DNA of 64,000 nt from an uncultured Gammaproteobacteria bacterium (GTDB taxonomy: Bacteria > Pseudomonadota > Gammaproteobacteria > Methylococcales > Methylomonadaceae): assembly GCA_963814825.1 (NCBI GenBank), contig CAWFEF010000004.1, positions 455,556 to 519,555 of the forward strand. Direction: 5' to 3'. The position numbers and the translations under genes are program-made. How positions within the stretch are numbered: the stretch's first letter is position 1; each line of letters starts with the position of its first letter. Below are positions 1 through 64,000 of this stretch, piece after piece. The notes beneath the pieces are model-generated. The model made no database searches. It was not told where the DNA came from and was given only the letters and a program-made list of their open reading frames with translations.

Positions 1-1482
1 TCAGCCTATAAATCCGAGAACCAATCGCTGTCGCTGGCTTTGCGCAAAGACGACCACCTTGCCGTGATCAAGGTCGGTCAGCAAAACATCCCTTATCAAG
101 CCTTTCCCAACGTGCGGATGGACATGACCGGGGATGACAGCTGGTTCGCCAATGTCTTCACCAAGAGCCAGTTCCAGTGGGGCAACCTGGAAACCCGCGC
201 TTATCACGAGGATGCCCGGCACAAAATGAACTTCCTTGAGGATAAAATGACCACGCCAACCCGCAACATGCCGATGGAGACACATGGCATTAACCAAGGC
301 CTGTCGGTAAAAGCCAATATTGATATTACCGACAAGCATTTGCTGACTGTTGGCAGTGAGTATCAGCGCTATCGTTTGGATGATTGGTGGGCTCCCGTTC
401 CGGGTAGCATGATGATGGGGCCGGGTACCTTTTGGAATATCGCTGCAGGAAAGCGCGACCGCATAGATCTGTTTACCGAATGGGAAGGCCGCTGGAGCCG
501 GCAATGGCTGACTCAACTCGGCGCCCGTGTCGGTGTTGTGGAAATGAATGCCGGCGACGTAAAAGACTATCAAAATGGCACTGTGGCACAAAGAGCAGAG
601 GCGACAGCCGTTAACAGCCAAAATAAAAAACAAACCGATGTGAATATCGATTGGACTGCGTTAGCGCGTTATACCTTTAATGACATGCAGACTTATGAAC
701 TGGGGGCTGCCAGAAAAACCCGTTCACCCAATCTTTACGAGCGCTTTGCCTGGTCTCGCGGAGCCATGGCGATGTTTATGAACAATTGGGTCGGCGATGG
801 CAATGGCTATGTCGGTGACATTAATCTTAAGCCGGAAGTCGCGCACACTGTCAGCGCGACAGCCAATTGGCATGACGCCAAGCAGGAAGACTGGGAAACC
901 AAAATCACGCCCTTTTACACCCACGTCGAGAACTATATTGATGCGAGACTCTGCCAGCCGGGCAATGGTGTGGCTTGCACCAGCCCGTCCGGCGGCTTTA
1001 ATTTTCTGCAACTGGCTAACTTCGATGCCCATCTGTTTGGCGTCGATGTTTCCGGGTCTAAGCGGATATTGGAAACCGTCAAATACGGCAACCTAACCGG
1101 GAAAACCGTCTTGAATTATGTCAGAGGGCAGAACAACGACACCGGCGGCAACCTGTACCAGCAGATGCCGTTCAATGCGACGGTAGCGCTGGAACATAAG
1201 CGCGGCGGCTGGTCCAACACCATCGAAACGCAACTGGTAGCGTCCAAAACCGACGTACAAGCCGTCCGGGTAGAACCTAAAACCGCAGGTTACGCACTGC
1301 TTAATTTACGCAGCAGTTATACCTGGAAGCATTTGCGCATCGATGGCGGCATAGACAACCTGCTGGATAAGAATTACGCCCTGCCGTTAGGCGGCACTTA
1401 TATAGGGGAAAGAAGCGTTACCGGAACGGCGGTTCCCGGAATGGGGCGCTCATTCAATGTCGGCATGACTGTGAATTACTAA
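1..1482 (+). CDS. TonB-dependent outer-membrane receptor, C-terminal beta-barrel portion (5' end lies outside the window)
   Basis: The frame is open from nt 1 and the 480+ aa product has beta-strand-rich TBDR-like sequence ending in an aromatic terminus (...NVGMTVNY). Paralogous receptor genes follow downstream. Confidence 0.75.
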   Translation, partial: SAYKSENQSLSLALRKDDHLAVIKVGQQNIPYQAFPNVRMDMTGDDSWFANVFTKSQFQWGNLETRAYHEDARHKMNFLEDKMTTPTRNMPMETHGINQGLSVKANIDITDKHLLTVGSEYQRYRLDDWWAPVPGSMMMGPGTFWNIAAGKRDRIDLFTEWEGRWSRQWLTQLGARVGVVEMNAGDVKDYQNGTVAQRAEATAVNSQNKKQTDVNIDWTALARYTFNDMQTYELGAARKTRSPNLYERFAWSRGAMAMFMNNWVGDGNGYVGDINLKPEVAHTVSATANWHDAKQEDWETKITPFYTHVENYIDARLCQPGNGVACTSPSGGFNFLQLANFDAHLFGVDVSGSKRILETVKYGNLTGKTVLNYVRGQNNDTGGNLYQQMPFNATVALEHKRGGWSNTIETQLVASKTDVQAVRVEPKTAGYALLNLRSSYTWKHLRIDGGIDNLLDKNYALPLGGTYIGERSVTGTAVPGMGRSFNVGMTVNY

Positions 1483-1655
1483 TCGCATGGCGTATGAATA
1501 ATTCGTACCTGGAATTATTTGCGTGCTCTGCAATGGACGATTGGCAGGTCGTCCATTGCGAAAAATGCATGAGTTATTTGTGTCCTTTCCAAAACCAAAG
1601 CTAAGGGGGTTTACGGCCCCGATTACGTTTTGTTAAACAGCGTTATTTAACACAC

Positions 1656-1683
1656 TTAAAGTGCGTCATATGGCGCACTTTAA
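1656..1683. promoter_or_regulatory. 28-bp near-perfect palindrome TTAAAGTGCGtCATATGgCGCACTTTAA, about 200 bp upstream of the second TonB-dependent receptor gene; candidate operator
   Basis: Read directly from the sequence: a 24/26 symmetric dyad lying in the promoter-proximal intergenic region. Confidence 0.3.
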
Positions 1684-1886
1684 ATCAGAAACATTCCCTG
1701 CAATAAAAGCGTAGAAGCCCGTTCAGGGCAAGCGCGGTCATTTAATAGAGCTTCCAAGTAATTGATTGCGAAAAATAAAAAGCCAAGTGCGGCGGGTCTG
1801 ATAAGTGGTGCCGCTGAGGCCTTGGTAACTTGGCATGCAATGTGCTCTTATACACAAACCACCCATCACTATTAAAAATTAAAACA

Positions 1887-4263
1887 ATGAAAAAATATCT
1901 ATTACTGCTGGGAGTAACTTATTTAGGCTGCGGAATTGCGGCCGAGCCGGTGACAGCGATTAAAAAGACAGAAACAGGCCAGACAAAAACCGATAAATAC
2001 CAGGGCGAGGATATGGTGACTTACGGGACTGCGACCGATAGAAAGTTTCCGGATACCGCCAAGGCAACGCCCACCTATACGATTGACGCGGCAGACGTCA
2101 AAACAAAAGTTAATGCGACAACGGTTGAGGATACTATCAGATATGCTCCAGGCGTATTGATCCGCAAACGTTTTATGGGTGATCCGAACGGCACCTTGGG
2201 CATACGCAGCTCAAATTCGTTTCAAACCGCACACAGCATGGTTTACGCCGACGGCATGCCATTGCACAATCCTTTGCGCACCACTTTCAACGGCGCGCCC
2301 AGATGGTCGATGGTGTCCCCCAGCGAAATCGATTCGGCGGAAGTGCTTTACGGGCCGTTCTCATCGCAATACAGCGGCAACTCGATGGGCGGCGTGATTA
2401 ACCTGAATACTAAAATGCCGGAAAAATTTGAAGCCCAAATGGACGCCACCGGCATGTTTCAGGATGTGCACCGGTCAGGGCGCAATGAAACTTTAATGGG
2501 CTATAAAACCTTTATTTCTGCAGGCGACCGGATTGATAAGTTCAGCGTTTGGGGCTCTTATAACCGTTTTGAAAACGAGGGGCAACCGCAGACCATCAAT
2601 GCCGCGGCTTTAACTACGGCAGCAGGCGGAACAGCCAGTCACCGGAGGAGAAGGTTACCAAACAACGACTGGAAGCTCCGGCGATTGCCTACGGTGACAT
2701 CGGCGTTGCCCAACAAACGACGGATTTGTTCAAAGCCAAATTCGCTTATGACTTTACCGAAGAGCTGCAAGGACGCTTTACCATTGCCTATGAAGATCGC
2801 GTAGGGAAAGTTGACGACCCGAACAGTTTATTAAGAGATGCGGCGGGCAACACGGTATGGGGCGGAGCCACTGCCGCAGGATTATCAGCCAGTCAAAACT
2901 ACAGAACAGCCGGCGGGCAGCGGTTTACCGTTCCCGGCTCGGTTTTCTCGGTCAGCGACTCGGAACGCCAGGCGTTAAACTATGGCTTGGGTTTAAAAGG
3001 CAAAATCTCGGATAACTGGAGTATCGATACGACCGCCAGTTATTACGATGCATTCAAGGACAGAACGATCAGTTCAAATCTTAATCCCAATCATCCGCTA
3101 AACCAAAACAAAGGCCAGGTTTCCGATGAAAAACCCTGGTGGGCAACTTACGACCTGAAGCTGGCGACCGACAAATTTATGGGCAGGGATGATTTGTCCT
3201 TTATGGGCGGCTATCAGTTTAACCATGCCAGCTTGAATCTGGATGTTTACAACAGCAATAATTACAAGGCCGGATCTGCCGATGTTAAAACCAACGACAG
3301 CGGCGGTGCAACTCAAACCAACAGCGCTTTTTCGCAGTTGGAATGGCGATTTTTGCCCGACTGGAGCGTAATGGCCGGGGGAAGGTTTGACCATTGGCAA
3401 GCCATTGACGGTCACGTTTATGACTATACAAATGCTACATCCTAATCTGAGAATACAAAACTACGCCGACCGCGATGCTTCCCGTATTTCGCCTAAAGCA
3501 TCGCTGGAATATTCGCCCGACAACTGGACTTTCCGCTATTCGTTTTCCAAGGCGTATCGTTTTCCGATTGCCGAAGAAATGTTCGCCAGCTTATCCAGAC
3601 TTAACAGCGCCACTTTTTCTGCTCCCGGATTAGGGCCTGAGGCAGGTTACTTTCATAACTTCATGACCCAGTACGATATTCCCAGAGGTTATGTGCGCGC
3701 CAATTTCTTTTTTGATCAAATCAACAATGAAATTAACAGTACCACGGTAACCGTTAACGGCCAGACGACAACAACCTTTCAGCCGATTGACCAAACCGAA
3801 GCTATCGGTGTGGATTTGACCTATCAACAGAACGAGGTGTTTAACCTGCCGGTCGATTTGATGGCTAATACCACCATAATGGACAAGCAGATTACCAAAC
3901 ATAACCCTATCGGGACTAACAGCGTCAACTACACCGGCAAAGAATGGGATCGCATACCCCAGTTGCAAATCAACGGCTCGGCAACTTATCATATCACGCA
4001 GCCATGGGCATGCTTCAGTGGGCGTTCGTTATCGCAGTGACTCGTTTCAAACGTTGGCCAACACCGACACGGCGGCCAATGTCATGGGTGGTACCGATGA
4101 ATCTACTTTTGTCGATTTAAAAACCTCTTATAAATTACCGATTAACCCAAAACTGAAAAGCACCATCTCAGCGGGGATCGATAACGTTTTTGATGCCAAT
4201 GCCTTTGAAAACCATCCTTATCCGCAACGCACCTATTTTATTAGCGCGTCGCTGAAATATTAA
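1887..4263 (+). pseudogene. TonB-dependent receptor (about 790 aa) disrupted by at least three frameshifts; ORF pieces are 1887-2804, 2726-3445, 3387-4040 and 4018-4263
   Basis: A signal peptide MKKYLLLLG is followed by a plug domain (DTIRYAPGVLIRKRF...PRWSMVSPSEIDSAEVLYGPFSSQYSGNSMGGVINL). The remaining barrel continues through three successive frames, and the end of the first ORF is obvious out-of-frame junk. Confidence 0.7.
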
Positions 4264-4325
4264 CCACAACGTGTAAAATAGTTTATTGATCAGCACAAGG
4301 ATGTGCGCCCTTCAAATGCACATCT

Positions 4326-4341
4326 TAATAATAATAATAAT
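4326..4341. repeat. (TAA)5 microsatellite, an AT-hexamer run resembling a Fur box, immediately upstream of the third receptor gene
   Basis: The sequence taataataataataat sits 15 bp before a GAGGA ribosome-binding site and the ATG at 4356. Confidence 0.3.
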
Positions 4342-4355
4342 TTTACGAGGACTCT

Positions 4356-6795
4356 ATGACACATTCCAAACCGCCTTATCCGCTTAATCCCGACGCGCTT
4401 TGATCTGCTTGCTGATACTAGCATCCCCGCTGGCCGTGGCTGAAACCAAGCAAAACGTTCAACCGGAAAAAAAGCGACCGCCGACAAATCCAAAGCGGTG
4501 ATGTCGGATATGACGGTAACCGAAAAAATAACGCCGACCGCCAAGGAAAGATACAAGCTGCCGACGACGACAGAGAGCGTTACCAGCGAAAAAATCGACA
4601 ACACCATCAATGCGATGACTGCCGAGGACACTATTAAATACCTGCCCAGCATTCAAGTGCGTAGACGTTATATCGGCGACACCAATGCGCCGGTGGGCTG
4701 GCGTACTTCGGGCACTGGCGCCAGCGCTCGCGGCTTGATTTATGCCGATGGCATTTTGCTGTCTTCGTTGCTGGGCAATAACAACGGCAACACCGGCTCG
4801 CCGCGCTGGAATATGGTGTCGCCTTCGGAAATTGAACGGGTTGATGTGATGTATGGACCATTTTCGGCGGCTTATTCAGGCAATTCGATCGGCGGCGTGA
4901 TTGACATCACTACGCGTATGCCGGAAAAATTTGAGGCCGGTGCCGATATAAAATCGACCTGGCAGGATTATGGCTTTCTATGGCAAGAAAAAGACCTTCG
5001 ACAGCCAGGAATATTCTTTCAATGTCGGTGATCGTTACAAAGACCTGTCATTTCGTTTTGATGTCAGCCATCTGGATAGTCATAGCCAGCCTATAGCTTT
5101 TGTGAATCCTATTGTTCCAACGGCCAACGCAACGGCTGCGGACACCGAGTAACGGGGGCCATTGCAAACACAAACCCGTACGGAGTTAGCGCTCAAGTGC
5201 TGGGCGAGTCTGCACTTAATCATACGGTGCAGGACAACTTCAAATGGAAATTGGGCTATGACTTCACCCCGACCATCCATGCGGCCTATACGCTGGGACT
5301 TTGGCAGAACGATGCTAATGCCGGTTTTAACAGTTTTTTACGTGATAGTGCCGGTAATGTAGTCAATAGCGGCAACGTTAATATTGGCGGAAAGCGCTAT
5401 GACCTTGCGCAGGTCTTCCTCTTTTCGCAGAAACCAGAGCCGAACAAATGCACTGGTCGCACGGCATGAACCTTAAATCCACCACCGGCGGCGTATTCGA
5501 TTGGGATTTGGCGGGCAGTGTGGTCGAATACGGCACGGATCTTAGCCGGACATCGACACAAACGCCGGCACAAGCCGCTGGAAATGGCGCAGGCAGAGTG
5601 ACCAGCTTGACCGGAACCGGCTGGCATACCGCCGATGCCAAGGGCATCTGGCGACCCGGCGTCGATCTGCTGGGCAAGCATGAAGTCAGCTTTGGTTTTC
5701 ACCACGATTTATATAATTTGGATAATCCGGTTTATACCGTTACCAACTGGCAAACCAGCGACGGCGGCAGCATTTTCTCCAATTCGCAAGGCAAGACCCA
5801 AACCGAAGGTTATTGGCTGCAGGATGCTTGGGACTTTAATAAAGACTGGAATTTGACCTTGGGTGGCCGCCTGGAAAACTGGCACGCTTTCGATGGCTAT
5901 AATGCAGGCTACAGTAGGCAGCACACTCAGAATCGACTCAATCAGGCGAAGCGCAATGATCTGGAGTTTTCGCCCAAGGCCAAGTTGACCTGGAAGCCTT
6001 TAGACCGTGTACAAACAGGTTTAGTCCATCGGCCAAGCCTATCGCTTTCCTACCGTGACGGAGTTGTTTCAAACGACGACGACGACTGTGGGCGGGATAA
6101 CGAATATTGTCAATGGCAATCCGAACCTAAAACCCGAAGAAGCGCTGTCTTCCGAACTTTCCGGACGAATATTTCCTGGATCAAGGCAAATTACGTCTTA
6201 GCTTATTCCAGGAACGCGTAAAAGATGCCATTTTTTCGCAGCAAACTCTTTTATCCACCGGGGCTATTTCCAGTACTCCTTCAAATGTCGGCGAAATTCA
6301 AACTTACGGCGTCGAAGTTGCAGGCGAAGCCAGTGATGTCGGCATACAAGGGTATTGACCTTTACGGTAATGCCACCTGGACCAATTCCGAAATTACCGA
6401 GAACGCGGCTTCAGATGCGGCGGCTGCCGCCGCAGGCGCTACTGCCGCTAACCCCAGACGCCAACCAGCCGTCAACCGGCAAACGCCAGCCCAGGGTTCC
6501 CGAGTGGCGCGCCAGTGCAACTATTGCCTATCGCCCAATCGACAAGTTGACGACCTCGGTAAGCGGCCGTTACAGCAGCGCGCAATTTAGCCAGTTGAAC
6601 AACAGCGATATCAATCCGGAGACTTATGGTGGAGGCGGCAACGCATACTTTATCGTCGATTTGAAAGCCAAATATCAAATCACCAAGCAGGTCAGCGCTT
6701 CGGCAGGTATTGATAACGTCAACAATCAGGAGGTCTGGTTATTTCACCCCTTCCCATCGCGTACTTACTTTGCTGAGTTGAAGTATAATTATTAA
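4356..6795 (+). pseudogene. TonB-dependent receptor paralog (about 810 aa) disrupted by at least five frameshifts, including one inside the signal peptide
   Basis: Its plug domain (AEDTIKYLPSIQVRRRYIGD...PRWNMVSPSEIERVDVMYGPFSAAYSGNSIGGVIDI) is about 55 % identical to the preceding gene. Barrel pieces lie at 4498-5031, 4970-5152, 5197-5469, 5448-6221 and 6355-6795, and the protein ends ...AELKYNY. Confidence 0.7.
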
Positions 6796-6820
6796 AGGCT
6801 TAATTAGAGCGACAAAAAAA

Positions 6821-6850
6821 GCCGGGCTTGTTTGAGAGCCCGGCTTTTTT
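6821..6850 (+). terminator. Rho-independent terminator
   Basis: The hairpin GCCGGGCTTgtttgagAGCCCGGC is followed by TTTTTT. Confidence 0.7.
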
Positions 6851-6921
6851 GAATATTTTTCTCTATTAGGCTTTGCCTTTCTCTTTATAATTCGGTTCGA
6901 CTCTTTAATTCGGTGTAATCA

Positions 6922-8184
6922 ATGAAATCCCTATCCTCTTTTCTATTTCTTGCAACGCTGGCCGTCTCCGGCTGCGCTAATGACACGACTGTACAAGCCC
7001 GCAGACGATGCTCAACAACATGCACATCATCACTCTGGCGATGCAAAAGGCGCTTGCGCCGATGCCAACGCGCGGCCCTCAAACCAATGCGCCGAAACGA
7101 TAAGTGCCGCTTTTGACGGCAAGGGCGTGTTATGGATTACCTGGGCGAACAATGACCATGTTTACGTGCAATCATCGGACGATAAAGGGCATAAGCTTTA
7201 CCGCGCCGGTGCAGGTCAATTCCGTTGCTGAAAAAATAGAAGCCAAAGGCGAATATCGCCCGAAAATAAAGCTGGATGCCAAAAGGGCAACTATTTATTT
7301 AACCTGGACGCAGAAGCTGGAAGGCAAACATAGCGGCCATATCCGCTTTAGCCGTTCGACTGACGGCGGACAGCATTTTTCCGCTCCGGTTACCGTCAAC
7401 GATAATCTGGATATCATCAGCCACCGCTTCGACAGCATGGCGATCGGCAAAAACGGCGAAATTTTTATTGCCTGGCTGGATGCCCGCGATTTTGAAGAAG
7501 CAAAAAAAGCCGGTCAAGAAATTTGAAGGTTCTTCGCTTTATTACAGCTGGTCGGACGATGGCGGCCAGCATTTTTATCCGAATAAAAGAATCGCCACCC
7601 ATACCTGCCAGTGCTGCCGTTTGGATACCGCGATAGCACCAGACAACACGCCGGTCGTCACTTGGCGGCATGTTTTCGAAGGCGGCATACGCGATCATGC
7701 GTTGGTTAAATTCAACGACTGGAATACCCCCGGCGATACCCACCGTGTCGGTCAGGACAACTGGAAAATCGATGCCTGTCCGCATCACGGCCCCGGTCTG
7801 TCGATTTCCGATTCCGGCATTTATCATGCGGTATGGTTTAGCGGCGCGCCCACCAACCCAGGTCTGTTTTATGCTTATTCGACCGATGCAGGACGGCATT
7901 TTTCAACGCCGGTTAACTTCGGCAAGGCCGGCACAGGCCATCCGCATGTGTTGGCTTTAGGTTCGCGGGTCAATGTGGTTTGGCAGGAGTTCGACGGCAC
8001 GAACAATCTTGTTAAATTGATGAAATCTGCCGACGACGGCAAAAGCTGGTCGAAGCCCGATGTGATTGCGCAGACCGCCCAGTCCGGTGATCAGCCTTTC
8101 CTGGTCAGCGACGGGCAGAAGATTTATCTCTCCTGGAAAGCGCAGCAGCAGGAATACGTTTTAAAATTGATTGATGACAACTGA
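6922..8184 (+). CDS. BNR/Asp-box repeat lipoprotein, split over three frames (6922-7116, 7104-7526, 7468-8184)
   Basis: It has a lipoprotein signal (MKSLSSFLFLATLAVSGC) and four Asp-box motifs (STDGGQHF, SDDGGQHF, STDAGRHF, SADDGKSW). Its two frame changes resemble those in neighbouring genes. Confidence 0.55.
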
Positions 8185-8224
8185 GCTCTGATCAGCAAAC
8201 TACTTCGGACAGCCTCAAAAAGCA

Positions 8225-8404
8225 CGTCATTCCGGCAGGGAAGCCGGAATCCAGGCACAGGGACGTGAGCCTATGGTCTGGCTTGCCGGTCTGCATGAAT
8301 ATATAGGTAAGGAGCGGAAGCTTCGAGTCTAAATCATGCACAACGGTATCGGTAAGTTACCATCCATGGCTCTGGATACCGGTATCCATGCCGGTATGAC
8401 GGTG
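8225..8404. repeat. MITE-like element, copy 1, with imperfect terminal inverted repeats CGTCATTCCGGCAGGG...CCATGCCGGTATGACG
   Basis: A second, shorter copy lies at 34724-34826 with the same ends and the same internal blocks (TGCCGGAATCCAG, GGTAAG, ATACCGG). Confidence 0.5.
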
Positions 8405-8489
8405 TTGGCTGAATCAGATGATAAATAATCGCCAAAGTACAAAGCGTGCTTTATGCTTACCCGTTTTAACGATATAAAAACTGACCTTT

Positions 8490-9146
8490 ATGGAAATTAT
8501 TTACTTTTTATTGCATTTGCTCAAAGACCCGCTGACGACGCTGCAAGATTTTCTGGCGCATTACGAGATGCTCACTTATGCAATTTTGGTTGCGATAATT
8601 TTTGTTGAAACGGGCCTAATCATCATGCCGCTGTTGCCCGGCGATTCGTTGCTGTTTGCGGTGGGGCTGTTGGCGTCATCGACCGGAAAGCTGGATATTC
8701 AAATCATCATTCCGTTGCTGATAAGCGCGGCTTTGCTGGGCGACAATGTCAATCACTTCGTCGGCAAGCATTTTAGTAAGTTCGTTAAATCGCGGGAACA
8801 AATTCTATTTTTTAAGCGGGAATACATCACCCAAACCGAAGAGTTCTACGACAAACACGGCGGCAAAGCCGTTATCATGGCCCGCTTCGTGCCGATCATC
8901 CGCACCATCGCTCCTTTCGTCGCCGGTGCGGGCAGCATGAAATACTCAAAATACATTATTTTTTGTATCATCGGCGCGACCTTATGGGTTACCAGCATCA
9001 CCTTAACCGGATATTTCTTAGGCTCGAATGAATGGGTCAAACACAATTTCGAGAAGATCGTTTTGGGTATTGTTTTCGTGTCGTTCATGCCGATGGTTTG
9101 GCAGTTTGCAAAAGTTAAATTGCTTAAACAGTCGCAGTCCATTTAG
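8490..9146 (+). CDS. DedA-family (VTT/SNARE-associated) inner-membrane protein
   Basis: The product contains the characteristic PLLPGDSLLFAVGLL and HGGKAVIMARFVPIIRTIAPFVAGAGSM motifs. Confidence 0.8.
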   Translation: MEIIYFLLHLLKDPLTTLQDFLAHYEMLTYAILVAIIFVETGLIIMPLLPGDSLLFAVGLLASSTGKLDIQIIIPLLISAALLGDNVNHFVGKHFSKFVKSREQILFFKREYITQTEEFYDKHGGKAVIMARFVPIIRTIAPFVAGAGSMKYSKYIIFCIIGATLWVTSITLTGYFLGSNEWVKHNFEKIVLGIVFVSFMPMVWQFAKVKLLKQSQSI

Positions 9147-9206
9147 TTATCGTGCCGAGTAAAATACGGCGTTGTCCGGAATCTGACTATAACAAATACA
9201 TCACCG

Positions 9207-9998
9207 ATGTTTAAAAAGGTAATTCCCCTGATGTTTTTATTTAACAGCGACGGCGGCCAAGCCGGCCGGAATTTAACGCCTACGGGTGACGAGGCGAGTC
9301 CGCTCGTGCAAAAAATGCGAGCATTGTTAGCAGCCTTGGCCGGCGAAGAACAGCCGCGCTTTGTCGGTGGATTGTTATTGATTTTGGTGCTGCTGCTGCA
9401 CGTATGGCTAGGCCTTTGGCTGTTAAAACCGGCCGATGCACCCCCTCCTGCTTCATCGCAGATCATCATGGAAGTATCGCTGGTTTCCATGCCGAATCAA
9501 CAAGCGCCGGTTACACCGCCGGCGCCGCCAAAACCAGAGCCGCCGAAAAAGGAACCGGCCAAAATTCCGGTCAAGAAAAAAACGCCGATTATACCTAAAC
9601 AGGCGGAGCTGCCAAAACCGCAGCCTGTTACCGACGAAAAGCCTTCGCCCATGCCGATAGCGCCGGTTGTGGCGCCGCAACCCGTTAGTCGGCCGGCGCC
9701 GGTAGTCAGCACCGAACCGAAAATCAGCACCGGCGTCGTTCCGTTGGAGCGAGTGCCGCCGAAGTATCCTGCGCGTGCGGCTGACCGTCATATCGAAGGC
9801 TGGGTTAAAATCGAGTTTACGATTACCACGGATGGCAGCGTTGAAAATGCCGCCGTTGTCGAGGCTGAGCCCGAAGACGTTTTTGACGAGGCCGCGCTAA
9901 GGGCTATTAATCAATGGCGCTTCAAAGAAAAAATAGTAAACGGTGTAGCCGTTGAACAGCGCGCAGTTCAGACGCTGCAATTTAAATTAACACAATAA
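9207..9998 (+). CDS. tonB: TonB energy transducer; the true start may be the ATG near 9316
   Basis: An N-terminal transmembrane helix is followed by a Pro-rich spacer (PPAPPKPEPPKKEP...) and a C-terminal TonB domain (GWVKIEFTITTDGSVENAAVVEAEP...EAALRAINQWRFK). Confidence 0.8.
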   Translation: MFKKVIPLMFLFNSDGGQAGRNLTPTGDEASPLVQKMRALLAALAGEEQPRFVGGLLLILVLLLHVWLGLWLLKPADAPPPASSQIIMEVSLVSMPNQQAPVTPPAPPKPEPPKKEPAKIPVKKKTPIIPKQAELPKPQPVTDEKPSPMPIAPVVAPQPVSRPAPVVSTEPKISTGVVPLERVPPKYPARAADRHIEGWVKIEFTITTDGSVENAAVVEAEPEDVFDEAALRAINQWRFKEKIVNGVAVEQRAVQTLQFKLTQ

Positions 9999-10132
9999 TT
10001 GATTTACGGTTTACCGGCCTAGATTGGTCTTGCCAAGACAAACTCCAGCCGGTAGCTTCGAACAAAAAATCAGCAGTCAGTTTGATGATTGCACCCCTTA
10101 ATTTTATTTGACTAACTAGACAGGAGATTTTA

Positions 10133-10801
10133 ATGCCCGATCATATTGCGATGGCAGAAGTCATTATCGACGGCACGTTATACACATTGCTGGCTTTTTC
10201 AGTGGCGACATGGACGGTGATTTTTTTCAAAATCTGGCAATTCACCAAGAACGGTTTTTATAACCGGGCCTTTAACAAGGCGTTTTGGGATGCGGCCGAT
10301 CTGGAGCAGGCAAAAGCCTTGCCCGCTGAGATAGTCAGAGGCCCGCAGGCGCGAATTGCACAGCAGGGGTTTTCCTGGATGGATGAAAGTCAGCAGTCTG
10401 TCGGCAAAAGCCTTAAATATCGCGGCGTTCCGGCTGAATTGCTGGAGCACTCGCTGCTCGTACAAATGCAGCAAGAACAACACACCATGGAAAGCGGCCT
10501 GACCATGCTCGCCAGCATCGGCAGTACTGCGCCGTTCGTCGGTTTGTTCGGTACGGTTTTGGGCATCATGCATGCGATGCATGAGATTACTGCAAGCGGT
10601 TCGACCAGCCTGGACGTGGTGGCCGGCCCTATCGGCGACGCGCTGGTCGCTACGGCAATCGGTATTGCGGTCGCCGTACCGGCGGTATTGGCGTATAACT
10701 TTTTCCTGCGCCGGGTCAAACAGCAGCGCGCCGGTTTGGAAAATTTTGTCGTCAGTTTTATGCACATTGCTTCAAGTGCGAATGTCAGCGGGAAGGAATA
10801 G
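10133..10801 (+). CDS. exbB: ExbB/TolQ/MotA-family proton channel
   Basis: The product has three transmembrane segments with an ExbB-like sequence, and the gene follows a good ribosome-binding site (cAGGAGatttta-ATG). Confidence 0.85.
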   Translation: MPDHIAMAEVIIDGTLYTLLAFSVATWTVIFFKIWQFTKNGFYNRAFNKAFWDAADLEQAKALPAEIVRGPQARIAQQGFSWMDESQQSVGKSLKYRGVPAELLEHSLLVQMQQEQHTMESGLTMLASIGSTAPFVGLFGTVLGIMHAMHEITASGSTSLDVVAGPIGDALVATAIGIAVAVPAVLAYNFFLRRVKQQRAGLENFVVSFMHIASSANVSGKE

Positions 10802-10803
10802 AC

Positions 10804-11214
10804 ATGGCCTTTAAACCGCAATCCGAAGACGAAGGAGCGATGAGCGAAATCAACGTCACGCCGCTGGTCGATGTGATGCTGGTGCTGGTGATTATTTTGT
10901 TGGTGACCGCGCCGTTGCTTACGCAATCGGTGCATGTGACCTTGCCGAAAACCGCCGAGACCACGGCGGATGTAAAGGAGCAACCGTTGCAGCTCGGTAT
11001 CGATGCGCAAGGAGTTATAACGCTGAATAAACTCCCGATCGCCGATCTTGCCGCCCTGGAAACCGCGTTGAAGGCTGAGCTTTTAAAAAATCCGGAAATC
11101 GGCCTGCATTTATACGCCGATCAGGATGTCGTTTATGCAAAAGTCGCCGAAGTGATGGCGACCGTGCAGCATGCCGGGATCGCTAAAATAGCGTTCGTGA
11201 CTGTGAAGCAGTAG
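10804..11214 (+). CDS. exbD: ExbD/TolR biopolymer transport protein
   Basis: The product carries the NVTPLVDVMLVLVIILLVTAP motif, and the gene starts 2 bp after exbB. Confidence 0.85.
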   Translation: MAFKPQSEDEGAMSEINVTPLVDVMLVLVIILLVTAPLLTQSVHVTLPKTAETTADVKEQPLQLGIDAQGVITLNKLPIADLAALETALKAELLKNPEIGLHLYADQDVVYAKVAEVMATVQHAGIAKIAFVTVKQ

Positions 11215-11611
11215 CTCCTTTCTTTCAAGAGTCATAAAACCACGAAGAAGCCGGCATAAAAAAATCCGAATTCTTCGCGGTTGTTGATTATTTGTATACA
11301 CTCTATATACAAAATCGCACATTGATTAGCGAAAATTTTTAGTCTACTTTCATTCGATGCGTGTCGGAGCAGTGATGCCGATCTTATCGATTAGGTGTAT
11401 ATTAAGCCCCCGCCTTTAGACCTTTTGTACGAAAAAACCTATGCGAATTCAATTTTTGAAGTGTTTTATCCATTTTGTTTATATTAAGTAATGCGTTATT
11501 GCTTATTAAAACGCACTTACCTTTAAACACATTGAATAAAAAACAGCTTTCGCTATGCGTAAAAACAACCAACAGCTTTTGTTCAATTTTGCTTGCCGCT
11601 TAAGGAAAAAA

Positions 11612-13107
11612 ATGTCGCTTTGCTCAAAATATATTCCGATTATTCTTGTTCTCCTTTTTCCTTCCTTATCAATGGCGGCCGCTGAAGCAGGCCCTATTAG
11701 CCAAGTACAACCATTGGATTTGACTCAGCATTGGGCTGGTTATTTGGCTTTGACGGTTTTTGCTGTCGCCTACATTCTTGCCATGACCGAGGAAGTGACT
11801 GAGTTAAAAAAATCCAAGCCGATGGTGTTTGCGGCAAGCCTTATCTGGATATTTATTGCCGCTTTTTATACCAAGGCCGGGATGAGCGAACAAGCCGGAG
11901 TCGCTTTCCGCGCTACGCTTGAAAGTTATGGCGAACTGTTTTTGTTCATCATGGTCTCGATGACTTACTTAAATGCGATGGAAGACCGGGGCGTATTTGA
12001 CAGCCTGCGGGTCTGGCTATTGAGTAAGAATTTCAGCTATCGGCAATTATTCTGGATTACCGGCTTCCAGGCGTTCTTTATCTCGTCCGGCTGCAACAAT
12101 CTCACTACCGCCTTGCTGATGGGTTCGGTTATTCTGGCTATGGGTAAAGAATTGTCCTCGCTTTGTTACCTTATCCAGTATCAATGTTGTGGTAGCTTCT
12201 AATGCAGGCGGTTCATTCAGCCCCTTCGGCGACATCACCACGTTGCTGGTCTGGCAAAAAGGCGTCGTGCCGTTTGCCGACTTCTTTTCCCTGCTGATTC
12301 CGGCCATTGTCAACTTCGCAATACCTGCCGCGATCATGCATTTCTTTATTCCGCAAGAAAGACCGGCGGCGGTAATGGAAGCTCAAGCTATGAAGCGGGG
12401 CGGCTGGATAATCATCTTTTTGTTCGTATTGACCATTATTACGTCGGCTTGCTTTGAAAACTTCCTGAGCCTGCCGCCCGCTGCCGGGATGATGATGGGT
12501 TTGACCTATTTGAAGTTTTTCAGTTATTACCTGCAAAAAACCCGCGATTCCCACTCTGTATTAATTCCCGTGGATTTGACCGATACCAAAATCGATCATT
12601 TTGCGCCCGATGAAATACATGAACAATCCGCAAGCAGGGGGAAATCAACAAATGACCAAGGAACTGCCTTTTGATATTTTCCAGAAAGTCGCCAATCTTG
12701 AATGGGACACCTTACTGTTTTTTTACGGCGTAATGGTAGGTGTCGGAGGTTTGAGTTTCATCGGCTATATGGAAGTGGCATCCCACCATCTTTACGGCAG
12801 CATCGAGCCTACAGTCGCCAACATTCTGGTGGGCATCGCCTCTGCGTTTGTGGATAATGGCACCATTATGTTGTCTGTACTGACTATGGCTCCTGATATT
12901 TCTCAAGGCCAGTGGTTGCTGGTCACATTGACCGCCGGTGTTGGCGGCAGCATGTTGGCGGTCGGTTCCGCAGCAGGCGTCGGCTTAATGGGACAAGCTA
13001 AAGGAATTTACACTTTCACCAGTCATCTGAAATGGACGCCGGTCATCGCGTTGGGTTACTTCGGCAGTATCGCCGTTCACTTTCTTATCAATGGTCGGTA
13101 TTTTTAG
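11612..13107 (+). CDS. nhaD: NhaD-type Na+/H+ antiporter (about 498 aa), interrupted by two frameshifts; pieces at 11612-12202, 12189-12674 and 12601-13107
   Basis: The product is a polytopic membrane protein with recognisable NhaD/ArsB-superfamily sequence in all three pieces, and the gene follows an AAGGA ribosome-binding site. Confidence 0.6.
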
Positions 13108-13184
13108 GTCCATCCTAAAATAGCTATAGAATGACATCCAGTTGATTCCTTGCTGATTTTTTTCACCTAATTCACATATTCACT

Positions 13185-15072
13185 ATGTCAACAAGCCCAC
13201 AGAGTCATTCCAAACAACAAGTCACAGTTTTGGCGTTAAGTGCAATCGGTGTCGTATTTGGCGATATTGGCACCAGTCCCTTGTACGCGGTTAAGGAAAT
13301 CTTCGGCAGTCATTTGCCGATTGATCGGCCCCATGTACTGGGCGTGCTATCGCTGGTTTTTTGGGCGTTAACCTTGGTTGTTGCAATCAAATACGCGACT
13401 TTTATTATGCGCGTTAACAACAAGGGTGAGGGCGGCATCATGGCGTTAATGACGTTTGCACTGCAAAGCGCTAACGGTAACCCGAAAAAAACACGCTTTA
13501 TCATCACCATCGGTTTGCTCGGCGCCGCCTTGTTTTACGGCGACGGCATTATCACCCCGGCAATTTCAGTATTAAGCGCGGTCGAAGGCTTGCAGATTAT
13601 TGCCCCTCCCTTGGCGAATTATGTTTTGCCGATTACTCTTGCGGTGCTTCTCGCGCTTTTTATTTTGCAGGCCAAAGGCACCGGAACCGTCGGGAAAATG
13701 TTTTCACCGATCATGTGTCTTTGGTTTGTCACGTTGGGCGGTCTTGGGGTCAATAATATTATTGATGCTCCCGGCGTATTGGCTGCGGTTAATCCCTATT
13801 ACGCTGTTCATTTATTGATCGAATTGGGATGGCACGGCTTTTTAATTATGGGGGCGGTGGTGTTGGCAATAACCGGCGCTGAAGCGCTTTATGCCGACAT
13901 GGGGCATTTCGGCCTGAAACCGATCCGTTACGCTTGGTTCAGCTTTGTTTTCCCTGCCTTGTTGCTCAACTATTTTGGGCAAGGCGCGTTGCTGCTTGAG
14001 CATCCTGAGGCGGTGAAAAACCCATTCTATTTGCTGGCCCCGACCTGGGCGATGTACCCGCTGTTAATTTTGGCGACAATGGCTTCCGTTATTGCCTCTC
14101 AGGCGGTCATATCCGGCGCGTTCTCGGTCACTAGGCAAGCGATACAACTTGGTTACTGCCCGCGCATGAATATTTTGCACACTTCGGGCCGGGAGGTCGG
14201 GCAGGTGTATATTCCTGCGATCAACTGGCTATTGATGACTTCGGTATTTGTCGTGGTCTTGAGCTTTCAATCGTCCTCGGCGCTCGCTTCGGCTTACGGC
14301 ATTGCCGTTACCGGTACCATGATTGTCGATACTATTTTGGTGTTTATTGTCATTCAGGAGCTTTGGCAGTGGAAAAAGTCGGCCGGTATCGCCTTTTTGA
14401 CCACATTTCTAACCGTGGATTTTTTGTTTCTTTCCTCTAACAGTTTAAAAATACCGACCGGCGGCTGGTTGCCTTTGGTTATCGGATTTGTGTTGTTCTT
14501 GATGATGACCACCTGGATTCAAGGTCGTGCCTTGCTGGCGGACTACATGGATGAGAGGCGTATGCTGTTTGAGGATCTGGAAGATAAGATCATCAGTCAT
14601 CAGGCAGTTATAGCTAAAGGTTCGGCCATTTATCTAGCTAAAAGCCTACATGGCGTACCCCAGGTGTTTTTGCACAATTTCGAGCATAACCATGTGCTGC
14701 ATGAACAAATCGTTGTTTTAACCATCGTCACTAAGGATGAGCCATACGTTGATGTGGCTCACCGGAGTCAAGATTCGTTCATTTGGCAAGGACAGCAATT
14801 TTCACCGGGTTAAGCTTTACTATGGCTTCCAGCAAAGTCCTGATGTGCGGCAAGCTTTGGAGCAGTGCGCCCAGGAAGGGTTAAACATCGATTTCAAGCA
14901 GACATCGTTTTTTATCGGTAGTGAGCGGCTGTCTTTTAGGAAAAAGAGTCCAATGTCTAAATGGCGCAGGCCCTTATTCAGGTTTTTATTCCACAATGCA
15001 TCAAGCGCGATAGACTTTTTTAAGATCCCTGTCGAGCGCGTCATTGAGCTGGGCATCCGCATCGAGCTTTAG
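13185..15072 (+). CDS. kup: Kup/HAK/KT potassium uptake protein (about 629 aa) with a frameshift near the 3' end (13185-14813 plus 14737-15072)
   Basis: The N-terminus reads LALSAIGVVFGDIGTSPLYAVKEIF, and the C-terminal cytoplasmic domain continues in the next frame. Confidence 0.8.
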
Positions 15073-15163
15073 CGGCTAAATGGGCGCTAATCCATCTAGC
15101 TGTCGGAAGCTGTACAGGGCCGATGGGCCGGGCAGCTCAGATCTCTAACATGAAATCTTTGTT

Positions 15164-15679
15164 TTAAATCGCTACTGCGTTCAAATTCTCGTCTTCATAC
15201 AAACGTAGTTTCTTCCAGCCGGTGAATTTGCTGTCATAAAATTCAAGGTCATTATCAATTGAATGCTCATAGCAGCTTCTGAACAGCTTGGCGGTGCGAA
15301 ATGCATGCAACTCGTCATCTGCCGTTACTTTATCGACATTGCCGACCTGAAAGGTTTTATTCCTGGATTTGCCGTTACTGACCCAAAAAACGGTATAGCA
15401 AAGATAGCTTTTATCTTTACGATGATCATACTTGATGGTTCTGGATACGCCTGTGACGCCTGTGGTGGTTTTGTTTTTGGGCGGCTTAAGGAACCGTGTC
15501 TTGCTGCCTTTTAAAACGGTCAGCATTTGGTCGCGCCAAGTAATGGCGGCTTTCAGGGACTTGCCTTTGTTGCCCCACAATTTATGTGAAAAATAACGAC
15601 TGCTTTCTTTGCCGCGTCTTACGATGCGGACTTGGTAGCCGAACACATCGGGCTCGGTAATATGTTTGTCTTTTGCCAT
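15164..15679 (-). CDS. Hypothetical DNA-binding protein with two AP2/ERF-like domains
   Basis: Two AP2-like blocks are present (GYQVRIVRRGKESSRYFSHKLWG and GVTGVSRTIKYDHRKDKSYLCYTVFWVSNGKSRNKTFQVGNVDKVTADDELHAFRTAK). The gene sits in an AT-rich islet between kup and ahpC. Confidence 0.45.
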   Translation of the reverse strand: MAKDKHITEPDVFGYQVRIVRRGKESSRYFSHKLWGNKGKSLKAAITWRDQMLTVLKGSKTRFLKPPKNKTTTGVTGVSRTIKYDHRKDKSYLCYTVFWVSNGKSRNKTFQVGNVDKVTADDELHAFRTAKLFRSCYEHSIDNDLEFYDSKFTGWKKLRLYEDENLNAVAI

Positions 15680-15953
15680 GATAGAACCCCATCAAACGGA
15701 TTAACTAAATGAATTTAACAGCTAAGTTAGGGCGACGTGTCTTTAAGAAAGACCTGGGTAGAGTAATTCCCCGACAGTATTGTAAGCTATTAATGACAAA
15801 TTATGGCTCAAATTAAAATTAAAGCAAGCTAAAAATCAGAACAATTCTCCAATTCCCGACTAACCTAGTGTACAATTCCAGTTATCCACTGCTTCGGTGG
15901 CCAACAACAAGTTAACAGTCTTTTGTTTTTTCACTATTTATTGGAGATAATCA

Positions 15954-16559
15954 ATGAGCGTATTAGTCGGTAAACAAGCACCTGATTTTACAGTTCCCGC
16001 CGTTCTTGGCGATGGTCAGATAGTTGATTCATTTAGTTTTTCTGAGGCTACTAGCGGCAAATATGCGGTAGTTTTTTTCTACCCGTTGGATTTCACCTTT
16101 GTTTGTCCAAGTGAATTGATTGCTTTGGATCATCGTATCGATGAATTCAAAAGCCGTAATGTAGAAGTGATTGCGGTGTCTGTAGACTCTCATTTCACCC
16201 ATAATGCATGGCGTAATACTCCTGTTAATAAAGGCGGTATCGGTCCTGTTCGTTACACAATGGCTGCTGACATATCCCACGCTATTTGCAAAGATTACGA
16301 TGTTGAAGTGGAGGGTGCTGCCGTGGCTTACCGTGGCTCTTTCCTGATCGATCGCTCAGGCAAAGTCCGTCATCAGGTTGTTAACGATCTGCCTTTAGGT
16401 CGCAATATGGATGAAATGCTGCGTATGATTGATGCCTTACAATTCCACGAAGAGCATGGCGAAGTATGTCCAGCAGGCTGGCATAAAGGCGATGCAGGTA
16501 TGAACGCAAGCCCTGCCGGTGTTGCGGAATATCTGGATAAAAATGCTGATAAGCTGTAA
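15954..16559 (+). CDS. ahpC: Peroxiredoxin (AhpC/Prx1-type 2-Cys)
   Basis: The peroxidatic motif FFYPLDFTFVCPSEL and the resolving motif EVCPAGW are both present, and the gene follows a GGAGA ribosome-binding site. Confidence 0.85.
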   Translation: MSVLVGKQAPDFTVPAVLGDGQIVDSFSFSEATSGKYAVVFFYPLDFTFVCPSELIALDHRIDEFKSRNVEVIAVSVDSHFTHNAWRNTPVNKGGIGPVRYTMAADISHAICKDYDVEVEGAAVAYRGSFLIDRSGKVRHQVVNDLPLGRNMDEMLRMIDALQFHEEHGEVCPAGWHKGDAGMNASPAGVAEYLDKNADKL

Positions 16560-16608
16560 GTAACAGCGGATTATGGCGCCGGCCTAAAACCGGCCAGCAC
16601 AATAAAAA

Positions 16609-16641
16609 AGGCTTGGACATTGAGTGTCTAAGCCTTTTTTA
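16609..16641 (+). terminator. Rho-independent terminator; the hairpin could also terminate the convergent minus-strand gene
   Basis: The hairpin AGGCTTGGACAttgagTGTCTAAGCCT is followed by TTTTTTATT. Confidence 0.6.
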
Positions 16642-16665
16642 TTGCCGGGAAGTGTGATTGAATCG

Positions 16666-17452
16666 CTATTCCGGTTTGCTCTGTGCGACATCTTGCGGTT
16701 CATCCAGAAACTTCCGGTAATTGATTGAAACCTTAAGTCCCGCAAAACGGCCGGCCATTCTAACCAGTTCCTGAGTCTTTTTATCGAAGGTGATTTTAAC
16801 TTCGTTCAAGGCGCGATCTTCATAACCTTCTTCTATATGATGGGTTTCCAGCAGGAAACGGTAAATATAGATTTCCTGTTCCGGCTCATCTTTGATTTCA
16901 AACGGTTCGCCCAGTTGCGCCAGAACGGCCGGTTTTTTGGGTAAATCGTCGGAAATTTTTTCCAGCAATGCCGAGTTGGCTTTGAGTTGCTGTTTTTCTT
17001 TGTCGATTTCAGCGCCGCCTATCGAGCGTAATGAAACTTCTAAAAACTTGGGCGGGGCAATTGCAAGAAACAAGTGAGGAAAACGACCAGGCAATCAGGC
17101 GGTTTTCTTTGTTAAAATTCAAATCCGAATAAAACTTCACCTCCGGCTTGATCAGTTTATTGTTGCCGTCAACTTTCCGAAACCAGTACCGCCAGCGTCT
17201 GCCTTCAGCCGTAGGGTCATCCTGGCTGGCATAAAGCTTGGATAGGGAGACAAAATCCTGGCTGAAAAGAATGGGGTCTTTAAAGTGCAAGGTAAATTCG
17301 TTATTGGTCTCGACGGAAAAGTGGCGATCGAATTCATCCATTTGCAGGTAGACTTGGTAAGCCCGAATCCAGTACATGCAACCGGATAATGAACAGGCCA
17401 CTGCCAGCAAAAAAACAATGCGAAGACTTCGTTTAATGATTCCGGTTTTCAT
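16666..17452 (-). CDS. Hypothetical lipoprotein, frameshifted (17009-17452 plus 16666-17094)
   Basis: It has a lipobox signal (MKTGIIKRSLRIVFLLAVACSLSGC), and the product continues in the second frame. Confidence 0.4.
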
Positions 17453-17463
17453 GGGATTGTTTA

Positions 17464-18337
17464 TTAATGCAGTGTTTCGGAGTCGTCGGTAACGGTGTTT
17501 TTCTGAGACAGGATATTTTCCACATCGACTTTATCAAAGCGGTATTGTTCACTACAGAATTCGCAGTTTACTTCAATAATGCCCCGTTCCTTTAAAATAT
17601 CTTCCAGTTCAGTCCGTCCCATCGCGAATAAGGTTCTCTCGATGTTTGACCGGGAACAGGCGCAGCCGAATTCGACCGGCTCTGCGTCAAATAGCCTGAC
17701 TTTTTCCTGGTTGAACAATCGATACAGCAGCTGTTCGCAATCCAGTTCGAACAGTTCCTGCTCGGTTACCGTGTTGGCCAGTATCTCGATATGCTCCCAA
17801 TCGGCCTGATAATTTTCCTGTGCAGGCAGCTCCTGCAATAATAATCCTACGGCATGGGTGGCATTGGCAAATAGCCACAAGCGGGTCTTGAGCTGCTCGG
17901 ATTGCTCAAAATAAGTTTGCAAGACGGCGGCCAAATTGCTGCCTTGAAGTGGAACGATGCCCTGATAAGGATGGCCGTTTTCGGATTCGATGGTTAACAC
18001 CAATCGCCCATGGCCGAACATGGCTTCTAATGGGCCAGGCGTTTATGTTTTCCTTGCCTCTGACCAGGCCTCTTATTTTTCGCTGATCCGTTGCCTGGGC
18101 AACCAGCGTTTTAATGTCGCCGTCGCCTTGGGCCTGAAGGATCATCGAGCCTTTAAACTTGACCGTAGCCGAGAGCATGACCACGGCGGCCAGCGCTTGC
18201 CCCAGTTGCTGCTGCACGCTTTCAGAACCGCGCTGATGAAGTTTTGCCGCCTGCCAGCTGGTGGTCAATTTGACCCATTCCCCGCGAACACCCAGCTCTT
18301 CAAATAAAAAACGGCGTAATAAATCTTGCTCTATCAT
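17464..18337 (-). CDS. hslO: Hsp33 redox-regulated chaperone (about 291 aa) with one frameshift (17906-18337 plus 17464-18021)
   Basis: The C-terminal zinc centre CxC...CxxC (FGCACSRS...NCEFCSEQY) is present and the N-terminal Hsp33 domain lies in the other frame. Confidence 0.8.
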
Positions 18338-18423
18338 GTTTTTCCAGTTAAAAGTCGTGCATTTTATGACATTAGGATCATCGATATCCTTGTCCCAACC
18401 GTTCTATAAAAATACCACAGGCC

Positions 18424-19063
18424 ATGATTTTTTCATCAAAAAAACTTATCTTACCTGATCCCAAAGATGCTTTGCCCGGCCGAACCACGCCCATGCCGGT
18501 TACCAACAGGCATTTTGTAACACGGCAACCCGATAGTTCCGCCGTTTCCGGAAACTATGGCGCAGGCATTGTTTGGCATGGGCTGCTTTTGGGGGGCGGA
18601 GCGGAAATTCTGGCAATGTCGCCGGGGTGTTCAGTACGGCAGTTGGATATACCGGCGGCTACACGCCCAATCCGACGTATGAGGAAGTTCTGTACCGGCT
18701 TGACCGGTCATAGTGAGGTTGTCAAAGTGATTTATGATCCGGCTATTGTTTCGTACGGCGAGTTACTCCGGATTTTTTGGGAATCCCACAATCCCACGCA
18801 GGGCATGAGGCAAGGCAATGACATCGGCACGCAATATCAGATCCGGGATTTATACCTATACTCGGCAACAATTCGATGAAGCGCTGGCATCAAAACAACG
18901 TTACCAGGAACAACTGACTCAAGCAGGTTTTAACCAAATAACCACCGAGATCATGTCGGCTGGCGAGTTTTATTATGCCGAGGATATGCATCAGCAATAT
19001 CTGGCAAAGAATCCTATGGGTTACTGCGGTTTAGGCGGCCTGGATGTGGCTGTTGATAGGTGA
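18424..19063 (+). CDS. msrA: Peptide methionine sulfoxide reductase MsrA (about 213 aa) with at least two frameshifts
   Basis: The motifs [33 protein letters not shown] and SGIYTY...[13 protein letters not shown] are present. The N-terminal GCFWG region is out of frame. Confidence 0.7.
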
Positions 19064-19082
19064 ATAGATTTCAGAAGACAAA

Positions 19083-19110
19083 AAAAAGGCGGTTTAAAAA
19101 AACCGCCTTG
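19083..19110 (+). terminator. Rho-independent terminator
   Basis: The hairpin AAGGCGGTTtaaaaaAACCGCCTT lies within an A/T-rich run. Confidence 0.55.
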
Positions 19111-19330
19111 GAATATATTTAGGAAGAATATAACGCAACTTTTCAGCTATGGAGCTCTACAAGAGCTTTAAAAGTTAGGTTAATAATACCAATAACTATT
19201 GCAATATAAAATGTGACATATTGTCGCAGTTTAATTTTTGTTTAATTTATAATTAAAATTCCGATAATGTACTTAAACGCACTAAAGTTTCAAGATTAGG
19301 ATATTTCTACAATAACTATTATTTATAAAA

Positions 19331-20713
19331 ATGCTCTCATACGCCTCACATAGATCAGAATTCTCTGCCCGGCAAAACCTTAAGTGGCTGTTTATTCTAA
19401 GAAATTTGATGATACTCAGCGAGATTATACTGATTGTTTTATCGGTGTACGGTCTTAATATCCGTTTGCCGGAGCAGCCGCTTTGGTTGGTGATATTGTC
19501 GATAATCGCCGTTAATATTTATACCTCAATGCGCTTGCAGACAGAAGATCCGGTTACGGAGCTGGAAATTTTTTCCCAGTTAGTTATTGATGTTTTTGCT
19601 ATTGCGGCATTACTGTATTTGACTGGAGGCGCATCAAATCCTATTACCTGGGTATTTTTGTTGCCGCTGATTATTACAGCCATTATGCTGCATCAATCCT
19701 ATGCTTGGTATATGGTGATTTTAACCACGTCCATGTATACGGCGTTAATGGCCTACAATGTCCCGCTGCCGTCGATAGAGCCTCATATACCTAATCCGGA
19801 AATGCAGTATTCCGATGCAAAGAATTATCAGCTGTTGCAGCAGGTTCACGCGATGAGCGACACTCATTACTTTAATCTGCATATTTTCGGCATGTGGTTC
19901 GGTTTTGTATTTAGTGCCGGCTTGGTCGCATTCTTTGTGGTTGAGCTGGCTAAAACGCTCAAAGCTCAGGAGCGAAATCTGGCTGAAGCCCGAGAAAATG
20001 CGTTAAGGGATGAGCGGGTTGTCGCATTGGGCACTTTGGCGGCCAGTGCAGCTCACGATATGGGGACGCCATTAGGCACGATTGCAATTGTGACTCATGA
20101 GCTTGAGCAAGAGTACCCGGATCATCGCTTCCCAGATCTGCACGAGAAACTGCTGATCATGCAGCAACAGGTTGAACGCTGCAAAACAGCGTTATCGGTG
20201 ATGTCAGCCTCTGCGGGTGAAATGCGCGCAGAGTCCGGTAGAGCTATGCTGCTGACTGATTACCTTGATGAAGTCATCAAGCAGTGGCGCACTCACAAAC
20301 CAACGGCAAAGCTATCTTTTTTTATTGATGCTGAAGTCGCAACGTCGGCAAAAATCGTAGCCGAGCTGACGCTGACTCATTCAATTATTAATATTTTAAA
20401 TAATGCAGCTGAAGCATCGCCGCCGGAAAAGAGCATTGAGTTTTACGCATCCTGGGATTCAGATTACGTTGTTATTAAAATCAGGGATTTTGGTCACGGG
20501 TTTCCGCTGGAATTGATCGATTTTGCCGGTAAGCAGCCCGTTATCAGCAAAAAACGGGGTCTAGGTGTGGGTTTATTGTTAGCTTATTCCACGATTAATC
20601 GTCTGGGCGGTAAAATTAATCTTTACAACAACGACACGGGCGGAGCCTGCGTGGAAATCACCCTACCCCTTTTAAAGGCAGAGAATAATAATGACAACTC
20701 AGGATATGGATAA
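19331..20713 (+). CDS. regB: RegB/PrrB-type redox-responsive sensor histidine kinase
   Basis: Six N-terminal transmembrane helices are followed by the H-box AASAAHDMGTPLGTI and a HATPase region (NAAEAS...DFGHGFP). Confidence 0.75.
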   Translation: MLSYASHRSEFSARQNLKWLFILRNLMILSEIILIVLSVYGLNIRLPEQPLWLVILSIIAVNIYTSMRLQTEDPVTELEIFSQLVIDVFAIAALLYLTGGASNPITWVFLLPLIITAIMLHQSYAWYMVILTTSMYTALMAYNVPLPSIEPHIPNPEMQYSDAKNYQLLQQVHAMSDTHYFNLHIFGMWFGFVFSAGLVAFFVVELAKTLKAQERNLAEARENALRDERVVALGTLAASAAHDMGTPLGTIAIVTHELEQEYPDHRFPDLHEKLLIMQQQVERCKTALSVMSASAGEMRAESGRAMLLTDYLDEVIKQWRTHKPTAKLSFFIDAEVATSAKIVAELTLTHSIINILNNAAEASPPEKSIEFYASWDSDYVVIKIRDFGHGFPLELIDFAGKQPVISKKRGLGVGLLLAYSTINRLGGKINLYNNDTGGACVEITLPLLKAENNNDNSGYG

Positions 20714-21239
20714 ACCACGGCTGTTGCTGGTGGATGATGATGAGACTTTCTGCAAGGTACTAAAAAGTGCCTTAGAAAAAAGAAATTATGAGGTACTGGT
20801 CGCTAACGATGTCAGAACGGGAATATCGCTGGCTGAACAGTATTTGCCCGAATATGCGGTCATTGATTTGCGTATCGGACATGAGTCCGGCCTGGAGCTG
20901 GTGAAAAAACTGATCTCATTGGACGACAATACCACGTGTGTGATGTTAACCGGGTTTGCCAGCATTGCCACCGCGGTTGAAGCTATAAAATTGGGCGCCA
21001 CGCATTATTTAACCAAACCGGCCAATGCGGACGAAATTGTCAACGCCCTGCATAAGAACGAAGGCGACTCATCGGTCTCGATCAGCGAAAATCCGCTGTC
21101 GGTAAAACGCCTGGAATGGGAGCATTTACAAAAAGTGCTGATGCAGCACGACGGCAATATTTCGGCCGCTGCCAGGGCGTTAAATATGCACAGGCGCACG
21201 TTGCAAAGAAAGCTCGATAAGAAGCCGGTCAAAGAGTAG
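20691..21239 (+). CDS. regA: RegA/PrrA/ActR-type response regulator with a receiver domain and a Fis-type HTH
   Basis: The receiver carries LLLVDDDETF, and the C-terminus reads LEWEHLQKVLMQHDGNISAAARALNMHRRTLQRKL. The gene overlaps regB by 23 bp. Confidence 0.8.
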   Translation: MTTQDMDKPRLLLVDDDETFCKVLKSALEKRNYEVLVANDVRTGISLAEQYLPEYAVIDLRIGHESGLELVKKLISLDDNTTCVMLTGFASIATAVEAIKLGATHYLTKPANADEIVNALHKNEGDSSVSISENPLSVKRLEWEHLQKVLMQHDGNISAAARALNMHRRTLQRKLDKKPVKE

Positions 21240-21510
21240 TCATAAAAAATCAGATGGTTTCGCATTCGGTTTTTTAGTTGTCGCAACAAGCATGAATCGT
21301 TCTGATTTCGACAACTTGATTTCAGTCCGCTATGGCCCGGTTGCCAACAATTTACTAGCAACAATATGTTTATGTCTCTCATCAGGCTTATGAAATGTCG
21401 GCATTAATTTTTGTTGGGGCATCTTGTTGTTTTTCAATGAATATCAAGCCTTTTTAGGTTGTGGATTTCGGTGCGGTTGATGTTTTTTTTATTTATAGTT
21501 TTGACACAAC

Positions 21511-21544
21511 GCGGTATCTCATGATAAAAAGTACCCTGTCGTTT
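21511..21544 (+). promoter_or_regulatory. Possible sigma-70 promoter (TTGACA-N16-GATAAA) for the small ORF at 21647
   Basis: The spacing of the two elements was read directly from the sequence; the -10 element is weak. Confidence 0.2.
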
Positions 21545-21646
21545 ATTACTTAATTCGACAAGCAGCTCAGTAAAGTAATTTAGCTGAGTGGCCCCTTTGA
21601 GGAAAGGGAATAAAACAATATAATATAAACTCTCGAGGATTTTAAA

Positions 21647-21838
21647 ATGGCTGAAGAACAAGAAAAAGATAACACATGGTTGATTGCTGGTGTTGCTATT
21701 GCTGCTGTTATTGTTTTAGTTGTACTGTTAAAACAAGACGAAACTAAGCATTTACAAAGTGGTGCTGTTGCGGCAAGTAATGCTGAAATCGACGCAAAAT
21801 TATCTACAAAGAAAACCAGCAACAAAACTGCTCAATAA
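21647..21838 (+). CDS. Small single-pass membrane protein (63 aa), hypothetical
   Basis: It has a GAGGA ribosome-binding site 8 nt upstream and a hydrophobic helix (WLIAGVAIAAVIVLVVLL), and it is followed by a hairpin plus T-run. Confidence 0.4.
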   Translation: MAEEQEKDNTWLIAGVAIAAVIVLVVLLKQDETKHLQSGAVAASNAEIDAKLSTKKTSNKTAQ

Positions 21839-21861
21839 AAGCTGTAAAAAGTAGTCAATTG

Positions 21862-21895
21862 AAAAATACCTCCCGTCTCGCGGGGGGTATTTTTC
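21862..21895 (+). terminator. Putative terminator
   Basis: The hairpin CCCGtctcGCGGGG is followed by GGTATTTTTCTT. Confidence 0.4.
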
Positions 21896-22028
21896 TTATC
21901 TCACTGTAGCTTCAACTCAATACTTTCTGCCATTGCCGAGTTGGCTAACTCGAATCGTTTAAATCGCTGCTGACAACAACTTCAATTCCCAAGTTTTGGA
22001 TATACCGCTCCCTCTCCTCTGAGTTTAG

Positions 22029-23069
22029 CTAGATGTCTGTTTCCAGCTGCTGGATTTTTTCTTCCAACATTTTTACCCTTTTCAATAGTTCCGGTAGTTT
22101 GCTGATGGCGATCTGCTCTTTGTAAGCCGTCTTCTTGTCTTTTGCCGGACTGCCGAAGACCTGCGTACCCGCTTTGACATCTCCTGCCACGCCAGAGCGC
22201 GCCATGACTACAGCGCCTTGACCAATCGTAACATGGTCGGCAATGCCCGAGCTTCCGGCCAGAATCGCATAGTCTTCAATGTTGCAGGAGCCTGATACGC
22301 CGGTTAAGCCGCACATGATGACATGTTTGCCGACTTTATTATTGTGTCCGATTTGTACCAGATTATCGATTTTGCTGCCCGCGCCTATTAAGGTGCTTCC
22401 CAGTGCGCCCCTGTCTATACAGGTGTTGGCGCCAATCTCGACATTGTCCTCGATAACCACATTGCCGACTTGAGGCACTTTGACGTGTTGATTATTTCTG
22501 AACTTATAACCGAAGCCGTCAGCGCCGATGATGGCTCCTGAATGAATAATGACATTGTCGCCCACGACCACGTCGTCATAAATAACGGCATAGGGATAAA
22601 TCTTGCAGTTTTTGCCTATCTTTACATTTTTGCCGATATAGGCGCCTGCGTGTATTTCGCTACCATCGCCTAGGCTAGCGTTTTCGCCAATGACGGCGTA
22701 AGGGCCGATATACAGTTCATTGCCTAACGTCACATTGGCTTCAAGCACTGCCTGCGGCGCAATTTGTCGGCCATAAGTCCTGGCGGGATGCAGCAATTCG
22801 ACCGCTTTGATAAAACTGAGTTCCGGGTCGGCGCAAATTAACAGCGCCATGCCTTCAGGTACATTGTCAACGCTGAAGCCTTCCGCAATAAAACAGGCGG
22901 ACGCTGTTGAATCCTTGATGTGCTGAGTATAGCGGCTGTTGGTCAGCTGCGTGACTTGGCCTTGGCGTGCAGAGGTAATATCTGCCGCTGAATGGATGGT
23001 TGCTGATGGATCGCCGCCTTCAATACGTGCACCACAAAAATCGGCAAGTTCTTTTAATGTAATCGACAT
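22029..23069 (-). CDS. lpxD: UDP-3-O-(3-hydroxyacyl)glucosamine N-acyltransferase LpxD
   Basis: Its hexapeptide-repeat left-handed beta-helix, the block GADGFGY...[26 protein letters not shown] and the C-terminal coiled-coil all align with E. coli LpxD. The start is taken as [11 protein letters not shown]. Confidence 0.8.
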
Positions 23070-23233
23070 ATATGTCTCTGCTGTTATTTTGAATAGCGCC
23101 AAAACAGTCGGCACGTTGTTGAAAATTTAAGTTTAGTGTAACAAATCTAATAAACAACCACATTACCGCTGTTAAGTGGCTGACCGGAATGGTGAGGTTT
23201 TCAATGTAACCGATTTGATTTTGGTTTTCTGTT

Positions 23234-23734
23234 TTATAACGCCCAAATGTCAATTTTGACTGCGTTCTGCCAGTGTCCCGATTTGCCGCCGTCTTTTTCC
23301 AGTAATCGGACTGACTGGATAACCATGCCCCTGTCTACGGCTTTGCACATGTCGTAAATGGTGAGCAATGCAATCTGAGTGGCGTTTAGCGCTTCGATTT
23401 CTACGCCGGTTTGGCCGTTGGTTTTTACGGTGGTTTGGCAGCGTATCCGGTTGTTGTTGGTTTCTGCGTTCAGCTTGATTTCAACATGGGTTAGCGGCAA
23501 CGGATGGCAGAGCGGAATCAGGTCAGCGGTTTTTTTGCTGGCCATGATACCGGCTATTCTTGCTATGGCCAGCACGTCGCCTTTTTTGTGACCGCCGTCT
23601 ACGATCAGCTTGAGCGTTTCCGGCTGCATTTCAATATAGCCTTCGGTGACGGCAGTACGCTGGGTGATCGCCTTTTCGCCGACGTCGACCATGTGCGCTT
23701 CGCCGGATTGATTAAAGTGGGTTAATGCAGTCAT
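23234..23734 (-). CDS. moaC: Cyclic pyranopterin monophosphate synthase MoaC
   Basis: The motifs MVDVGEK...[28 protein letters not shown]...[11 protein letters not shown] are present. Confidence 0.85.
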
Positions 23735-23877
23735 TTTTCTGTAAAATTATCAGTGAAAAGAGGCAGGCGCATTGCATTATAACAACTGCCGGTTAATAAA
23801 ACTAAAAAGGCGATTAACCGGTTGCTCTTGCAATGCACCTCGTGCCTGCTTTATTTGTTGTGATTGGGTGAGTGACT

Positions 23878-24111
23878 ATGTCAATTAAGGTGCGTTATTT
23901 TGCCAGCTTGAAAGAAAGCATCGGCCGCTCGGAAGACAATCTGGAGTTTGCGGGCTTGTCCACCGTCGGCGATGTATGGCGCTGCGCCAATCCGAATAAA
24001 GCGCTGCCGGATAACATCTTGGCGGCGGTAAATATGGACTATGTTGAACTGAATAATGCGGTTAAGGATGGCGATGAAGTGGCTTTTTTTCCGCCTGTGA
24101 CCGGAGGCTGA
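23878..24111 (+). CDS. moaD: Molybdopterin synthase sulfur-carrier subunit MoaD
   Basis: The 78-aa product ends FFPPVTGG, and its stop overlaps the moaE start. Confidence 0.75.
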   Translation: MSIKVRYFASLKESIGRSEDNLEFAGLSTVGDVWRCANPNKALPDNILAAVNMDYVELNNAVKDGDEVAFFPPVTGG

Positions 24112-24113
24112 TC

Positions 24114-24560
24114 ATGGGCATAAAAATTTGTGCGGAGCCTTTCGATCCCTGGCAGGAAATTCAGGCGCACCAGCATTCGGCAAAGGGCATGGCCGGCAAG
24201 TTCGGTGCGACCAATGTTTTTATAGGCACGATGCGCGATTTCAATGAAGGCGATGATGTTAAGGGCATGACGCTGGAACATTATCCCGGCATGACCGAAA
24301 AGCAGCTGGAAAAAATCGTTGCCGAAGCGTTGCGGCAATGGCCGGTTATCGATGCGTTGGTGGTGCACCGGGTGGGGGATATTCTGCCTAATGAACCGAT
24401 CGTGCTGGTGGCGGTATGGACATCGCACCGCGGCGATGCGTTTGATGCGAGCCGATACATTATGGAAGCGTTAAAGACGAGAGCGCCTTTCTGGAAAAAG
24501 GAGCTGTTAAAATCCGAGGCCGAACGTTGGTTGGTAAAAAATACGGACGGTTATCTTTAG
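24114..24560 (+). CDS. moaE: Molybdopterin synthase catalytic subunit MoaE
   Basis: The MoaE-like blocks GATNVFIGTMRD and LVAVWTSHRGDAFDASRYIMEALKTRAPFWKKE are present. Confidence 0.85.
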   Translation: MGIKICAEPFDPWQEIQAHQHSAKGMAGKFGATNVFIGTMRDFNEGDDVKGMTLEHYPGMTEKQLEKIVAEALRQWPVIDALVVHRVGDILPNEPIVLVAVWTSHRGDAFDASRYIMEALKTRAPFWKKELLKSEAERWLVKNTDGYL

Positions 24561-24579
24561 CTTAAGCCGGTAGTTTTGT

Positions 24580-24654
24580 GTAGGGCGTGCCGTGCGCGCC
24601 TTTTTCGGCGGATGAATTGTTGAGCTATTCCTTGGCGCGCACGGCACGCCCTAC
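24580..24654. repeat. REP-like palindrome, family 1, copy A: GTAGGGCGTGCCGTGCGCGCC-33 nt-GGCGCGCACGGCACGCCCTAC
   Basis: The 21-bp arms are perfect and the element lies directly downstream of moaE. A second copy lies at 48780-48857. Confidence 0.6.
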
Positions 24655-24713
24655 TCATTGGTTGCGGTTATATTTAACCGGCCCGTTGTGATTATTTTTT
24701 AGGAAATACAAAA

Positions 24714-25541
24714 ATGCAGGGACCATTAAGAAAAATGCACGCCCGGCTGGATCTGGATAGATCAAAGCCGGTTCAGTACGAAATGCCGATAGGCAAGCAA
24801 TTGGTTGCGTTAAATCCGCTGCTCGGGAAATCGATCAAGCTGGTGTATGCCGGCAAAATCTTTTGCATCCACTGCAACAGGTCGATCAAGAAGAGCTTTA
24901 ATCAGGGCTATTGCTATCCCTGCTTCACCTCGCTGGCGCAATGCGACATGTGCATCATGAAGCCGGAAACTTGTCATTATGCGGCGGGCAGCTGCCGTGA
25001 GCCGTCATGGGGCGAGGAATTCTGCTTTCAGCCGCATGTGGTTTATCTGGCCAATTCCAGCAGTATCAAGGTCGGCATTACCCGGCAGGCGCAAATCCCG
25101 ACACGCTGGATAGACCAAGGTGCGGTGCAGGCATTGCCGATTTTTAGAGTACAGTCGCGCTATATTTCCGGCCTGGTCGAAATCGCCATTGCCAAACATG
25201 TCAGCGATAAAACCAGCTGGCAGCAAATGCTTAAGAATAAGGCCGAGCCTATCGATCTGGCTGCAAGGCGGAATGAGTTGATCACTGTCTGCAAAGCGGA
25301 TCTGGATGAAATTAGCCGGCGTTTTGGTCCGCAGGCGCTTGAGTTGTTAGCCGATGAACTGGTTGTGGATATTCATTTCCCGGTGGACAGCTACCCGGTC
25401 AAGGTCAAGTCGTTTAACCTTGATAAGGACGCCGAAGTCTCGGGGGTGCTGCACGGCATTAAAGGCCAGTATTTATTGCTGGACACCGGCGTCATTAATA
25501 TCCGCAAGTATGCCGGTTACGAGGTCGAATTTTCGGCATAG
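24714..25541 (+). CDS. Conserved hypothetical Cys-rich protein; possibly DUF2797 family (from memory, unverified)
   Basis: The 275-aa ORF carries several CxxC pairs (CIHCN...CYPCF...CDMCI...CHYAAGSC). Confidence 0.5.
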   Translation: MQGPLRKMHARLDLDRSKPVQYEMPIGKQLVALNPLLGKSIKLVYAGKIFCIHCNRSIKKSFNQGYCYPCFTSLAQCDMCIMKPETCHYAAGSCREPSWGEEFCFQPHVVYLANSSSIKVGITRQAQIPTRWIDQGAVQALPIFRVQSRYISGLVEIAIAKHVSDKTSWQQMLKNKAEPIDLAARRNELITVCKADLDEISRRFGPQALELLADELVVDIHFPVDSYPVKVKSFNLDKDAEVSGVLHGIKGQYLLLDTGVINIRKYAGYEVEFSA

Positions 25542-25553
25542 CGGCGGCTGTAT

Positions 25554-27572
25554 CTAAAGCAAAGGCACAATCAACAGCGCAACCGTATTGACTACTTTGA
25601 TAATGGTATTGATAGCGGGTCCTGCCGTGTCCTTGTAAGGATCGCCTACCGTGTCGCCGGTGATTGCGGCCTTATGTGCCGCAGAACCTTTGCCGCCGTA
25701 ATGGCCTGCTTCAATATATTTCTTGGCGTTATCCCAGGCGCCGCCGCCTGTGGTCATCGAAATGGCGATGAACAGGCCGGAGATAATAGAACCTATCAAC
25801 ACTCCACCCAAGGCGGTTTTGCCCAGCGTGAACCCGACGATGACCGGGATGAAAACCGGCAGCAGCGACGGAACCACCATTTTCCTGATCGCGGAAATCG
25901 TCAAAATATCGATAGCCTTTGCATAGTCCGGTTTAGCGGTGTAAGTCATAATGCCGGGAATCTCCTTAAACTGGCGGCGGACTTCATTAACAATATCGCC
26001 GGCGGCCTCGCCTACCGCTTCCATTGCAAATGCGCTGGACAGGTAGGGAATCAGCGCACCGAGCAACAGGCCGATAACGACCCGAATATCGGATAGATCA
26101 CAAACCAGTCCGCCCAGGTTGCTGGTGTAATCGGAAAAAAGCGCGAGTGCAGCCAGCCCGGCCGCCCCCATTGCAAAACTTTTTGTGACTGCCTTGGTAG
26201 TGTTGCCTACGGCATCGAGAGGGTCGGTGATCTTGCGGATGCCTTCCGGCATTTTTGCCATTTCCGCTATGCCGCCAGCATTGTCGGTAATCGGGCCATA
26301 AGCATCGATAGCGACGATCATCCCGGTTAATGACAGCATACCGGTTGCGGCTACGCCGATGCCAAATAGTCCAGCCAATTGGTGGGTTGCCCACATAGCG
26401 GCACAAATCAAAATAACTGGTGCGGCGGTGGATTTCAAGGACAAACTTAATCCGGCAATAACATTAGTACCGTCACCTGCGGTCGATGCTTTGGCGATTT
26501 TCTGAACCGGCGCATAGGCGCTGGAGGTGTGATATTCGGTAATCAGCATTAAGGCGATCATCAGGCCCAAACCGATAGCGGCCGAATAAAACAGATGGAG
26601 CGAGGGAATGAGCCTGCCGCCGATTATTAGCGCATCGCCCATCAGTAGGCGGGTGGCCGGATAAAACAGCAATAACGACAGCACCGTGGCAATAATAACG
26701 CCTCTGTATAAGGCCAACATGACGTTTCCATTCTCGGCCACCCTGACGAAGAAAATGCTGATCATGGAGATAAGGATCGATATGCCGCCCAGAACCAGAG
26801 GATAGGCAATGGCATTTTCATTACCGTCGATGATCAGCAGATCGGCCAGCAACATAGTGGCGATCAGGGTTACCGCATAGGATTCAAACAGGTCAGCTGC
26901 CATGCCTGCGCAATCGCCGACGTTATCGCCGACGTTATCCGCGATAACGGCCGGATTTCTCGGGTCATCTTCAGGGATGCCCGCCTCGATTTTACCGACC
27001 AGATCAGCTCCCACGTCGGCGCCTTTGGTAAAGATGCCTCCGCCGAGGCGGGCAAACATGGCGATTAACGATGCGCCGAAAGCCACGCCGAGCATGGCAT
27101 ACAAAGGCTGGTTTACGTCCAGCCACAGTAAAACGCTGTAGTAGCCGCCCGCTGCCAACAGGCCCAGGCCCACCACGGACATGCCGGTAATGGAGCCGCC
27201 TCTGATCGCAATCAGAAAAGCATGATGGGAGCCTGAATAAGCCGCTTGAGCGGTGCGGACATTGGCGCGGACCGAGCTGTGCATGCCGACAAAACCGGCT
27301 AGCGCCGAGCACAGCGCGCCTAAGGCAAAACCACCGGCGGTAGTCCAGTTTAATAAGAAGCCGACCAGCAATAACAGCGCAGTACCCGCCCAAGCTATAA
27401 CTTTGTACTGTCTGGTCAGATAAGCCTCGGCTCCCTGCTGGATAGCCAGAGCGATAGCCTGCATTTGTTCATTGCCTGACGGCTGTTGTTTAATCCACTT
27501 GAGTAATATCAGACTATATAAAATGGCGGCGATAGCGGTAAGTAGCGCAAAAAGCAAGCACCATTGCGCCAT
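25554..27572 (-). CDS. hppA: Membrane-bound proton- or sodium-translocating pyrophosphatase
   Basis: The roughly 670-aa polytopic product carries the diagnostic pyrophosphatase motifs [56 protein letters not shown] and [20 protein letters not shown]. Confidence 0.85.
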
Positions 27573-27957
27573 GGATAGCGTGGTGTAAGAGGTAATAAAC
27601 ATAGTCGCTCCTTAGTCGTAAGATGGGCTAAACACCAACAGTAGGCGTTTTAGGCAGCATGCCGCCCATCAATCGGGAACGATGAGCAGGTAATGCCTTT
27701 TCAACGATATTTTTATTATTCCATTAGCGACGAACAATAATTGATTGTTATCGGTCAAGCAACAATTAAAAAGGATAAGAGATGCGAGTGCAATCCCAGC
27801 AAAAACCTAGTAAAATGGCCGACATATGTCGCTTTAAAACAGCGGCTGCCAACAGCGGTTTATCTGATGTCCTGAAAAAAACAAACCGGGTATTTGGGTT
27901 TGAATTTTTAAAAACGCAGTTAATCGGCTTAATTCGAAAGTTTATTTGAGGTATTAG

Positions 27958-29697
27958 CGTGGAGCTAAACGGCGCACAAATTGTAATTCAGAGTCTCAAG
28001 GACGAAGGCGTAGAATATATTTTTGGCTATCCCGGCGGGGCGGTGTTGCATTTATACGATGCCATTTATCCAGCAGGATGATGTCAAGCACATCCTGGTT
28101 CGGCATGAACAGGGCGCCACGCATGCTGCGGATGGCTATGCCCGTGCGACTGGTAAGCCGGGCGTAGTTCTGGTCACTTCGGGACCGGGCGCTACCAATG
28201 CAGTCACCGGCATCGCCACCGCTTATATGGATTCAATCCCGATGGTGGTTATTTCCGGCCAAGTACCGTTGCCGGTCATCGGTAGCGATGCGTTCCAGGA
28301 AGTCGACATGGTCGGCATTACCCGTCCCTGCGTGAAGCATAACTTTTCTGGTTAAAGACATAACCAAACTGGCCGAGACCATCAAAAAAGCGTTTTATGT
28401 CGCTACCACCGGCCGTCCCGGCCCTGTTGTTGTGGATATACCCAAAGATATAACTGATCCCAGAATAAAAGTACCTTATAAATACCCTAAAAAAGTCACC
28501 ATCCGTTCTTATAATCCTGCGGTTACCGGGCATAAAGGGCAGATTAAAAAAGCCGTGGATTTATTATTGACCGCGCAAAAGCCGATCATTTATTCCGGCG
28601 GCGGCGTGGTTTTGGGTGAAGCCAGCCAGGAACTGACCGAATTCGCTCAATTGCTGGACTTTCCGGTTACCAATACCTTGATGGGTTTGGGCGCTTATCC
28701 TGCAACCGACAAGCAGTTCGTCGGCATGCTCGGGATGCACGGCACTTATGAAGCCAACATGGCGATGCATGACAGCGATGTGATTATTGCGATCGGCGCG
28801 CGTTTTGATGACCGCGTCACCGGCAAGCTGGACGAGTTTTGCCCGCATGCGCAAATCATCCATATCGATGTGGATCCTGCGTCTATTTCCAAGACTGTTA
28901 AAGTCGCGATCCCTATCGTCGGCGAAGTCAAACCGGTATTGGAGCAAATGATGGAAATGATCAGGGAAAGCAAAAAGAAACCGTCCAAGAAAGCGTTGGA
29001 AAACTGGTGGAAGCAGATCGACCAATGGCGGGCCGTCAAATGTATGGAATATGACCGCAACAGCCGCTTGATCAAACCGCAATACGTGATTGAACAGTTG
29101 TACGAAGTCACCAAAGGCGAGGCGTATATCACCTCGGATGTCGGTCAGCATCAAATGTGGGCGGCCCAGTATTATCCGTTCGACAAGCCGCGGCATTGGA
29201 TTAATTCCGGCGGTTTGGGCACGATGGGCTTTGGCTTGCCTGCGGCTATCGGCGTTAAACTGGCGTTTCCCGATTCCGAAGTCGCCTGCGTGACCGGCGA
29301 CGGCAGCATCCAGATGTGCATTCAGGAATTATCGACCGCGCTGCAATACAATGCGCCGGTAAAAATCATCAACCTGAACAACAGCTATTTGGGCATGGTT
29401 CGCCAATGGCAGGAATTTACCTACGAAAGTCGTTACTCGCATTCGTACATGGACACCATCCCGGACTTCGTCAAGCTGGCTGAGGCCTATGGCCATGTCG
29501 GCATGCGTATCGATAAGCCCGAAGAAGTCAGACCGGCGCTGGAAGAAGCGTTTGCGATGAAAGACCGCACGGTATTCTTGGACATCCTGACCGACCGAAC
29601 CGAAAATGTTTACCCGATGATTGAAGCGGGCAAAGCCCATAACGACATGACCTTAAGAGTTGCGGAAGGCACATCAACCGACAGGGAATTGGCGTAA
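27958..29697 (+). CDS. ilvB: Acetolactate synthase large subunit (about 580 aa) carrying two frameshifts, near 28078 and near 28345
   Basis: The sequence [35 protein letters not shown], then [56 protein letters not shown], and the rest of the ThDP/FAD enzyme lie in three different frames. The first shift is consistent with an extra C in TATCCAGCAG. Confidence 0.75.
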
Positions 29698-30189
29698 TGA
29701 GACATATTATTTCTATCCTGATTGAAAACGAATCCGGTGCGTTATCGCGGGTGGCAGGCTTGTTTTCCGCGCGCGGCTACAATATCGAGTCGTTGACCGT
29801 TGCGCCGACTGAAGACCCTAGCCTGTCGAGAATGACCCTGGTCACTCGCGGCAGCGACGACATTATCGAGCAAATCACCAAGCAGCTGAATAAACTGATT
29901 GATGTGGTCAAGCTGATAGACTTGGCCGAATCCGATCATATTGAACGGGAACTGATGATGGTCAAGGTCAAGACCACCGAACAGATCGCGCGAAGAAATC
30001 AGAGGCATGGCGGATATATTTCGCGGCAAGATTATCGATGTGACGCCGACCACTTATGTCGTGGAAATGACCGGCCCCTCCAGCAAACTGGATGCGTTTA
30101 TCGCCGCTATCGATGGCGATACCATTATTGAAGTCGTTCGCTCCGGGCCGACAGGCATTTCAAGAGGCGAAAAAGGGCTGCATTTGTAA
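29697..30189 (+). CDS. ilvH: Acetolactate synthase small (ACT-domain) subunit carrying one frameshift near 29990
   Basis: The N-terminus reads [35 protein letters not shown]. Removing one A from CGAAGAAATC restores ...[17 protein letters not shown].... Confidence 0.75.
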
Positions 30190-30298
30190 CAGAGCCTATA
30201 GGATGGGCTGACGAAGGAAGCCCATCTCCGTGATTGATGCGCTTCGTTCCTCAGCATATCCTACGGTTCCACGATTTGATAACCAACCAATACTTTAA

Positions 30299-31336
<1,038 letters not shown>

Positions 31337-31354
31337 TCTAAATTGGTTTAAGTG

Positions 31355-31392
31355 TTTAAAAAAGCCCGTCTTTATGACGGGCTTTTTTTGCT
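31355..31392 (+). terminator. Rho-independent terminator; an almost identical module recurs at 38495-38532
   Basis: The hairpin AAAAGCCCGTCtttatGACGGGCTTTTTTT is preceded by GTTTAAGTGTTTAAA. Confidence 0.7.
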
Positions 31393-31421
31393 ATGCCCGC
31401 AATGCACGAAGTCTCGGAAAG

Positions 31422-32582
31422 CTACTTGCACCGCTCAGTCAAACGCACCATGTCATTCATCACGCCATCCAAGCCGCCGTAAACGTTCAGCGTATTGATA
31501 CGGCCGGTGATTTTTTCCAATATCTCCAACTCTTTCAAGCGCAATAACACGGGGTTGCCTTCCATGACTTTGGCGGTGTTATGCAAAGACCGCGTTGCTT
31601 GGGTTTCTTCCTGACGCTTAATTAAATTCGCTTCGGCAAGTTTTTGCGCCTCAACCACTTGGGTCAGAATCGCTTTCATTTCACCGGGCAAGACAATATC
31701 TCGCGCTCCGACGGTTTTTACTTCAATGCCGTAAACAGCTGCTTTTTCGGCAATGATCGTTAACACCTGTGTGTTCAATGAGTTTTTATCGGCTAACAAC
31801 TCATCCAACGTTTGCGTGCTGACAACCGTCCGCAACGCCAATTGCAATTCGCGGTACAAATAATCCTTGGCATCGGCCAGCTCGGCTTTAACCACTTCAG
31901 CTTGTTTAATCTGCCAGGTTGACGACAAATTCACCCGCAAACTCACGCGGTCTTTGGTCAAAATTTCCTGACCGTTGACTTCCATGTTTTGCAAACGGCC
32001 ATCGAATAACGTCACGGCGATATTGCGATTAAACCGCCACCAAACATGCGTTCCTGACGTTAATGTTGCGACCGTTTCCCCGTCCACCATCAAGAATCCC
32101 AAATGATTTTCCGGCACTGTCGCTACGACTATCGCTCTCAAAGCGGCACACCGCAACATGTCGTCTTTGGCATTCGCCAACAACGCCGCCAATTTTTTGG
32201 GTACGGTAAAGTCCTGGCTGATGTCCAGCTTATCTATATGTATCTCTTGCTGAGTTTTCCAATAAGCGCCGCGTTGTCCGGGGGCTTTAATGTCTTTTAG
32301 AACATTTTTTTGATAAACCAGGCCGACTTCCTGCTCGCCGGTTTCCCATTGCGTCATCACCTCGGCAAACGCATCCGGATGTAATTGCGCCAAGTGCAGC
32401 AGGTCTTTATCAATCTCTTCCTGCAAAGTGTTGGTCAGCGTGACTACCTGAACTTGGTATTGATCGAACCAATCCCAAAATCTATAGACACCGGCGGGCA
32501 AAATTTTTAGAAATTGCCGCTCTTTAAACAACAAACCTTTTTGCGTTTCCGCGATTATTATTTTTTTGATTAAACGCATTGC
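31422..32582 (-). CDS. SPFH/band-7 domain protein (stomatin- or flotillin-like)
   Basis: A central SPFH-like region (TKDRVSLRVNLSSTWQIK...VGARDIVLPGEMKAILTQVVEAQKLAEANLIKRQEE) is present. The start is taken as MRLIKKIIIAE. Confidence 0.6.
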   Translation of the reverse strand, partial: AMRLIKKIIIAETQKGLLFKERQFLKILPAGVYRFWDWFDQYQVQVVTLTNTLQEEIDKDLLHLAQLHPDAFAEVMTQWETGEQEVGLVYQKNVLKDIKAPGQRGAYWKTQQEIHIDKLDISQDFTVPKKLAALLANAKDDMLRCAALRAIVVATVPENHLGFLMVDGETVATLTSGTHVWWRFNRNIAVTLFDGRLQNMEVNGQEILTKDRVSLRVNLSSTWQIKQAEVVKAELADAKDYLYRELQLALRTVVSTQTLDELLADKNSLNTQVLTIIAEKAAVYGIEVKTVGARDIVLPGEMKAILTQVVEAQKLAEANLIKRQEETQATRSLHNTAKVMEGNPVLLRLKELEILEKITGRINTLNVYGGLDGVMNDMVRLTERCK

Positions 32583-32838
32583 TGTCTCCTTAAAATAAAG
32601 TGATAAAGCCTCCGCACAGCCACCGGCTCCAAGCCTTATGGCGAGCGGGCAAACCCTCGCTTGCTGTTTGCGCACCCGTCAGACCCAGCCCAAAGGCGGT
32701 GTTTGTGCTGATGTCCGGTGACCGTGACGTGACGCCAGATAAACCGCATCTGACTACACGCAACCGCCGCCTTCAATCGGGAGGCCCTATCTGATGCCCT
32801 TTCGGGCTTTGCTTTTTCAAGCTACCTTGGAAGGGTAG

Positions 32839-32911
32839 TTTCACTAGCCGGATTCGAACCGGCTACAGCCTGATTACAAATCAGTTGCTCTACCTGGATG
32901 AGCTATAGTGA
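32839..32911 (-). tRNA. tRNA, probably Thr (anticodon TGT read from the loop TTTGTAA)
   Basis: The minus-strand cloverleaf shows a D-arm GCTC...GAGC and a T-arm GCCGG-TTCGAAT-CCGGC with a 7-bp acceptor stem. Pairs 1-72 and 27-43 are non-Watson-Crick. Confidence 0.5.
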
Positions 32912-32987
32912 TGGAGCTGCCAGTTGGATTCGAACCAACGACCTACCGAGTATTCTCGGTAGCTCTACCTGACTGAGCTATGGCAGC
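32912..32987 (-). tRNA. tRNA-like gene with encoded CCA and an anomalous 6-nt anticodon loop; isotype undetermined
   Basis: The acceptor stem GCTGCCA/TGGCAGC, the D-arm and the T-arm (GTTGG-TTCGAAT-CCAAC) are canonical. The anticodon arm is ACCGA-GAATAC-TCGGT, which may reflect an indel error or a pseudo-tRNA. Confidence 0.4.
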
Positions 32988-33176
32988 GTTATTTGACACC
33001 GTCTCAACACCGATACGCAGATGCCTATCAGGTTTGCGTCAGTCAGGCGTTTTGAACCTGAACCGCTGGTGTTGTTGGTATGTCAAATTCTTGCTGGCGT
33101 TACCTATGCTTTGCGGCAACGCCGAATATATTTATCCTAGAAATCAGTTGGAACATATGAAATCCGTTCGTACTGA

Positions 33177-33275
33177 GCCCTCTCCAGAGGGGAGAGGGTT
33201 GGGTGAGGGGAATCAAAATAAGGAAAAGGCTTATTTAAATCCCCTCATCCCAACCTTCTCCCTGAGGGAGAAGGA
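33177..33275. repeat. Composite palindromic element, family 5: CTCTCCAGAGGGGAGAGGGTTGGGTGAGGGGA ... TCCCCTCATCCCAACCTTCTCCCTGAGGGAGAAGGA
   Basis: The two arms are nearly reverse-complementary, and a single-arm copy lies at 38435-38474. Confidence 0.5.
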
Positions 33276-33353
33276 GCTCGCAATCTAAACCCTACCCCTT
33301 CGATAGGCTCAGAGCGAACGGGATTTTGGTGTGCTCAACTGCATGTTTTAGAT

Positions 33354-34578
33354 TTATCCCTTAACACAAACCACCTGTTTCAAGGTATGCACAATCTCAA
33401 CCAAATCCGCCTGCGCTGCCATCACCGCTTCAATAGGCTTGTAGGCGGAAGGCGTTTCGTCGATCACCTCTTCATCCTTACGGCATTCCACGCCTGCCGT
33501 GGCTTGAATATGCTCGGCCAAGGACACCAGCTTTTTCGCTTGGGTGCGCGACATAACCCGCCCTGCGCCGTGGCTGCAACTGCAAAAACTTTCTTCGTTG
33601 CCCAAACCGCGCACAATGAAGGATTTGGCGCCCATGCTGCCGGGAATAATCCCCATTTCACCCAGCTTGGCGCTGACCGCGCCTTTCCGGGTAACCAGCA
33701 CGTTTTTATCGTAATGATGCTCACGGCTGATATAGTTGTGATGACAGTTAACCGCTTCCAGCTCTGCGCTAAACGGTACCGGCAACATGTCCCGTATCGC
33801 GCTTAACACGTTGTTCATCATGATTACCCGGTTGGCAAGCGCAAAATCCTGCGCCCAGCTCACCGCTTCCAGATAGTTTTTAAAATGCTCGCTGCCTTCG
33901 GGAATGTAGGCCAAATCTTTATCGGGCAGATGGATAAACCAGCGTTCCATATCTTTTTTAGCCAGCTCGATAAAGTGCGTCCCGATCCGGTTGCCGACAC
34001 CGCGCGAACCGCTATGCAACATCACCCAAACTGCATCCGCCTCATCCAGGCAAATCTCGATAAAATGATTGCCTGTTCCTAACGTACCCAAATGGTTGAG
34101 GTTGTTGGTGTTTTTCAAGCACGGATGTTTTTGGCATAACCGTTCAAAGCCCTCATTTAACAGCAGCCAAGCCTGCACAACGTCTTCAGGCGGTTGGCCC
34201 CAGCTACCGGTATCGCGCACTTTAAAATTGGCAACGCGGCCATGCGGCACGCGTTTTTCAATCTCGTTGCGTAACGCGGTCAACGAATCGGGCAGTTGCG
34301 CGGCGGTTAAAGCTGGTTTTAGTCGCCATCATGCCGCAGCCCAAATCCACACCCACCGCAGCCGGAATCACCGCGCCGACGGTAGGAATGACGCTGCCGA
34401 TCGTCGCGCCTTTACCCAGATGGACATCGGGCATTACCGCGATCCATTTGTGAATAAACGGCAGCCCGGCGATATTCAGCAATTGTTGCTTGGAGTTTTC
34501 ATCAAAGCTTACGCCGCGTGTCCATGCCTTAACAGGATAGTGACCTTGTTCGTGTAAGACTTCGTAGGAGCTAGTCAT
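33354..34578 (-). CDS. rtcB: RNA-splicing ligase RtcB (408 aa) carrying one frameshift near 34270
   Basis: The motifs GMMATKTSF...HKWIAVMPDVHLGKGATIGSV...HSGSRGVGN...NCHHNY and the metal-binding histidines are present across two frames. Confidence 0.8.
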
Positions 34579-34620
34579 GATTGAGATTCCTTGAGTTTGT
34601 TTACTAACGATTTGTTTAGA

Positions 34621-34635
34621 GCAAGGCCTGTGCCA
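34621..34635 (-). promoter_or_regulatory. Sigma-54 promoter (-24 TGGCAC, N5, -12 TTGC) driving rtcB
   Basis: The plus strand reads GCAAGGCCTGTGCCA, which is TGGCACaggccTTGC on the minus strand, about 45 nt upstream of the rtcB start. It is divergent from the sigma-54 activator gene rtcR. Confidence 0.6.
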
Positions 34636-34723
34636 AATAGCATGTAATCGGCTGCGCCATCTTTAACCATGAGTTCCAAACACCTATCATTTTTAATGGG
34701 AATGCCCCAAAAACGTCATTCCG

Positions 34724-34826
34724 GCAGGGATTGCCGGAATCCAGAAGCCAGGGATGGTAAGGCTCAGATCACCTCCATGTGCCCTAGATACCGGCAGTCC
34801 ATGCCGGTATGACGTGCTATTTAAAC
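34724..34826. repeat. MITE-like element, copy 2 (internally shortened), lying in the rtcB-rtcR intergenic region
   Basis: It has the same terminal inverted repeats and internal blocks as the copy at 8225-8404. Confidence 0.5.
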
Positions 34827-34940
34827 AAAGTAATTACATGCGCTGTTGAACTTAAATTGCTCAGCTAGAGTAGATTTGCATCGCCCAAGAGGCTAAACTC
34901 CAGGTTAACTTTTTATCGATATAGATACCGGATTATCAAA

Positions 34941-36532
34941 ATGGATACAGTCATCATCGGCATTTTAGGATCTCGCCTGGATCACGGCGGTTTGGGTAGC
35001 AGACGGCACGAACGCTGGCGGCCCAGCATCTCGTTATTGATGCACGATAACCTGCCAGTCGATGAGTTTGTGTTGATCCATCATGCCGATGAACAACAAC
35101 TCGCCACCTTGACGCTCAACGATATGGCGGCCATGTCTCCGCAAATACGGCTGACACCTTATCAAGTCGATTATGAAAACCCTTGGGACTTTGAACAGGT
35201 TTATAGCCAGCTGCACGAATTCACCCGCAGCTATCATTTCGATCCCGAACAGCATGATTATTATGTCCACATCACCACCGGCACCCATGTCGCGCAAATC
35301 TGTTTGTATCTGCTGACCGAAGCCAACTACATTCCGGCCAAGTTGCTGCAAACCTCGCCAAGCAAGGAAGGCGTGCAAGGTTGCTATCAAGTCATCGATT
35401 TGGATTTATCGCGCTACGATCAAATCGCCTCGCGCTTTGCCCGTGAAGCCCAAGACGGCATTGCTTATTTAAAAGGCGGCATAACAACGCATAATCCTGC
35501 GTTTAATACATTGATCTCCCAACTGGAGCATGTATCGATCAAATCGTCGGCGCCGATGTTGTTAACAGGCCCGACAGGCGCCGGAAAATCGCGGCTGGCA
35601 AAACGCATTTACGAACTGAAAAAACAGCGCGGCTTGGTGACCGGCAAATTGGTGGAAGTCAATTGCGCGATCTTGCGCGGCGATAACGCGATGTCGGCTT
35701 TATTCGGCCATGTGCGAGGCGCTTATACCGGCGCTTTGACTCAGCGCATGGGCTTATTGCGCGAAGCCGATAAAGGCTTGCTGTTTTTAGATGAAATCGG
35801 CGAATTGGGCCTCGACGAACAAGCCATGCTGCTGCGTGCGATTGAAGATAAAGTGTTTATGCCATTGGGCAGCGATCAGGAAGTCGGCAGCGATTTTCAA
35901 TTGATAGTCGGAACTAACCGCGATTTGTTCGAACAAGTACAACGGGGGTTGTTTCGTGAAGATTTGTTGGCGCGGATTAATTTATGGACCTATCAACTGC
36001 CCTCGCTGAAACAACGCATCGAAGATTTAGAGCCCAATATTGAACACGAGCTGCAACAATTTACGATTAAAGCAGGCTATAAAGTCAGCTTTAACAAAGC
36101 CGCTCGCGAACAGTATTTAAAGTTTGCCCGTTCAGCAACAGGCGCTATGGCGAGCGAATTTCCGGGATTTAAATTCCAGCATTACCCGCATGGCAACCTT
36201 GGCAACGGGCGGGCGCATTACCGAAGAACTGGTGGGCGAAGAAATCAGCCGCTTGCAGTACGCTTGGTCAGGTTTCAGCCAGCAAGCCGGTTGACGATGG
36301 ACTTGCCGCCGTATTGTCGGCGCAAGCCTTGGCGGAGTTGGATTTATTCGACCGTTTGCAACTTGCCGAAGTAGTGCGCGTCTGCCGCGCCAGTCGCAGC
36401 TTGGCCGAGGCGGGACGGGTTTTGTTCAATCATAGCCGCACCCAAAAAGCCAGCGCCAATGACTCGCACCGGCTTAAGCAATATTTACAGAAGTTTGGCT
36501 TGGAGTTTCAGGGGATTGTAAAAAGCTCGTAA
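34941..36532 (+). CDS. rtcR: Sigma-54-dependent transcriptional activator RtcR (CARF-like N-terminus plus AAA+ domain) with a frameshift near 36320
   Basis: The AAA+ sigma-54 activation domain carries TGPTGAGKS and LLFLDEIGELGLDEQAMLLRAIEDKVFMPLGSD. The C-terminal HTH piece lies in the next frame. Confidence 0.8.
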
Positions 36533-36562
36533 CTATTTAATCTTGCAGGGTACGTTGTGCAT

Positions 36563-36935
36563 ATGAGACTGTGAAAGTATTAATTATCCCAAAAGTTTTT
36601 GCACGTTTTCCATTGGAAGTTTGGCGAAACTTTTGTGGGCGGTAGAGACGCGGTTTACCGCGTCTTTTGAGTGTGCTCCGTATAATCCTAAGAATTCAGA
36701 CGCGATAAATCGCGTCTCTACAGGTTAGACCAATTGGGAATTCCGTGTTCCCAATTGATGTGATAACTTTGGGGACGATTAATATTATCCAAATCAGCTA
36801 AAAAAATTATTCACCACAGAGGGCACGAAGAACACGAAGCCTTCGTTAATTCAACATATTAAAGCTTCGTATCCTCTGTGTTCTTCGTGGTAATTATTTA
36901 ATATGCTGAACACGAATTCTTTCACAGTCTTGTAA
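36563..36935. repeat. Candidate foldback/MITE-like element (about 373 bp) bounded by 16-bp terminal inverted repeats AGACTGTGAAAG(T/A)ATT
   Basis: The left end GAGACTGTGAAAGTATT is nearly reverse-complementary to the right end AATTCTTTCACAGTCTTG. The interior holds the hairpins AGACGCGgtttacCGCGTCT and AGACGCGataaatCGCGTCT and the palindrome CAATTGGGAAttccgtgTTCCCAATTG. Confidence 0.35.
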
Positions 36936-37108
36936 CTGTCGGCGTTCTGATCAACATCCAATATTTGCCGCTCGGCAGCTTAAAATTTGACCATAAAAAT
37001 AATTATTACCTGGTTTTTTATGCTTTACTTGCACGAAAACGGATAAAGCCAACATTGATATTGGACGCTAATTGACAGGATTATTACTAATGTTCCGGAC
37101 TTATACTC

Positions 37109-38356
37109 ATGACTGAACTGGAAAACTTCAAGCTTCTGGGTATTGCCTTAGCCATAGGTTTACTAATTGGCCTGGAGCGTGGCTGGCGTACTCGTGACCT
37201 GAATGAGGGTATGCGAGTTGCCGGACTGCGGACCTACGGGATGATTAGCTTGTTGGGCGGCTTGGCGGGCCTCCTGGCTCAACAAGTGGACACTTATTTT
37301 ATGGGGTTTGTTTTTCTGGGCCTGACATCCGTCTTGCTGCTTGCTTATAGTAAAAGTCTCGATACATTTAAAGACTTCAGCATCACCGGCACCATTGCAT
37401 CGCTGACTACCTTTACTTTGGGAGCGTTGACTGTTTACGGTCATATTACGCTTGCTGCTGCAAGTGCCGTAGTCATTACATCACTGCTCGGTTTTAAGCC
37501 CTTGCTCCACGGTTGGGTGAAAAAACTGGAGCAGCACGAATTGCATGCAACGCTGAAATTGTTGTTGATCTCAGTCGTTATGCTTCCGATACTGCCGGAT
37601 CAGGACTATGGCCCTTGGGCCGCCTTTAATCCCTATCATATTTGGTGGATGGTTGTACTGATTGCAGGCATTTCCTATCTGGGCTATTTTGCGATCAAGA
37701 TTGTCGGCAATCAGCATGGACCGGTTTTGACCGGCGCACTGGGAGGATTGGTATCTTCAACAGCCGTTACCCTTAATCTATCCAAGTTATCAACACAATA
37801 TCCAAACATGGAAAATGTGTTGGCTGCCGGCATTTTAACAGCCTGCGCCACCATGTTTGCACGCACTCTTCTGCTGACCTCGGTTATGAATCCAACATTG
37901 TTCCTAGTGCTGCTTCCTGCCCTGCTGGTAATGTCCATTTTTACGTACCTTGTTGCTTTTCTTTTATGGCAAAGCGAGCAAGGGTTCCAAACCATTGAAG
38001 AAATAAAACTGGAAAATCCTTTTCAATTAGGAATGGCGTTAAAGTTCGGTGCATTTTTAGTCGTTATCATGTTCCTATCCAAACTACTCAAAGTTTATTT
38101 TGGTGATATTGGCACCTATTTTCTAGCCGCAACCTCCGGTTTGGCAGATGTTGATCCTATTACTCTTTCGATGTTGCAAATGAGCAATGATGGATTGAAC
38201 GTCAGTGTCGCCGCCAAGGCAATTCTTATTGCGGTCTCCGTTAATTCAGGCGTTAAAAGTATTTTTTCATGGGTTATTGGCAGTCAGGCCTTGGCGCTCA
38301 GAGTCGGAGGTACTTTAGTGGGAGCCGTTGTCGCAGGCTTATTGATCACACAATAG
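37109..38356 (+). CDS. MgtC/SapB-family membrane protein with a C-terminal DUF4010-like domain
   Basis: The N-terminus reads LLIGLERGWRTRDLNEGMRVAGLRT, and the 415-aa product is polytopic. Confidence 0.65.
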   Translation: MTELENFKLLGIALAIGLLIGLERGWRTRDLNEGMRVAGLRTYGMISLLGGLAGLLAQQVDTYFMGFVFLGLTSVLLLAYSKSLDTFKDFSITGTIASLTTFTLGALTVYGHITLAAASAVVITSLLGFKPLLHGWVKKLEQHELHATLKLLLISVVMLPILPDQDYGPWAAFNPYHIWWMVVLIAGISYLGYFAIKIVGNQHGPVLTGALGGLVSSTAVTLNLSKLSTQYPNMENVLAAGILTACATMFARTLLLTSVMNPTLFLVLLPALLVMSIFTYLVAFLLWQSEQGFQTIEEIKLENPFQLGMALKFGAFLVVIMFLSKLLKVYFGDIGTYFLAATSGLADVDPITLSMLQMSNDGLNVSVAAKAILIAVSVNSGVKSIFSWVIGSQALALRVGGTLVGAVVAGLLITQ

Positions 38357-38434
38357 ATAGGTCAAATTTATTGTTAGGTACGCTGTGCGTGCCCTACATG
38401 GCTGATTTTATTCCCTCTTTTCTGTAAACACATG

Positions 38435-38474
38435 CTCCTTCTCCCTTGAGGGAGAAGGTTGGGATGAGGGGTAT
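38435..38474. repeat. Single-arm copy of the family-5 palindromic element
   Basis: The sequence CTCCTTCTCCCTTGAGGGAGAAGGTTGGGATGAGGGGTAT is close to the reverse complement of 33239-33275. Confidence 0.45.
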
Positions 38475-38494
38475 AAATCTATAGTCAGTTTAAG

Positions 38495-38532
38495 CGTTTA
38501 AAAAAGGCCCGTCTTTATGATGGGCTTTTTTG
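38495..38532 (+). terminator. Rho-independent terminator, a duplicate of the module at 31355-31392
   Basis: The sequence GTTTAAGCGTTTAAAAAAGGCCCGTCtttatgATGGGCTTTTTTG is present. Confidence 0.65.
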
Positions 38533-38704
38533 TGCTAACAGGACAGTCCATGCTGGTTAAAAAGCTCGGGACTATAGATGTCAAAACACAAAAACGCTGT
38601 AATTTTCAGATAGATGGCCAGCTCTAGGTCGGCAGCAAAATAATGAGGCCATTGTAGGGGCGACCGGCCGGTTGCCCGTAAATATCACAATCAACTGATT
38701 TTTC

Positions 38705-40066
38705 CTAGGATTTATGATACCCGCTTCGAACGACTAACTTCGCCGGCACTCCACCCTTCGGCTTCAGCGTCACCGCCATTTCAATTTCGGCTTCATCCGT
38801 ATCAAGCAACTGCAAATCAAGATTCTGAATAATCATGCTCAACAAAAGCTGGCTTTCCAGTAACGCGAAATGATTGCCGATACAAATGCGCTCGCCGGTT
38901 CCGAATGGCATGAATGAAAATCTGCGATTCTCATCGCTTAAAAAGCGTTCGGGATCGAACCGTTCAGGCTGCGGCCAAAAATCCGGGTGATGATGAATAT
39001 TGTAAATACTGAAAATCGCCAGTCTACCTTGCTTTAACGAATACCCGTCAATCTCAGTATCCTTGAGAATTTTGCGCATCATAATGCCGACCGGCGGGCG
39101 GAAGCGCATCGATTCATTCAGTACGGCTCTGGTATAGACAAGCTGCTGCAAGTCTTCCGCTGTTGGGACTTTGCCTTGCAGCAAGGTATCCAGTTCTTGA
39201 CGCAGTTTAGCCAATACATCCGGATGCCGGGCCAGTAAATACAGCGTCCAGCTTAACAAATTCGCAGTGGTTTCATGGCCTGCACTGAAAATGGTAGTGA
39301 CTTCATCGCGAATCTGTTTATCGGACATAAGTTCGCCCTTGTCATCGCTTGCGTTCAGCAACATATCCAACAAATCGTTGTGCACTGCTGATTGGGCGCG
39401 GCGTTGCTCGATGATCCCGTAAATGACCTCATCTACTACCGCGCTTGCCGCATTAAATTCCCGATTGGCCTGGGTGGGTATAAATAACGGCATGCGTAAA
39501 GGATTCATGACCGATTTGGCCGCATACCGGAGCAGCGTGTCTAAAGCAGGCGCAATGTGTTCAATTTTATCGAGGACGCTGGTGCTAAACATGGTTTGAG
39601 TGATCACTTCAAGCGTCACCTGCATCATTTCATCAGCGAGATTAACTTGCGCCCCGTCGCCTAATAGCCGCCATCTGGCTAATAAGTTATTGCCGGCAGT
39701 GACGATTTGCGAATGTAAAGACGCCAAATTACTTCGCTGAAAAACCGGCTGCATTAACCGCCGCTGTCGTTGCCATAAATCACCCTGGCTGGTCACTAAG
39801 CCTTGCCCTAACACCAATGCCAGACCGGTTGGTTTTTTAGGATCGTACATTTTGACAAAGATATCGCTTTGCTTGATTAAAGCCTGTTCGATCAGCTTTG
39901 GGTGGCTGATTAAATAAAAATGGCGAATCGCCAATCTGAAACTCGCTAAATCGCCATAATCGCGCTGCCAGTCGCAAAGCGCTTGAAACGGATTGGCTTT
40001 CATTTGGCGTAAATTGCCTAATAGAAATTCGGCTTTGATTTTTGGGATTGTTTTGTTTTGCGGCAT
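38705..40066 (-). CDS. Cytochrome P450 monooxygenase
   Basis: The heme-binding loop FMPFGTGERICIGNHFA, the I-helix AGHETT and the EXXR motif are present in a 453-aa product. Confidence 0.85.
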   Translation of the reverse strand: MPQNKTIPKIKAEFLLGNLRQMKANPFQALCDWQRDYGDLASFRLAIRHFYLISHPKLIEQALIKQSDIFVKMYDPKKPTGLALVLGQGLVTSQGDLWQRQRRLMQPVFQRSNLASLHSQIVTAGNNLLARWRLLGDGAQVNLADEMMQVTLEVITQTMFSTSVLDKIEHIAPALDTLLRYAAKSVMNPLRMPLFIPTQANREFNAASAVVDEVIYGIIEQRRAQSAVHNDLLDMLLNASDDKGELMSDKQIRDEVTTIFSAGHETTANLLSWTLYLLARHPDVLAKLRQELDTLLQGKVPTAEDLQQLVYTRAVLNESMRFRPPVGIMMRKILKDTEIDGYSLKQGRLAIFSIYNIHHHPDFWPQPERFDPERFLSDENRRFSFMPFGTGERICIGNHFALLESQLLLSMIIQNLDLQLLDTDEAEIEMAVTLKPKGGVPAKLVVRSGYHKS

Positions 40067-40117
40067 GGTTGATACGGTTTGAAGTTTTAATGGCTGATTT
40101 TCAAAAAAGTGTTGCGT

Positions 40118-40627
40118 CTATTCTGCGTTTATTTCGACATTAGTAATGACCTCTGCGAGTAAAGCCGGACGAATATGCAAAGTCGTTTGCTTTGGAATGT
40201 CTCGCAACAATGCCAACACCTCGGATTTTGACCGAGATTGCCTGCGTATCGCTCTGATTAACAGACCCAACGTGCCATGCGCAGTGATACTCAGACTTTT
40301 TGCGGCAAGCCGCGCCGCTGTGTCATCGGTCAACAACAAACAATCGCCGTATTCGACACACAAATGCAAGGCTTCTTGCTCACCGGCATGTAATGTATAG
40401 AGCGGCGTCAACGCCTTAACCAATTGGGAAGACTGTCTTGCAGATCGTCGAATAAGCAGTGCATTTTCAGCCATCAATGCTTGTGGGCGATGGTTTTGCA
40501 CCTCAAGCCAAACCGCTTCGGGTACGATTACGCGGCCAAAATCGGCCAAAAGATCAAGACAACCCAGCTCATCCAGATGAATGATAGGCCCCGCATCAGC
40601 AATGACGACCGGGCTAGTCTTGCCCAT
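40118..40627 (-). CDS. PIN-domain toxin (DUF3368-type VapC-like ribonuclease)
   Basis: The blocks VVIADAGPIIHL...CLLLTDD...AHGTLGLLIRAI match the PIN family. The gene overlaps the upstream antitoxin gene by about 14 bp. Confidence 0.65.
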   Translation of the reverse strand: MGKTSPVVIADAGPIIHLDELGCLDLLADFGRVIVPEAVWLEVQNHRPQALMAENALLIRRSARQSSQLVKALTPLYTLHAGEQEALHLCVEYGDCLLLTDDTAARLAAKSLSITAHGTLGLLIRAIRRQSRSKSEVLALLRDIPKQTTLHIRPALLAEVITNVEINAE

Positions 40628-40811
40628 GCAAGCCCCAGTCAACATCATCGAGAATGAAGCGCTCGTTCATCGTTTCAAGGTGGGATTCCAGATAACGGCG
40701 GACGGATTCGGCAATCAATTCATCCATATTGGCAACCCAACCCTGCTGTACCATGTATTGTGCTTGTTGCCAGAGTTGGTCGGGGATTTCTGTTTTTACG
40801 GTGGTGCTCAT
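40614..40811 (-). CDS. Ribbon-helix-helix antitoxin (ParD/CopG-like), 66 aa
   Basis: The sequence MSTTVKTEIPDQLWQQAQYMVQQGWVANMDELIAESVRRYLESHLE resembles ParD, and the gene is coupled to the PIN gene. Confidence 0.55.
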   Translation of the reverse strand: MSTTVKTEIPDQLWQQAQYMVQQGWVANMDELIAESVRRYLESHLETMNERFILDDVDWGLHGQD

Positions 40812-41018
40812 GATTGTTATGCCTCTGATAAGCTGTAACCGAAAATAAGACTGGAAAAATTCGGATTGGGCGTAAGCGAAAGAGCCAATTGTATAATACC
40901 GGAAAATGAAAGCTACCATTTACATGGATTAACAGAATGAACAGGATAAAGGAATATCTGGTTAGTTCCGCATCGTATCGTTGACTGCGTATTTTGCGAT
41001 AAGGTTTCGTGCAGTTTT

Positions 41019-41103
41019 GTAGATCGTGCATGCTGTGTATGTCAGACAGTCAGATAAGCTCATACTGTCAGACAACGAAAAAGCTATTGCCCGACTTGCG
41101 AGC
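41019..41103. repeat. Family-2 double-hairpin repeat, diverged copy 1, upstream of tauE
   Basis: It shares CAGATA.GCT...GTC.GACAACGAAAAAGCT.TTGCCCGA with the copies at 42027-42124 and 42213-42320. Confidence 0.45.
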
Positions 41104-41245
41104 CTTCTATCTCATTGATTAATTAAAGTAATTTATTTTTAGTGGCGGTTATGAAGAATAAAAGATACTGAAATTGGTAAAATCTGCACTTCCGGCTTAC
41201 CGTTGAGCCAAATAAACAGATCAAAATAAGGCAGATTATTCCTCA

Positions 41246-42028
41246 ATGACGTTACTCGATTTTTCTTTTTACCAAATACTCGCTATTGCCTTGATATTCG
41301 TCTGGACCGGCTTTGTCCGGACCGGGCTGGGTTTTGGCGGCGCCGCGTTGGGATTACCGCTGATGTTGTTTATCCATAACAATCCGCTGTTATGGCTGCC
41401 TATCATCGGCGTGCATTTGTTGTTTTTCTCCGGTTTAACATTGCTTAACCGCTTGCATAACGTCGATTGGCAGTATTTGCGCTATTCCGCGATTTACATC
41501 ATTCCCGCCGCCTTCGTAGGCATTTTCGGGCTGCTGAACCTGCCGGTATTATGGCTGAACGGCTTTATCTATTCGGTTACCTTGTTTTACGGTTTTACCT
41601 GGATGCTTAACCGAGGCATTCAAAGTCAACATGTTTGGGCGGATAGAGTGCTGTTGATTTTAGGCGGATACGTTGCCGGAATTTCCTTGACCGGCGCGCC
41701 GTTGATGGTCGCCGTCTATATGCGCAACGTCAGCAAACAAAAGTTGAGGGATACTTTGTTTATCCTGTGGTTCACGTTGGTCAGCATCAAAATGACCACG
41801 TTTGTCGCCCTGTCCGTCGATTTGCATTTTCTAACGGCGCTGGCGCTGTTACCGATTGCCGCGATAGGCCATATAGTCGGCTTGAAAACGCATGACGCGA
41901 TTATGCGCAACGATTTGATGTTTAAACGTTGGATTGGCGGCGGCTTGGTTACTGTGAGTCTGTTGGGGTTGTGGCAGTTGTGTAGCCAATTTGTTCAGGA
42001 TTTTATTAAAAGTACTGGCTTGATTTGA
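41246..42028 (+). CDS. TSUP-family sulfite/anion exporter TauE/SafE
   Basis: The motifs GFGGAALGLPLM and GGYVAGISLTGAPLMVAVYM are present in a product of about eight transmembrane helices. Confidence 0.75.
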   Translation: MTLLDFSFYQILAIALIFVWTGFVRTGLGFGGAALGLPLMLFIHNNPLLWLPIIGVHLLFFSGLTLLNRLHNVDWQYLRYSAIYIIPAAFVGIFGLLNLPVLWLNGFIYSVTLFYGFTWMLNRGIQSQHVWADRVLLILGGYVAGISLTGAPLMVAVYMRNVSKQKLRDTLFILWFTLVSIKMTTFVALSVDLHFLTALALLPIAAIGHIVGLKTHDAIMRNDLMFKRWIGGGLVTVSLLGLWQLCSQFVQDFIKSTGLI

Positions 42029-42124
42029 TAGTTCCGTAGGTCGGGCATGCTGTTTATGCCCGACAATCAGATAGGCTAATAGTGTCGGGCAACGAAAAAG
42101 CTGTTGCCCGGTCTACGCACTACG
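42027..42124. repeat. Family-2 repeat, copy 2: hairpin TCGGGCATgctgtttATGCCCGA followed by hairpin CGGGCAACgaaaaagctGTTGCCCG
   Basis: It is nearly identical to copy 3 over about 90 bp. Confidence 0.55.
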
Positions 42125-42168
42125 TCCGCTGAAGACGTTGTTAAATGCGAATCATTGAATACCTTGCT

Positions 42169-42197
42169 CCTCGTTCCCACGCAGCGCGTGGGAACGA
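42169..42197. repeat. REP-like palindrome, family 6: CTCGTTCCCACGCAGCGCGTGGGAACGAG
   Basis: It is a perfect 12-bp-arm palindrome, and related units lie at 44911-44938 and 45021-45048. Confidence 0.5.
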
Positions 42198-42212
42198 GAT
42201 AAAAAGCGCTGG

Positions 42213-42320
42213 ATTGGTTTGATAGTCCCGTGGGCCGGGCATGCTGTTTATGCCCGACAATCAGATATGCTAATAGTGTCGGGCAACGAAAAAGCTGTTG
42301 CCCTATCTACAAGGCTGCAT
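42213..42320. repeat. Family-2 repeat, copy 3, abutting the 3' end of the NACHT gene
   Basis: Identity to copy 2 was established by direct comparison. Confidence 0.55.
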
Positions 42321-42334
42321 AAGGCAAAACAAAA

Positions 42335-44290
42335 TCACAAGTCCCTGGCAACATGAAAAAAAGGCCCATTTTCATGTAAGAGCTTCTCAGCATTTAATCT
42401 GTCTAGAGAAGAAAGTTCTCTCAAAAGAGCCATATTAAGTCTTTGCGATTTAATTCGAATATTATCGGTTCCATATCTAAATGTTAATCTCGATTCGAGG
42501 CCAGAAGGAATCAGCATTTTTTCGAAAAGAATCCAGTTCGCTTCGTCTTCATTCGAGTAGTCGTCTATGAAGCCAATAAGGGAGGCATACTCTAATTCTG
42601 CATCGTCAGCTAAACGATAATCTATTCCCGTTAAGATCGACAACTGGTTGACACAGTATCTTGCTAAGATATATGGAGAATCTAAAAACTCCAGGTTCTT
42701 AAAATTTTCTGAAGTAAGAGCCTTTTTAAATTGTAATAAACTGGATATTTCTACAATTTTGTCATAAGTAAGCTTATTTTTACTCAGGGCAAAAGGTTTA
42801 CTAAATTGCTCCTTCTGTTCCAAACTTAATTGGGTGAACCGCCTATCTTCATCCTCCAGAAGATCCATCTGTAAATAATCCGACTGAGAATCTATCGGCG
42901 GAATAATCATCATGTCAGGACCTAAGTTGCCGTTCGCCAATTTATCTTGAAAAATGAATTGATCAAGTTTCAACCCTTGCCAGTTAAAACTAAAAAAGAC
43001 TCTCGGAATTAATGAGCTATCGAAACAACGTATAAAACTGATTATTTGAGCTGTAAGTTTAGGTAATGGAAACGGCGAATTATCCAATGGACACAGTTGC
43101 CAGTCAGGTACTAAAGTTTCCATACAAGCAGCATTAGCCACAAAAAATTCCTGAATACTGTAATGGGCAAAACGATAATCCCTGTTGGAGGTTCGATTCA
43201 GCAGCGAACGACCGCCAAAATCCAGGTGTTTCAGGTGAAAGACGGCAGGCAGTTTAGCGATTAATTGTGCTAATTCGCTTTCCGGTAAGGCTCGCTTTCC
43301 TAAAGACTGTAAATATACTGCGACTAGGCGGCAGGCCGCCCAGAGATCACGTTCATTCGGAACCGATTTAATATTCTGACTCTCCATCTTGCGTATCTCC
43401 CGTCGCAACCAGACTTTCACAAGAGCCTCGTAGATTGTATAGCTGTTCCAGCGGGTTTGCTCTGACTCTAGCAAATCTTCCACGTGGGCCAGTAATAAAG
43501 GCCGAAATTGCAATGACTGCATTGAGTGCAACAATTTTTCAGCCTGTTCCCGGCGCGGATCGGCTTTCTTAAACAAAGGAATCCCGGTATCTGGGAAACG
43601 TTTAATGAGATAGGAATGGACTTGACTATTGTCAAATAGCGACAGGAAGATCATTGGACAGGTGTAGGCACCAACTACGACTCGTCCGGGTCGACCAAAG
43701 GAGTCTAGGCCAGTATCGGGAAAGAACTGGGTACGGCAGGATATAAGCACATGGCGGAAATTTGTGCTGGCCTCCAGTATTTCCTGTAACCGATCAGCTA
43801 TGCGACCACGGGCCAACGGGTCTTCGTCAAGGGCATCCAGGAGCAATACTGTTTTGGCTTTATTTGGTTGTGTACTTATTCGTTCCAAGGTGTTTTCGCT
43901 AAGTTTGAGCAGCAGACAATCGTAATCTTTCGGCCAAAATGACAGCATTTGGCTTAATTTGAGCATCATTAAGAGAGAGGTTTTACCCATACCAGCATCT
44001 GCCAATACGAACATCTGGTTGCGACCGTCACGTTCGACTGTATCACGTTCTAAAAAATGGTTGATTGTTTTGAATATCCCTGACCTTACGAAGGAGCAGA
44101 TACTATCTTCGTCATAATCCGTAGGGTTGTGTTGTTGACAGTCAGGTTGAATATAGTATTGGGCGAGTGTTCGTGGGTCACCAAATGTGTCGGTTATTAC
44201 GTCGAATTCCTTATCTCGTGTTTCCCAAATTTTGGTCAACTTCTTGTAAAGTGGTTTAATCAGTTTGGTAGATATGAATGGCTCGGACAT
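42335..44290 (-). CDS. NACHT/STAND-type P-loop NTPase (651 aa) with a short N-terminal region and an unassigned 250-aa C-terminal region; candidate bNACHT/Avs-like defense protein
   Basis: Walker A VLADAGMGKTSLLMML and the NACHT-type Walker B KTVLLLDALDE are present. The gene is markedly AT-rich (about 38-40 % GC) compared with neighbours at about 55 %. It is flanked by repeat families 2 and 6 and by toxin-antitoxin modules. Confidence 0.65.
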   Translation of the reverse strand: MSEPFISTKLIKPLYKKLTKIWETRDKEFDVITDTFGDPRTLAQYYIQPDCQQHNPTDYDEDSICSFVRSGIFKTINHFLERDTVERDGRNQMFVLADAGMGKTSLLMMLKLSQMLSFWPKDYDCLLLKLSENTLERISTQPNKAKTVLLLDALDEDPLARGRIADRLQEILEASTNFRHVLISCRTQFFPDTGLDSFGRPGRVVVGAYTCPMIFLSLFDNSQVHSYLIKRFPDTGIPLFKKADPRREQAEKLLHSMQSLQFRPLLLAHVEDLLESEQTRWNSYTIYEALVKVWLRREIRKMESQNIKSVPNERDLWAACRLVAVYLQSLGKRALPESELAQLIAKLPAVFHLKHLDFGGRSLLNRTSNRDYRFAHYSIQEFFVANAACMETLVPDWQLCPLDNSPFPLPKLTAQIISFIRCFDSSLIPRVFFSFNWQGLKLDQFIFQDKLANGNLGPDMMIIPPIDSQSDYLQMDLLEDEDRRFTQLSLEQKEQFSKPFALSKNKLTYDKIVEISSLLQFKKALTSENFKNLEFLDSPYILARYCVNQLSILTGIDYRLADDAELEYASLIGFIDDYSNEDEANWILFEKMLIPSGLESRLTFRYGTDNIRIKSQRLNMALLRELSSLDRLNAEKLLHENGPFFHVARDL

Positions 44291-44656
44291 GGTTTTACCG
44301 TCACATTGTTTTTGGTATTTGAAAAAATAAAGACTGTAGAGCTTAGGATGATTCGCCGTTGGGTAACTGCTCGCCTACGGCAGGCTGTCATTTAAATGCG
44401 ATGATTAGTAAATTGTAACGCTGTTAGGCGGATTTGCGCTAGCCTCGTAGGGTGCGCACCGTGCACCACTTACGGATTTTAGAATCTCAACGACCTCGAG
44501 AAAAGCGCGCGATGCATTCCCTATGTAGCTTGTCTCGTATGAAAAAGGCAACATATACTATGGTTTAAGCGGTTTTTTCTTTAGACTTAATCACTCTCGT
44601 TAAATTTTAGCCTTGATAATACTTCCATGAATCCTTCTAACGTTACTACTGAATAC

Positions 44657-44860
44657 ATGAAGTTATCTGTTTCCGAACGCATCCAGCTCGTTGAGGACAT
44701 ATGGGACAGTATTGCCGCAGAGGCACCTGATGATGCTCTTGGCTTGTCTCAAGCTCAAAAGGCTGAGCTGCATCGTCGTGTTGCTGAGCACCAATCCGAT
44801 TCTTCCTCAGCAGTTCCGTGGGAACAAGTTCGAGCTAAGTTGTTTTCCGATCAAAGCTAA
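44657..44860 (+). CDS. Orphan antitoxin of the putative-addiction-module-component family (RelE/ParE partner type)
   Basis: The sequence MKLSVSERIQLVEDIWDSIA...LSQAQKAELHRRVAEH matches the family. No toxin gene follows; REP units occupy that position. Confidence 0.5.
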   Translation: MKLSVSERIQLVEDIWDSIAAEAPDDALGLSQAQKAELHRRVAEHQSDSSSAVPWEQVRAKLFSDQS

Positions 44861-44904
44861 TGCAGGTTGTTCTCCGTCCAGAGGCAGAGCAAGAGCTTCT
44901 GGAG

Positions 44905-45050
44905 GCTTGCCTCGTTCCCACGCGCTGCGTGGGAATGCAGTCAAGGCGAGCTGCGCCGCAAGTCCCTGTAAACGCCGAAATACAGAGAACCTCAACGTAG
45001 GACGCAGCGCGTCCCATATCGCATTCCCACGCAGCGCGTGGGAACGAGGC
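44905..45050. repeat. Cluster of family-6 palindromic units: two inverted GTTCCCACGC-GCGTGGGAA(C/T)G units plus GGACGCAGCGCGTCC
   Basis: The units lie at 44911-44938, 45001-45015 and 45021-45048, and the second unit is the reverse complement of the first. Confidence 0.5.
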
Positions 45051-45105
45051 AATGGACATGCTCTACTGCGTATTGTTTAGAGATTCCTTACACAAGGATA
45101 ATCAG

Positions 45106-45300
45106 ATGCGAATTGATATAATCATTGACGACACCTTAATGGCCGATGTTTTAAAAGCGACAGGCGCAAAATCCAAGCGCGAAGCGGTAGAACTCGGTTT
45201 AAAAGCCTTATTGATGTTAAAGCAGCAAGAGGGCATCAAAGCCTTTAAAGGCAAGTTAAAATGGGAGGGGGATCTGGAGCAAATGAGGACTGATCGGTGA
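45106..45300 (+). CDS. vapB: VapB-type antitoxin (64 aa)
   Basis: The sequence reads MRIDIIIDDTLMADVLKATGAKSKREAVELGLKALL. An AAGGA ribosome-binding site precedes the gene and its stop overlaps the vapC GTG start. Confidence 0.7.
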   Translation: MRIDIIIDDTLMADVLKATGAKSKREAVELGLKALLMLKQQEGIKAFKGKLKWEGDLEQMRTDR

Positions 45301-45686
45301 TTCTGGTCGATTCCAGTGTTTGGATCGATTATTTCAACGGCACAGAAACACTGGCAACCAAAAAATTGGATAATCTGCTGGGCGTGCAGCCGTTATGTAC
45401 TGGGGATTTGATTCTGGCGGAAGTGCTGCAAGGATTCAGATTAGACCAGGATTACCAAGCCGCAAAAAGCCTGCTTTGCTCCTTGCCAGTCCACGCTATG
45501 TTAGGCGTAACCCTCAGTTTGAAAAGCGCCGAAAATTTCAGGCAGTTGCGTAAACAAGGCATTACGATCCGAAAAACCATCGATACGATGATTGCTACAT
45601 TCTGCATTGAAAACGAATTGTCGCTATTGCATTCAGACAAGGATTTTCAGCCCTTTCAACAGTTTTTGGGTTTGCAGGTTATATAG
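45297..45686 (+). CDS. vapC: VapC PIN-domain ribonuclease toxin
   Basis: The acidic residues of MILVDSSVWIDYF...GDLILAEVLQG...IDTMIATFCIENELSLLHSDKDF fit the PIN signature. Confidence 0.8.
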   Translation: MILVDSSVWIDYFNGTETLATKKLDNLLGVQPLCTGDLILAEVLQGFRLDQDYQAAKSLLCSLPVHAMLGVTLSLKSAENFRQLRKQGITIRKTIDTMIATFCIENELSLLHSDKDFQPFQQFLGLQVI

Positions 45687-45754
45687 AGCTTTCCTTTAGC
45701 TCTTATCATTTATTGGGGTACAATCAGAAAACATAGCTAGGCGAAACATCATCA

Positions 45755-45955
45755 ATGGAGATCATTATGAGCAGTCCTAAAACGGAAGTGGCATCTATGC
45801 TGGAGGCACTTGCCGATGACGTAGACTTTGAAGATATTCAGTATCATTTATATGTCCTCGAAAAAGTTAATCGTGGTCTTGAAAGGGCTGAGACTGAAGG
45901 CGCAGTACCGCATGAAGAAGTTAAGAAGCGTCTGAATAAATGGCTTGTCGGTTAG
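45755..45955 (+). CDS. Antitoxin (RelB/ParD-like) paired with the downstream ParE/RelE toxin
   Basis: The 66-aa acidic product reads ...DIQYHLYVLEKVNRGLERAETEGAVPHEEVKKRL, and the gene overlaps the toxin gene by 16 bp. Confidence 0.5.
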   Translation: MEIIMSSPKTEVASMLEALADDVDFEDIQYHLYVLEKVNRGLERAETEGAVPHEEVKKRLNKWLVG

Positions 45956-46254
45956 AGTGGTCGCCGGAAGCCATTGAAGACATCGAGTCCATCGCGTCTT
46001 ACATCGAACGGGACTCTCCGTGGTTTGCGCAAATCGTTGCGTCAAAAATTGTCAGCACCGCTGAGTCTATACCGTTAAATCCTGAAATGGGCCGGGTGGT
46101 TCCAGAAATCGGCCGTAAAAACATTCGAGAGCGGTTTGTTTATAGCTACCGGATTATTTATCAAATTGATCCGGAACGGGCATTGATAGTAGCTGTCATT
46201 CATGGCAGCCGACTGTTGCAACCGGTCATTCAGAGAGTTGAGGGGAATACTTGA
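45940..46254 (+). CDS. ParE/RelE-family toxin
   Basis: The sequence LEWSPEAIEDIESIASYIERDSP...RIIYQIDPERALIVAVIHGSR matches the family. Confidence 0.7.
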   Translation: MACRLEWSPEAIEDIESIASYIERDSPWFAQIVASKIVSTAESIPLNPEMGRVVPEIGRKNIRERFVYSYRIIYQIDPERALIVAVIHGSRLLQPVIQRVEGNT

Positions 46255-46516
46255 GAATCTAATTCTGTGTTCACGGGAATAGCTTTGGTACCGTTAAGTT
46301 AAGCCGTTCGTGGTGAGCCCTGTCGAACCTGAGCGACTTAACGACTTGTTCCGCTCCCCTTCGACAAGCTCAGGCCGAACGGAACAAATCTTAACTTAAT
46401 GGCATTGCGGTAACCTGTACGTGTCTTTCGGCTTAATCCTTCGCAATACTGCCATTTTCCTGCATAATCCCCCCTGTCTCACTGTTAAAACATCAACAAT
46501 AAAAAGAAGCTGACTG

Positions 46517-48586
46517 ATGAATAATTTACTGAAAAACTCCATCTGGGTACTGATTGCCGCGCTCGGTGCGGCAGCCGTCGGCGGTATTGCTTTAAACCGC
46601 GGCGAGCATATCAACACGTTGTGGTTTATAACCGCTGCTTTGTGCGTCTACGCGATTGCTTACCGATTTTATGCGGCTTGGATTGCCGCCACGGTGTTGA
46701 CGGTTGATGAAACGCGGGCGACACCGGCCGAGCGTTTGGATAACGGCCGCGATTTTGTGCCGACTAATAAATGGATTGTGTTCGGCCATCATTTTGCGGC
46801 GATTGCCGGGCCGGGGCCGTTGGTCGGGCCGACGCTGGCCGCGCAGTTCGGCTATTTGCCCGGAACGCTGTGGATTTTGTTCGGCGCGGTGCTGGGCGGT
46901 TGCGTGCAGGATATGGTGACGCTGTTTTTGTCGACCCGGCGCGACGCGAAAAGTTTGGGGCAGATGGCACGTGACGAGCTCGGCGCATTGGGCGGCACGG
47001 CGGCGCTGATCGGCACGTTCGCGATCATGATCATCCTGATTGCGGTGCTGGGTTTGGTGGTGGTTAACGCGATGAAGCACAGCCCGTGGGCGACGGCTAC
47101 GGTGTCGGCGACGATTCCGATTGCGATGATCGTCGGCTTGTACATGCGCAGTTTCCGTCCCGGCCAAGTGTTGGAGGCTTCGGCGTTGGGCGTGATTTTG
47201 TTGTTGCTGGCCGTGATGGGCGGCGGCTGGATCGATCACAATGAAACTTTGCGCACTTGGTTCGATCATGAAGGTTTGACGCTGGCTTGGTGGGTGATGG
47301 CTTACGGTTTCGCGGCTGCGATTTTACCGGTTTGGTTGTTGCTGGCGCCGCGTGATTACCTGTCGACTTATGTAAAGCTGGGCACGATCACGTTGCTGGC
47401 GGTGGCGATTATCATGCTGCAACCGACCGTGAAAATGCCCGCATTGACGCAGTTCATCGACGGCACCGGGCCTATTTTCGGCGGCAAGCTGTTCCCGTTT
47501 GTGTTTATTACCATCGCTTGCGGCGCGATTTCCGGTTTTCATTCGCTGATCGCTTCCGGCACCACGCCGAAATTGCTCAGCAATGAACGCGATATTCGCA
47601 TGATCGGTTACGGCGGCATGTTGCTGGAATCTTTTGTCGCGATAATGGCGATGATGGCCGCGACTGTGCTCGATCCGGGCGTATTTTTTGCGATCAACAG
47701 CCCTGCGGGCGTGGTCGGCAAGGAAGCTGTCGATGCGGTTGCCAAAATTTCTTCGTGGGGCTTTCCGGTTACCGTGGATCAGATGCAGCTTTTAGCCAGT
47801 CAAATGGGCGAGGCGACGCTGTTTGCCAGAACCGGCGGCGCGCCGTCTTTGGCTGTCGGCATGGCGAGTATTTTCGGCAGTGCATTCGGCGAGAGCATGT
47901 TGGCGTTGTGGTATCACTTTGCGATTATGTTCGAGGCTATCTTTATATTGACCACATTGGACGCCGGAACTCGTGTAGGCCGATTCATGTTGCAGGATAT
48001 GCTCGGCAATATCTGGCCGAAACTGGGCGAAACGTCGTGGACGCCGTCGGTCGTTTTGACCAGCGGATTGGTCGTGGCAGGCTGGGGCTATTTTCTGTAT
48101 ATCGGCGTGATCGACCCGAACGGCGGGGTCAATATTTTGTGGCCGTTATTCGGTATCGCTAATCAAATGTTGGCCGCGATTGCGCTGTGCGTGGCGACCG
48201 GTATTTTGGTTAAATCCGATAAGCTCAAATATGCCTGGGTAACGGGTTTACCGCTGGCTTGGCTGGTGACGATTACCAGCGCTGCGGCATGGGAAAAAAT
48301 AACCAGCGACAATATACGGATCGGTTTCTTTGCTGCGGCCAATGATCTGGCCGACAAGCTGGCGGCAGGCGCGCTGCCGCCGGAAAAAGCGGCGGTTGCG
48401 CCGCAGTTAATCTTCAACCAGCATCTGGACGGTTGGCTGACTTTATTCTTCGTGGCTTTATTGTGGCTGATCGTGTTCGACATGCTGCGCGTTTGCAGCC
48501 GTTATCTGGCCGGAAAGCCGGTGCTGCCGCTGGCAGAATCGCCGCATAGTCCGAGCCGTTTGGTTGAAGATTGGGTGAGGGATTGA
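46517..48586 (+). CDS. cstA: Carbon starvation protein A (peptide/pyruvate transporter)
   Basis: The 689-aa product reads HFAAIAGPGPLVGPTLAAQFGYLPGTLWILFGAVLGG and is conserved throughout. Confidence 0.85.
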   Translation: MNNLLKNSIWVLIAALGAAAVGGIALNRGEHINTLWFITAALCVYAIAYRFYAAWIAATVLTVDETRATPAERLDNGRDFVPTNKWIVFGHHFAAIAGPGPLVGPTLAAQFGYLPGTLWILFGAVLGGCVQDMVTLFLSTRRDAKSLGQMARDELGALGGTAALIGTFAIMIILIAVLGLVVVNAMKHSPWATATVSATIPIAMIVGLYMRSFRPGQVLEASALGVILLLLAVMGGGWIDHNETLRTWFDHEGLTLAWWVMAYGFAAAILPVWLLLAPRDYLSTYVKLGTITLLAVAIIMLQPTVKMPALTQFIDGTGPIFGGKLFPFVFITIACGAISGFHSLIASGTTPKLLSNERDIRMIGYGGMLLESFVAIMAMMAATVLDPGVFFAINSPAGVVGKEAVDAVAKISSWGFPVTVDQMQLLASQMGEATLFARTGGAPSLAVGMASIFGSAFGESMLALWYHFAIMFEAIFILTTLDAGTRVGRFMLQDMLGNIWPKLGETSWTPSVVLTSGLVVAGWGYFLYIGVIDPNGGVNILWPLFGIANQMLAAIALCVATGILVKSDKLKYAWVTGLPLAWLVTITSAAAWEKITSDNIRIGFFAAANDLADKLAAGALPPEKAAVAPQLIFNQHLDGWLTLFFVALLWLIVFDMLRVCSRYLAGKPVLPLAESPHSPSRLVEDWVRD

Positions 48587-48765
48587 TGTTTAGCAAACTC
48601 AAAACTTTCTGGCAAATGGTGCGTCGTCTTTCCGGGGATGATGCTTATGAACGTTATTTGCAGCACTATGCAGAGCATCATCAAGACGATACGCCGTTAA
48701 GCAAAGAGGCTTTTTTCAAACGGTGGCAGGATGAAAAGTGGAATGGGATTAAGAGGTGTTGTTAG
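48586..48765 (+). CDS. YbdD/YjiX-family small protein (DUF466), the CstA partner
   Basis: The sequence is MFSKLKTFWQMVRRLSGDDAYERYLQHYAEHHQDDTPLSKEAFFKRWQDEKW. Its start overlaps the cstA stop, as in known cstA-ybdD pairs. Confidence 0.7.
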   Translation: MFSKLKTFWQMVRRLSGDDAYERYLQHYAEHHQDDTPLSKEAFFKRWQDEKWNGIKRCC

Positions 48766-48779
48766 CCTTCAGCCATAAA

Positions 48780-48857
48780 GTAGGGCGTGCTGTGCGCGCC
48801 TTTTTCAGGCTTTGTATAACATACCCCTGCCTCTTTGGCGCGCACGGCACGCCCTAC
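48780..48857. repeat. REP-like palindrome, family 1, copy B
   Basis: The arms GTAGGGCGTGCTGTGCGCGCC ... GGCGCGCACGGCACGCCCTAC differ from copy A by one left-arm change (C to T), which still allows a G-U pair in RNA. Confidence 0.6.
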
Positions 48858-49153
48858 GTTGCTATTCTCATCAGATCATGACGCTACTTAACGGAGAACG
48901 CAAAGAAATACAACTTCGTGTTCTTGGCAACTGCTCCATGCGTTGCTCTACCTCCTACATCCATGTAGTCGTTCGTGTCTTGCTGGTAAATAAAAGCACT
49001 TGCCAACATTCTGCATTGTAAGAGGCTTCAACTAGCCTATTACATGAACACACTTTATAATATGCGGCAGATAGCATTGGGCGGCTATTTTTCCGCAACC
49101 GCAATGGCTTTCAGCTTAACCCTCAACCTAATAGATTGAAACAGGAACCCTTA

Positions 49154-50233
49154 ATGTCACAGAAAATTTCAGATGTAGTAAAACCCGGTGTTGTCACTGG
49201 CGATGACGTACAAAAAATCTTTGCGATTTGCAAAGAAAACCACTTTGCATTGCCGGCGGTGAATGTCATTAACACTGATTCGATTAATGCAGCGTTGGAA
49301 GCAGCCGCGAAAGTAAAATCGGCTATCGTGGTTCAGTTTTCTAACGGCGGTGCAGCGTTTGTTGCCGGTAAAGGCTTGAAAGCGGAAGGCCAAACCCCTG
49401 CTATTTTGGGTGCTATTTCCGGTGCTAAACACGTGCACAATGTGGCTGAAGCTTATGGCGTACCTGTCATTCTGCACACTGACCACGCGGCTAAAAAACT
49501 GTTGCCTTGGATTGATGGATTGTTAGATGCCGGCGAAAAACATTTCGCGGAAACCGGCAAACCTTTATTCAGCTCGCACATGCTGGATTTGTCTGAAGAA
49601 AGCCTGAAAGAAAACATCGAAATCTGCGGCCAATATTTGGCGCGCATGTCCAAGATGGGCATGACGCTGGAAATCGAATTAGGTTGCACCGGCGGTGAGG
49701 AAGACGGCGTCGACAACAGCGACATGGATCATTCAATGCTGTACACACAGCCTGAAGATGTCGCTTACGCTTATGAAGAGTTAAGCAAAATCAGCCCACG
49801 CTTCACGATTGCGGCTTCTTTCGGTAACGTTCACGGCGTTTACAAGCCAGGCAACGTTAAATTGACGCCAAGCATTTTGGCTAACTCGCAAAAACACGTT
49901 TCTGAAAAATTCGGCGTTCCTGCAAATACTCTGAATTTCGTATTCCACGGCGGTTCAGGCTCCAGCGCAGAAGAAATCAAAGAATCTATCAGCTACGGCG
50001 TAGTCAAAATGAACATCGATACCGATACCCAATGGGCAACTTGGGAAGGCATCATGAACTACTACAAGAAAAATGAAGGTTATTTGCAAGGCCAAATCGG
50101 CAACCCTGACGGTGACGACAAGCCAAACAAAAAATACTATGATCCACGCGTCTGGCAACGTGCCGGTGAAGTCGGCATGGTAGTCCGTTTGGAACAAGCT
50201 TTTCAGGAATTGAATGCTGTTAACACGCTGTAA
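49154..50233 (+). CDS. fbaA: Fructose-bisphosphate aldolase, class II
   Basis: The product is near-identical to E. coli FbaA over long blocks (FALPAVN...VILHTDHAAKKLLPWIDGLLDAGEKHFA...GMTLEIELGCTGGEEDGVDN...VKMNIDTDTQWATWEG). An AGGAA ribosome-binding site precedes MSQ. Confidence 0.9.
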   Translation: MSQKISDVVKPGVVTGDDVQKIFAICKENHFALPAVNVINTDSINAALEAAAKVKSAIVVQFSNGGAAFVAGKGLKAEGQTPAILGAISGAKHVHNVAEAYGVPVILHTDHAAKKLLPWIDGLLDAGEKHFAETGKPLFSSHMLDLSEESLKENIEICGQYLARMSKMGMTLEIELGCTGGEEDGVDNSDMDHSMLYTQPEDVAYAYEELSKISPRFTIAASFGNVHGVYKPGNVKLTPSILANSQKHVSEKFGVPANTLNFVFHGGSGSSAEEIKESISYGVVKMNIDTDTQWATWEGIMNYYKKNEGYLQGQIGNPDGDDKPNKKYYDPRVWQRAGEVGMVVRLEQAFQELNAVNTL

Positions 50234-50247
50234 ATTGATAAGCTGAG

Positions 50248-50285
50248 GAAAAAGGCCGGTGCGATTGCATCGGCCTTTTTTTTGC
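50248..50285 (+). terminator. Rho-independent terminator
   Basis: The hairpin AAAAGGCCGGTGCGATTGCATCGGCCTTTTTTTTT is present. Confidence 0.7.
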
Positions 50286-50436
50286 CTGGCAATCGGCAGG
50301 CTGTATGGAGTAAATTAATGATAACCTTGGCTAACACGAGCTATTAGACGAGTTGTGCTATTATGCTTGAATATTAAGTTGGATAATTTAGCCGGAAATT
50401 AAGATTTATGTTTTCATCAATACTGAACGTTTTTAA

Positions 50437-53400
50437 ATGCTTATGAATGAATTGAATGAACTCCCCAGTTCGCCGGCGAAATATATTGTCGGTATCGGCG
50501 CTTCGGCAGGGGGATTAGAGGCCCTGGAATCGTTTTTTAAGAAAATGTCGCCAAATTCCGGGTTGGCTTTTGTCGTAGTGCAGCATCTGTCGCCGGATTA
50601 TAAAAGCCTGATGGTGGAATTGTTGTCCAAACACACTGAAATGCCGGTCAATCGTATTGAAGACGGTGTGTTGGTCAAAGAAAACAATATTTATCTGCTG
50701 CCTCCGCGCAAAAATCTCAGTTCATTTCATGGCCGCTTGTTATTAACAGACCAGGATCATTCCGAAGGCCGGCTCAATTTACCGATCGATATATTTTTCC
50801 GTTCGCTGGCCGAAGATATGGGCGAATATGCGATCAGTATCGTATTGTCCGGTACCGGTAGCGACGGAACGCGTGGTATCCGTGCGATTAAAGAACGCGG
50901 CGGCATGGTCATGGTGCAGGATGACGAAACGGCCAAGTTTGACGGTATGCCTAAAAATGCGATTGCGACCGGGCTGGCGGATTTTATCTTGTCGCCTGAA
51001 GAAATGCCCAAGCAATTGCTGTCTTTTGTTAAGCATCCGTATGCGTCTGCGCCCGAAACTTCGATGTTGCCAGGCGATGATAATGATTTAACGCGCATTT
51101 TTTTGATGTTGCGTGAAAGAAGCAAGGTTGATTTTACTTATTACAAGCCGACGACGATATTGCGCCGTATTGAACGCCGGGTCACTATCAATCAATTAAA
51201 CGATTTAAGCGAATACGTGCGTTATTTGCAGAATAATCCGAACGAAGTGGCCACCTTATTTCAGGAGCTGTTGATCGGTGTCACCTGTTTCTTTCGCGAT
51301 GAATTAGCGTTTGATGAATTGCGCGATAAATGGCTGGCCAATATTATCGAGCATTTACAGGATGATGAAATCAGGGTTTGGATAGCCGCCTGTTCAACCG
51401 GGGAAGAAGCCTATTCGCTAGCCATGTTGCTGTCGGAATACCGGGAGCAGACTGGTGAATATTTCAGGATCAAAATTTTTGCTACCGACGTCGATCATAA
51501 GGCCGTCGAAAAAGCCAGCAACGGTATTTATCCAGCCAGCATTGCTGCGGACGTGCCGCCCGACTTGCTAAGCAAGTATTTTATACGCCGCGAAGATAAT
51601 TACCAGATTACCCAAAAAATTCGCGAAATGGTGGTGTTTGCACAGCACAATCTGATCAAGGACCCGCCGTTTACCAATATCAACTTGTTAAGTTGCCGTA
51701 ATGTGTTGATTTATATGCAACCGGTGTTGCAACGTAAGATTTTCGAATTATTCAATTTCTCATTGGCAAAAGAAGGCATTTTAATGCTGGGCACCAGCGA
51801 ATCTATCGGCGATATGGTCGATTACTTCGAGCTGGTAAGCCCTAAATGGAAGATCCACCGTTCCAAAGGTAAAAATATTTCAGGCGTCAGCTTGAGCAAC
51901 TCAGACGCCGGCCCGTTTATAAAAGGCCCTTTTAATACGCAGTTACCTCAACACAGCAATCGCGCCAATCTGGCTTATTATGCAGACGATCGGGTACTTG
52001 ACCGTTTTGTCCGCAGTCTGGCCGATGATTTGCTGCCGTTTACGCTGATTGTTAACGAAAAAATGGAGCTGACCCATGTGTTTGGCGATTCCAAGGATTA
52101 TCTGGCCTATCCCAGCGGTAAGCTGGTGCAGGATGTCACTAAGATTGTTATAAAAGATTTGTCTATTCCTGTTGCTACCGGGATTAAACGAGCCTTGAGC
52201 GGTAACGACGATATTGTTTTAACTAACATTCGTATTCGTGAAGCTCAGGATGTGCGCTCTTTGAATTTGCGCTTTAAAACTTTGCCCGGTAAAAAAGGCC
52301 AGGAGCCGTTGTTAGCTATTTTTATCAGCGAAACCGTCAAAAAAGATGTTTTAAGTGCGTCAGAGTCGATGACATTCGACGTTAATCAGGAAGCTGAGCA
52401 ACGTATTAACGACCTGGATCATGAACTGCAATTCACCCGAGAAAACCTGCAAGCCGCGGTTGAAGAGCTGGAAACATCCAATGAGGAATTGCAGGCAACC
52501 AATGAAGAATTGCTTGCCAGTAATGAAGAGCTGCAAAGTACCAATGAGGAATTGCAATCGGTTAATGAAGAGCTGTATACCGTCAATGCTGAATATCAGG
52601 GCAAAATTACCGAGTTAACCTTGCTCAATAATGACTTGGACAACCTGTTCAACAGCACTCAAATCGCTACGCTGTTTTTGGATGAAAACCTGGATATTCG
52701 CCGCTTCACGCCGATATTACAATCCATCTTTCATATCATGGAGCATGATGTAGGCCGCCCCTATAGCCATTTGTCGCACCGTATCGTTGATATTAATTTA
52801 GGTGAGCTGATTAATTCGGTGGTGCTCAGTCATAAAACCATTGTCAAGGACGTGCAAACGGCGGCAGGGAACTGGTATTTGCTGCGGATTACGCCGTATG
52901 CCATTTCGGATAATATGTACGCCGGCGTTATTTTGACCTTTATCGATATTGACCAGCTCAAGAAAACGCAGCTTGAATTACAACAGCGCGGTCAGGAAGA
53001 AACGCAACGTTTGGCAACGATGGTGCGCTATTCGCATGACGCGATCAGCTTGCAAACGATGGATGGGCAAATCCTGACCTGGAATCGCGGCGCTGAAGAG
53101 CTCTATGGCTGGAGCGAACCGGAAGCGTTGCAGATGAATTTTATGGCCTTCATCGCTGAGAACGAATTGGCCAATGATCGGCAAATTCGTGAAAACCTGA
53201 GAAACGGTATGCCGGTTCAAGGATTTGAAGCCAGCCGTATTGCCAAAGACGGCAGCGTTTTTAACGTTTGGGTAACGGTTTCAGTGCTATATGCCGAAGA
53301 CCATAATCGCGAATTGATCGCTTTTACCGAAAGAGATATCCGTGCCAGACAAATAGTGGAAGATAACGATTGTGTGTCGTGTATGCACCGTTTGACGACG

Positions 53401-53730
53401 ATTGTGATGGATATACAAGACGCCATTATTTTATTGGATCCTCAAGGCAATATTATGGCCTGGAATCAGAGTGCGGAAAAACTGTACGGCTGGCAAGAGC
53501 ATGAAGTGATCAATACCAATATTATTGATCTGGTTTCAGAGCAGGAGCAGGCGCTGACTCGCGATAGAATCGAGGCTCTGGTTAACGGCGAGACCATGCA
53601 GCATAGTTTAAAAGTGCGGCGCTTAACCAAAGATGGACGTGAAATTACGGTAAATTTTTCCGCTTCAGCGTTAAATAATCATAACGGCGAAGTGTTGTTG
53701 ATCATTATTACTGAAAGTCATTTGATATAA
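50437..53730 (+). CDS. Chemotaxis-type signalling fusion of CheB methylesterase, CheR methyltransferase, a coiled-coil and two PAS domains (1097 aa)
   Basis: The CheB catalytic region ([10 protein letters not shown]...[12 protein letters not shown]), the CheR SAM-MTase ([18 protein letters not shown]...LSCRNVLIY), the NEELQ heptad repeats and the PAS motifs (...[14 protein letters not shown]..., ...[14 protein letters not shown]...) follow one another in order. Confidence 0.8.
52462..52600 (+). repeat. In-frame 21-bp periodic repeat encoding (S/T)NEELQx heptads, a coiled-coil
   Basis: Five to six tandem copies of A(A/C)CAATGA(A/G)GAATTGCA(A/G)xxx encode [42 protein letters not shown]. Confidence 0.6.
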
Positions 53731-53755
53731 GTTCAGTCATGCTATAGGTGAGTCG

Positions 53756-56038
53756 ATGCGTCAAAAAGATGCCGAGCATTATAAAGCCCTAAGAGAGAGG
53801 GCCGAATCTCTTGTCGCCATGCAAGAGGAAGATGCCGTTCTTCCCGACCAAAGTGAAATCGCCAGGGTTTTTCATGACTTAACGGTTTACCAGATTGAGC
53901 TGGAAATGCAGAATGAGCAGCTCAGGTCGACGCAAGCCGAGTTGCTCGGGGCTCAAAAAAATATTGAGCAGTTGTTTGACCTGGCTCCGGTCGGCTATTT
54001 GATTCTAAGCAGTAAAGCCGAAATCTTACGCAGCAATCGTACTCTTCATGACTTGCTTGACTATCATGCCGACGAATTTAATAGCAAAAAATATTTTGCG
54101 CAGTTTATCTATCACGATGACTTGATTATTTTCAATGCCCGGTATCAGGCATTCTTTAAGCGCCCTGAAAACAAACGCATTGAGTTGCGCTTGCAAAAAC
54201 GTCAAGGTTCTCCTGTGCTGGTTGAGCTTAGCGGGCGCTTGGTTAAGTCGGTTACTCCGCAGCAAATCATCCACTATGGAGAGTTCTACCTATTAGTCAA
54301 TATTGTCGATATTAGCGCTCGCAAACAGCTGGAAGAAGAGTTAAGGCTGGCCGCCAAGGTGTTTGAAAACAGCGATGAAGGTATTCTTATTACCGATCAT
54401 CAAGCTCGTATTGTTAAAGTTAATCCCGCTTTCACTGCCGTAACCGGCTACGACGCCGACGAAGTAATCGGCAAATCACCCACTATCTTAAAATCCCATA
54501 AACACTCGTCTGAGTTTTACCGGCAAATGTGGAACAAAATCAACCGCGAAGGGAGCTGGCAAGGGGAAATATGGAACCGGCGCAAGAACGGCGATTTTTA
54601 TCTGGAATGCTTGAGCATTAATGCGATTACCGATCAATTCGGCCGGGCCAGCCATTTTATCGGTATTTTTTCCGACATTACCCGGCGCAGGCATGATGAG
54701 CAGCAAATTGAAATCATGGCGCATTACGATGCATTGACCGATCTGCCGAACCGGGTGTTGTTTAATGAACGGTTAAAACACAGTATTGTGCGCGCTACCC
54801 GGCATAAGCAATGGATTTCGGTATTGTTTCTGGATCTTGACCGTTTTAAAAATCTGAATGATACCTTGGGGCATTTTATAGGGGACTTATTGCTGCAAGG
54901 TGTCGCCAAACGCCTTAAAGGTTGTGTGCGCGAAAGCGATACGGTATCGCGCTTTGGCGGCGATGAATTCATGATTGTGCTGTCTGACTTTGAAGACGAG
55001 CAATCCGTTACCCTGCATAGCGCCGAAATTGCTCAAAAGATTTTGACCGAATTATCCAAAGCGTTCGATTTATCCGGCAATAAGTTTATGACGACAACCA
55101 GTGTCGGCATCGCTTTCTTTCCCAAGGACGGACATTCGGTTGCCGAGTTAATGAAAAATGCGGATACCGCGATGTATCACGCGAAGGGGCTGGGGCGCAA
55201 TAATTACCAGTGTTATTCCGATGACATGCGCGAGTTGGCATTGACGCGCAGCACACTGGAATGTGATTTGCGCTCGGCGCTGGAAAACCAGGAGCTGGTG
55301 TTGCATTACCAGCCTATCGTTAATTTACAAACTTCCGAAGTTGTAGGTTTTGAAGCTTTGATTCGTTGGCGGCATCCCAAACGCGGACTTATCCCTCCGG
55401 ATATATTCATACCGATTGCCGAAGAGACGGGCTTGATCACAGATATTGGCGAATGGGTGCTGCACAGCTCCTGCCGGCAATTAAGGCATTGGCATAGCAC
55501 CGGCAAATGCGATTTGAAAATGTCGGTTAATTTGTCGGCGCGACAGTTTATGCAACATAATTTGGTTGACGTTGTTAAACATGTCCTGGATTTGTATGGT
55601 TTGGAGCCTCAGCACTTGGAGTTGGAAATTACCGAAACGGTGATCATGAAAAACATGAATCAAACCATCAAGATGCTTAAAAGCTTGCAGCATTTAGGCG
55701 TTAGTATTTCATTGGATGATTTTGGTACCGGTTATTCTTCGTTGACTTATCTTAAGCAGTTTCCGGTTAATGTTCTAAAAATAGACCGTTCTTTTATAAG
55801 AGATATTCTTGAAACGAACGACGATAAGGTGATTGTTAATTCCATTATTGCCATCGCGCAACACATGGGCATTGATATTATTACTGAAGGGATTGAGCAG
55901 GCAGAGCAGGCCGGTTATCTAAAAAATCAAGGTTGCCGGTTTGGTCAGGGCTATTTCTTTGCGATGCCTTGCGTTGCGGAAGAGTGCCTGTTTACAGTCA
56001 ATAATTCTAGCTTTGAGGACCGAGACTATAACTGTTAA
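53756..56038 (+). CDS. PAS-GGDEF-EAL c-di-GMP turnover protein (760 aa)
   Basis: The PAS motif ([23 protein letters not shown]), the GGDEF domain (RFGGDEF) and the EAL domain (EALIRW...ELEITE...[10 protein letters not shown]) are all present. The gene starts 25 bp after the CheB-CheR gene. Confidence 0.85.
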
Positions 56039-56138
56039 AAACAAGAAGCCTTGAGAACAACATCAGTCCAGTTAATATACTCATTATTACCCGTTTCAAT
56101 AAGCAGCCTTTCAAATTCAACAAGCTGCTTAGTCATAT
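56038..56138 (-). CDS. Possible small ORF (33 aa, [33 protein letters not shown]), below the ORF-track size cut-off
   Basis: A GAGG ribosome-binding site lies 6 nt upstream of the ATG and is preceded by the hairpin GTAAGaaaaCTTAC. A second 29-aa ORF (MANFNIGNEALMDKLLSLLQVIAIFMPAFM) lies immediately upstream on the same strand. Confidence 0.2.
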
Positions 56139-56391
56139 GAACCTCGTCCTTTGTAAGTTTTCTTACATAAAAGCTGGCATAAAAATGGCGATTACCTGTA
56201 GCAAAGACAATAACTTGTCCATTAAAGCCTCGTTTCCGATATTAAAATTCGCCATGTAAATTAAGAGATGAATAATCTACTGATATAATAGGCAAAATTC
56301 AAACGGCAGAAAACAGCGTGCGGCAGAACAACGCATGACGAATAACCTACTAATATAGTACACTATCTCAACCTCACTCACGGTTAGCACG

Positions 56392-57099
56392 ATGACTGCA
56401 TCAAACAATGTAAACCCGCACGAAATCCATAAATTCGGCTCGATGGCTGAACGCTGGTGGGATACTCAGGGCGAATTCAAAACCCTGCACGATATTAACC
56501 CGCTACGACTCCAGTTTATCCGGCGTTATGCGGATATTGCAGGTAAGCGCATCGTTGATGTCGGCTGCGGCGGCGGCATTTTAACCGAAGGACTGGCTAA
56601 GCAGGGCGCGGATGCGTTGGGCATCGACCTGAGTGAAGACTTGATCGACATCGCCGACTTGCACGGGCTTGAATCCGGCGTCAGCGCGCATTATCAAAAA
56701 ATCAGCGCCGAAGACTTGGCCGAGCAACAGCCGGAAAGCTTCGATCATGTGACCTGCATGGAAATGCTTGAGCATGTGCCCGATCCCGGCTCGATCATTT
56801 CCGCCTGCGCCAGAATGGTCAAACCCGGCGGCATGGTGTTTTTCTCGACGCTGAACCGCAAGCCCAAGGCCTATTTATTGGCTATTTTTGCGGCGGAATA
56901 CGTGCTGCAAATGCTGCCCAAAGGCACCCATGACTTTAAAACTTTTATCAAGCCATCGGAATTGAGCCAGACTGCGCGAGCGGCAGGCCTTGAGTTGCAG
57001 GGTATGGTCGGGATTGAATACAACCCGTTCAGCAAGCATTTCAGCCTGGGCAAAGACATAGACGTCAATTACATCGCGGCCTTTAAGCGTCCCGCTTGA
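56392..57099 (+). CDS. ubiG: Bifunctional 3-demethylubiquinone/2-polyprenyl-6-hydroxyphenol O-methyltransferase
   Basis: The SAM-binding motif VDVGCGGGILTE is present and the sequence is UbiG-like throughout. Confidence 0.85.
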   Translation: MTASNNVNPHEIHKFGSMAERWWDTQGEFKTLHDINPLRLQFIRRYADIAGKRIVDVGCGGGILTEGLAKQGADALGIDLSEDLIDIADLHGLESGVSAHYQKISAEDLAEQQPESFDHVTCMEMLEHVPDPGSIISACARMVKPGGMVFFSTLNRKPKAYLLAIFAAEYVLQMLPKGTHDFKTFIKPSELSQTARAAGLELQGMVGIEYNPFSKHFSLGKDIDVNYIAAFKRPA

Positions 57100-57101
57100 A
57101 C

Positions 57102-57779
57102 ATGACGGCTGACTTCAAATTATCCTGCGTATTATTCGACCTGGACGGCACGTTGGTCGATACCGCGCCGGATTTGATTTCATGCCTGAACCGCGCGCTG
57201 AACGTCCACGGCTTTGATGCCGCTGCAACTGAAATCATCAAGCCGTTTATTTCCTACGGTGCTGCGGCCATGATCAACGCGAGCCAGCCTACTCTTGACG
57301 CTGCGGTAAAGGCCGACATTCTGGAAACCATGCTCACCCATTACCAGAACAATATTGCCGAACACACGGTTTTTTTCTCCGGCATGGCTGACACGCTGGC
57401 TGCGATTGAAGCCCAAGGACTTAAATGGGGCGTGGTCACCAACAAGCGCGAACGCTTCACCAACCCGCTGATGGACGCGTTAAAGCTGACCGAGCGCGCG
57501 GCCTGCATCGTTAGCGGCGATACCACCGCCAACCCCAAGCCGCACCCGGAACCGATGCTGTTAGCCTGCAAACAGGCCGATGTCGATCCGCAGGAATGCG
57601 TCTATATCGGCGATGCGCGGCACGACATTACCGCCGGAAAAAACGCGCAAATGAAAACCCTGGCCGCAGTTTACGGCTACATTAATCCCGGCGATGCCCC
57701 GGAAACCTGGGGCGCTGATGCATTAATCGAGTCGCCCGAGCAAATATCAACCTGGATAGACGCATTGCTATGCCGCTAA
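57102..57779 (+). CDS. HAD-superfamily phosphatase (phosphoglycolate phosphatase Gph or MupP-like)
   Basis: The motif FDLDGTLVDTAPDL with the downstream motifs K...GDARHDITAG is present, and the gene lies immediately after ubiG, as recalled for Pseudomonas. Confidence 0.7.
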   Translation: MTADFKLSCVLFDLDGTLVDTAPDLISCLNRALNVHGFDAAATEIIKPFISYGAAAMINASQPTLDAAVKADILETMLTHYQNNIAEHTVFFSGMADTLAAIEAQGLKWGVVTNKRERFTNPLMDALKLTERAACIVSGDTTANPKPHPEPMLLACKQADVDPQECVYIGDARHDITAGKNAQMKTLAAVYGYINPGDAPETWGADALIESPEQISTWIDALLCR

Positions 57780-58498
57780 CAAATCAAGTTATCTTAATCA
57801 CCGGCGCCGGTGGTGGCTTAGGCAGCACCGCTGCTTTGGCCTTGGCCAAATACGGCGCGCATATCATCTTGCTGGATAAAAACATCGCCAAACTGGAAGC
57901 GGTTTACGATGCGATTTTGGCAATCAAAGCGCCCGAGCCGGTCATTTACCCGTTCGATCTGGCCGGCGCCAATGAAAACGAATACCAGGAATTGGCCGAC
58001 AAGATCGATCAGGAATACGGCTCGCTGCAAGGCATTTTGCATTCGGCGGTAGAGTTCAGCGCCTTTTCGCCGATCGCCACGCACAAGACCAAGGACTGGG
58101 GGCACACCTTGAACGTCAACCTGAATGCGCCTTTTCTGCTGTGCAGGGTTTTGTTGCCGGTGCTGCAAAAGAGCGAACATGCTTCCATCGTATTCACCTC
58201 CGATTCCTCCGCCAGGAAAGCTCCCGCCTACGCTGGCGCTTACGGCGTGTCCAAGATAGCTCTGGAAGGCTTGGCTAACATACTGGCCGAAGAGCATGAA
58301 GCCTTCGGCAAAATTCGGGTCAATACTCTGATACCGGGACCGATAGACTCCCCGCTAAGAAAACGGGCCTATCCGGCCGAAGATAAAAGTAAGTTGCCTT
58401 CAATGAAATCGCTGGCTCCTATCTATCAGTATTTATTCGGCTCAGAAAGCATAGGCATCACCGGCCAAGCTGTCGATGCTAGAACCTTTTATTTATAA
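57770..58498 (+). CDS. YciK-like short-chain dehydrogenase/reductase
   Basis: The Rossmann motif ITGAGGGLG and the catalytic residues S...YAGAYGVSK are present. Confidence 0.75.
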   Translation: MPLTNQVILITGAGGGLGSTAALALAKYGAHIILLDKNIAKLEAVYDAILAIKAPEPVIYPFDLAGANENEYQELADKIDQEYGSLQGILHSAVEFSAFSPIATHKTKDWGHTLNVNLNAPFLLCRVLLPVLQKSEHASIVFTSDSSARKAPAYAGAYGVSKIALEGLANILAEEHEAFGKIRVNTLIPGPIDSPLRKRAYPAEDKSKLPSMKSLAPIYQYLFGSESIGITGQAVDARTFYL

Positions 58499-58508
58499 CC
58501 AAATTATT

Positions 58509-59057
58509 ATGGCTGAAAGAGAAGACGTTGTTTTAACCCGTGATGTCAATGTTGTCACTATTCCAGACGGCAATACCGGAACCTTAAGCAAAGGCCAGAT
58601 AGTCACTATCCATCAAGCGCTGGGCGACAACTATACCGTGGTCAGCGAACATGGCCATATGGTGCGGGTTGCAGGTGTCGATGCCGACGCCTTGGGCAAG
58701 GAGCCGCATACGCTGCATACGTTGGTATCGGCGACTGATGCGGCGGCAGTTGAAAAAAACTGTTGGGAAGTGATGAAAACGGTTTATGATCCGGAAATCC
58801 CGGTCAACATAGTCGATCTCGGCCTGGTCTATGAATGTAAAGTGACTCCGGCCGAAGAAGGGCTGAATGATGTCCATATCATGATGACTCTGACCGCGCC
58901 GGGTTGCGGCATGGGGCCGGTTATCCAGAGCGACGTGGAAAAATGCATCCGCGCGCTGCCCGGCGTCGCCAGTGTTAATGTCGAAGTGGTGCTGGATCCT
59001 CCCTGGTCGCGGGACATGATGTCGGAAGCGGCCCAGCTGCAATTAGGCCTGTATTAA
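58509..59057 (+). CDS. DUF59/MIP18-family (SufT-like) Fe-S assembly protein with an N-terminal extension
   Basis: The conserved block VYDPEIPVNIVDLGLVYE...LTAPGCGMGPVI is present. Confidence 0.6.
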   Translation: MAEREDVVLTRDVNVVTIPDGNTGTLSKGQIVTIHQALGDNYTVVSEHGHMVRVAGVDADALGKEPHTLHTLVSATDAAAVEKNCWEVMKTVYDPEIPVNIVDLGLVYECKVTPAEEGLNDVHIMMTLTAPGCGMGPVIQSDVEKCIRALPGVASVNVEVVLDPPWSRDMMSEAAQLQLGLY

Positions 59058-59104
59058 AAAGTCGATATAAAAAGAACAATAATTAGACTTTGGACGAAAA
59101 CAGA

Positions 59105-59752
59105 ATGACCACTTTTAAAGATATTAATTTGCAAGTCGGTTCACGCTTGCAAATGTCGTTGCAACATGGCCCCAAGCAACTTATTTATTATACGGAACTC
59201 ATCGGCTACGTTGATGGGGAGTACATGATAGTAAAGACGCCTATTGAAAATGGGCTGTCGATTCAAGTTCAGGTAGAGGAACCGGTTGTTCTTCGAATAT
59301 TAGCTGGAGTGGATGTTTTTACGCTGACGTGCAGGGTAAAAAGTATCTTTAGGGCTCCGCATTATTATTTGCATCTCGGTTTTCCTACTGACATTAAATC
59401 CGTTGCACTTCGCGGCGCCATCAGGGCCAAGGTGAATTTACCGGTGCAAGTCAATGGCATAGCTGGAGCCGGCATTATTACCGACATCAGTGTCACAGGT
59501 GCTGCGATCATTGCCGATAAAGCACTGGGTAACCCTAATGAAGAAGCGTTGGTTTCTTTCGAGTTCCCTGTCAAGCCGAGCAATCAAAATGCACATATAG
59601 AGACCAGTGCGACGATACGCAGCATTCAAGAGTTGCCTAGCAAGAAAAAAGATGCGCCGCCAAGAATATCGCATGGCGTTTCGTTTCATGAGCTTGATCT
59701 TACCAGCCAAGTGATGCTGCTTAACTTGGTCTATGAGTCTATGAACCGATGA
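59105..59752 (+). CDS. PilZ-domain c-di-GMP receptor (YcgR-like)
   Basis: The RxxxR motif (RGAIRAKV) and the DxSxxG motif (DISVTGAAI) are preceded by a YcgR-like N-terminal domain. Confidence 0.6.
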   Translation: MTTFKDINLQVGSRLQMSLQHGPKQLIYYTELIGYVDGEYMIVKTPIENGLSIQVQVEEPVVLRILAGVDVFTLTCRVKSIFRAPHYYLHLGFPTDIKSVALRGAIRAKVNLPVQVNGIAGAGIITDISVTGAAIIADKALGNPNEEALVSFEFPVKPSNQNAHIETSATIRSIQELPSKKKDAPPRISHGVSFHELDLTSQVMLLNLVYESMNR

Positions 59753-60350
59753 ATAGGATGAACTGGACTTGTAACTGATATTCCGCTGCAAAAAATATTC
59801 AATAACCAATGCGCAAGATCAAATTTAGAGATATACATATCCAATAATATCGCTTTATTGCGCATAACTCTTATCCTAAGATAACTGCCAACCTGTCGGA
59901 GTGATATGGTTGGCGCTGTTAATCCGATTTAAAGTAATTAATATTACGCAAGCTAAAGAATTTCTATCACGAATAACAAAATGCCTGCTGATAAAACACA
60001 ACTTCATTTATCTATATAACGCTGCCTGCATACTTGAGCGTGCGGGTTCTTTTGAACCATAAGACCCAAGATAAGCGGTTGTTTTGCACCCCAGGAAAGG
60101 CTGCCCCTTTGAAAAAGACTATCTGGACAGGCGGTGTAGTTGCGTTAGTCTGTGGCACATAATTTGCTGATACCAAAATAATTATAAAATTGTTTTTCAA
60201 ACTGCTGTCATATAGATCTGTTTATATACGCTAATACCAAAGACATGGATTGTGTAAGCTGAATAGATTCAACGATAAATCCTCCCCTAAAATGCAATTC
60301 TACTCAATGGAAAATAAGCCGTTGTGGCTTTTCTTTCTTAATGAAAAGTT

Positions 60351-61649
60351 ATGAAAATGTTCAATTTAAAAGCTTTAATGTGCCTGATTTTTACTTTATG
60401 GACGATGGCACTGCGGGCGGAAACTGAGGCAGTTGCAGAAGGGAGTTTAGCCATTACTGAACAACAAGCCATCGCGTTGTTCTATCAGCGTAACCTCAGT
60501 TTGATTGCAGCAAACTTCAATATCGATAATGCGCAGGCGCAAGAGATTATTGCTGCCGCGATTCCAAACCCGGTGTTCAGCTTTACCGTTTCATCACTGA
60601 ATCCGAATATGTTTCGCCAGGAATTTAACAATGTCTCGTCGTTGCCTGCAATATCGCCGCAGATTCAGCAGCTCATCGAGACCGCCGGGAAACGCAGGTT
60701 ACGGGTAGAAAGCAGTGAGCTTGCAACCGAAGCGGTAAACTTTGACTTGAAAGACACGGCACGAATACTCACCAATGCTGTGCGGCGCAGCTATTACAGT
60801 CTGTTGCTGGCGCAAAAGACAGCCAAGGTGGCAACCGAAAACTACGAGCGTTACCGTGAAATTCTGCGGGTTAATGGCATCCGGCTCAAGGTGGGTGATA
60901 TTTCCGAGACCGATTTTACCCGTATCGAGGTCGAAAGCCTCAAGGCCCAAGGTGATCAAGATCAGGCCAAGGCGGCATTAAATCAGGCGCGGGCCAATCT
61001 GCTGTTATTGCTGGGCTGGCCTGAAAACAGCATGGAAATCTTAGCTGTCGAAGCCTGGCCGGTAGCTACATCTGAAATTGCAAAATCAGGACAAGATCAA
61101 TTGGCCGAAAAAGCGCTGGAGCGGCGACCGGATCTGCAAGCTGCTCGAGTGCGCATTGACCAGGCCGGCAAAATACTCACCTTGGCAAACCGGCTGGCCA
61201 TTCCCGATGTGACCGTCGGTGCTTTTTACCAGCGCGACCCCGGTAATTTCTTTACGGAAAGCGGCGGCGTCAGCGTCAGCGTGCCGCTACCTTTGTTCTA
61301 CCGCCAGGAGGGCGAGATCTCAAAAGCACGCGTTGGCTTAAGTTCTGCCGAGTTGGCGTTAAAACAGACTGAGCAGGGTGTGCGGGCCGAAGTCATGAAG
61401 GCCTTGGCGGCTTGGCAAAGTGCTGATGCCATCTCGCAGCGCTTCGAGACATCCGTGGTAAAACGGATTGAAATGTTGCGCAAAGCGCAAGAGATTGCTT
61501 ATCAAAAAGGTGCAGTAGGGCTGCTGGACTTGATTGACGCAGAGCGCAATTACAAAGCAATGATGCTGGATTATTACACCGCTTTGGCGAACCGCAGCAA
61601 CGCTTGGGCGGACTTATTGATGGCTTATGGAGAAGAAGTCAAATTATGA
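60351..61649 (+). CDS. Outer-membrane efflux protein (TolC/CzcC/CusC family)
   Basis: A signal peptide is followed by two OEP repeats, and the gene is the first of a three-gene RND-type set. Confidence 0.75.
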   Translation: MKMFNLKALMCLIFTLWTMALRAETEAVAEGSLAITEQQAIALFYQRNLSLIAANFNIDNAQAQEIIAAAIPNPVFSFTVSSLNPNMFRQEFNNVSSLPAISPQIQQLIETAGKRRLRVESSELATEAVNFDLKDTARILTNAVRRSYYSLLLAQKTAKVATENYERYREILRVNGIRLKVGDISETDFTRIEVESLKAQGDQDQAKAALNQARANLLLLLGWPENSMEILAVEAWPVATSEIAKSGQDQLAEKALERRPDLQAARVRIDQAGKILTLANRLAIPDVTVGAFYQRDPGNFFTESGGVSVSVPLPLFYRQEGEISKARVGLSSAELALKQTEQGVRAEVMKALAAWQSADAISQRFETSVVKRIEMLRKAQEIAYQKGAVGLLDLIDAERNYKAMMLDYYTALANRSNAWADLLMAYGEEVKL

Positions 61650-62803
61650 ATATGAAGTTTCTCGATCCGATCAGACTGGCCGCTGGATTGCTAGGATTGT
61701 CGCTGCTGGCTTGTCAGCCGCACAATAATGAACCGCAACGCCAAAGTACGGCACTCCCTAAGAATGAAGTAATACTGAGTCCCGATTCGCCCAAGCGGAA
61801 TTACATCAAGGAGGCCATTGTTGAATTGGTGCGGCGGCCTTTAATGGACCCGGTAACGGGCAAGATTACGTATGACGAAACCCGCACCGCTCGGGTTTCC
61901 TCGCCCATTGCCGGACGAGTGACCGGTGCTATCGCTGCATTGGGCGCTCATGTCCAGGCGGGCGATACCCTGGCGGAACTGGATAGCCCGGAGCTTGGGC
62001 AGGCGCAATCGGATTATGCCGGCGCGTTGGCCGATTTGAATTTGGCCAACCGGGCTTTTCAGCGGATGCAGGAGCTTTATGCAAACGGCATCGTTCCACG
62101 CAAGGATCACGAACAGGCGCAAGATAATCTGGCGCGCGCTCGTAGCGAGGCGGATCGGGCTCGACTCAAACTGGCAAACCTTGGCGTGCGCAACGGGCGC
62201 ACCGACAACCGCTTTGTGCTGCACGCGCCCATTGCAGGCGTAATAACCGAACGCAACATCAATCCCGGCATGGAAGTCAGATCCGATCTGGCCGATCCGC
62301 TGTTCGTCATTTCCGACCTGAGCAGTCTGTGGGTACAGATGGATGTTTTCGAAAAAGATATTGGCTTGATTCATGTCGGTGCGCAGGTGCTGGTACGTGT
62401 GCCCGCCTATCCCGGCGAGATTTTTATTGCGACCATCAGTTATATCAGTCAGGTGGTGGAAGAAACCACCCGCACGGTGAAAGTGCGCTGTATTTTGCCT
62501 AATGACGATAACCGTCTGCTGCCTGCCATGTATGCCGCCATTGAAGTACAAAGCGACCCGAACGACAAGGCGGTTGTCGTGCCGCTGACGGCGCTATTTA
62601 CCGAGGATGAGTCCGACTGGTTATTTGTGGCTATCGGTGACGGCCATTATCAAAAACGTCCGGTCAAGGCGGGCCTGCGTCTTAAGGATAAGGCAGTGAT
62701 TCTTGATGGATTGAACCCTGGAGAGCGCTTGGTGGTCGATGGAGCCCTGCTGTTGCGGACTGAGGAAGATACGGAGCAGGAAGCTGGAGAAACTAAAAAG
62801 TGA
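61646..62803 (+). CDS. RND efflux periplasmic adaptor (CzcB/CusB-type membrane fusion protein)
   Basis: A lipoprotein-like signal (MNMKFLDPIRLAAGLLGLSLLAC) is followed by biotinyl/lipoyl and beta-barrel membrane-fusion regions. The start overlaps the upstream stop. Confidence 0.75.
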   Translation: MNMKFLDPIRLAAGLLGLSLLACQPHNNEPQRQSTALPKNEVILSPDSPKRNYIKEAIVELVRRPLMDPVTGKITYDETRTARVSSPIAGRVTGAIAALGAHVQAGDTLAELDSPELGQAQSDYAGALADLNLANRAFQRMQELYANGIVPRKDHEQAQDNLARARSEADRARLKLANLGVRNGRTDNRFVLHAPIAGVITERNINPGMEVRSDLADPLFVISDLSSLWVQMDVFEKDIGLIHVGAQVLVRVPAYPGEIFIATISYISQVVEETTRTVKVRCILPNDDNRLLPAMYAAIEVQSDPNDKAVVVPLTALFTEDESDWLFVAIGDGHYQKRPVKAGLRLKDKAVILDGLNPGERLVVDGALLLRTEEDTEQEAGETKK

Positions 62804-64000
62804 TTAATAAAATCATCGCGTTCTGTTTACAGCAACGCCTGTTAGTTATCGGTGCGTCGGTGCTGCTGGCTATCGTTGGCGTTATCTCGTTCGAACGGTT
62901 GCCGGTGCAGGCTTTTCCTGACGTGCAGAATGTTTTCGTACAAGTGGTCACCCAATACCCCGGTCAAGCCCCCGAAGAGGTGGAAAAGCTGATTAGCTTG
63001 CCGATTGAGAAAGAAATGAACGGCTTGCCGCATTTGATCAATATGCGTTCGGTGTCCATTTTTGGCTTGTCTGTGGTAACGCTAACCTTCGACGATGAAG
63101 CCGAGGATTATTTTTCGCGGCAGCAAGTTGTCGAGCGGCTACGGGCTGTCAGCTCCAGCTTGCCGGACGGAGCTCAGCCTGTGATGGGGCCGTTGACAAC
63201 GGGCGTAGGTGAAATTTACCGTTATCGCATTGAAGCGCCTAACTATCCTTTGGTTGAACAGCGCGCGTTGCAGGACTGGGTGATCGAACGGACATTGCGT
63301 TCTGTGCAGGGCGTAGCGGATGTAGTGGCTTTTGGCGGCGGTGTTAAGCAATACCAGATAGAAGTTGATCCCGACAAGCTGAGAGATTACAAATTAACGC
63401 TTCCTGATGTTTATCAAGCTGTCGCCGCCAACAATGCCAACACCGGCGGCGGTTATATCGAGCACGGTTACGAAGCATTGGTCGTGCGAGGTGCCGGCCT
63501 GCTGAAGTCCGCTGATGAGATCGGCGACATCGTAGTGGCCAGCCGGGATGGCGTGCCGGTGTTCGTTAAACAAATCGCCGATGTGGTGGTGGGGCCGCAG
63601 CCGCGCAATGGGATCGTTGGCTACAATGAGCGCGATGATGTGGTTGAAGGCGTGGTCTTGCTGATTAAGGGCAGGGATGCGATCAACGTATTGCAGGGGG
63701 TGAAGGAAAAAGTTGACGGCCTTAATGGTCACGCTCTGCCCCCCGGCGTCAAGATAGTTCCTATTTACGACCGTACAGAACTGGTGCAGCACACTGTGCG
63801 TACGGTCGAGCACAATATGCTGGAAGGCGCGGCGCTGATTTTAGCCATTTTGATTATCTTCCTGCGCCGGACGCTGGCTTCGGCCGTGGTTATTACCGTT
63901 ATTCCGCTATCCTTGCTGTTCGCTTTCATTCTGATTGATGCAGAGCATGTTTCCGCCAACCTGATTTCTCTAGGCGCGATTGACTTTGGCATTATCGTAG
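62800..64000 (+). CDS. Heavy-metal RND efflux pump CzcA/CusA family, 5' portion (continues beyond the window)
   Basis: A GTG start overlaps the upstream stop. The product reads VINKIIAFCLQQRLLVIGASVLLAIVGVISFERLPVQAFPDV... and the frame remains open to the window end. Confidence 0.8.
   Translation, partial: MINKIIAFCLQQRLLVIGASVLLAIVGVISFERLPVQAFPDVQNVFVQVVTQYPGQAPEEVEKLISLPIEKEMNGLPHLINMRSVSIFGLSVVTLTFDDEAEDYFSRQQVVERLRAVSSSLPDGAQPVMGPLTTGVGEIYRYRIEAPNYPLVEQRALQDWVIERTLRSVQGVADVVAFGGGVKQYQIEVDPDKLRDYKLTLPDVYQAVAANNANTGGGYIEHGYEALVVRGAGLLKSADEIGDIVVASRDGVPVFVKQIADVVVGPQPRNGIVGYNERDDVVEGVVLLIKGRDAINVLQGVKEKVDGLNGHALPPGVKIVPIYDRTELVQHTVRTVEHNMLEGAALILAILIIFLRRTLASAVVITVIPLSLLFAFILIDAEHVSANLISLGAIDFGIIV

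Follow-up and report, generated by a model that had tools for sequence, protein, structure and literature searches.

The frame breaks that interrupt 12 conserved genes in the left part of the window (the whole 64,000-nt stretch of DNA analyzed here) are, with a probability of about 90%, consensus errors of a strain-collapsed long-read metagenome assembly and not mutations of the organism. Thirty-one firm frame-breaking indels were found, or 34 when uncertain events are included, all within positions 2,634–36,286; firm and uncertain events alike were confined to the same 12 genes, and the right 27 kb contained none. A preliminary description of this DNA had reported a patchy pile-up of at least 20 frame changes in the left 37 kb, with none to the right. 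The distribution it described is confirmed, its minimum count is exceeded, and the genes it named agree exactly with the 12 found to be broken.

The window is part of one unannotated 609,687-bp contig and originates from a Methylobacter, with approximately 88–90% nucleotide identity to M. tundripaludum SV96. Orthologous proteins were compared with the window by frameshift-aware alignment, and nucleotide multiple alignments were also made; orthologues were taken from SV96 (loci L081 and L090) and from JGI metagenome contigs (L092–L153). A protein 100% identical to the window's DedA (P0121) led only to 4-kb contigs with approximately 90% DNA identity, and no near-identical genome that would allow a same-strain comparison of the sites was found. 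Exact matches to the window's own ExbB, H+-PPase and histidine kinase proteins were looked up, and none was on record. A search of genome contigs with the H+-PPase gave a best match of 64% identity and yielded no close reference.

TonB-dependent receptor 2 (positions 1887–4263, forward strand; orthologues of about 815 aa) carries four single-base insertions, at 2634/2635, 2670/2671, approximately 3438–3443 and 4010, which are specific to the window when compared with 14–18 clean references. Its corrected protein is approximately 94–95% identical to those of SV96, L092, L093 and L099 in the frameshift-aware alignment, with no internal stops. TonB-dependent receptor 3 (4356–6795, forward; orthologues of 807–810 aa) has eight firm changes: loss of one base at 4391 and at 5148, gain of two at 4460, and gain of one at 4974, 6024, 6166, 6348 and 6457. 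A further three changes, at 5404 (14 bases longer than most references) and at 5906/5932 (net gain of three), were entered as uncertain only, as was done for all events near 5404 and 5904–5937. The corrected receptor 3 protein was matched by 57 of 57 metagenome loci encoding a relative, and the full-length matches listed span residues 1–808. The BNR-repeat lipoprotein gene (6922–8184, forward; orthologues of 416–419 aa) contains three single-base insertions, at 6994–6998, 7184–7191 and 7514.

Further along, the nhaD-type Na+/H+ antiporter gene (11612–13107, forward; 497 aa in SV96) contains one extra base at 12150 and another at 12606 and is intact in L137, which shares 94.7% nucleotide identity. 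One single-base insertion each was found in the kup potassium transporter gene (13185–15072, forward; 628 aa in SV96) at 14767, in the gene for a conserved 261-aa lipoprotein (16666–17452, reverse) at 17071, and in hslO (Hsp33; 17464–18337, reverse; 289 aa in SV96) at 18037. Four single-base insertions fall within 316 bp of msrA (18424–19057, forward; 209 aa in SV96), at 18523, 18621, 18685 and 18838; after correction, 186 of 209 residues are identical and no stops are present. The rtcB RNA ligase gene (33354–34643, reverse; 428 aa in L150) is interrupted by one inserted base at 34309 and another at 34583, and rtcR (34941–36532, forward; a sigma-54 activator of 530–543 aa in relatives) changes frame at 36137 (one extra base) and at 36286, where the change reads as a gain of one base against L150 or a loss of two against L149.

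The acetolactate synthase genes had served as worked examples in the preliminary description, and in both the proposed repair misses the true site by no more than about 10 nt but names the wrong base. The large-subunit gene, ilvB/ilvI (27959–29697, forward; 578 aa), carries single-base insertions of A at 28068 and C at 28343. An extra C had been suggested within a motif that SV96 conserves; in TTT[A]TCC, it is the bracketed A (28068) that is in excess. The top matches to this protein are approximately 97% identical, and of the 120 homologues listed, 113 have a length of exactly 578 aa and only one (473 aa) falls short of full length. The small-subunit gene, ilvH (29697–30189, forward; 163 aa), has a single-base insertion at about 29986. 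Deletion of one A from GAAGAAATC (29992) had been proposed here, but SV96 shares GAAGAAATC, and the base in excess is a T approximately 6 nt upstream, at 29986.

The events are unevenly spread at two scales. Under a model with events uniform over coding sequence, the probability that all 34 would fall in the left part, leaving the right 27 kb free of frame breaks, is 9e-9, or about 1e-8. Within the left part, the distribution by gene is patchy (chi-square, p = 0.002), with 17 clean genes against 10.6 expected (p = 0.0004) and a longest event-free coding stretch of 7.3 kb (p = 0.0045). The clean genes are a receptor fragment at 1–1482 and 16 others: those for DedA, TonB, ExbB, ExbD, a 171-aa protein, AhpC, a histidine kinase, a response regulator, DUF2797, H+-PPase and Band7, and lpxD, moaC, moaD, moaE and ilvC. 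A possible two-base gain near the end of moaC (23265) was left out of all counts. The error zone stops at 36.3 kb with no visible reason in the sequence, and the sharp boundary between affected and clean DNA matches no biological unit.

Positions 36600–64000 (no strand assigned) served as the clean control region, and no frame break was detected there by Pfam, SV96 and length checks. It encodes MgtC, P450, TauE, a 651-aa ORF, VapBC, ParE, cstA, FBA, CheB-CheR, GGDEF-EAL, a methyltransferase, HAD, SDR, an FeS-assembly protein, PilZ and OEP/MFP/AcrB. Every ORF between 36.6 and 64 kb spans its Pfam models end to end, cstA shows no frameshifts against SV96, and the CheB-CheR, GGDEF-EAL and P450 proteins have the lengths of their cluster relatives.

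The error spectrum is strongly one-sided, with approximately 28 insertions of one base and 2 of two bases against 2 deletions, each of one base, or about 30 insertions to 2 deletions; natural in-frame indels of the same genes run in both directions. At sites covered by at least 13 clean references, which made 12 of the approximately 30 sites eligible for the test, the inserted base was in all 12 cases one of the alleles seen in a polymorphic column next to it. Random insertions simulated through the same pipeline gave such a match in 42% of cases (p = 3e-5). Because the inserted base equals the neighboring alternative allele, both alleles of the SNP appear to have been emitted side by side, which suggests that the merging of co-occurring strains into a single consensus retained both. 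The ilvB site at 28068 illustrates the pattern: T[A]TC would fuse the phenylalanine codon TTC with the tyrosine codon TAC. The F/Y polymorphism predicted in this way was confirmed at residue 37, where 111 of 113 homologues have F and the other 2 have Y. At four sites with shallow reference panels (12150, 14767, 17071 and 36137), the inserted base was not among the sampled alleles, and comparison of the inserted alleles with the reference clades, taken as a stand-in for the second strain, revealed no single clade as a consistent carrier.

Two other technical origins were weighed against strain collapse. Systematic platform error at homopolymers or methylation motifs explains frameshifts in older ONT, 454 and Ion Torrent assemblies more often than any other cause (PMC9262707), and the preliminary description had favored homopolymer indels. 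Among 30 inserted bases, however, 23 stand without an identical neighbor; counting the inserted base, 23 runs have a length of 1, 5 a length of 2 and 2 a length of 3, and none reaches 4 or more, and the association with homopolymers is below that of a random base in these genes. CCGG and GGGC were spotted near some sites, pointing to a possible methylation or sequence motif, but a test of all 4-mers within 8 nt of the sites left none enriched after correction for 125 tests (best p = 0.0055). Together with the conservation in SV96 of both motifs proposed earlier, these results make a systematic platform error very improbable, even though two of the sites recur in a second long-read contig. That contig, L089, is an independent long-read-style contig of another Methylobacter; it and L149 are related ENA "contig_N" loci with frameshifts throughout. 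The insertion sites at 4010 and 7191 recur in L089 and are absent from 18–28 clean references, with the insertion at 7191 being identical in L089 and absent from 28 of them. Generic low-coverage noise, by which the events would be indels left at random where coverage was thin or polishing was lacking, independent of strain variation, and the patches dips in coverage, is somewhat less improbable but still unlikely. Publications link frameshifts to low coverage (PMC9262707; PMC12313526), several shallow-panel sites lack an allele match, and L089 itself displays noise of this kind, its roughly 16 kb containing 26 single-base insertions alongside 18 deletions. The errors of L089 look like mixed random noise, and its insertions matched an adjacent allele at 8 of 14 sites, not different from the 42% null. 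Noise of that type predicts insertions and deletions mixed as in L089, not a ratio of about 30 to 2, and a match to polymorphic alleles of approximately 42%, not 12 of 12. Exact recurrence of two sites in L089 would also be unlikely by chance, with approximately 0.1 coincidences expected on a rough estimate.

A biological origin is the least probable. Genuine, very recent pseudogenization in this Methylobacter lineage, through genome decay or a mutator burst, would account for frameshifts that are physically present in the deposited sequence and lie in a region with toxin-antitoxin genes and small repeats; as in the pseudogene accumulation of host-restricted or niche-shifted bacteria, many conserved genes of one region are frameshifted. 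Unlike in such lineages, there is no sign of stops, deletions or relaxed selection. No in-frame stop occurs in 5,385 frame-corrected codons of the broken genes, the 12 genes contain no nonsense codons, large deletions or IS insertions, corrected amino acid identity is 89–97%, and pooled dN/dS is 0.082 for the broken genes and 0.076 for their intact neighbors. Orthologues of all 12 genes are uninterrupted in clean assemblies, namely short-read relatives, the SV96 isolate and dozens of JGI contigs, where they are full length. Single genes contain up to 4 (msrA) or 8–11 (receptor 3) events, with the coding sequence conserved and in frame after each, and essential biosynthetic genes are affected: a methanotroph on minimal media requires ilvB and ilvH. 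Bacterial pseudogenes have a deletion bias, the reverse of the insertion bias seen here. The preliminary description had preferred error to true pseudogenization, and intact relatives, the lack of stops, dN/dS as in neighboring genes and the insertion excess all bear this out. These findings also contradict its fallback, in which a host-restricted lineage would be decaying, and Methylobacter is a genus of free-living methanotrophs. Real pseudogenization is thus extremely improbable. The same very low probability attaches to the idea that the indels are real and that one Methylobacter population very recently underwent a burst of mutation, biased toward insertions, at sites that are polymorphic or prone to recombination; ilvB and ilvH would then be among 12 genes knocked out before any other sign of decay, implying auxotrophy and reliance on neighboring organisms. 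Programmed ribosomal frameshifting was considered and rejected, as the orthologues have no shift and up to 4–11 shifts would be needed per gene in unrelated contexts.

Under the preferred explanation, strain collapse, reads from at least two co-occurring, closely related strains would have been stacked onto one contig, and a graph- or neural-network-based consensus step would have turned mismatches into insertions, the caller writing one extra base in some stretches. The patches would mark DNA into which a second haplotype had been merged, and a homogeneous read pile would underlie the right 27 kb and the other clean stretches. We infer the sequencing platform, the causal role of the collapse and the origin of the patch boundaries from these patterns in the assembled DNA. 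Flye is known to merge strains 98.65% identical into one consensus, with indels among the main reasons why such assemblies contain frameshifts (PMC8302730). Metagenomes based on Nanopore reads alone, assembled by Flye and polished once with Medaka, have been deposited at scale (PMC12313526), and ONT assemblies from soil show frameshift errors more often (PMC13087279).

The window resembles long-read indel frameshifts recognized by IDEEL-type tests in that the pieces of a broken conserved gene appear as neighboring ORFs, each in its own frame, and relatives are intact, and in that the breaks are limited to error-prone long-read assemblies, L089 and L149 behaving alike. The classical form is centered on homopolymers and biased toward deletions, whereas the events here are nearly all insertions, outside homopolymers and at polymorphic sites. 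Consensus errors described for collapsed strains (metaFlye, strains about 98–99% identical; PMC8302730) are a second parallel: the events are patchy and located at positions that vary among relatives, and the inserted base equals the alternative allele. In the window, the collapse itself is a probable one. Our literature search found no description of exactly this artefact, in which a SNP becomes an insertion with both alleles emitted, in metagenome consensus sequences.

These data carry a warning about data quality: gene calls from the 610-kb contig, and from comparable public long-read metagenome contigs such as L089 and L149, feed pieces of conserved proteins into databases, and such contigs would raise pseudogene counts and predictions of auxotrophy. 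An extra base that equals the adjacent alternative allele permits strain-collapse errors to be recognized without reads, from an alignment of relatives alone, which is mildly useful. For this Methylobacter, the frame breaks have no biological consequence, and its transporters, its stress proteins, ilvBH and rtcBR are best regarded as intact.

Frame changes were called with a dynamic program that aligns orthologous proteins to the window DNA while permitting frame shifts, and every event (a frame-breaking indel) was cross-checked in nucleotide alignments. The reference panel comprised Methylobacter tundripaludum SV96, 57 JGI metagenome loci obtained with the frame-corrected protein of the third TonB-dependent receptor as the query, and JGI Band7-rtcB-rtcR loci. 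We found 31 firm and three uncertain frame changes between positions 2,634 and 36,286, spread over 12 genes: the second TonB-dependent receptor (four), the third (eight firm and the three uncertain), the BNR lipoprotein gene (three), nhaD (two), kup (one), the gene for a 261-aa lipoprotein (one), hslO (one), msrA (four), ilvB (two), ilvH (one), rtcB (two), and rtcR (two). The preliminary description, which had counted at least 20 changes, named exactly these 12 genes, and both its contrast between the left (approximately 1–36.6 kb) and right (36.6–64 kb) parts and the patchiness it reported are significant. The probability of all events falling in the left part is 9e-9. Within the left part, a by-gene chi-square test gave p = 0.002, 17 further genes or gene fragments are free of frame changes, and the longest clean coding stretch is 7.3 kb (p = 0.0045). 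Each ORF in the right part spans its Pfam models over their full length, cstA aligned to SV96 with no frame change, and the CheB-CheR, GGDEF-EAL, and P450 proteins have the same lengths as in relatives. Separately, moaC has a 2-nt insertion at 23265 (minus strand), four codons before the gene end, which alters the C terminus and gives an ORF of 166 aa compared with 160 aa in SV96; with one reference only, it may be either genuine variation or another error, and it was left out of the event count.

At the protein level, the large ilvB fragment shares 97% identity with M. tundripaludum and many Methylobacter MAG proteins, and ilvB homologs are 578 aa in nearly all matches listed. Two stretches of SV96 scaffold JH109152.1 (L081 and L090) run colinear with the window at 2531–8156, 8417–31399, and 46447–48765 (84–90% nucleotide identity). 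Two parts of the window are missing from SV96: an H+-translocating pyrophosphatase gene and the entire 31.4–46.4 kb block lying between ilvC and cstA. The pyrophosphatase (25554–27602, minus strand; 682 aa) is intact with full Pfam coverage and lies between DUF2797 and ilvB; its closest relative among the matches listed, from a one-genome-per-species collection, is 64% identical. The gene is missing from this position in SV96 and may have been acquired horizontally. The 15-kb block (31400–46450) separates ilvC from cstA, which adjoin in SV96, and encodes Band7, rtcB, rtcR, MgtC/DUF4010, P450, TauE, VapBC, ParE, and a 651-aa ORF with no match in a Pfam search. A JGI metagenome contig (L150) carries the Band7-rtcB-rtcR trio in another neighborhood, which marks the region as variable and island-like. 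The affected zone ends inside it, at 36.3 kb, and therefore not at a synteny breakpoint. The rtcB-rtcR intergenic spacer contains a 166-bp insertion (34664–34829) that is missing in L150, in a second JGI contig (L152), and in the ENA contig L149; it includes the short palindromes CATTCCGGCAGGGATTGCCGGAATC and ATACCGGCAGTCCATGCCGGTAT and has a MITE- or REP-like look. Two small families of intergenic repeats (45–112 bp, 83–92% identical), at 41013–41093, 42005–42116, and 42199–42310 and at 31346–31393, 38488–38537, and 33233–33277 (inverted), agree with an earlier remark on MITE-like elements. At 8185–8490, the window is without the ABC-transporter cluster (ATPase and two ABC-2 permeases) that lies between the BNR gene and DedA in SV96 (scaffold stretch L090, 6248–9904) and several JGI relatives. 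Between kup and the peroxiredoxin gene, a 171-aa protein (15164–15679, minus strand) is identical to SV96 at 164 of 171 positions; its sole Pfam match is a sub-threshold AP2-domain.

On four counts, the evidence favors errors over pseudogenes, as the preliminary description had proposed. After frame correction, the 12 broken genes retain 89–97% protein identity to their orthologs, no in-frame stop was found in their 5,385 corrected codons, and pooled dN/dS against orthologs is 0.082, compared with 0.076 for intact neighbors. Long-dead genes with as many indels as msrA (four) or the third receptor (eight or more) should have nonsense codons and relaxed constraint, and neither was seen. The lesions comprise approximately 28 single-base insertions, two two-base insertions, and two single-base deletions, and ordinary in-frame indels of the same genes run in both directions; bacterial pseudogenes typically show a deletion bias. 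In addition, the check in relatives proposed earlier showed the 12 genes to be uninterrupted in every isolate or short-read metagenome relative. Only two relatives share the symptom, the long-read-style ENA contigs L089 (ERZ25039513 contig_68115) and L149 (ERZ25039462 contig_87773) of related Methylobacter, which have Flye-style names and are fragmented at other positions. Genuine decay, the fallback reading, is therefore very unlikely, and as judged from the sequence, the pile-up is almost certainly an assembly artifact rather than a biological feature. Both ENA contigs are heavily frameshifted, and their gene fragments have entered the public protein collection; in approximately 16 kb of L089 there are 26 insertions of a single base and 18 deletions, with DAHP synthase, ExbB, nhaD, kup, AhpC, and Hsp33 split.

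The homopolymer mechanism suggested previously is contradicted by sequence context: 23 of 30 inserted bases have no identical neighbor, none of the 30 lies in a run of four or more, and inserted bases are associated with homopolymers less often than bases taken at random from the same genes. No 4-mer around the sites was enriched after multiple-test correction. The two worked examples offered for that mechanism lay close to true sites but named the wrong base: GAAGAAATC in ilvH is conserved in SV96, the true extra base being T 29986, and the CC of TATCCAGCAG in ilvB is likewise conserved, the true extra base being A 28068.

In deep alignments, the window often has two bases where relatives have one variable base: G[C][A]T against GCT or GAT at 4010, GGG[C][A]TA against CTA, ATA, GTA, or TTA at 7191, and GG[C][T]TT against C or T at 4974. 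Thirteen or more clean references were available at 12 insertion sites, and at every one of these the inserted base matches an allele of an adjacent polymorphic column; when random bases were placed at random points in the corrected genes and run through the same pipeline, 42% gave this result (p = 3e-5). Polymorphic columns are likewise the sites of the two single-base deletions, 4391 and 5148. From this pattern, T[A]TC at 28068 is predicted to merge TTC (F) and TAC (Y); among 113 listed homologs, ilvB residue 37 is F in 111 and Y in the other two, and the flanking residues 33–35 and 38–39 are invariant. L089 has insertions at the same two places as 4010 and 7191, and none of 18–28 clean references has them, which fits errors set off at recurrently variable positions.

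Most likely, the assembly merged the reads of co-occurring strains, closely related to one another, into a single contig, and at strain SNPs the consensus step sometimes wrote the two alleles side by side, giving a +1 insertion; the affected patches would then mark a second haplotype in the read pile and clean stretches a homogeneous pile. Exact copies of the window's intact proteins lie on one unannotated 609,687-bp contig in NCBI and ENA, and this contig size for an uncultured Methylobacter points to a probable long-read metagenome assembly. We infer the sequencing platform, the second haplotype, and the cause of the zone's end. Flye merges strains at 98.65% identity, and indels rank among the chief sources of frameshifts in the resulting assemblies (PMC8302730); Flye and a single Medaka round were used by large Nanopore-only projects on soil and sediment, which report substantial microdiversity (PMC12313526). 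Frameshift errors are commoner in soil ONT assemblies (PMC13087279) and at coverage below about 40x (PMC9262707). This literature on long-read metagenome consensus supports the ingredients, and the exact both-alleles signature was not found in it. Plain low-coverage noise stays a minor rival because deep panels cover only 12 sites, the inserted base at some shallow-panel sites is not among the sampled alleles, L089's own insertions gave a non-significant 8 of 14, and no reference clade carries the inserted alleles consistently; however, noise leaves both the insertion-dominated spectrum and the 12 of 12 adjacent-allele result unexplained. Under strain collapse, the doubled-allele pattern would provide a practical, read-free signature of consensus errors of this kind.

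Follow-up and report, generated by a model that had tools for sequence, protein, structure and literature searches.

A variable slot for toxin-antitoxin and defence-type genes between P450 and cstA-ybdD in a Methylobacter genome

Is the gene-dense stretch between a cytochrome P450 gene and cstA an island acquired as one unit, or a chromosomal position at which small modules come and go? The window, meaning the whole 64,000-nt stretch analysed, comes from a host that is, judging by its genes, a methane-oxidising Methylobacter; its fba is 97% identical to that of Methylobacter sp. Wu8. A sequence-only reading had described 40118-46254 as a horizontally assembled defence and addiction island. With a probability of roughly 0.8, the interval 40090-46443 represents this genome's version of a hypervariable chromosomal hotspot for defence and toxin-antitoxin (TA) genes, located between conserved P450 and cstA-ybdD in a Methylobacter clade. 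With the same probability, small self-contained modules occupy the slot and are gained, swapped and deleted singly, and it is not a unit mobile island. The region is accessory and horizontally assembled, as proposed, but a hotspot rather than an element, since no integrase or att site was found and the modules vary one by one. The borders and anchors are the following.

40090-46443, no strand: variable interval, this genome's allele of the hotspot; homology with relatives ends at 40089 and restarts at 46434-46487
38705-40066, minus strand: cytochrome P450, left anchor (PF00067, 2e-100)
46517-48586, plus strand: cstA, right anchor, part of the conserved block 46517-48765
48571-48765, plus strand: ybdD-like gene, right anchor, conserved with cstA

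The gene order ilvIH-ilvC, P450, cstA-ybdD is kept in relatives at 78-94% nt identity. P450, previously counted as island cargo, is a conserved anchor with 80-93% aa identity in relatives sharing the ilv and/or cstA flanks, and their DNA homology on this side ends at 40089-40107. CstA is 95-98% identical (aa) in L090, L092, L097, L110, L112, L113, L116-118, L120, L146, and L165, and in L169 cstA lies inside a 91%-identical DNA block. Between the anchors no single gene order is kept across the family: the interval is about 6.4 kb here, and the P450-cstA gap in relatives is 2401-8369 bp and holds different genes. In a second lineage, phosphoketolase-acetate kinase replaces cstA as the far anchor.

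Three of the modules in this allele are type II TA pairs of about 0.7-1.0 kb, and a fourth pair is decayed; the others are a TauE permease and a NACHT-type STAND NTPase. At least three repeat families are interleaved with them. All genes listed earlier were found at their expected positions, including the three intact TA pairs within about 6 kb.

40118-40627 (or 40648), minus strand: PIN toxin of COG2405/DUF3368 type (PADLOC PDC-S70, 3e-25)
40614-40811, minus strand: putative antitoxin of module 1, 65 aa, overlapping the PIN gene by 14 nt
45106-45300, plus strand: VapB antitoxin (PF09957, 2.3e-9)
45297-45686, plus strand: VapC PIN toxin (NF047959, 6.2e-48, full length; PF01850)
45767-45955, plus strand: 62-aa ParE partner of a Pfam-less, all-helical family, overlapping ParE by 16 nt
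45940-46254, plus strand: ParE/RelE-superfamily toxin (PF05016, 4.2e-20, 72.6 bits, profile positions 1-88 of 89)
46296-46390, no strand: long imperfect hairpin at the right end of module 3 (dG -20.9, z -4.4)

The expected DUF3368 PIN toxin of module 1 is present as a COG2405/DUF3368-like protein. Its match to PDC-S70, a PADLOC candidate-family HMM, spans 3-157 of 161 positions, while two Pfam matches, DUF3368 at 16.6 bits and PIN_4 at 17.2 bits, stay below their cut-offs. The partner, called ParD-like, a label with weak support, is probably a ribbon-helix-helix (RHH) protein: its sole family match is RHH_8 (E=0.014), and the copy on the Methylomonas plasmid pUP202 is annotated as RHH. On this plasmid the toxin is 75.7% and the partner 73% identical, and the 14-nt overlap is kept. 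VapB and VapC of module 2 overlap by 4 nt (GTGA), as had been noticed. A longer VapB ORF begins within the neighbouring REPIN-like element (below), with the Pfam match starting at its residue 19. VapC scores 162 bits against the NF047959 cut-off of 80, and the pair is 94-95% identical in L099 and L146. In module 3 the toxin is ParE by PF05016, but the RelB-like label of its partner does not hold. This 62-aa protein has 629 homologues, none with a Pfam domain, in which the motif EDIQYHLYVLEK is invariant; its AlphaFold2 model (pLDDT 82) has three helices and no RHH strand, and no relative was found in PDB. The order VapB-VapC-62 aa-ParE is repeated on an independent 1364-bp contig, and L146 lacks precisely the partner-ParE module (~45705-46445), which includes the hairpin at 46296-46390. 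From family knowledge, RNase activity is expected of the COG2405-type PIN toxin and of VapC, and the ParE-type toxin would poison gyrase or translation; a labile antitoxin from the gene immediately upstream would restrain each of them.

The fourth pair is reduced to its antitoxin and a toxin stub.

44627-44860, plus strand: orphan antitoxin (Unstab_antitox, 2.3e-19; TIGR02574, 1.4e-25)
44860-44907, plus strand: what is left of the cognate ParE-like toxin, its start codon and first 16 codons, MQVVLRPEAEQELLEA (tblastn)
44907-45052, no strand: REPIN-like element of 146 nt, two inverted 32-nt REP arms 82 nt apart

The orphan antitoxin is 84-86% identical to antitoxins of L101, L106, and L107. In tblastn the remnant matches the 98-aa toxin of L101 with 63% identity over 27 aa (E=2e-5), and this toxin itself matches ParE_toxin at 0.0027. 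The REPIN-like hairpin interrupts the ParE-like toxin after codon 16 and replaces the toxin body; the suggestion that palindromic units occupy the toxin slot is thereby borne out. The arms are 100% complementary (dG -58 kcal/mol, z -11.6), and further copies occupy different sites in L090, L110, and L169.

The remaining repeats accompany the exporter gene and the module junctions.

41246-42028, plus strand: TauE/SafE-family permease (PF01925, 4.3e-14)
40988-41099, plus strand: D1 repeat copy a, degenerate; L169 homology restarts inside it, at 41057
42005-42116, plus strand: D1 repeat copy b, overlapping the TauE stop codon; two hairpins, z -4.5
42199-42310, plus strand: D1 repeat copy c, directly 3' of the NACHT gene
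42169-42201, no strand: single REP-type palindrome CCTCGTTCCCACGCAGCGCGTGGGAACGAG (dG -16.7, z -5.2)
44440-44480, no strand: REP-like element GTAGGGTGCGCACCGTGCACC at a module junction

TauE is a semi-resident gene of the interval, being 77-93% identical in L112, L113, L116-118, and L166 and, in L169, called in a DNA block of 87% identity, with a position that varies between these loci. It is bracketed by copies of the 112-nt D1 repeat, which was not found beyond this locus and its surroundings and whose ancestral position is the region upstream of P450. Palindrome CCTCGTTCCCACGCAGCGCGTGGGAACGAG lies within a 194-bp duplication absent from L169, and in that locus 1.7 kb with flavodoxin and alanine-zipper genes is inserted precisely at GTAGGGTGCGCACCGTGCACC.

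The NACHT-type gene encodes a protein whose N-terminal region is short and whose C-terminal domain, FGE-sulfatase-like but degenerate, evolves fast.

42335-44290, minus strand: NACHT-fold STAND NTPase, 651 aa (Walker A GMGKTS, Walker B LLLDALDED)

Its profile matches (nSTAND3, NPHP3_N, EruA) are weak, and Foldseek with the protein model retrieved NOD2, NLRC4, and NLRP3 at 4.5e-11. Homologues with 38-51% identity carry PF03781 or pentapeptide repeats. The protein is 93% identical to one of a Methylobacter MAG, and among close relatives the NTPase region is 84-89% identical vs 33-45% for the C-terminal region. By analogy with its family, the NTPase would be a ligand-triggered switch with the fast-evolving C-terminal domain as sensor. 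The gene is also the sole compositional outlier (42.1% GC), so that the sharp GC fluctuation reported earlier was overstated: the interval has 45.1% and the window 48.3%. The k-mer check did give the interval the highest tetranucleotide distance among same-size windows, but the NACHT gene is the main driver. The TA genes are native-like in GC and tetranucleotide usage, and composition therefore gives no sign of their recent foreign origin.

For comparison, about 20 related Methylobacter contigs of metagenome or MAG origin were used, all retrieved by a P450 query (79 loci), which is an ascertainment bias. Their flanks are about 10% diverged, so they represent other species or populations, not strains, and event rates and directions are not readable from them. 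In the intervals, 187 ORFs of 19 loci fell into 114 protein clusters, which are mechanical calls, some small ones probably not genes. Among cluster representatives Pfam matched PIN five times, AAA_16 four times, and NACHT three times, with one or two matches each to Unstab_antitox, AAA_15/21-DUF3696, GmrSD_N, and HD-CE. In relatives' intervals PADLOC recognised Avs2 (E=0, full length), bSEFIR (6e-46), Helicase + DUF2290 (E=0 and 3e-99), and PDC-S60, and GmrSD-type genes occur there as well. The slot of several relatives contains recognised anti-phage systems, but in this genome PADLOC found no recognised defence system, only the PDC-S70 candidate-family match beside an uncharacterised NACHT NTPase. 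Relatives either have an entire module or lack it cleanly. L169 shares the backbone of P450, TauE, NACHT, orphan antitoxin, REPIN, and cstA in this order, and both its edge slots hold TA pairs unlike those of the window; it also has the 1.7 kb of extra genes. In L110 the NACHT gene is reduced to its two ends.

Insertion of 40118-46254 as one integrative element is very improbable. The accessory content, the GC below the surroundings, and the TA pair with a plasmid-borne relative would agree with it, but neither a recombinase nor a flanking att-type direct repeat nor a border tRNA was found at the interval. No unassigned ORF of at least 120 aa there is an integrase or transposase candidate, and no mobility gene occurred among 20 larger proteins sampled from relatives. 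A comparison of empty and occupied sites, advised earlier, found no empty site in the 13 loci with both anchors; relatives differ module by module instead. Scarcely credible, and slightly less so than the unit island, is an integron-like cassette array without integrase (CALIN-type), in which D1 or REP hairpins would serve as attC-like sites. The window has no intI gene, its genes lie in both orientations, no hairpin shows covariation, D1 read directly lacks the attC core motifs (GTTRRRY / RYYYAAC), and its ancestral place upstream of P450 does not fit either, even though hairpin repeats stand at module junctions and bracket TauE and D1 was seen at no place outside this locus and its vicinity.

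Differential loss alone from an ancestral native cluster, with no horizontal input, is unlikely, though less so than these two. It draws on the backbone order shared with L169, the deletion remnants in L110 and the window, and the native-like composition of the TA genes. Against it stand the 114 different protein clusters over 19 loci, the different TA families of L169 and the window in one edge slot, and the module 1 pair carried by a plasmid in a different genus. Large systems that exclude one another (Avs2, bSEFIR, Helicase-DUF2290, HD-CE, GmrSD) in one slot would also require an implausibly large ancestor.

The preferred reading, a hotspot with singly exchanged modules, has close parallels. 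In Pseudomonas aeruginosa, cDHS1 and cDHS2 are core defence hotspots with conserved genes on either side (Johnson et al. 2023, PMC10250203). Here too a slot between core genes holds varied sets of immune and unknown genes, occupied in 13/13 both-anchor contigs, and the cDHS2 median of 6 kb (same source) is comparable to the 2.4-8.4 kb found here. Unlike those, this locus belongs to a methanotroph genus and is known from about 20 metagenome/MAG contigs vs hundreds of genomes, and its allele is TA-dominated without a validated system. In the E. coli pan-genome, mobile elements that occupy integration hotspots carry defence islands (Hochhauser et al. 2023, PMC10121019); clustering of defence and TA genes and genome-dependent content at one fixed position are shared, but the present interval has no prophage, ICE, transposon, or integrase hallmark and its modules turn over individually. 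As in described VapBC, ParDE/RelBE, and COG2405 (DUF3368) PIN families (Matelska et al. 2017, PMC5499597), a small gene precedes the toxin gene (PIN or ParE) and shares 4-16 nt with it, and the toxins match at full length, whereas the ParE partner is outside every described antitoxin family. Bacterial NLR-like STAND NTPases with FGE-sulfatase-like sensors (PMC13581612; Kaur et al. 2020, PMC7159879) share the NACHT fold, homologues with C-terminal FGE-sulfatase domains or pentapeptide repeats, and a C-terminus evolving much faster than the NTPase. The present protein differs in having no recognisable N-terminal effector domain, a C-terminal domain no longer matching PF03781, and no matching PADLOC model, and its defence role is putative.

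The 146-nt element resembles REPINs in its inverted pair of ~30-nt palindromic units, its long hairpin, and its copies at further sites; it differs in that the window has no RAYT transposase and the element replaces a toxin gene body. Bertels and Rainey are said to have described, in 2011, REP/REPIN elements as two inverted ~30-nt palindromic units forming a long hairpin and recurring at other sites.

The locus is thus of a known kind in a new setting. Breakpoints of module turnover fall at the short hairpin repeats (D1, REP/REPIN), and turnover would proceed by homologous recombination in conserved flanks and repeats following DNA uptake, with no dedicated integrase, a mechanism that we infer solely from junction positions. 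The TA pairs would stabilise whatever arrives at this position, with abortive infection against phage as a possible further role.

The variable interval of the window (40090-46443), which separates a P450 gene from cstA-ybdD, is a chromosomal defence and toxin-antitoxin (TA) hotspot between conserved genes. Fba is 97% identical to that of Methylobacter strain Wu8 and 95% to that of strain G7, and a Methylobacter MAG encodes a protein with 93% identity to the NACHT protein; judged by these proteins, the host organism is Methylobacter. A metagenome scan with P450 returned 79 loci. The order of blocks in relatives is 22025-25551, ilvIH-ilvC (27737-31389), P450 (38714-40089), the variable interval, and cstA-ybdD (46444-48768), with 78-94% nt identity between window and relatives in the conserved blocks. 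Relatives sharing the flanks keep this relative order, with aa identity of 80-93% for P450 and 95-98% for CstA. The P450-cstA interval is 6.35 kb in the window and ranges from 2401 to 8369 bp in the 13 loci holding both anchors, while phosphoketolase-acetate kinase is the far anchor in a second lineage. When the genome collection was scanned with CstA, no species representative had synteny beyond cstA-ybdD. The left anchor and the features of the interval are as follows.

38705-40066, minus strand: P450 (PF00067, 2e-100)
40118-40627, minus strand: PIN toxin of module 1 (PADLOC PDC-S70 models, 3e-25, nearly full model length)
40614-40811, minus strand: 65-aa partner of module 1, 14-nt overlap with the PIN gene
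40988, 42005 and 42199: copies a, b and c of repeat family D1, 112 nt, bracketing TauE
41246-42028, plus strand: TauE
42169: REP palindrome
42335-44290, minus strand: P-loop NTPase of 651 aa, predicted NACHT fold
44440 and 46296: further hairpins
44627-44860, plus strand: orphan antitoxin (TIGR02574/Unstab_antitox, by family searches)
44907-45052: inverted REP arms of 32 nt, 100% complementary, 82 nt apart
45106-45300, plus strand: VapB of module 2 (PF09957, 37.4 bits, cut-off 23.4)
45297-45686, plus strand: VapC of module 2 (NF047959, 162 bits, cut-off 80, profile positions 1-125 of 125)
45767-45955, plus strand: 62-aa partner in module 3, overlapping ParE by 16 nt
45940-46254, plus strand: ParE of module 3 (PF05016, 72.6 bits, cut-off 23)

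Every gene named in the sequence-only reading of this region was recovered in the ORF list and family searches, and the repeats (D1, the REP palindrome, the REPIN and the further hairpins) are real.

Mechanically called ORFs from the variable interval of 19 loci fall into 114 clusters. Among the cluster representatives, Pfam identified PIN (five times), AAA_16 (four times), and NACHT (three times), with single or double matches to Unstab_antitox, AAA_15/21-DUF3696, GmrSD_N, and HD-CE. In the slot of relatives, PADLOC identified a full-length Avs2 (locus L106; L-numbers designate comparison contigs from related Methylobacter and metagenomes), bSEFIR (L101), Helicase + DUF2290 (L099), and PDC-S60 (L105), and further slot members recognised by Pfam are a TIR/SEFIR-STAND-TPR protein, an AAA_16-TPR pair, HD-CE, and GmrSD alongside a DUF3696 ATPase. 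The PDC-S70 HMM match is the only one by PADLOC in the window interval. Conserved flanks, varying content, and anti-phage systems recurring in relatives are the features of a core defence hotspot, and genes are gained and lost here module by module. The Methylobacter MAG GCA_004322395.1 (L169) has the same backbone as the window (P450, TauE, NACHT, orphan antitoxin, REPIN, and cstA) with an Unstab antitoxin and a 90-aa ParE-like toxin in place of module 1, a MazE-PIN pair in place of VapBC and partner-ParE, an insertion of additional genes (1.7 kb) at the REP-like element of 44440, and a single D1 copy at the site of D1b-REP-D1c in the window. In L146, VapBC adjoins the region upstream of cstA, and the missing stretch, about 45705-46445, corresponds exactly to the partner, ParE, and the hairpin. 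In L110, the NACHT gene is reduced to its two ends.

The interval has a G+C content of 45.1% (48.3% in the whole window), and no other segment of the same size has as large a tetranucleotide distance. The NACHT gene, with 42.1% G+C and at the 99th percentile, is the main source of this deviation; the TA genes are compositionally unremarkable. The conserved cstA is also an outlier, with 56.3% G+C. Its product (46517-48586) shares 82-85% identity with the CstA proteins of Methylotenera and Methylovorus, two betaproteobacterial methylotrophs; this suggests an exchange of cstA among methylotrophs long ago.

A mobile island moving as a unit was considered and rejected, because there are no integrase or att sites and the variation is module-wise. 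Neither the integrase or recombinase nor the att repeats of an integrative mobile island were found: no direct repeat bounds the interval, and no integrase or transposase was present among 20 larger proteins sampled from relatives or in the window interval. An integron cassette array or CALIN was rejected on attC core motifs and gene orientation; GTTRRRY/RYYYAAC cores (R''/R') are absent from D1 and REP sequences, and the interval genes lie on both strands, not in a single cassette orientation. Turnover of the slot would instead proceed by homologous recombination at the flanks and repeats.

The D1 unit is about 75 nt long with four alternating CGGGCA octamers, and all copies in about 2.3 Mb of fetched sequence are near the P450 gene or within the hotspot. 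D1 might be a locus-specific recombination site marking cassette boundaries, with the slot exchanging cassettes independently of integrase or by an unknown recombinase, but this is very improbable. None of three alternative D1 hairpins exceeded shuffles in covariation tests, which gives no support for a selected structure. D1 could be a small MITE, or simply the P450 operator/promoter. In most relatives, a D1 copy precedes the P450 start codon by 30-110 nt; in the window, the module 1 TA pair sits between P450 and D1a. Promoter and terminator scans stayed at chance level.

The P-loop NTPase has only weak sequence matches (NPHP3_N, nSTAND3, and EruA NACHT), with Pfam NACHT and nSTAND3 scores below threshold. 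Walker A and Walker B motifs are readable in its sequence, and its model has pLDDT 80-95 across the NTPase core. A Foldseek search with this model matched NOD2, NLRC4, and NLRP3 (E = 4.5e-11, probability 1.00, about 450 aligned columns); therefore, the label of NACHT gene proposed from sequence is right at the fold level, and the protein is modelled with a NACHT-type NBD-HD-WHD fold and Walker A/B motifs. In homologues with 38-51% identity, the C-terminus has an FGE-sulfatase domain or pentapeptide repeats. The FGE-sulfatase-like C-terminal domain of the window protein has diverged past Pfam detection, and across close relatives identity is 84-89% in the NTPase region and 33-45% in the C-terminus. 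Such fast C-terminal and slow NTPase divergence fits expectations for a sensor domain, and the tail would act as the sensor. FGE-sulfatase-like sensors on prokaryotic STANDs have already been described (PMC13581612). PADLOC gave no match for this protein to Avs or bNACHT models, family profile searches detected no effector domain in residues 1-90, and no close plasmid relatives were found.

In L101, an antitoxin 84% identical to the orphan antitoxin is followed by a 98-aa ParE-like toxin (ParE_toxin E = 0.0027). A remnant of this type of toxin is present in the window at 44860-44907, as the start codon, which overlaps the stop of the orphan antitoxin, and the first 16 codons, MQVVLRPEAEQELLEA. 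The REPIN-like hairpin (-58 kcal/mol, z = -11.6) begins directly after the remnant. The toxin slot had been taken as filled by palindromic units; the hairpin is there, but since the toxin start and 16 codons are kept directly before it, the slot is really a truncated toxin gene. With an inverted REP pair, a hairpin, and multiple copies (also in L090, L110, and L169), the element is classed by its sequence as a REPIN. The orphan antitoxin with REPIN is a state common to L169. The 64 kb of the window contain no RAYT (Y1 transposase) gene. Methylobacter G7 (L082) carries a Y1_Tnp gene.

The module 1 PIN toxin scored 16.6 bits to DUF3368 (PF11848), versus a cut-off of 27.3, and 17.2 bits to PIN_4, under the Pfam cut-off. 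Profile searches with its 65-aa partner gave a sub-threshold RHH_8 match (E = 0.014) and no UPF0175 match; PMC5499597 reports UPF0175 antitoxins exclusively together with COG2405/DUF3368 toxins. No relative of the partner was found in a PDB sequence search. Methylomonas plasmid pUP202 carries the whole pair with 73-76% identity and an identical 14-nt overlap, and its homologue of the partner is annotated as ribbon-helix-helix. Of the proposed ParD-like RHH antitoxin, the RHH part is plausible and the ParD-like part unsupported. The stop of the PIN gene is only 51 bp away from the start codon of P450 (40066-40118), and D1, upstream of P450 in relatives, is displaced from this region in the window. 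As all three genes are also on the minus strand, P450 may be co-transcribed with the module 1 pair.

VapB of module 2 lies directly 5' of VapC with a 4-nt GTGA overlap, which would couple the translation of the two; VapC also matches PF01850 (40.3 bits). With a full-length VapC match and VapB upstream, module 2 is assigned to VapBC type II TA systems. The module 3 toxin is likewise assigned to the ParE/RelE fold, with TIGR02385 RelE_StbE at 21 bits, under cut-off. Its partner belongs to a family of 629 proteins, mostly of 62 aa, that share an invariant EDIQYHLYVLEK motif and lack any Pfam domain. The AlphaFold2 model has three helices, no N-terminal strand, and pLDDT 82. Pfam and NCBIfam searches gave no match, and PDB sequence, profile, and Foldseek searches no relative; these results do not place the partner among the ParD, RelB, or Phd antitoxins with an RHH or Phd fold. 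The designation RelB-like is therefore unsupported, and the protein is a candidate antitoxin by position only. The toxin activities of the TA genes are predictions from their families.

Other variable spots are present in the neighbourhood. About 7.1 kb (31340-38535) is absent between ilvC and P450 in L112, L113, and L165, and this spacer is therefore a second variable spot. The segment carries an SPFH gene, two tRNA-like genes, rtcB, rtcR, and a DUF4010/MgtC gene. At its two ends (31355-31388 and 38498-38531), the ilvC terminator hairpin is found as a 34-nt direct repeat. One frameshift is in rtcB and two are in the sigma-54 regulator rtcR (33354-36532); the long genes nearby are uninterrupted, so decay into pseudogenes is a more probable cause than general assembly error. 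Just downstream of rtcB are two abutting tRNA genes (32838-32987, minus strand), one of them tRNA-Thr(UGU). The second, an odd tRNA-like gene, has an anticodon arm one nucleotide short (ACCGAG-AATA-CTCGGT), for which ARAGORN gave a 4-base 'anticodon' and Rfam a tRNA score of 56.6 bits. Rfam found only these two tRNAs. An H+-pyrophosphatase gene (25554-27602, minus strand; PF03030, 53.7% G+C, 98th percentile of tetranucleotide distance) is missing in all relatives, where the gap between the DUF2797 gene and ilvI is about 50-230 bp.

On the other side, relatives sharing P450 through cstA-ybdD do not run on into fba, with a synteny breakpoint at 48768-49029; fba of relatives follows uvrD. A REPIN-like hairpin (48777-48860, z -7.5) is located at the breakpoint and has a sister copy at 24577-24657. 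In the Wu8, G7, and JGI contigs, synteny with the window does not begin before about 49029, a position shortly upstream of fba. In the window, CheB/CheR-PAS and PAS-GGDEF-EAL genes (50300-56317) lie between fba and a methyltransferase-HAD-SDR cluster; the two are adjacent in Methylobacter Wu8, G7, and JGI contigs. In Methylobacter sp. Wu8 (L081, 594-9643), uvrD and fba enclose a cluster of ABC transporter genes for branched-chain amino acids, and four small TA-like pairs (DUF4160/DUF2442, Unstab_antitox with a 72-aa gene, HicAB, and a 92-aa gene with PIN_3) are interspersed among them. The region appears to be a further variable slot of the genus that is rich in TA genes.

The P450-cstA interval is the same kind of locus as the core defence hotspots of Pseudomonas aeruginosa (PMC10250203), in contrast to the islands of E. 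coli borne on mobile genetic elements (PMC10121019). It is a new instance of an already known kind of locus, and current concepts are unchanged. The locus offers three small testable items: the widespread Pfam-less 62-aa partner of ParE, the effector-less NACHT NTPase with its rapidly diverging FGE-like tail, and a clear example of a REPIN-like insertion that disabled a toxin gene and left its antitoxin. P450 and cstA are a conserved marker pair for harvesting defence and TA cargo from Methylobacter genomes and metagenomes, the approach used between marker genes for the Pseudomonas core defence hotspots.

Follow-up and report, generated by a model that had tools for sequence, protein, structure and literature searches.

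Does the stand-alone STAND NTPase gene considered here constitute a single-gene antiphage system, and what is the C-terminal region of its product, to which a sequence-only reading could assign neither a domain nor a family? We addressed both questions within the window (the whole 64,000-nucleotide stretch of DNA that was analyzed) and by comparison with 1147 homologs of the protein, including P0001 (identical) and P0002 (93% identical), from Methylobacter sp. The gene was confirmed as an ATG-initiated open reading frame (ORF), and its parts are as follows:

42335..44290, minus strand: complete 651-aa ORF with an ATG start (from the ORF list), encoding a STAND (NACHT-like) NTPase with an apparently vestigial FGE-sulfatase (FGS)/C-type-lectin-fold (CLec) C terminus
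44027..44290, minus strand: conserved N-terminal module, residues 1-88 (from invariant residues, AF2 secondary structure, and dN/dS)
43091..44026, minus strand: NTPase chassis, residues 89-400 (nucleotide-binding, helical, and winged-helix domains [NBD-HD-WHD])
43976..43996, minus strand: Walker A/P-loop AGMGKTS, residues 99-105 (read from the sequence)
43820..43849, minus strand: Walker B VLLLDALDED, residues 148-157 (read from the sequence)
42926..43090, minus strand: helical linker from the winged helix to the sensor, residues 401-455 (AF2 helix 414-434)
42551..42925, minus strand: apparently vestigial N-terminal half of an FGS (C-type-lectin-fold) domain, residues 456-580
42359..42550, minus strand: hypervariable, poorly predicted segment, residues 581-644 (from alignment, pLDDT, and identity within the clade)
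42338..42358, minus strand: last beta-strand of the FGS fold, FHVARDL, residues 645-651 (from clade conservation and AF2)

The nucleotide-binding motifs reported earlier hold up, as GMGKTS (residues 100-105) and LLLDALDED (149-157), and fall in family-invariant columns. In Walker A, A99 to T104 are invariant and S105 is nearly so; in Walker B, L149-L154, E156, and D157 are invariant. Each conforms to its STAND signature, GxxGxGK[ST] for Walker A and, for Walker B, hhhhD[GA]hDE with its pair of acidic residues; R186 and the winged-helix H376 are likewise intact. The core fold is NACHT-like; its NBD, helical, and winged-helix domains can be superimposed on NLR/STAND proteins of solved structure, and Avs3 is among the matches. 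Named profiles were missed at their thresholds, including NACHT (PF05729; 11.9 versus 26.7 bits), nSTAND3 (15.7 versus 27.2), and NPHP3_N (18.8 versus 24.8). Across the family, nSTAND3 was the best match; it matched 17/43 members and NACHT matched 6/43, all below threshold. Whole-protein searches of Pfam, NCBIfam, PADLOC, and PDB sequences returned sub-threshold P-loop matches or nothing. The profile search proposed earlier (bNACHT, Avs, and NLR-type models) thus gave no antiphage assignment: PADLOC returned 0 families at E <= 1, i.e., no bNACHT or Avs model, and the NCBIfam model for EruA, an antiphage NACHT protein, scored 22.8 bits against a cutoff of 1000 (E 2e-5), over the P-loop region only. 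Assignment to a KAP or housekeeping AAA family, which the sequence-only reading had named as grounds for abandoning defense, was not obtained either; there was no KAP match, and AAA_16 matched only weakly.

The N-terminal segment, put earlier at roughly 95 aa, comprises ~90 residues before the P-loop strand. In the AF2 model, ~45 of these are helical (a long helix at 8-36 and another at 39-45) and are followed by NBD-proximal elements. The module carries the motif FGDPxxLAxYYxxPxCQxxNPxDxxED, and F36, P49, Q52, N55, P56, and E61 are invariant across the family. Residues 1-92 contain no Pfam domain, and no N-terminal effector (nuclease, TIR, SIR2, protease, or pore-former) was found in the query protein by Pfam or AF2. 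A profile of residues 1-88 retrieved 22 short fragments and no Pfam effector domains, in a word-indexed search of doubtful sensitivity that missed full-length family members. Neither EAD nor bDLD was matched by Pfam in the 43 family members; under the "EAD principle" (Kaur 2020, 2021), an effector-associated domain (EAD) is a small adaptor that recurs elsewhere as a fusion partner of effector domains.

The C-terminal region, described earlier as unplaceable, can be assigned from the context of its homologs rather than by direct annotation. PF03781 (FGE-sulfatase) occupies the position of the query tail in hundreds of homologs (40 to 50% identity over ~88% of the query) and in 39/43 aligned members, the four exceptions being the query clade. 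In the query itself, no complete FGE-sulfatase/CLec domain (PF03781) is present or Pfam detectable, and the tail alone found no Pfam match at E <= 10. Residues ~452-580 align to the first half of the FGE-sulfatase domain (hhalign 98.5%, E 1.6e-15), with the blocks GPDMMIIPP, FALSK, and YRLADDAELEYASLIG retained. By alignment, the ~55-aa FGS core is absent and its motifs are lost; segment 581-644 stands in place of the GNVWEW...RGGSW...RSAxR core, which in relatives holds the variable region (VR) of a diversity-generating retroelement (DGR). This segment is poorly modeled (pLDDT 34-50) and shows 39 to 46% amino acid identity within the clade, with 4 to 8 in-frame indels. The terminal FHVARDL strand follows in 4/4 clade members, aligned to the family terminus, where relatives have GFRLAR; an AF2 strand at 647-650 falls within it. 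The C-terminal AF2 model has a pLDDT of 58, and its multiple-sequence alignment held FGE domains, so its fold match is biased. On the alignments, we regard the C-terminal region as a decayed FGE-sulfatase/C-type-lectin-fold domain.

The domain combination, which had matched nothing familiar, is likewise placed by homology; in descent, the query is a member of a published family of DGR targets, the STAND NTPase-FGS(CLec) proteins. This family and its DGR link were described previously (Kaur 2021, eLife, PMC8195603; Dore 2024, PNAS, PMC10907252). Its proteins are DGR targets of multicellular and aggregating bacteria (PMC8195603; PMC10907252, clade 5D targets), several NTPase-FGS paralogs often occur in one organism (PMC8195603), and trans-acting DGRs and degenerate, machinery-less loci have been documented for it (PMC8195603, PMC10907252). 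No member of the STAND-CLec family has yet been tested experimentally (PMC10907252). In our NJ tree with bootstrap, the query clade (four members) is monophyletic (100%) and groups with the FGE-bearing P0006 and P0009 (97%); the VR-less state is thus derived. Across the family, different C termini (FGS, pentapeptide repeats, and Roc-COR) are swapped on one chassis. N-terminal fragments of family members also occur in other genomes, e.g., the 171-aa P0121 in Methylomonas.

The nearest FGE-bearing relatives are demonstrable DGR targets. P0006 (50% identical over 590 aa; 64% in the chassis) is encoded directly upstream of bAvd, a reverse transcriptase (RT), and a template repeat (TR). Immediately downstream of the P0006 and P0018 genes, and of family genes in L010, L011, L015, L018, and L022-L024, come bAvd and RT. 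At the P0006 locus (L004), the VR (8278-8390) and TR (9912-10024) differ with 19/21 mismatches at TR adenines, and the VR spans P0006 residues 645-682, the very segment absent from the query. P0006 loci also carry a second target, TIR-FGE. Neighbors otherwise vary between family members, and the loci of P0002, P0006, P0018, and P0043 share no partner or effector gene besides DGR parts. Because, among FGE-bearing loci with sufficient flanking sequence, just one in five or so has an adjacent DGR, we consider DGR linkage of the direct ancestor of the query likely, short of proven.

None of this machinery was recovered at the query locus. A tblastn search of the 64-kb window with the L004 and L007 proteins found no bAvd or RT (best E, 0.054), and both are also missing from the syntenic Methylobacter locus L001; neither the window nor 22 kb of L001 contains a TR-like copy. 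Differences between the query and P0002 in the tail are spread out and mostly transitions (16/22), not A-to-N changes at AAC codons. On this mutation spectrum and the lack of a TR in these stretches, we rejected the idea that the tail still serves as an active variable region of a DGR.

Selection differs sharply along the protein. Estimated from four sequences only, with dS near saturation in the deeper pairs and an uncertain alignment of the hypervariable stretch, dN/dS was 0.05 to 0.16 for residues 1-400 (0.06 to 0.09 for the N-terminal module), 0.06 to 0.5 for linker residues 401-455 (the upper end, ~0.5, against P0004), and 0.43 to 0.98 for residues 456-651, with 0.98 for the most recent tail divergence. 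The linker is also conserved with FGE-bearing relatives. Residues 1-455 are thus under strong purifying selection, weaker in the linker against P0004, and the half-domain tail drifts almost neutrally, with its frame and terminal strand kept. Since the low values for residues 1-400 hold across lineages (dS, ~0.5 to 1.1) that all have the degenerate tail already, the chassis has been kept since VR loss. The ORF, tail included, is open in 4/4 clade lineages, and all tail indels are in frame. In a stop-codon simulation, the probability of a stop-free tail was <=2e-4 at the observed divergence (other frames have 6 to 19 stops); this simulation and the in-frame indels rule out untranslated or dead sequence. 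Given the maintained reading frame and the conserved blocks, the tail may hold a new, noncanonical function beyond simple decay.

The low GC content reported earlier was borne out for the gene as a whole (0.421, against 0.483 on average in the window, which puts the gene at the 0.2nd percentile of segments of its length) but not along its full length. It is concentrated in the last ~196 codons (0.369, 1.3rd percentile, near the intergenic 0.38 to 0.42), where GC and A-richness resemble drift to intergenic composition; the first 455 codons, at 0.443 (12th percentile), are unremarkable. Because the low-GC stretch coincides with the tail under relaxed constraint, it reflects that constraint and is not evidence of foreign origin. 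Horizontal acquisition was ruled out as its explanation, as the 5' two-thirds have ordinary GC and a second strain has a syntenic copy of the gene.

Two further features lie at the 3' end of the gene and beyond:

42030..43025, no strand: mosaic segment of ~1 kb, covering the sensor tail and 3' intergenic region (from dS and sliding-window identity)
42077..42256, no strand: 3' intergenic insertion of ~190 nt compared with L001

Against L001, the mosaic segment has a dS of 0.043 and a sliding-window identity of 95 to 99%, compared with a dS of 0.25 to 0.32 in the rest of the gene and 0.36 to 0.38 in TauE, P450, and CstA. Within the insertion lies a REP-like palindrome (42173-42195), and the copies of an ~85-nt duplication (42030-42109 and 42225-42303) flank the insertion on either side. 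This palindrome and two further REP-like ones, at 44914-44936 and 45023-45045, where none are expected by chance, bear out the earlier observation that repeats flank the gene. The defense island setting proposed for the gene survives in part. Toxin-antitoxin (TA) genes do flank it (Unstab_antitox, VapB/PIN, and ParE), and a PDC-S70 PIN-like candidate lies at 40118-40648, but the neighborhood consists mainly of housekeeping genes (H+-PPase, IlvC, RtcB/RtcR, MgtC, P450, TauE, CstA, aldolase, Che/PAS, and GGDEF-EAL), and a second Methylobacter genome carries the gene at the corresponding place in the chromosome. The locus is a small TA cluster and no canonical defense island. A phage collection yielded no phage-borne homologs, and a plasmid collection yielded a single match, on a Paraburkholderia megaplasmid. 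No convincing promoter or terminator and no strong Shine-Dalgarno sequence were found; promoter and terminator scan counts equaled the shuffle expectation and are uninformative.

We consider it probable that the gene encodes a NACHT-like STAND NTPase descended from STAND-FGS receptors, one that has lost its DGR connection and, by deletion or replacement, the half of the FGS domain that bears the VR. Canonical members combine a chassis (the N-terminal module of ~90 aa, NBD-HD-WHD, and linker) with a C-terminal FGS domain, whose last ~38 residues form the variable region that is rewritten by an adjacent or trans-acting DGR (bAvd, RT, and TR). In the Methylobacter lineage, both the DGR connection and the VR-bearing half would have disappeared. 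With Walker A, Walker B, R186, and H376 intact, the query would still be an ADP/ATP-gated oligomerizing switch, now serving as a fixed, nonhypermutating receptor or as a sensor-impaired one. If the analogy with NLRs and Avs proteins holds, unlocking at the C terminus would drive nucleotide exchange and oligomerization, and clustering of the conserved N-terminal modules would pass the signal to a putative partner or to the membrane; the query protein contains no enzymatic effector, and none is conserved beside the gene.

More tentatively, the clade may capture a shift from a DGR-hypermutated, "adaptive-like" receptor to a germline-fixed, "innate-like" one, i.e., a DGR-independent functional sensor or helper NLR, a possibility that we hold at long odds. 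The half-lectin tail with its new insert of ~65 aa would then evolve by point mutation and in-frame indels, and the ~1-kb sensor cassette would be exchanged between strains by homologous recombination.

The proposal of a self-contained antiphage NLR of the bNACHT/Avs type, in which the tail would sense phage proteins and be subject to diversifying selection while the N-terminal module acts as effector, is in our view unlikely. It would accommodate the NACHT-like fold with its Avs3 match, the weak, P-loop-restricted similarity to EruA, and the nearby TA modules and PDC-S70 candidate. A fast-evolving tail that stays in frame, in a sensor segment recently exchanged between strains, is also what an arms race would produce; however, the latest tail divergence looks neutral in both its dN/dS and its excess of transitions, and the VR-bearing, ligand-binding half of the sensor is deleted. 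The wider STAND-FGS family is predicted to act in conflict (PMC10907252, PMC8195603), but this gene is chromosomal and syntenic among housekeeping genes in two strains, matches no PADLOC model, has no detected enzymatic or pore-forming effector domain, and has no phage-borne homologs and only the one megaplasmid match. Thus, the candidate antiphage system of the sequence-only reading gained no positive support, with the part of the sensor that sets ligand specificity in relatives also missing, and the defense reading is weakened, yet no housekeeping AAA or KAP assignment takes its place.

A role in nondefense signaling, either by co-oligomerization with full-length, DGR-diversified paralogs, as a helper NLR would do, or by sensing a ligand of endogenous or environmental origin, strikes us as improbable. 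The strong conservation of a chassis whose sensor is impaired and the stable, housekeeping context are consistent with it, and a shared chassis with swappable C termini suggests a generic signaling scaffold. Multiple NTPase-FGS paralogs per organism would supply the partners (PMC8195603), but the 64-kb window contains no paralog, no conserved neighbor points to a pathway, and helper-type STANDs in bacteria are without experimental precedent in this family.

That the entire gene is decaying, a relic on its way to becoming a pseudogene after DGR loss, is very improbable. The near-neutral, intergenic-like tail, the family fragments elsewhere (such as P0121), and the unconvincing expression signals fit such a fate; the constraint on residues 1-400 in lineages already degenerate in the tail, the intact catalytic and family-invariant residues, and the ORF open in all four lineages do not. 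Least credible of all is that a DGR elsewhere in the genome still rewrites an unrecognized VR in the tail: this would explain a tail dN/dS near 1 and has precedent in the trans-acting DGRs and machinery-less loci of the family (PMC8195603, PMC10907252), in which most FGE-bearing relatives lack an adjacent RT, but the canonical VR segment (RGGSW...GFRLAR) is physically missing, the changes from P0002 are of the wrong kind, TR-like repeats are missing from the window and from 22 kb of L001, and the tail composition looks like drift.

DGR-diversified STAND-CLec proteins have been proposed as bacterial analogs of hypermutating antigen receptors. Descent of the query from a STAND-FGS receptor with loss of its variable half suggests that a lineage can shed both the hypermutation machinery and the variable sensor tip while the NLR-like chassis stays under strong selection. 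Because the chassis appears to be selected after loss of the DGR and VR, its function would be independent of DGR diversification, and the query clade may offer a natural "sensor-minus" control for dissecting the N-terminal module and NTPase. The seemingly novel domain combination would be a degenerate member of a published family and no new stand-alone antiphage system.

Among known systems, the STAND NTPase-FGS DGR targets are the closest. The query is homologous to them in the N-terminal module, NBD-HD-WHD, and linker and, at the C terminus, over the first half and last strand of the FGS domain, and its host range is theirs (Methylococcaceae, Competibacteraceae, cable bacteria, and Thiotrichales). 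It differs in lacking the VR-bearing ~55-aa core, adjacent bAvd, RT, and TR, and a Pfam-detectable FGE-sulfatase domain, with a tail that evolves nearly neutrally. Compared with the antiviral bNACHT/Avs STANDs and the eukaryotic NLRP3 and NOD2, it has no nuclease, TIR, SIR2, or protease effector, and its sensor is probably a decayed lectin-fold domain in place of TPR, LRR, or WD40 repeats. About half of the fold is alignable to the DGR variable proteins of the FGE-type CLec class (Treponema TvpA, 2y3c; Bordetella phage Mtd, 1yu0; Thermus TaqVP, 5vf4), but the ligand-binding surface that holds the VR is gone, and there is no TR/VR pair. The degenerate DGR loci of Thiohalocapsa PB-PSB1 (PMC10907252) resemble the query in having a DGR-family target with no local RT or Avd; the VR of the targets there is intact and open to a DGR acting in trans, whereas the query has lost its VR with the chassis still selected. 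Thus, where known STAND-FGS receptors present a hypermutated lectin tip, the query presents a fast-drifting half-sensor at a 64-kb locus from which the retroelement is gone.

The gene of interest is a single reading frame from the ORF list:

42335-44290, minus strand, STAND (NACHT-like) NTPase, 651 aa, ATG start

The sequence-only reading had described a 651-aa ORF with a Walker A GMGKTS and a Walker B LLLDALDE. Both are present and occupy invariant columns in an alignment of 43 family members (AGMGKTS, residues 99 to 105; LLLDALDED, residues 149 to 157). Together with the P-loop and Walker B, R186 and the winged-helix H376 are intact within a NACHT-like fold, and the N-terminal module (∼90 aa) is strongly conserved and has no enzymatic features. 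Pfam returned only sub-threshold STAND matches (NPHP3_N, 18.8 bits; nSTAND3, 15.7; NACHT, 11.9), the NCBIfam model for the antiphage NACHT protein EruA matched at the P-loop only (22.8 bits versus a cutoff of 1000), and PADLOC models and a PDB sequence search gave no match. Although no curated sequence model was passed, structure and motifs justify the proposed assignment as a NACHT-like STAND NTPase. The low GC content holds for the whole gene (0.421 versus a window mean of 0.483; 0.2nd percentile) but not for the first 455 codons, whose composition is unexceptional (0.443; 12th percentile). Most of the deficit falls within the last ∼196 codons (0.369; 1.3rd percentile), near the local intergenic value of 0.38 to 0.42.

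The homologue search retrieved a tight clade (P0001, identical; P0002, 93%, Methylobacter sp.; P0003, 75%; P0004, 68%) and, beyond it, hundreds of proteins with 40 to 50% identity over ∼88% of the query and a C-terminal FGE-sulfatase domain (PF03781). BLASTP alignments to two of these relatives, P0006 and P0016, extend to residue ∼585. Other homologues match just the first ∼385 residues, and their C termini consist of pentapeptide repeats or Roc-COR. In the 43-sequence alignment (A1), the query tail (residues 456 to 651) aligns column for column with the FGE domain.

Blocks of the query tail and the corresponding family consensus (43-sequence alignment)
GPDMMIIPP; consensus GPEMvvIPaG
FALSKNKLT; consensus FALGRYPVT
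YCVNQLSILTGIDYRLADDAELEYASLIG; consensus YCxWLSxxTGxxYRLPTEAEWEYAARAG
FHVARDL (terminal); consensus GFRLAR

The GNVWEW...RVxRGGSW...RSAxR core (∼55 residues) is missing in all four members of the query clade, and with it the ligand-binding tip is lost. Pfam gave no match to the isolated tail at an E value of ≤10; in contrast, the FGE domain of P0006 was matched at 2e-55. Profile-profile comparison of the clade tails with FGE domains aligned residues 452 to 580 with FGE positions 1 to 117 of 228 (98.5% probability; E = 1.6e-15). The top-ranked Foldseek matches of the tail were not significant, and any fold match is to be read knowing that the MSA supplied to AF2 included FGE domains. On the basis of the homologue alignment and the profile-profile match, the C-terminal domain is a half-retained C-type-lectin-fold (FGS/CLec) sensor domain. 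The STAND/NACHT-like part of the earlier interpretation stands, and the region it could not place is now explained as a remnant.

Other C termini also occur on this N-terminal module and NTPase chassis: Roc-COR in P0039 (1,124 aa), which falls inside the FGE-bearing clade by neighbor joining (NJ), and pentapeptide repeats in P0067 and others (e.g., L033, L037, and L041). These forms suggest modular sensor swapping on a constant chassis. P0121 (171 aa; complete genome of Methylomonas sp. HYX-M1) and other short proteins comprise the N-terminal module alone or, in some cases, followed by the first part of the NTPase; they are probably what is left of truncated family members in other methanotrophs.

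The closest FGE-bearing relatives lie immediately upstream of a diversity-generating retroelement (DGR) cassette. Downstream of the P0006 gene (loci L004 to L006) follow bAvd (PF22296), an RVT_1 reverse transcriptase (RT), and a second target, TIR+FGE; at the P0018 locus (L007), bAvd is directly downstream, at the contig end. In L004, a 113-nt repeat pairs the 3′ end of the STAND-FGE gene (variable region [VR], 8278 to 8390) with a copy right after the RT (template repeat [TR], 9912 to 10024). Mismatches fall at TR adenines in 19 of 21 cases, and AAC codons abound in the TR; this pattern is the canonical DGR signature. A second VR lies within the TIR-FGE gene, near 11509. The first VR spans P0006 residues 645 to 682 (RRVLCGGSW...GFRLAQD), which, the final strand excepted, is the segment absent from the query clade. 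The complete element (L004 6346 to 11628; L005 and L006 are organised alike) has two targets, STAND-FGE and TIR-FGE, and one common TR, and is a compact case of a sensor NTPase and a TIR effector-type protein diversified together.

Across 80 family loci, bAvd and/or RT is immediately downstream in L010, L011, L015, L018, and L022 to L024, and L084 has an RT; most other FGE-bearing loci have neither within 6 kb, which fits the statement that a DGR may adjoin its target or be encoded at another genomic site (PMC8195603, section 7). Hosts include Competibacteraceae, Methylococcaceae, cable bacteria, and Thiotrichales, a range that overlaps the taxa singled out for DGR clade 5 (PMC10907252). L022 (8164 to 8283) and L023 (8155 to 8340) hold bAvd-like fragments 3′ of their STAND-FGE genes with no RT detectable within 6 kb; these could be degenerate DGR loci that bridge P0006-type loci and the query.

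A tblastn search of the 64-kb window with the bAvd and RT of L004 and L007 found neither (best E = 0.054). The syntenic Methylobacter locus (L001, encoding P0002) has no bAvd or RT, and no TR-like copy of the tail occurs in the window or L001. In an NJ tree of chassis residues 32 to 385, the query clade is monophyletic (100%) and nested within FGE-bearing lineages, grouping with P0006 and P0009 (97%); its VR-less, DGR-less state thus appears to be derived.

Pairwise Nei-Gojobori comparisons among the four clade members separated chassis from tail:

Residues 1-400, N-terminal module, NTPase, and helical/winged-helix region: dN/dS 0.05-0.16
Residues 401-455, linker: dN/dS 0.06-0.5, highest versus P0004
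Residues 456-651, tail: dN/dS 0.43-0.98

By these values, the chassis is clearly functional, and because the VR loss is common to all four lineages, it has been maintained since. At the observed nucleotide divergence (37 to 41%), a run of 196 codons escaped stops in ≤0.02% of random-substitution simulations. All tail indels (4 to 8 events per clade pair) are in frame, and the five alternative frames contain 6 to 19 stops each. Conserved blocks (GPxMxxxPP, LQMxLLED, FALS, YRLxxxxELxYASxxGFI, and RxARDL) are interleaved with hypervariable stretches. The tail is thus still a translated frame, although a weakly constrained one. The protein probably requires it as a folded C-terminal cap, the last strand pairing with the first and the surface little constrained.

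Relative to L001, background dS in the window is 0.36 to 0.38 (TauE, P450, and CstA) and that of the first 455 codons is 0.25 to 0.32, versus 0.043 for the tail (dN, 0.042). Identity in the 3′ intergenic region is ∼95%, and a sliding window delimits a ∼1-kb block (∼42030 to 43025; tail plus 3′ intergenic region) at 95 to 99%. This disparity suggests that strains have recently exchanged the sensor-tail cassette by recombination. Since 16 of the 22 tail substitutions are transitions, their spectrum is not that of a DGR.

The gene is flanked by TauE on one side and, on the other, by Unstab_antitox, VapB/PIN, and an antitoxin/ParE pair, then CstA. Nearby features are as follows:

42173-42195, 44914-44936, and 45023-45045, REP-like palindromes GTTCCCACGCGCTGCGTGGGAAC, the latter two upstream of the STAND gene, between the Unstab_antitox and VapB genes
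42077-42256, insertion of ∼190 nt versus L001 in the 3′ intergenic region, holding a REP-like palindrome
42030-42109 and 42225-42303, ∼85-nt direct duplication flanking the insertion
40118-40648, PIN-like protein, 176 aa, matching PADLOC candidate PDC-S70 (E = 3e-25)

The PDC-S70 candidate overlaps a 101-aa upstream partner ORF (pair, 40118 to 40919); neither has a Pfam match, and they are probably another toxin-antitoxin (TA)-like pair. L001 carries Flavodoxin_1 and Alanine_zipper genes (8272 to 9357) between the STAND gene and TA cluster that are absent from the window (compare 44291 to 44626), and its TA complement is MazE/PIN versus VapBC and ParDE-like; comparison of the two loci marks the upstream region as a likely variable slot. 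The RtcR ORF (34941 to 36532) matches positions 2 to 408 of 523 of the PADLOC model, beyond which its frame is unrelated; the remainder may be encoded, in a different frame, by a 72-aa ORF (36314 to 36532) that overlaps the 3′ end of the RtcR ORF. For RtcB, the ORF (33354 to 34283) matches positions 108 to 426 of 426 only. This RNA-repair module looks frameshifted or truncated, or affected by sequencing errors.

The analogy to NLR and Avs proteins, together with published STAND-FGS predictions, suggests that a query-type protein would be an oligomerising switch gated by ADP/ATP. Normally, the C-terminal domain would bind an invader-derived ligand, releasing autoinhibition, after which the clustered N termini would signal. 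Having lost the tip, query-clade proteins could be fixed-specificity or remodelled sensors, helpers co-assembling with paralogues, or switches gated otherwise. Pfam searches found no fused effector domain, no neighbour is conserved as an effector across the family loci compared, and a weak search found no effector proteins sharing the N-terminal module. We consider it rather unlikely that the clade's proteins work as germline-fixed or helper NLRs that arose from a hypermutating NLR. The hypothesized single-gene antiphage system gains no support here and is not refuted either, but several points weigh against it: the protein lacks an effector and a PADLOC match, its family shows no clear association with mobile elements, and the proposed defence island, while correct as to the surrounding TA modules, was overstated, as the same TauE...CstA slot holds the gene in a second Methylobacter genome (L001) and the genes farther out are housekeeping ones (H+-PPase, acetolactate synthase, IlvC, SPFH, RtcB/RtcR, MgtC, P450, aldolase, CheB/CheR-PAS, and GGDEF-EAL).

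The STAND NTPase-FGS architecture, with variable N-terminal EADs/effectors and adjacent or remote DGR coupling, was described by Kaur et al. in 2021 (PMC8195603) and again by Dore et al. in 2024 (PMC10907252), who note that no STAND-CLec protein has been experimentally tested; FGE-sulfatase-like sensors also appear in a 2026 STAND survey (PMC13581612). "Degenerate" DGR loci without machinery are already known (PMC10907252). In the literature, we found no description of a lineage losing the VR-bearing FGS half with its chassis under purifying selection, a new but modest variation. Three features define a DGR target, namely an entire FGS domain, paired VR and TR, and RT and bAvd at the locus, and the query lacks all of them; it is therefore filed as a descendant of the family and not a functioning member. 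Overall, the query represents a published receptor family in degenerate, DGR-orphaned form.
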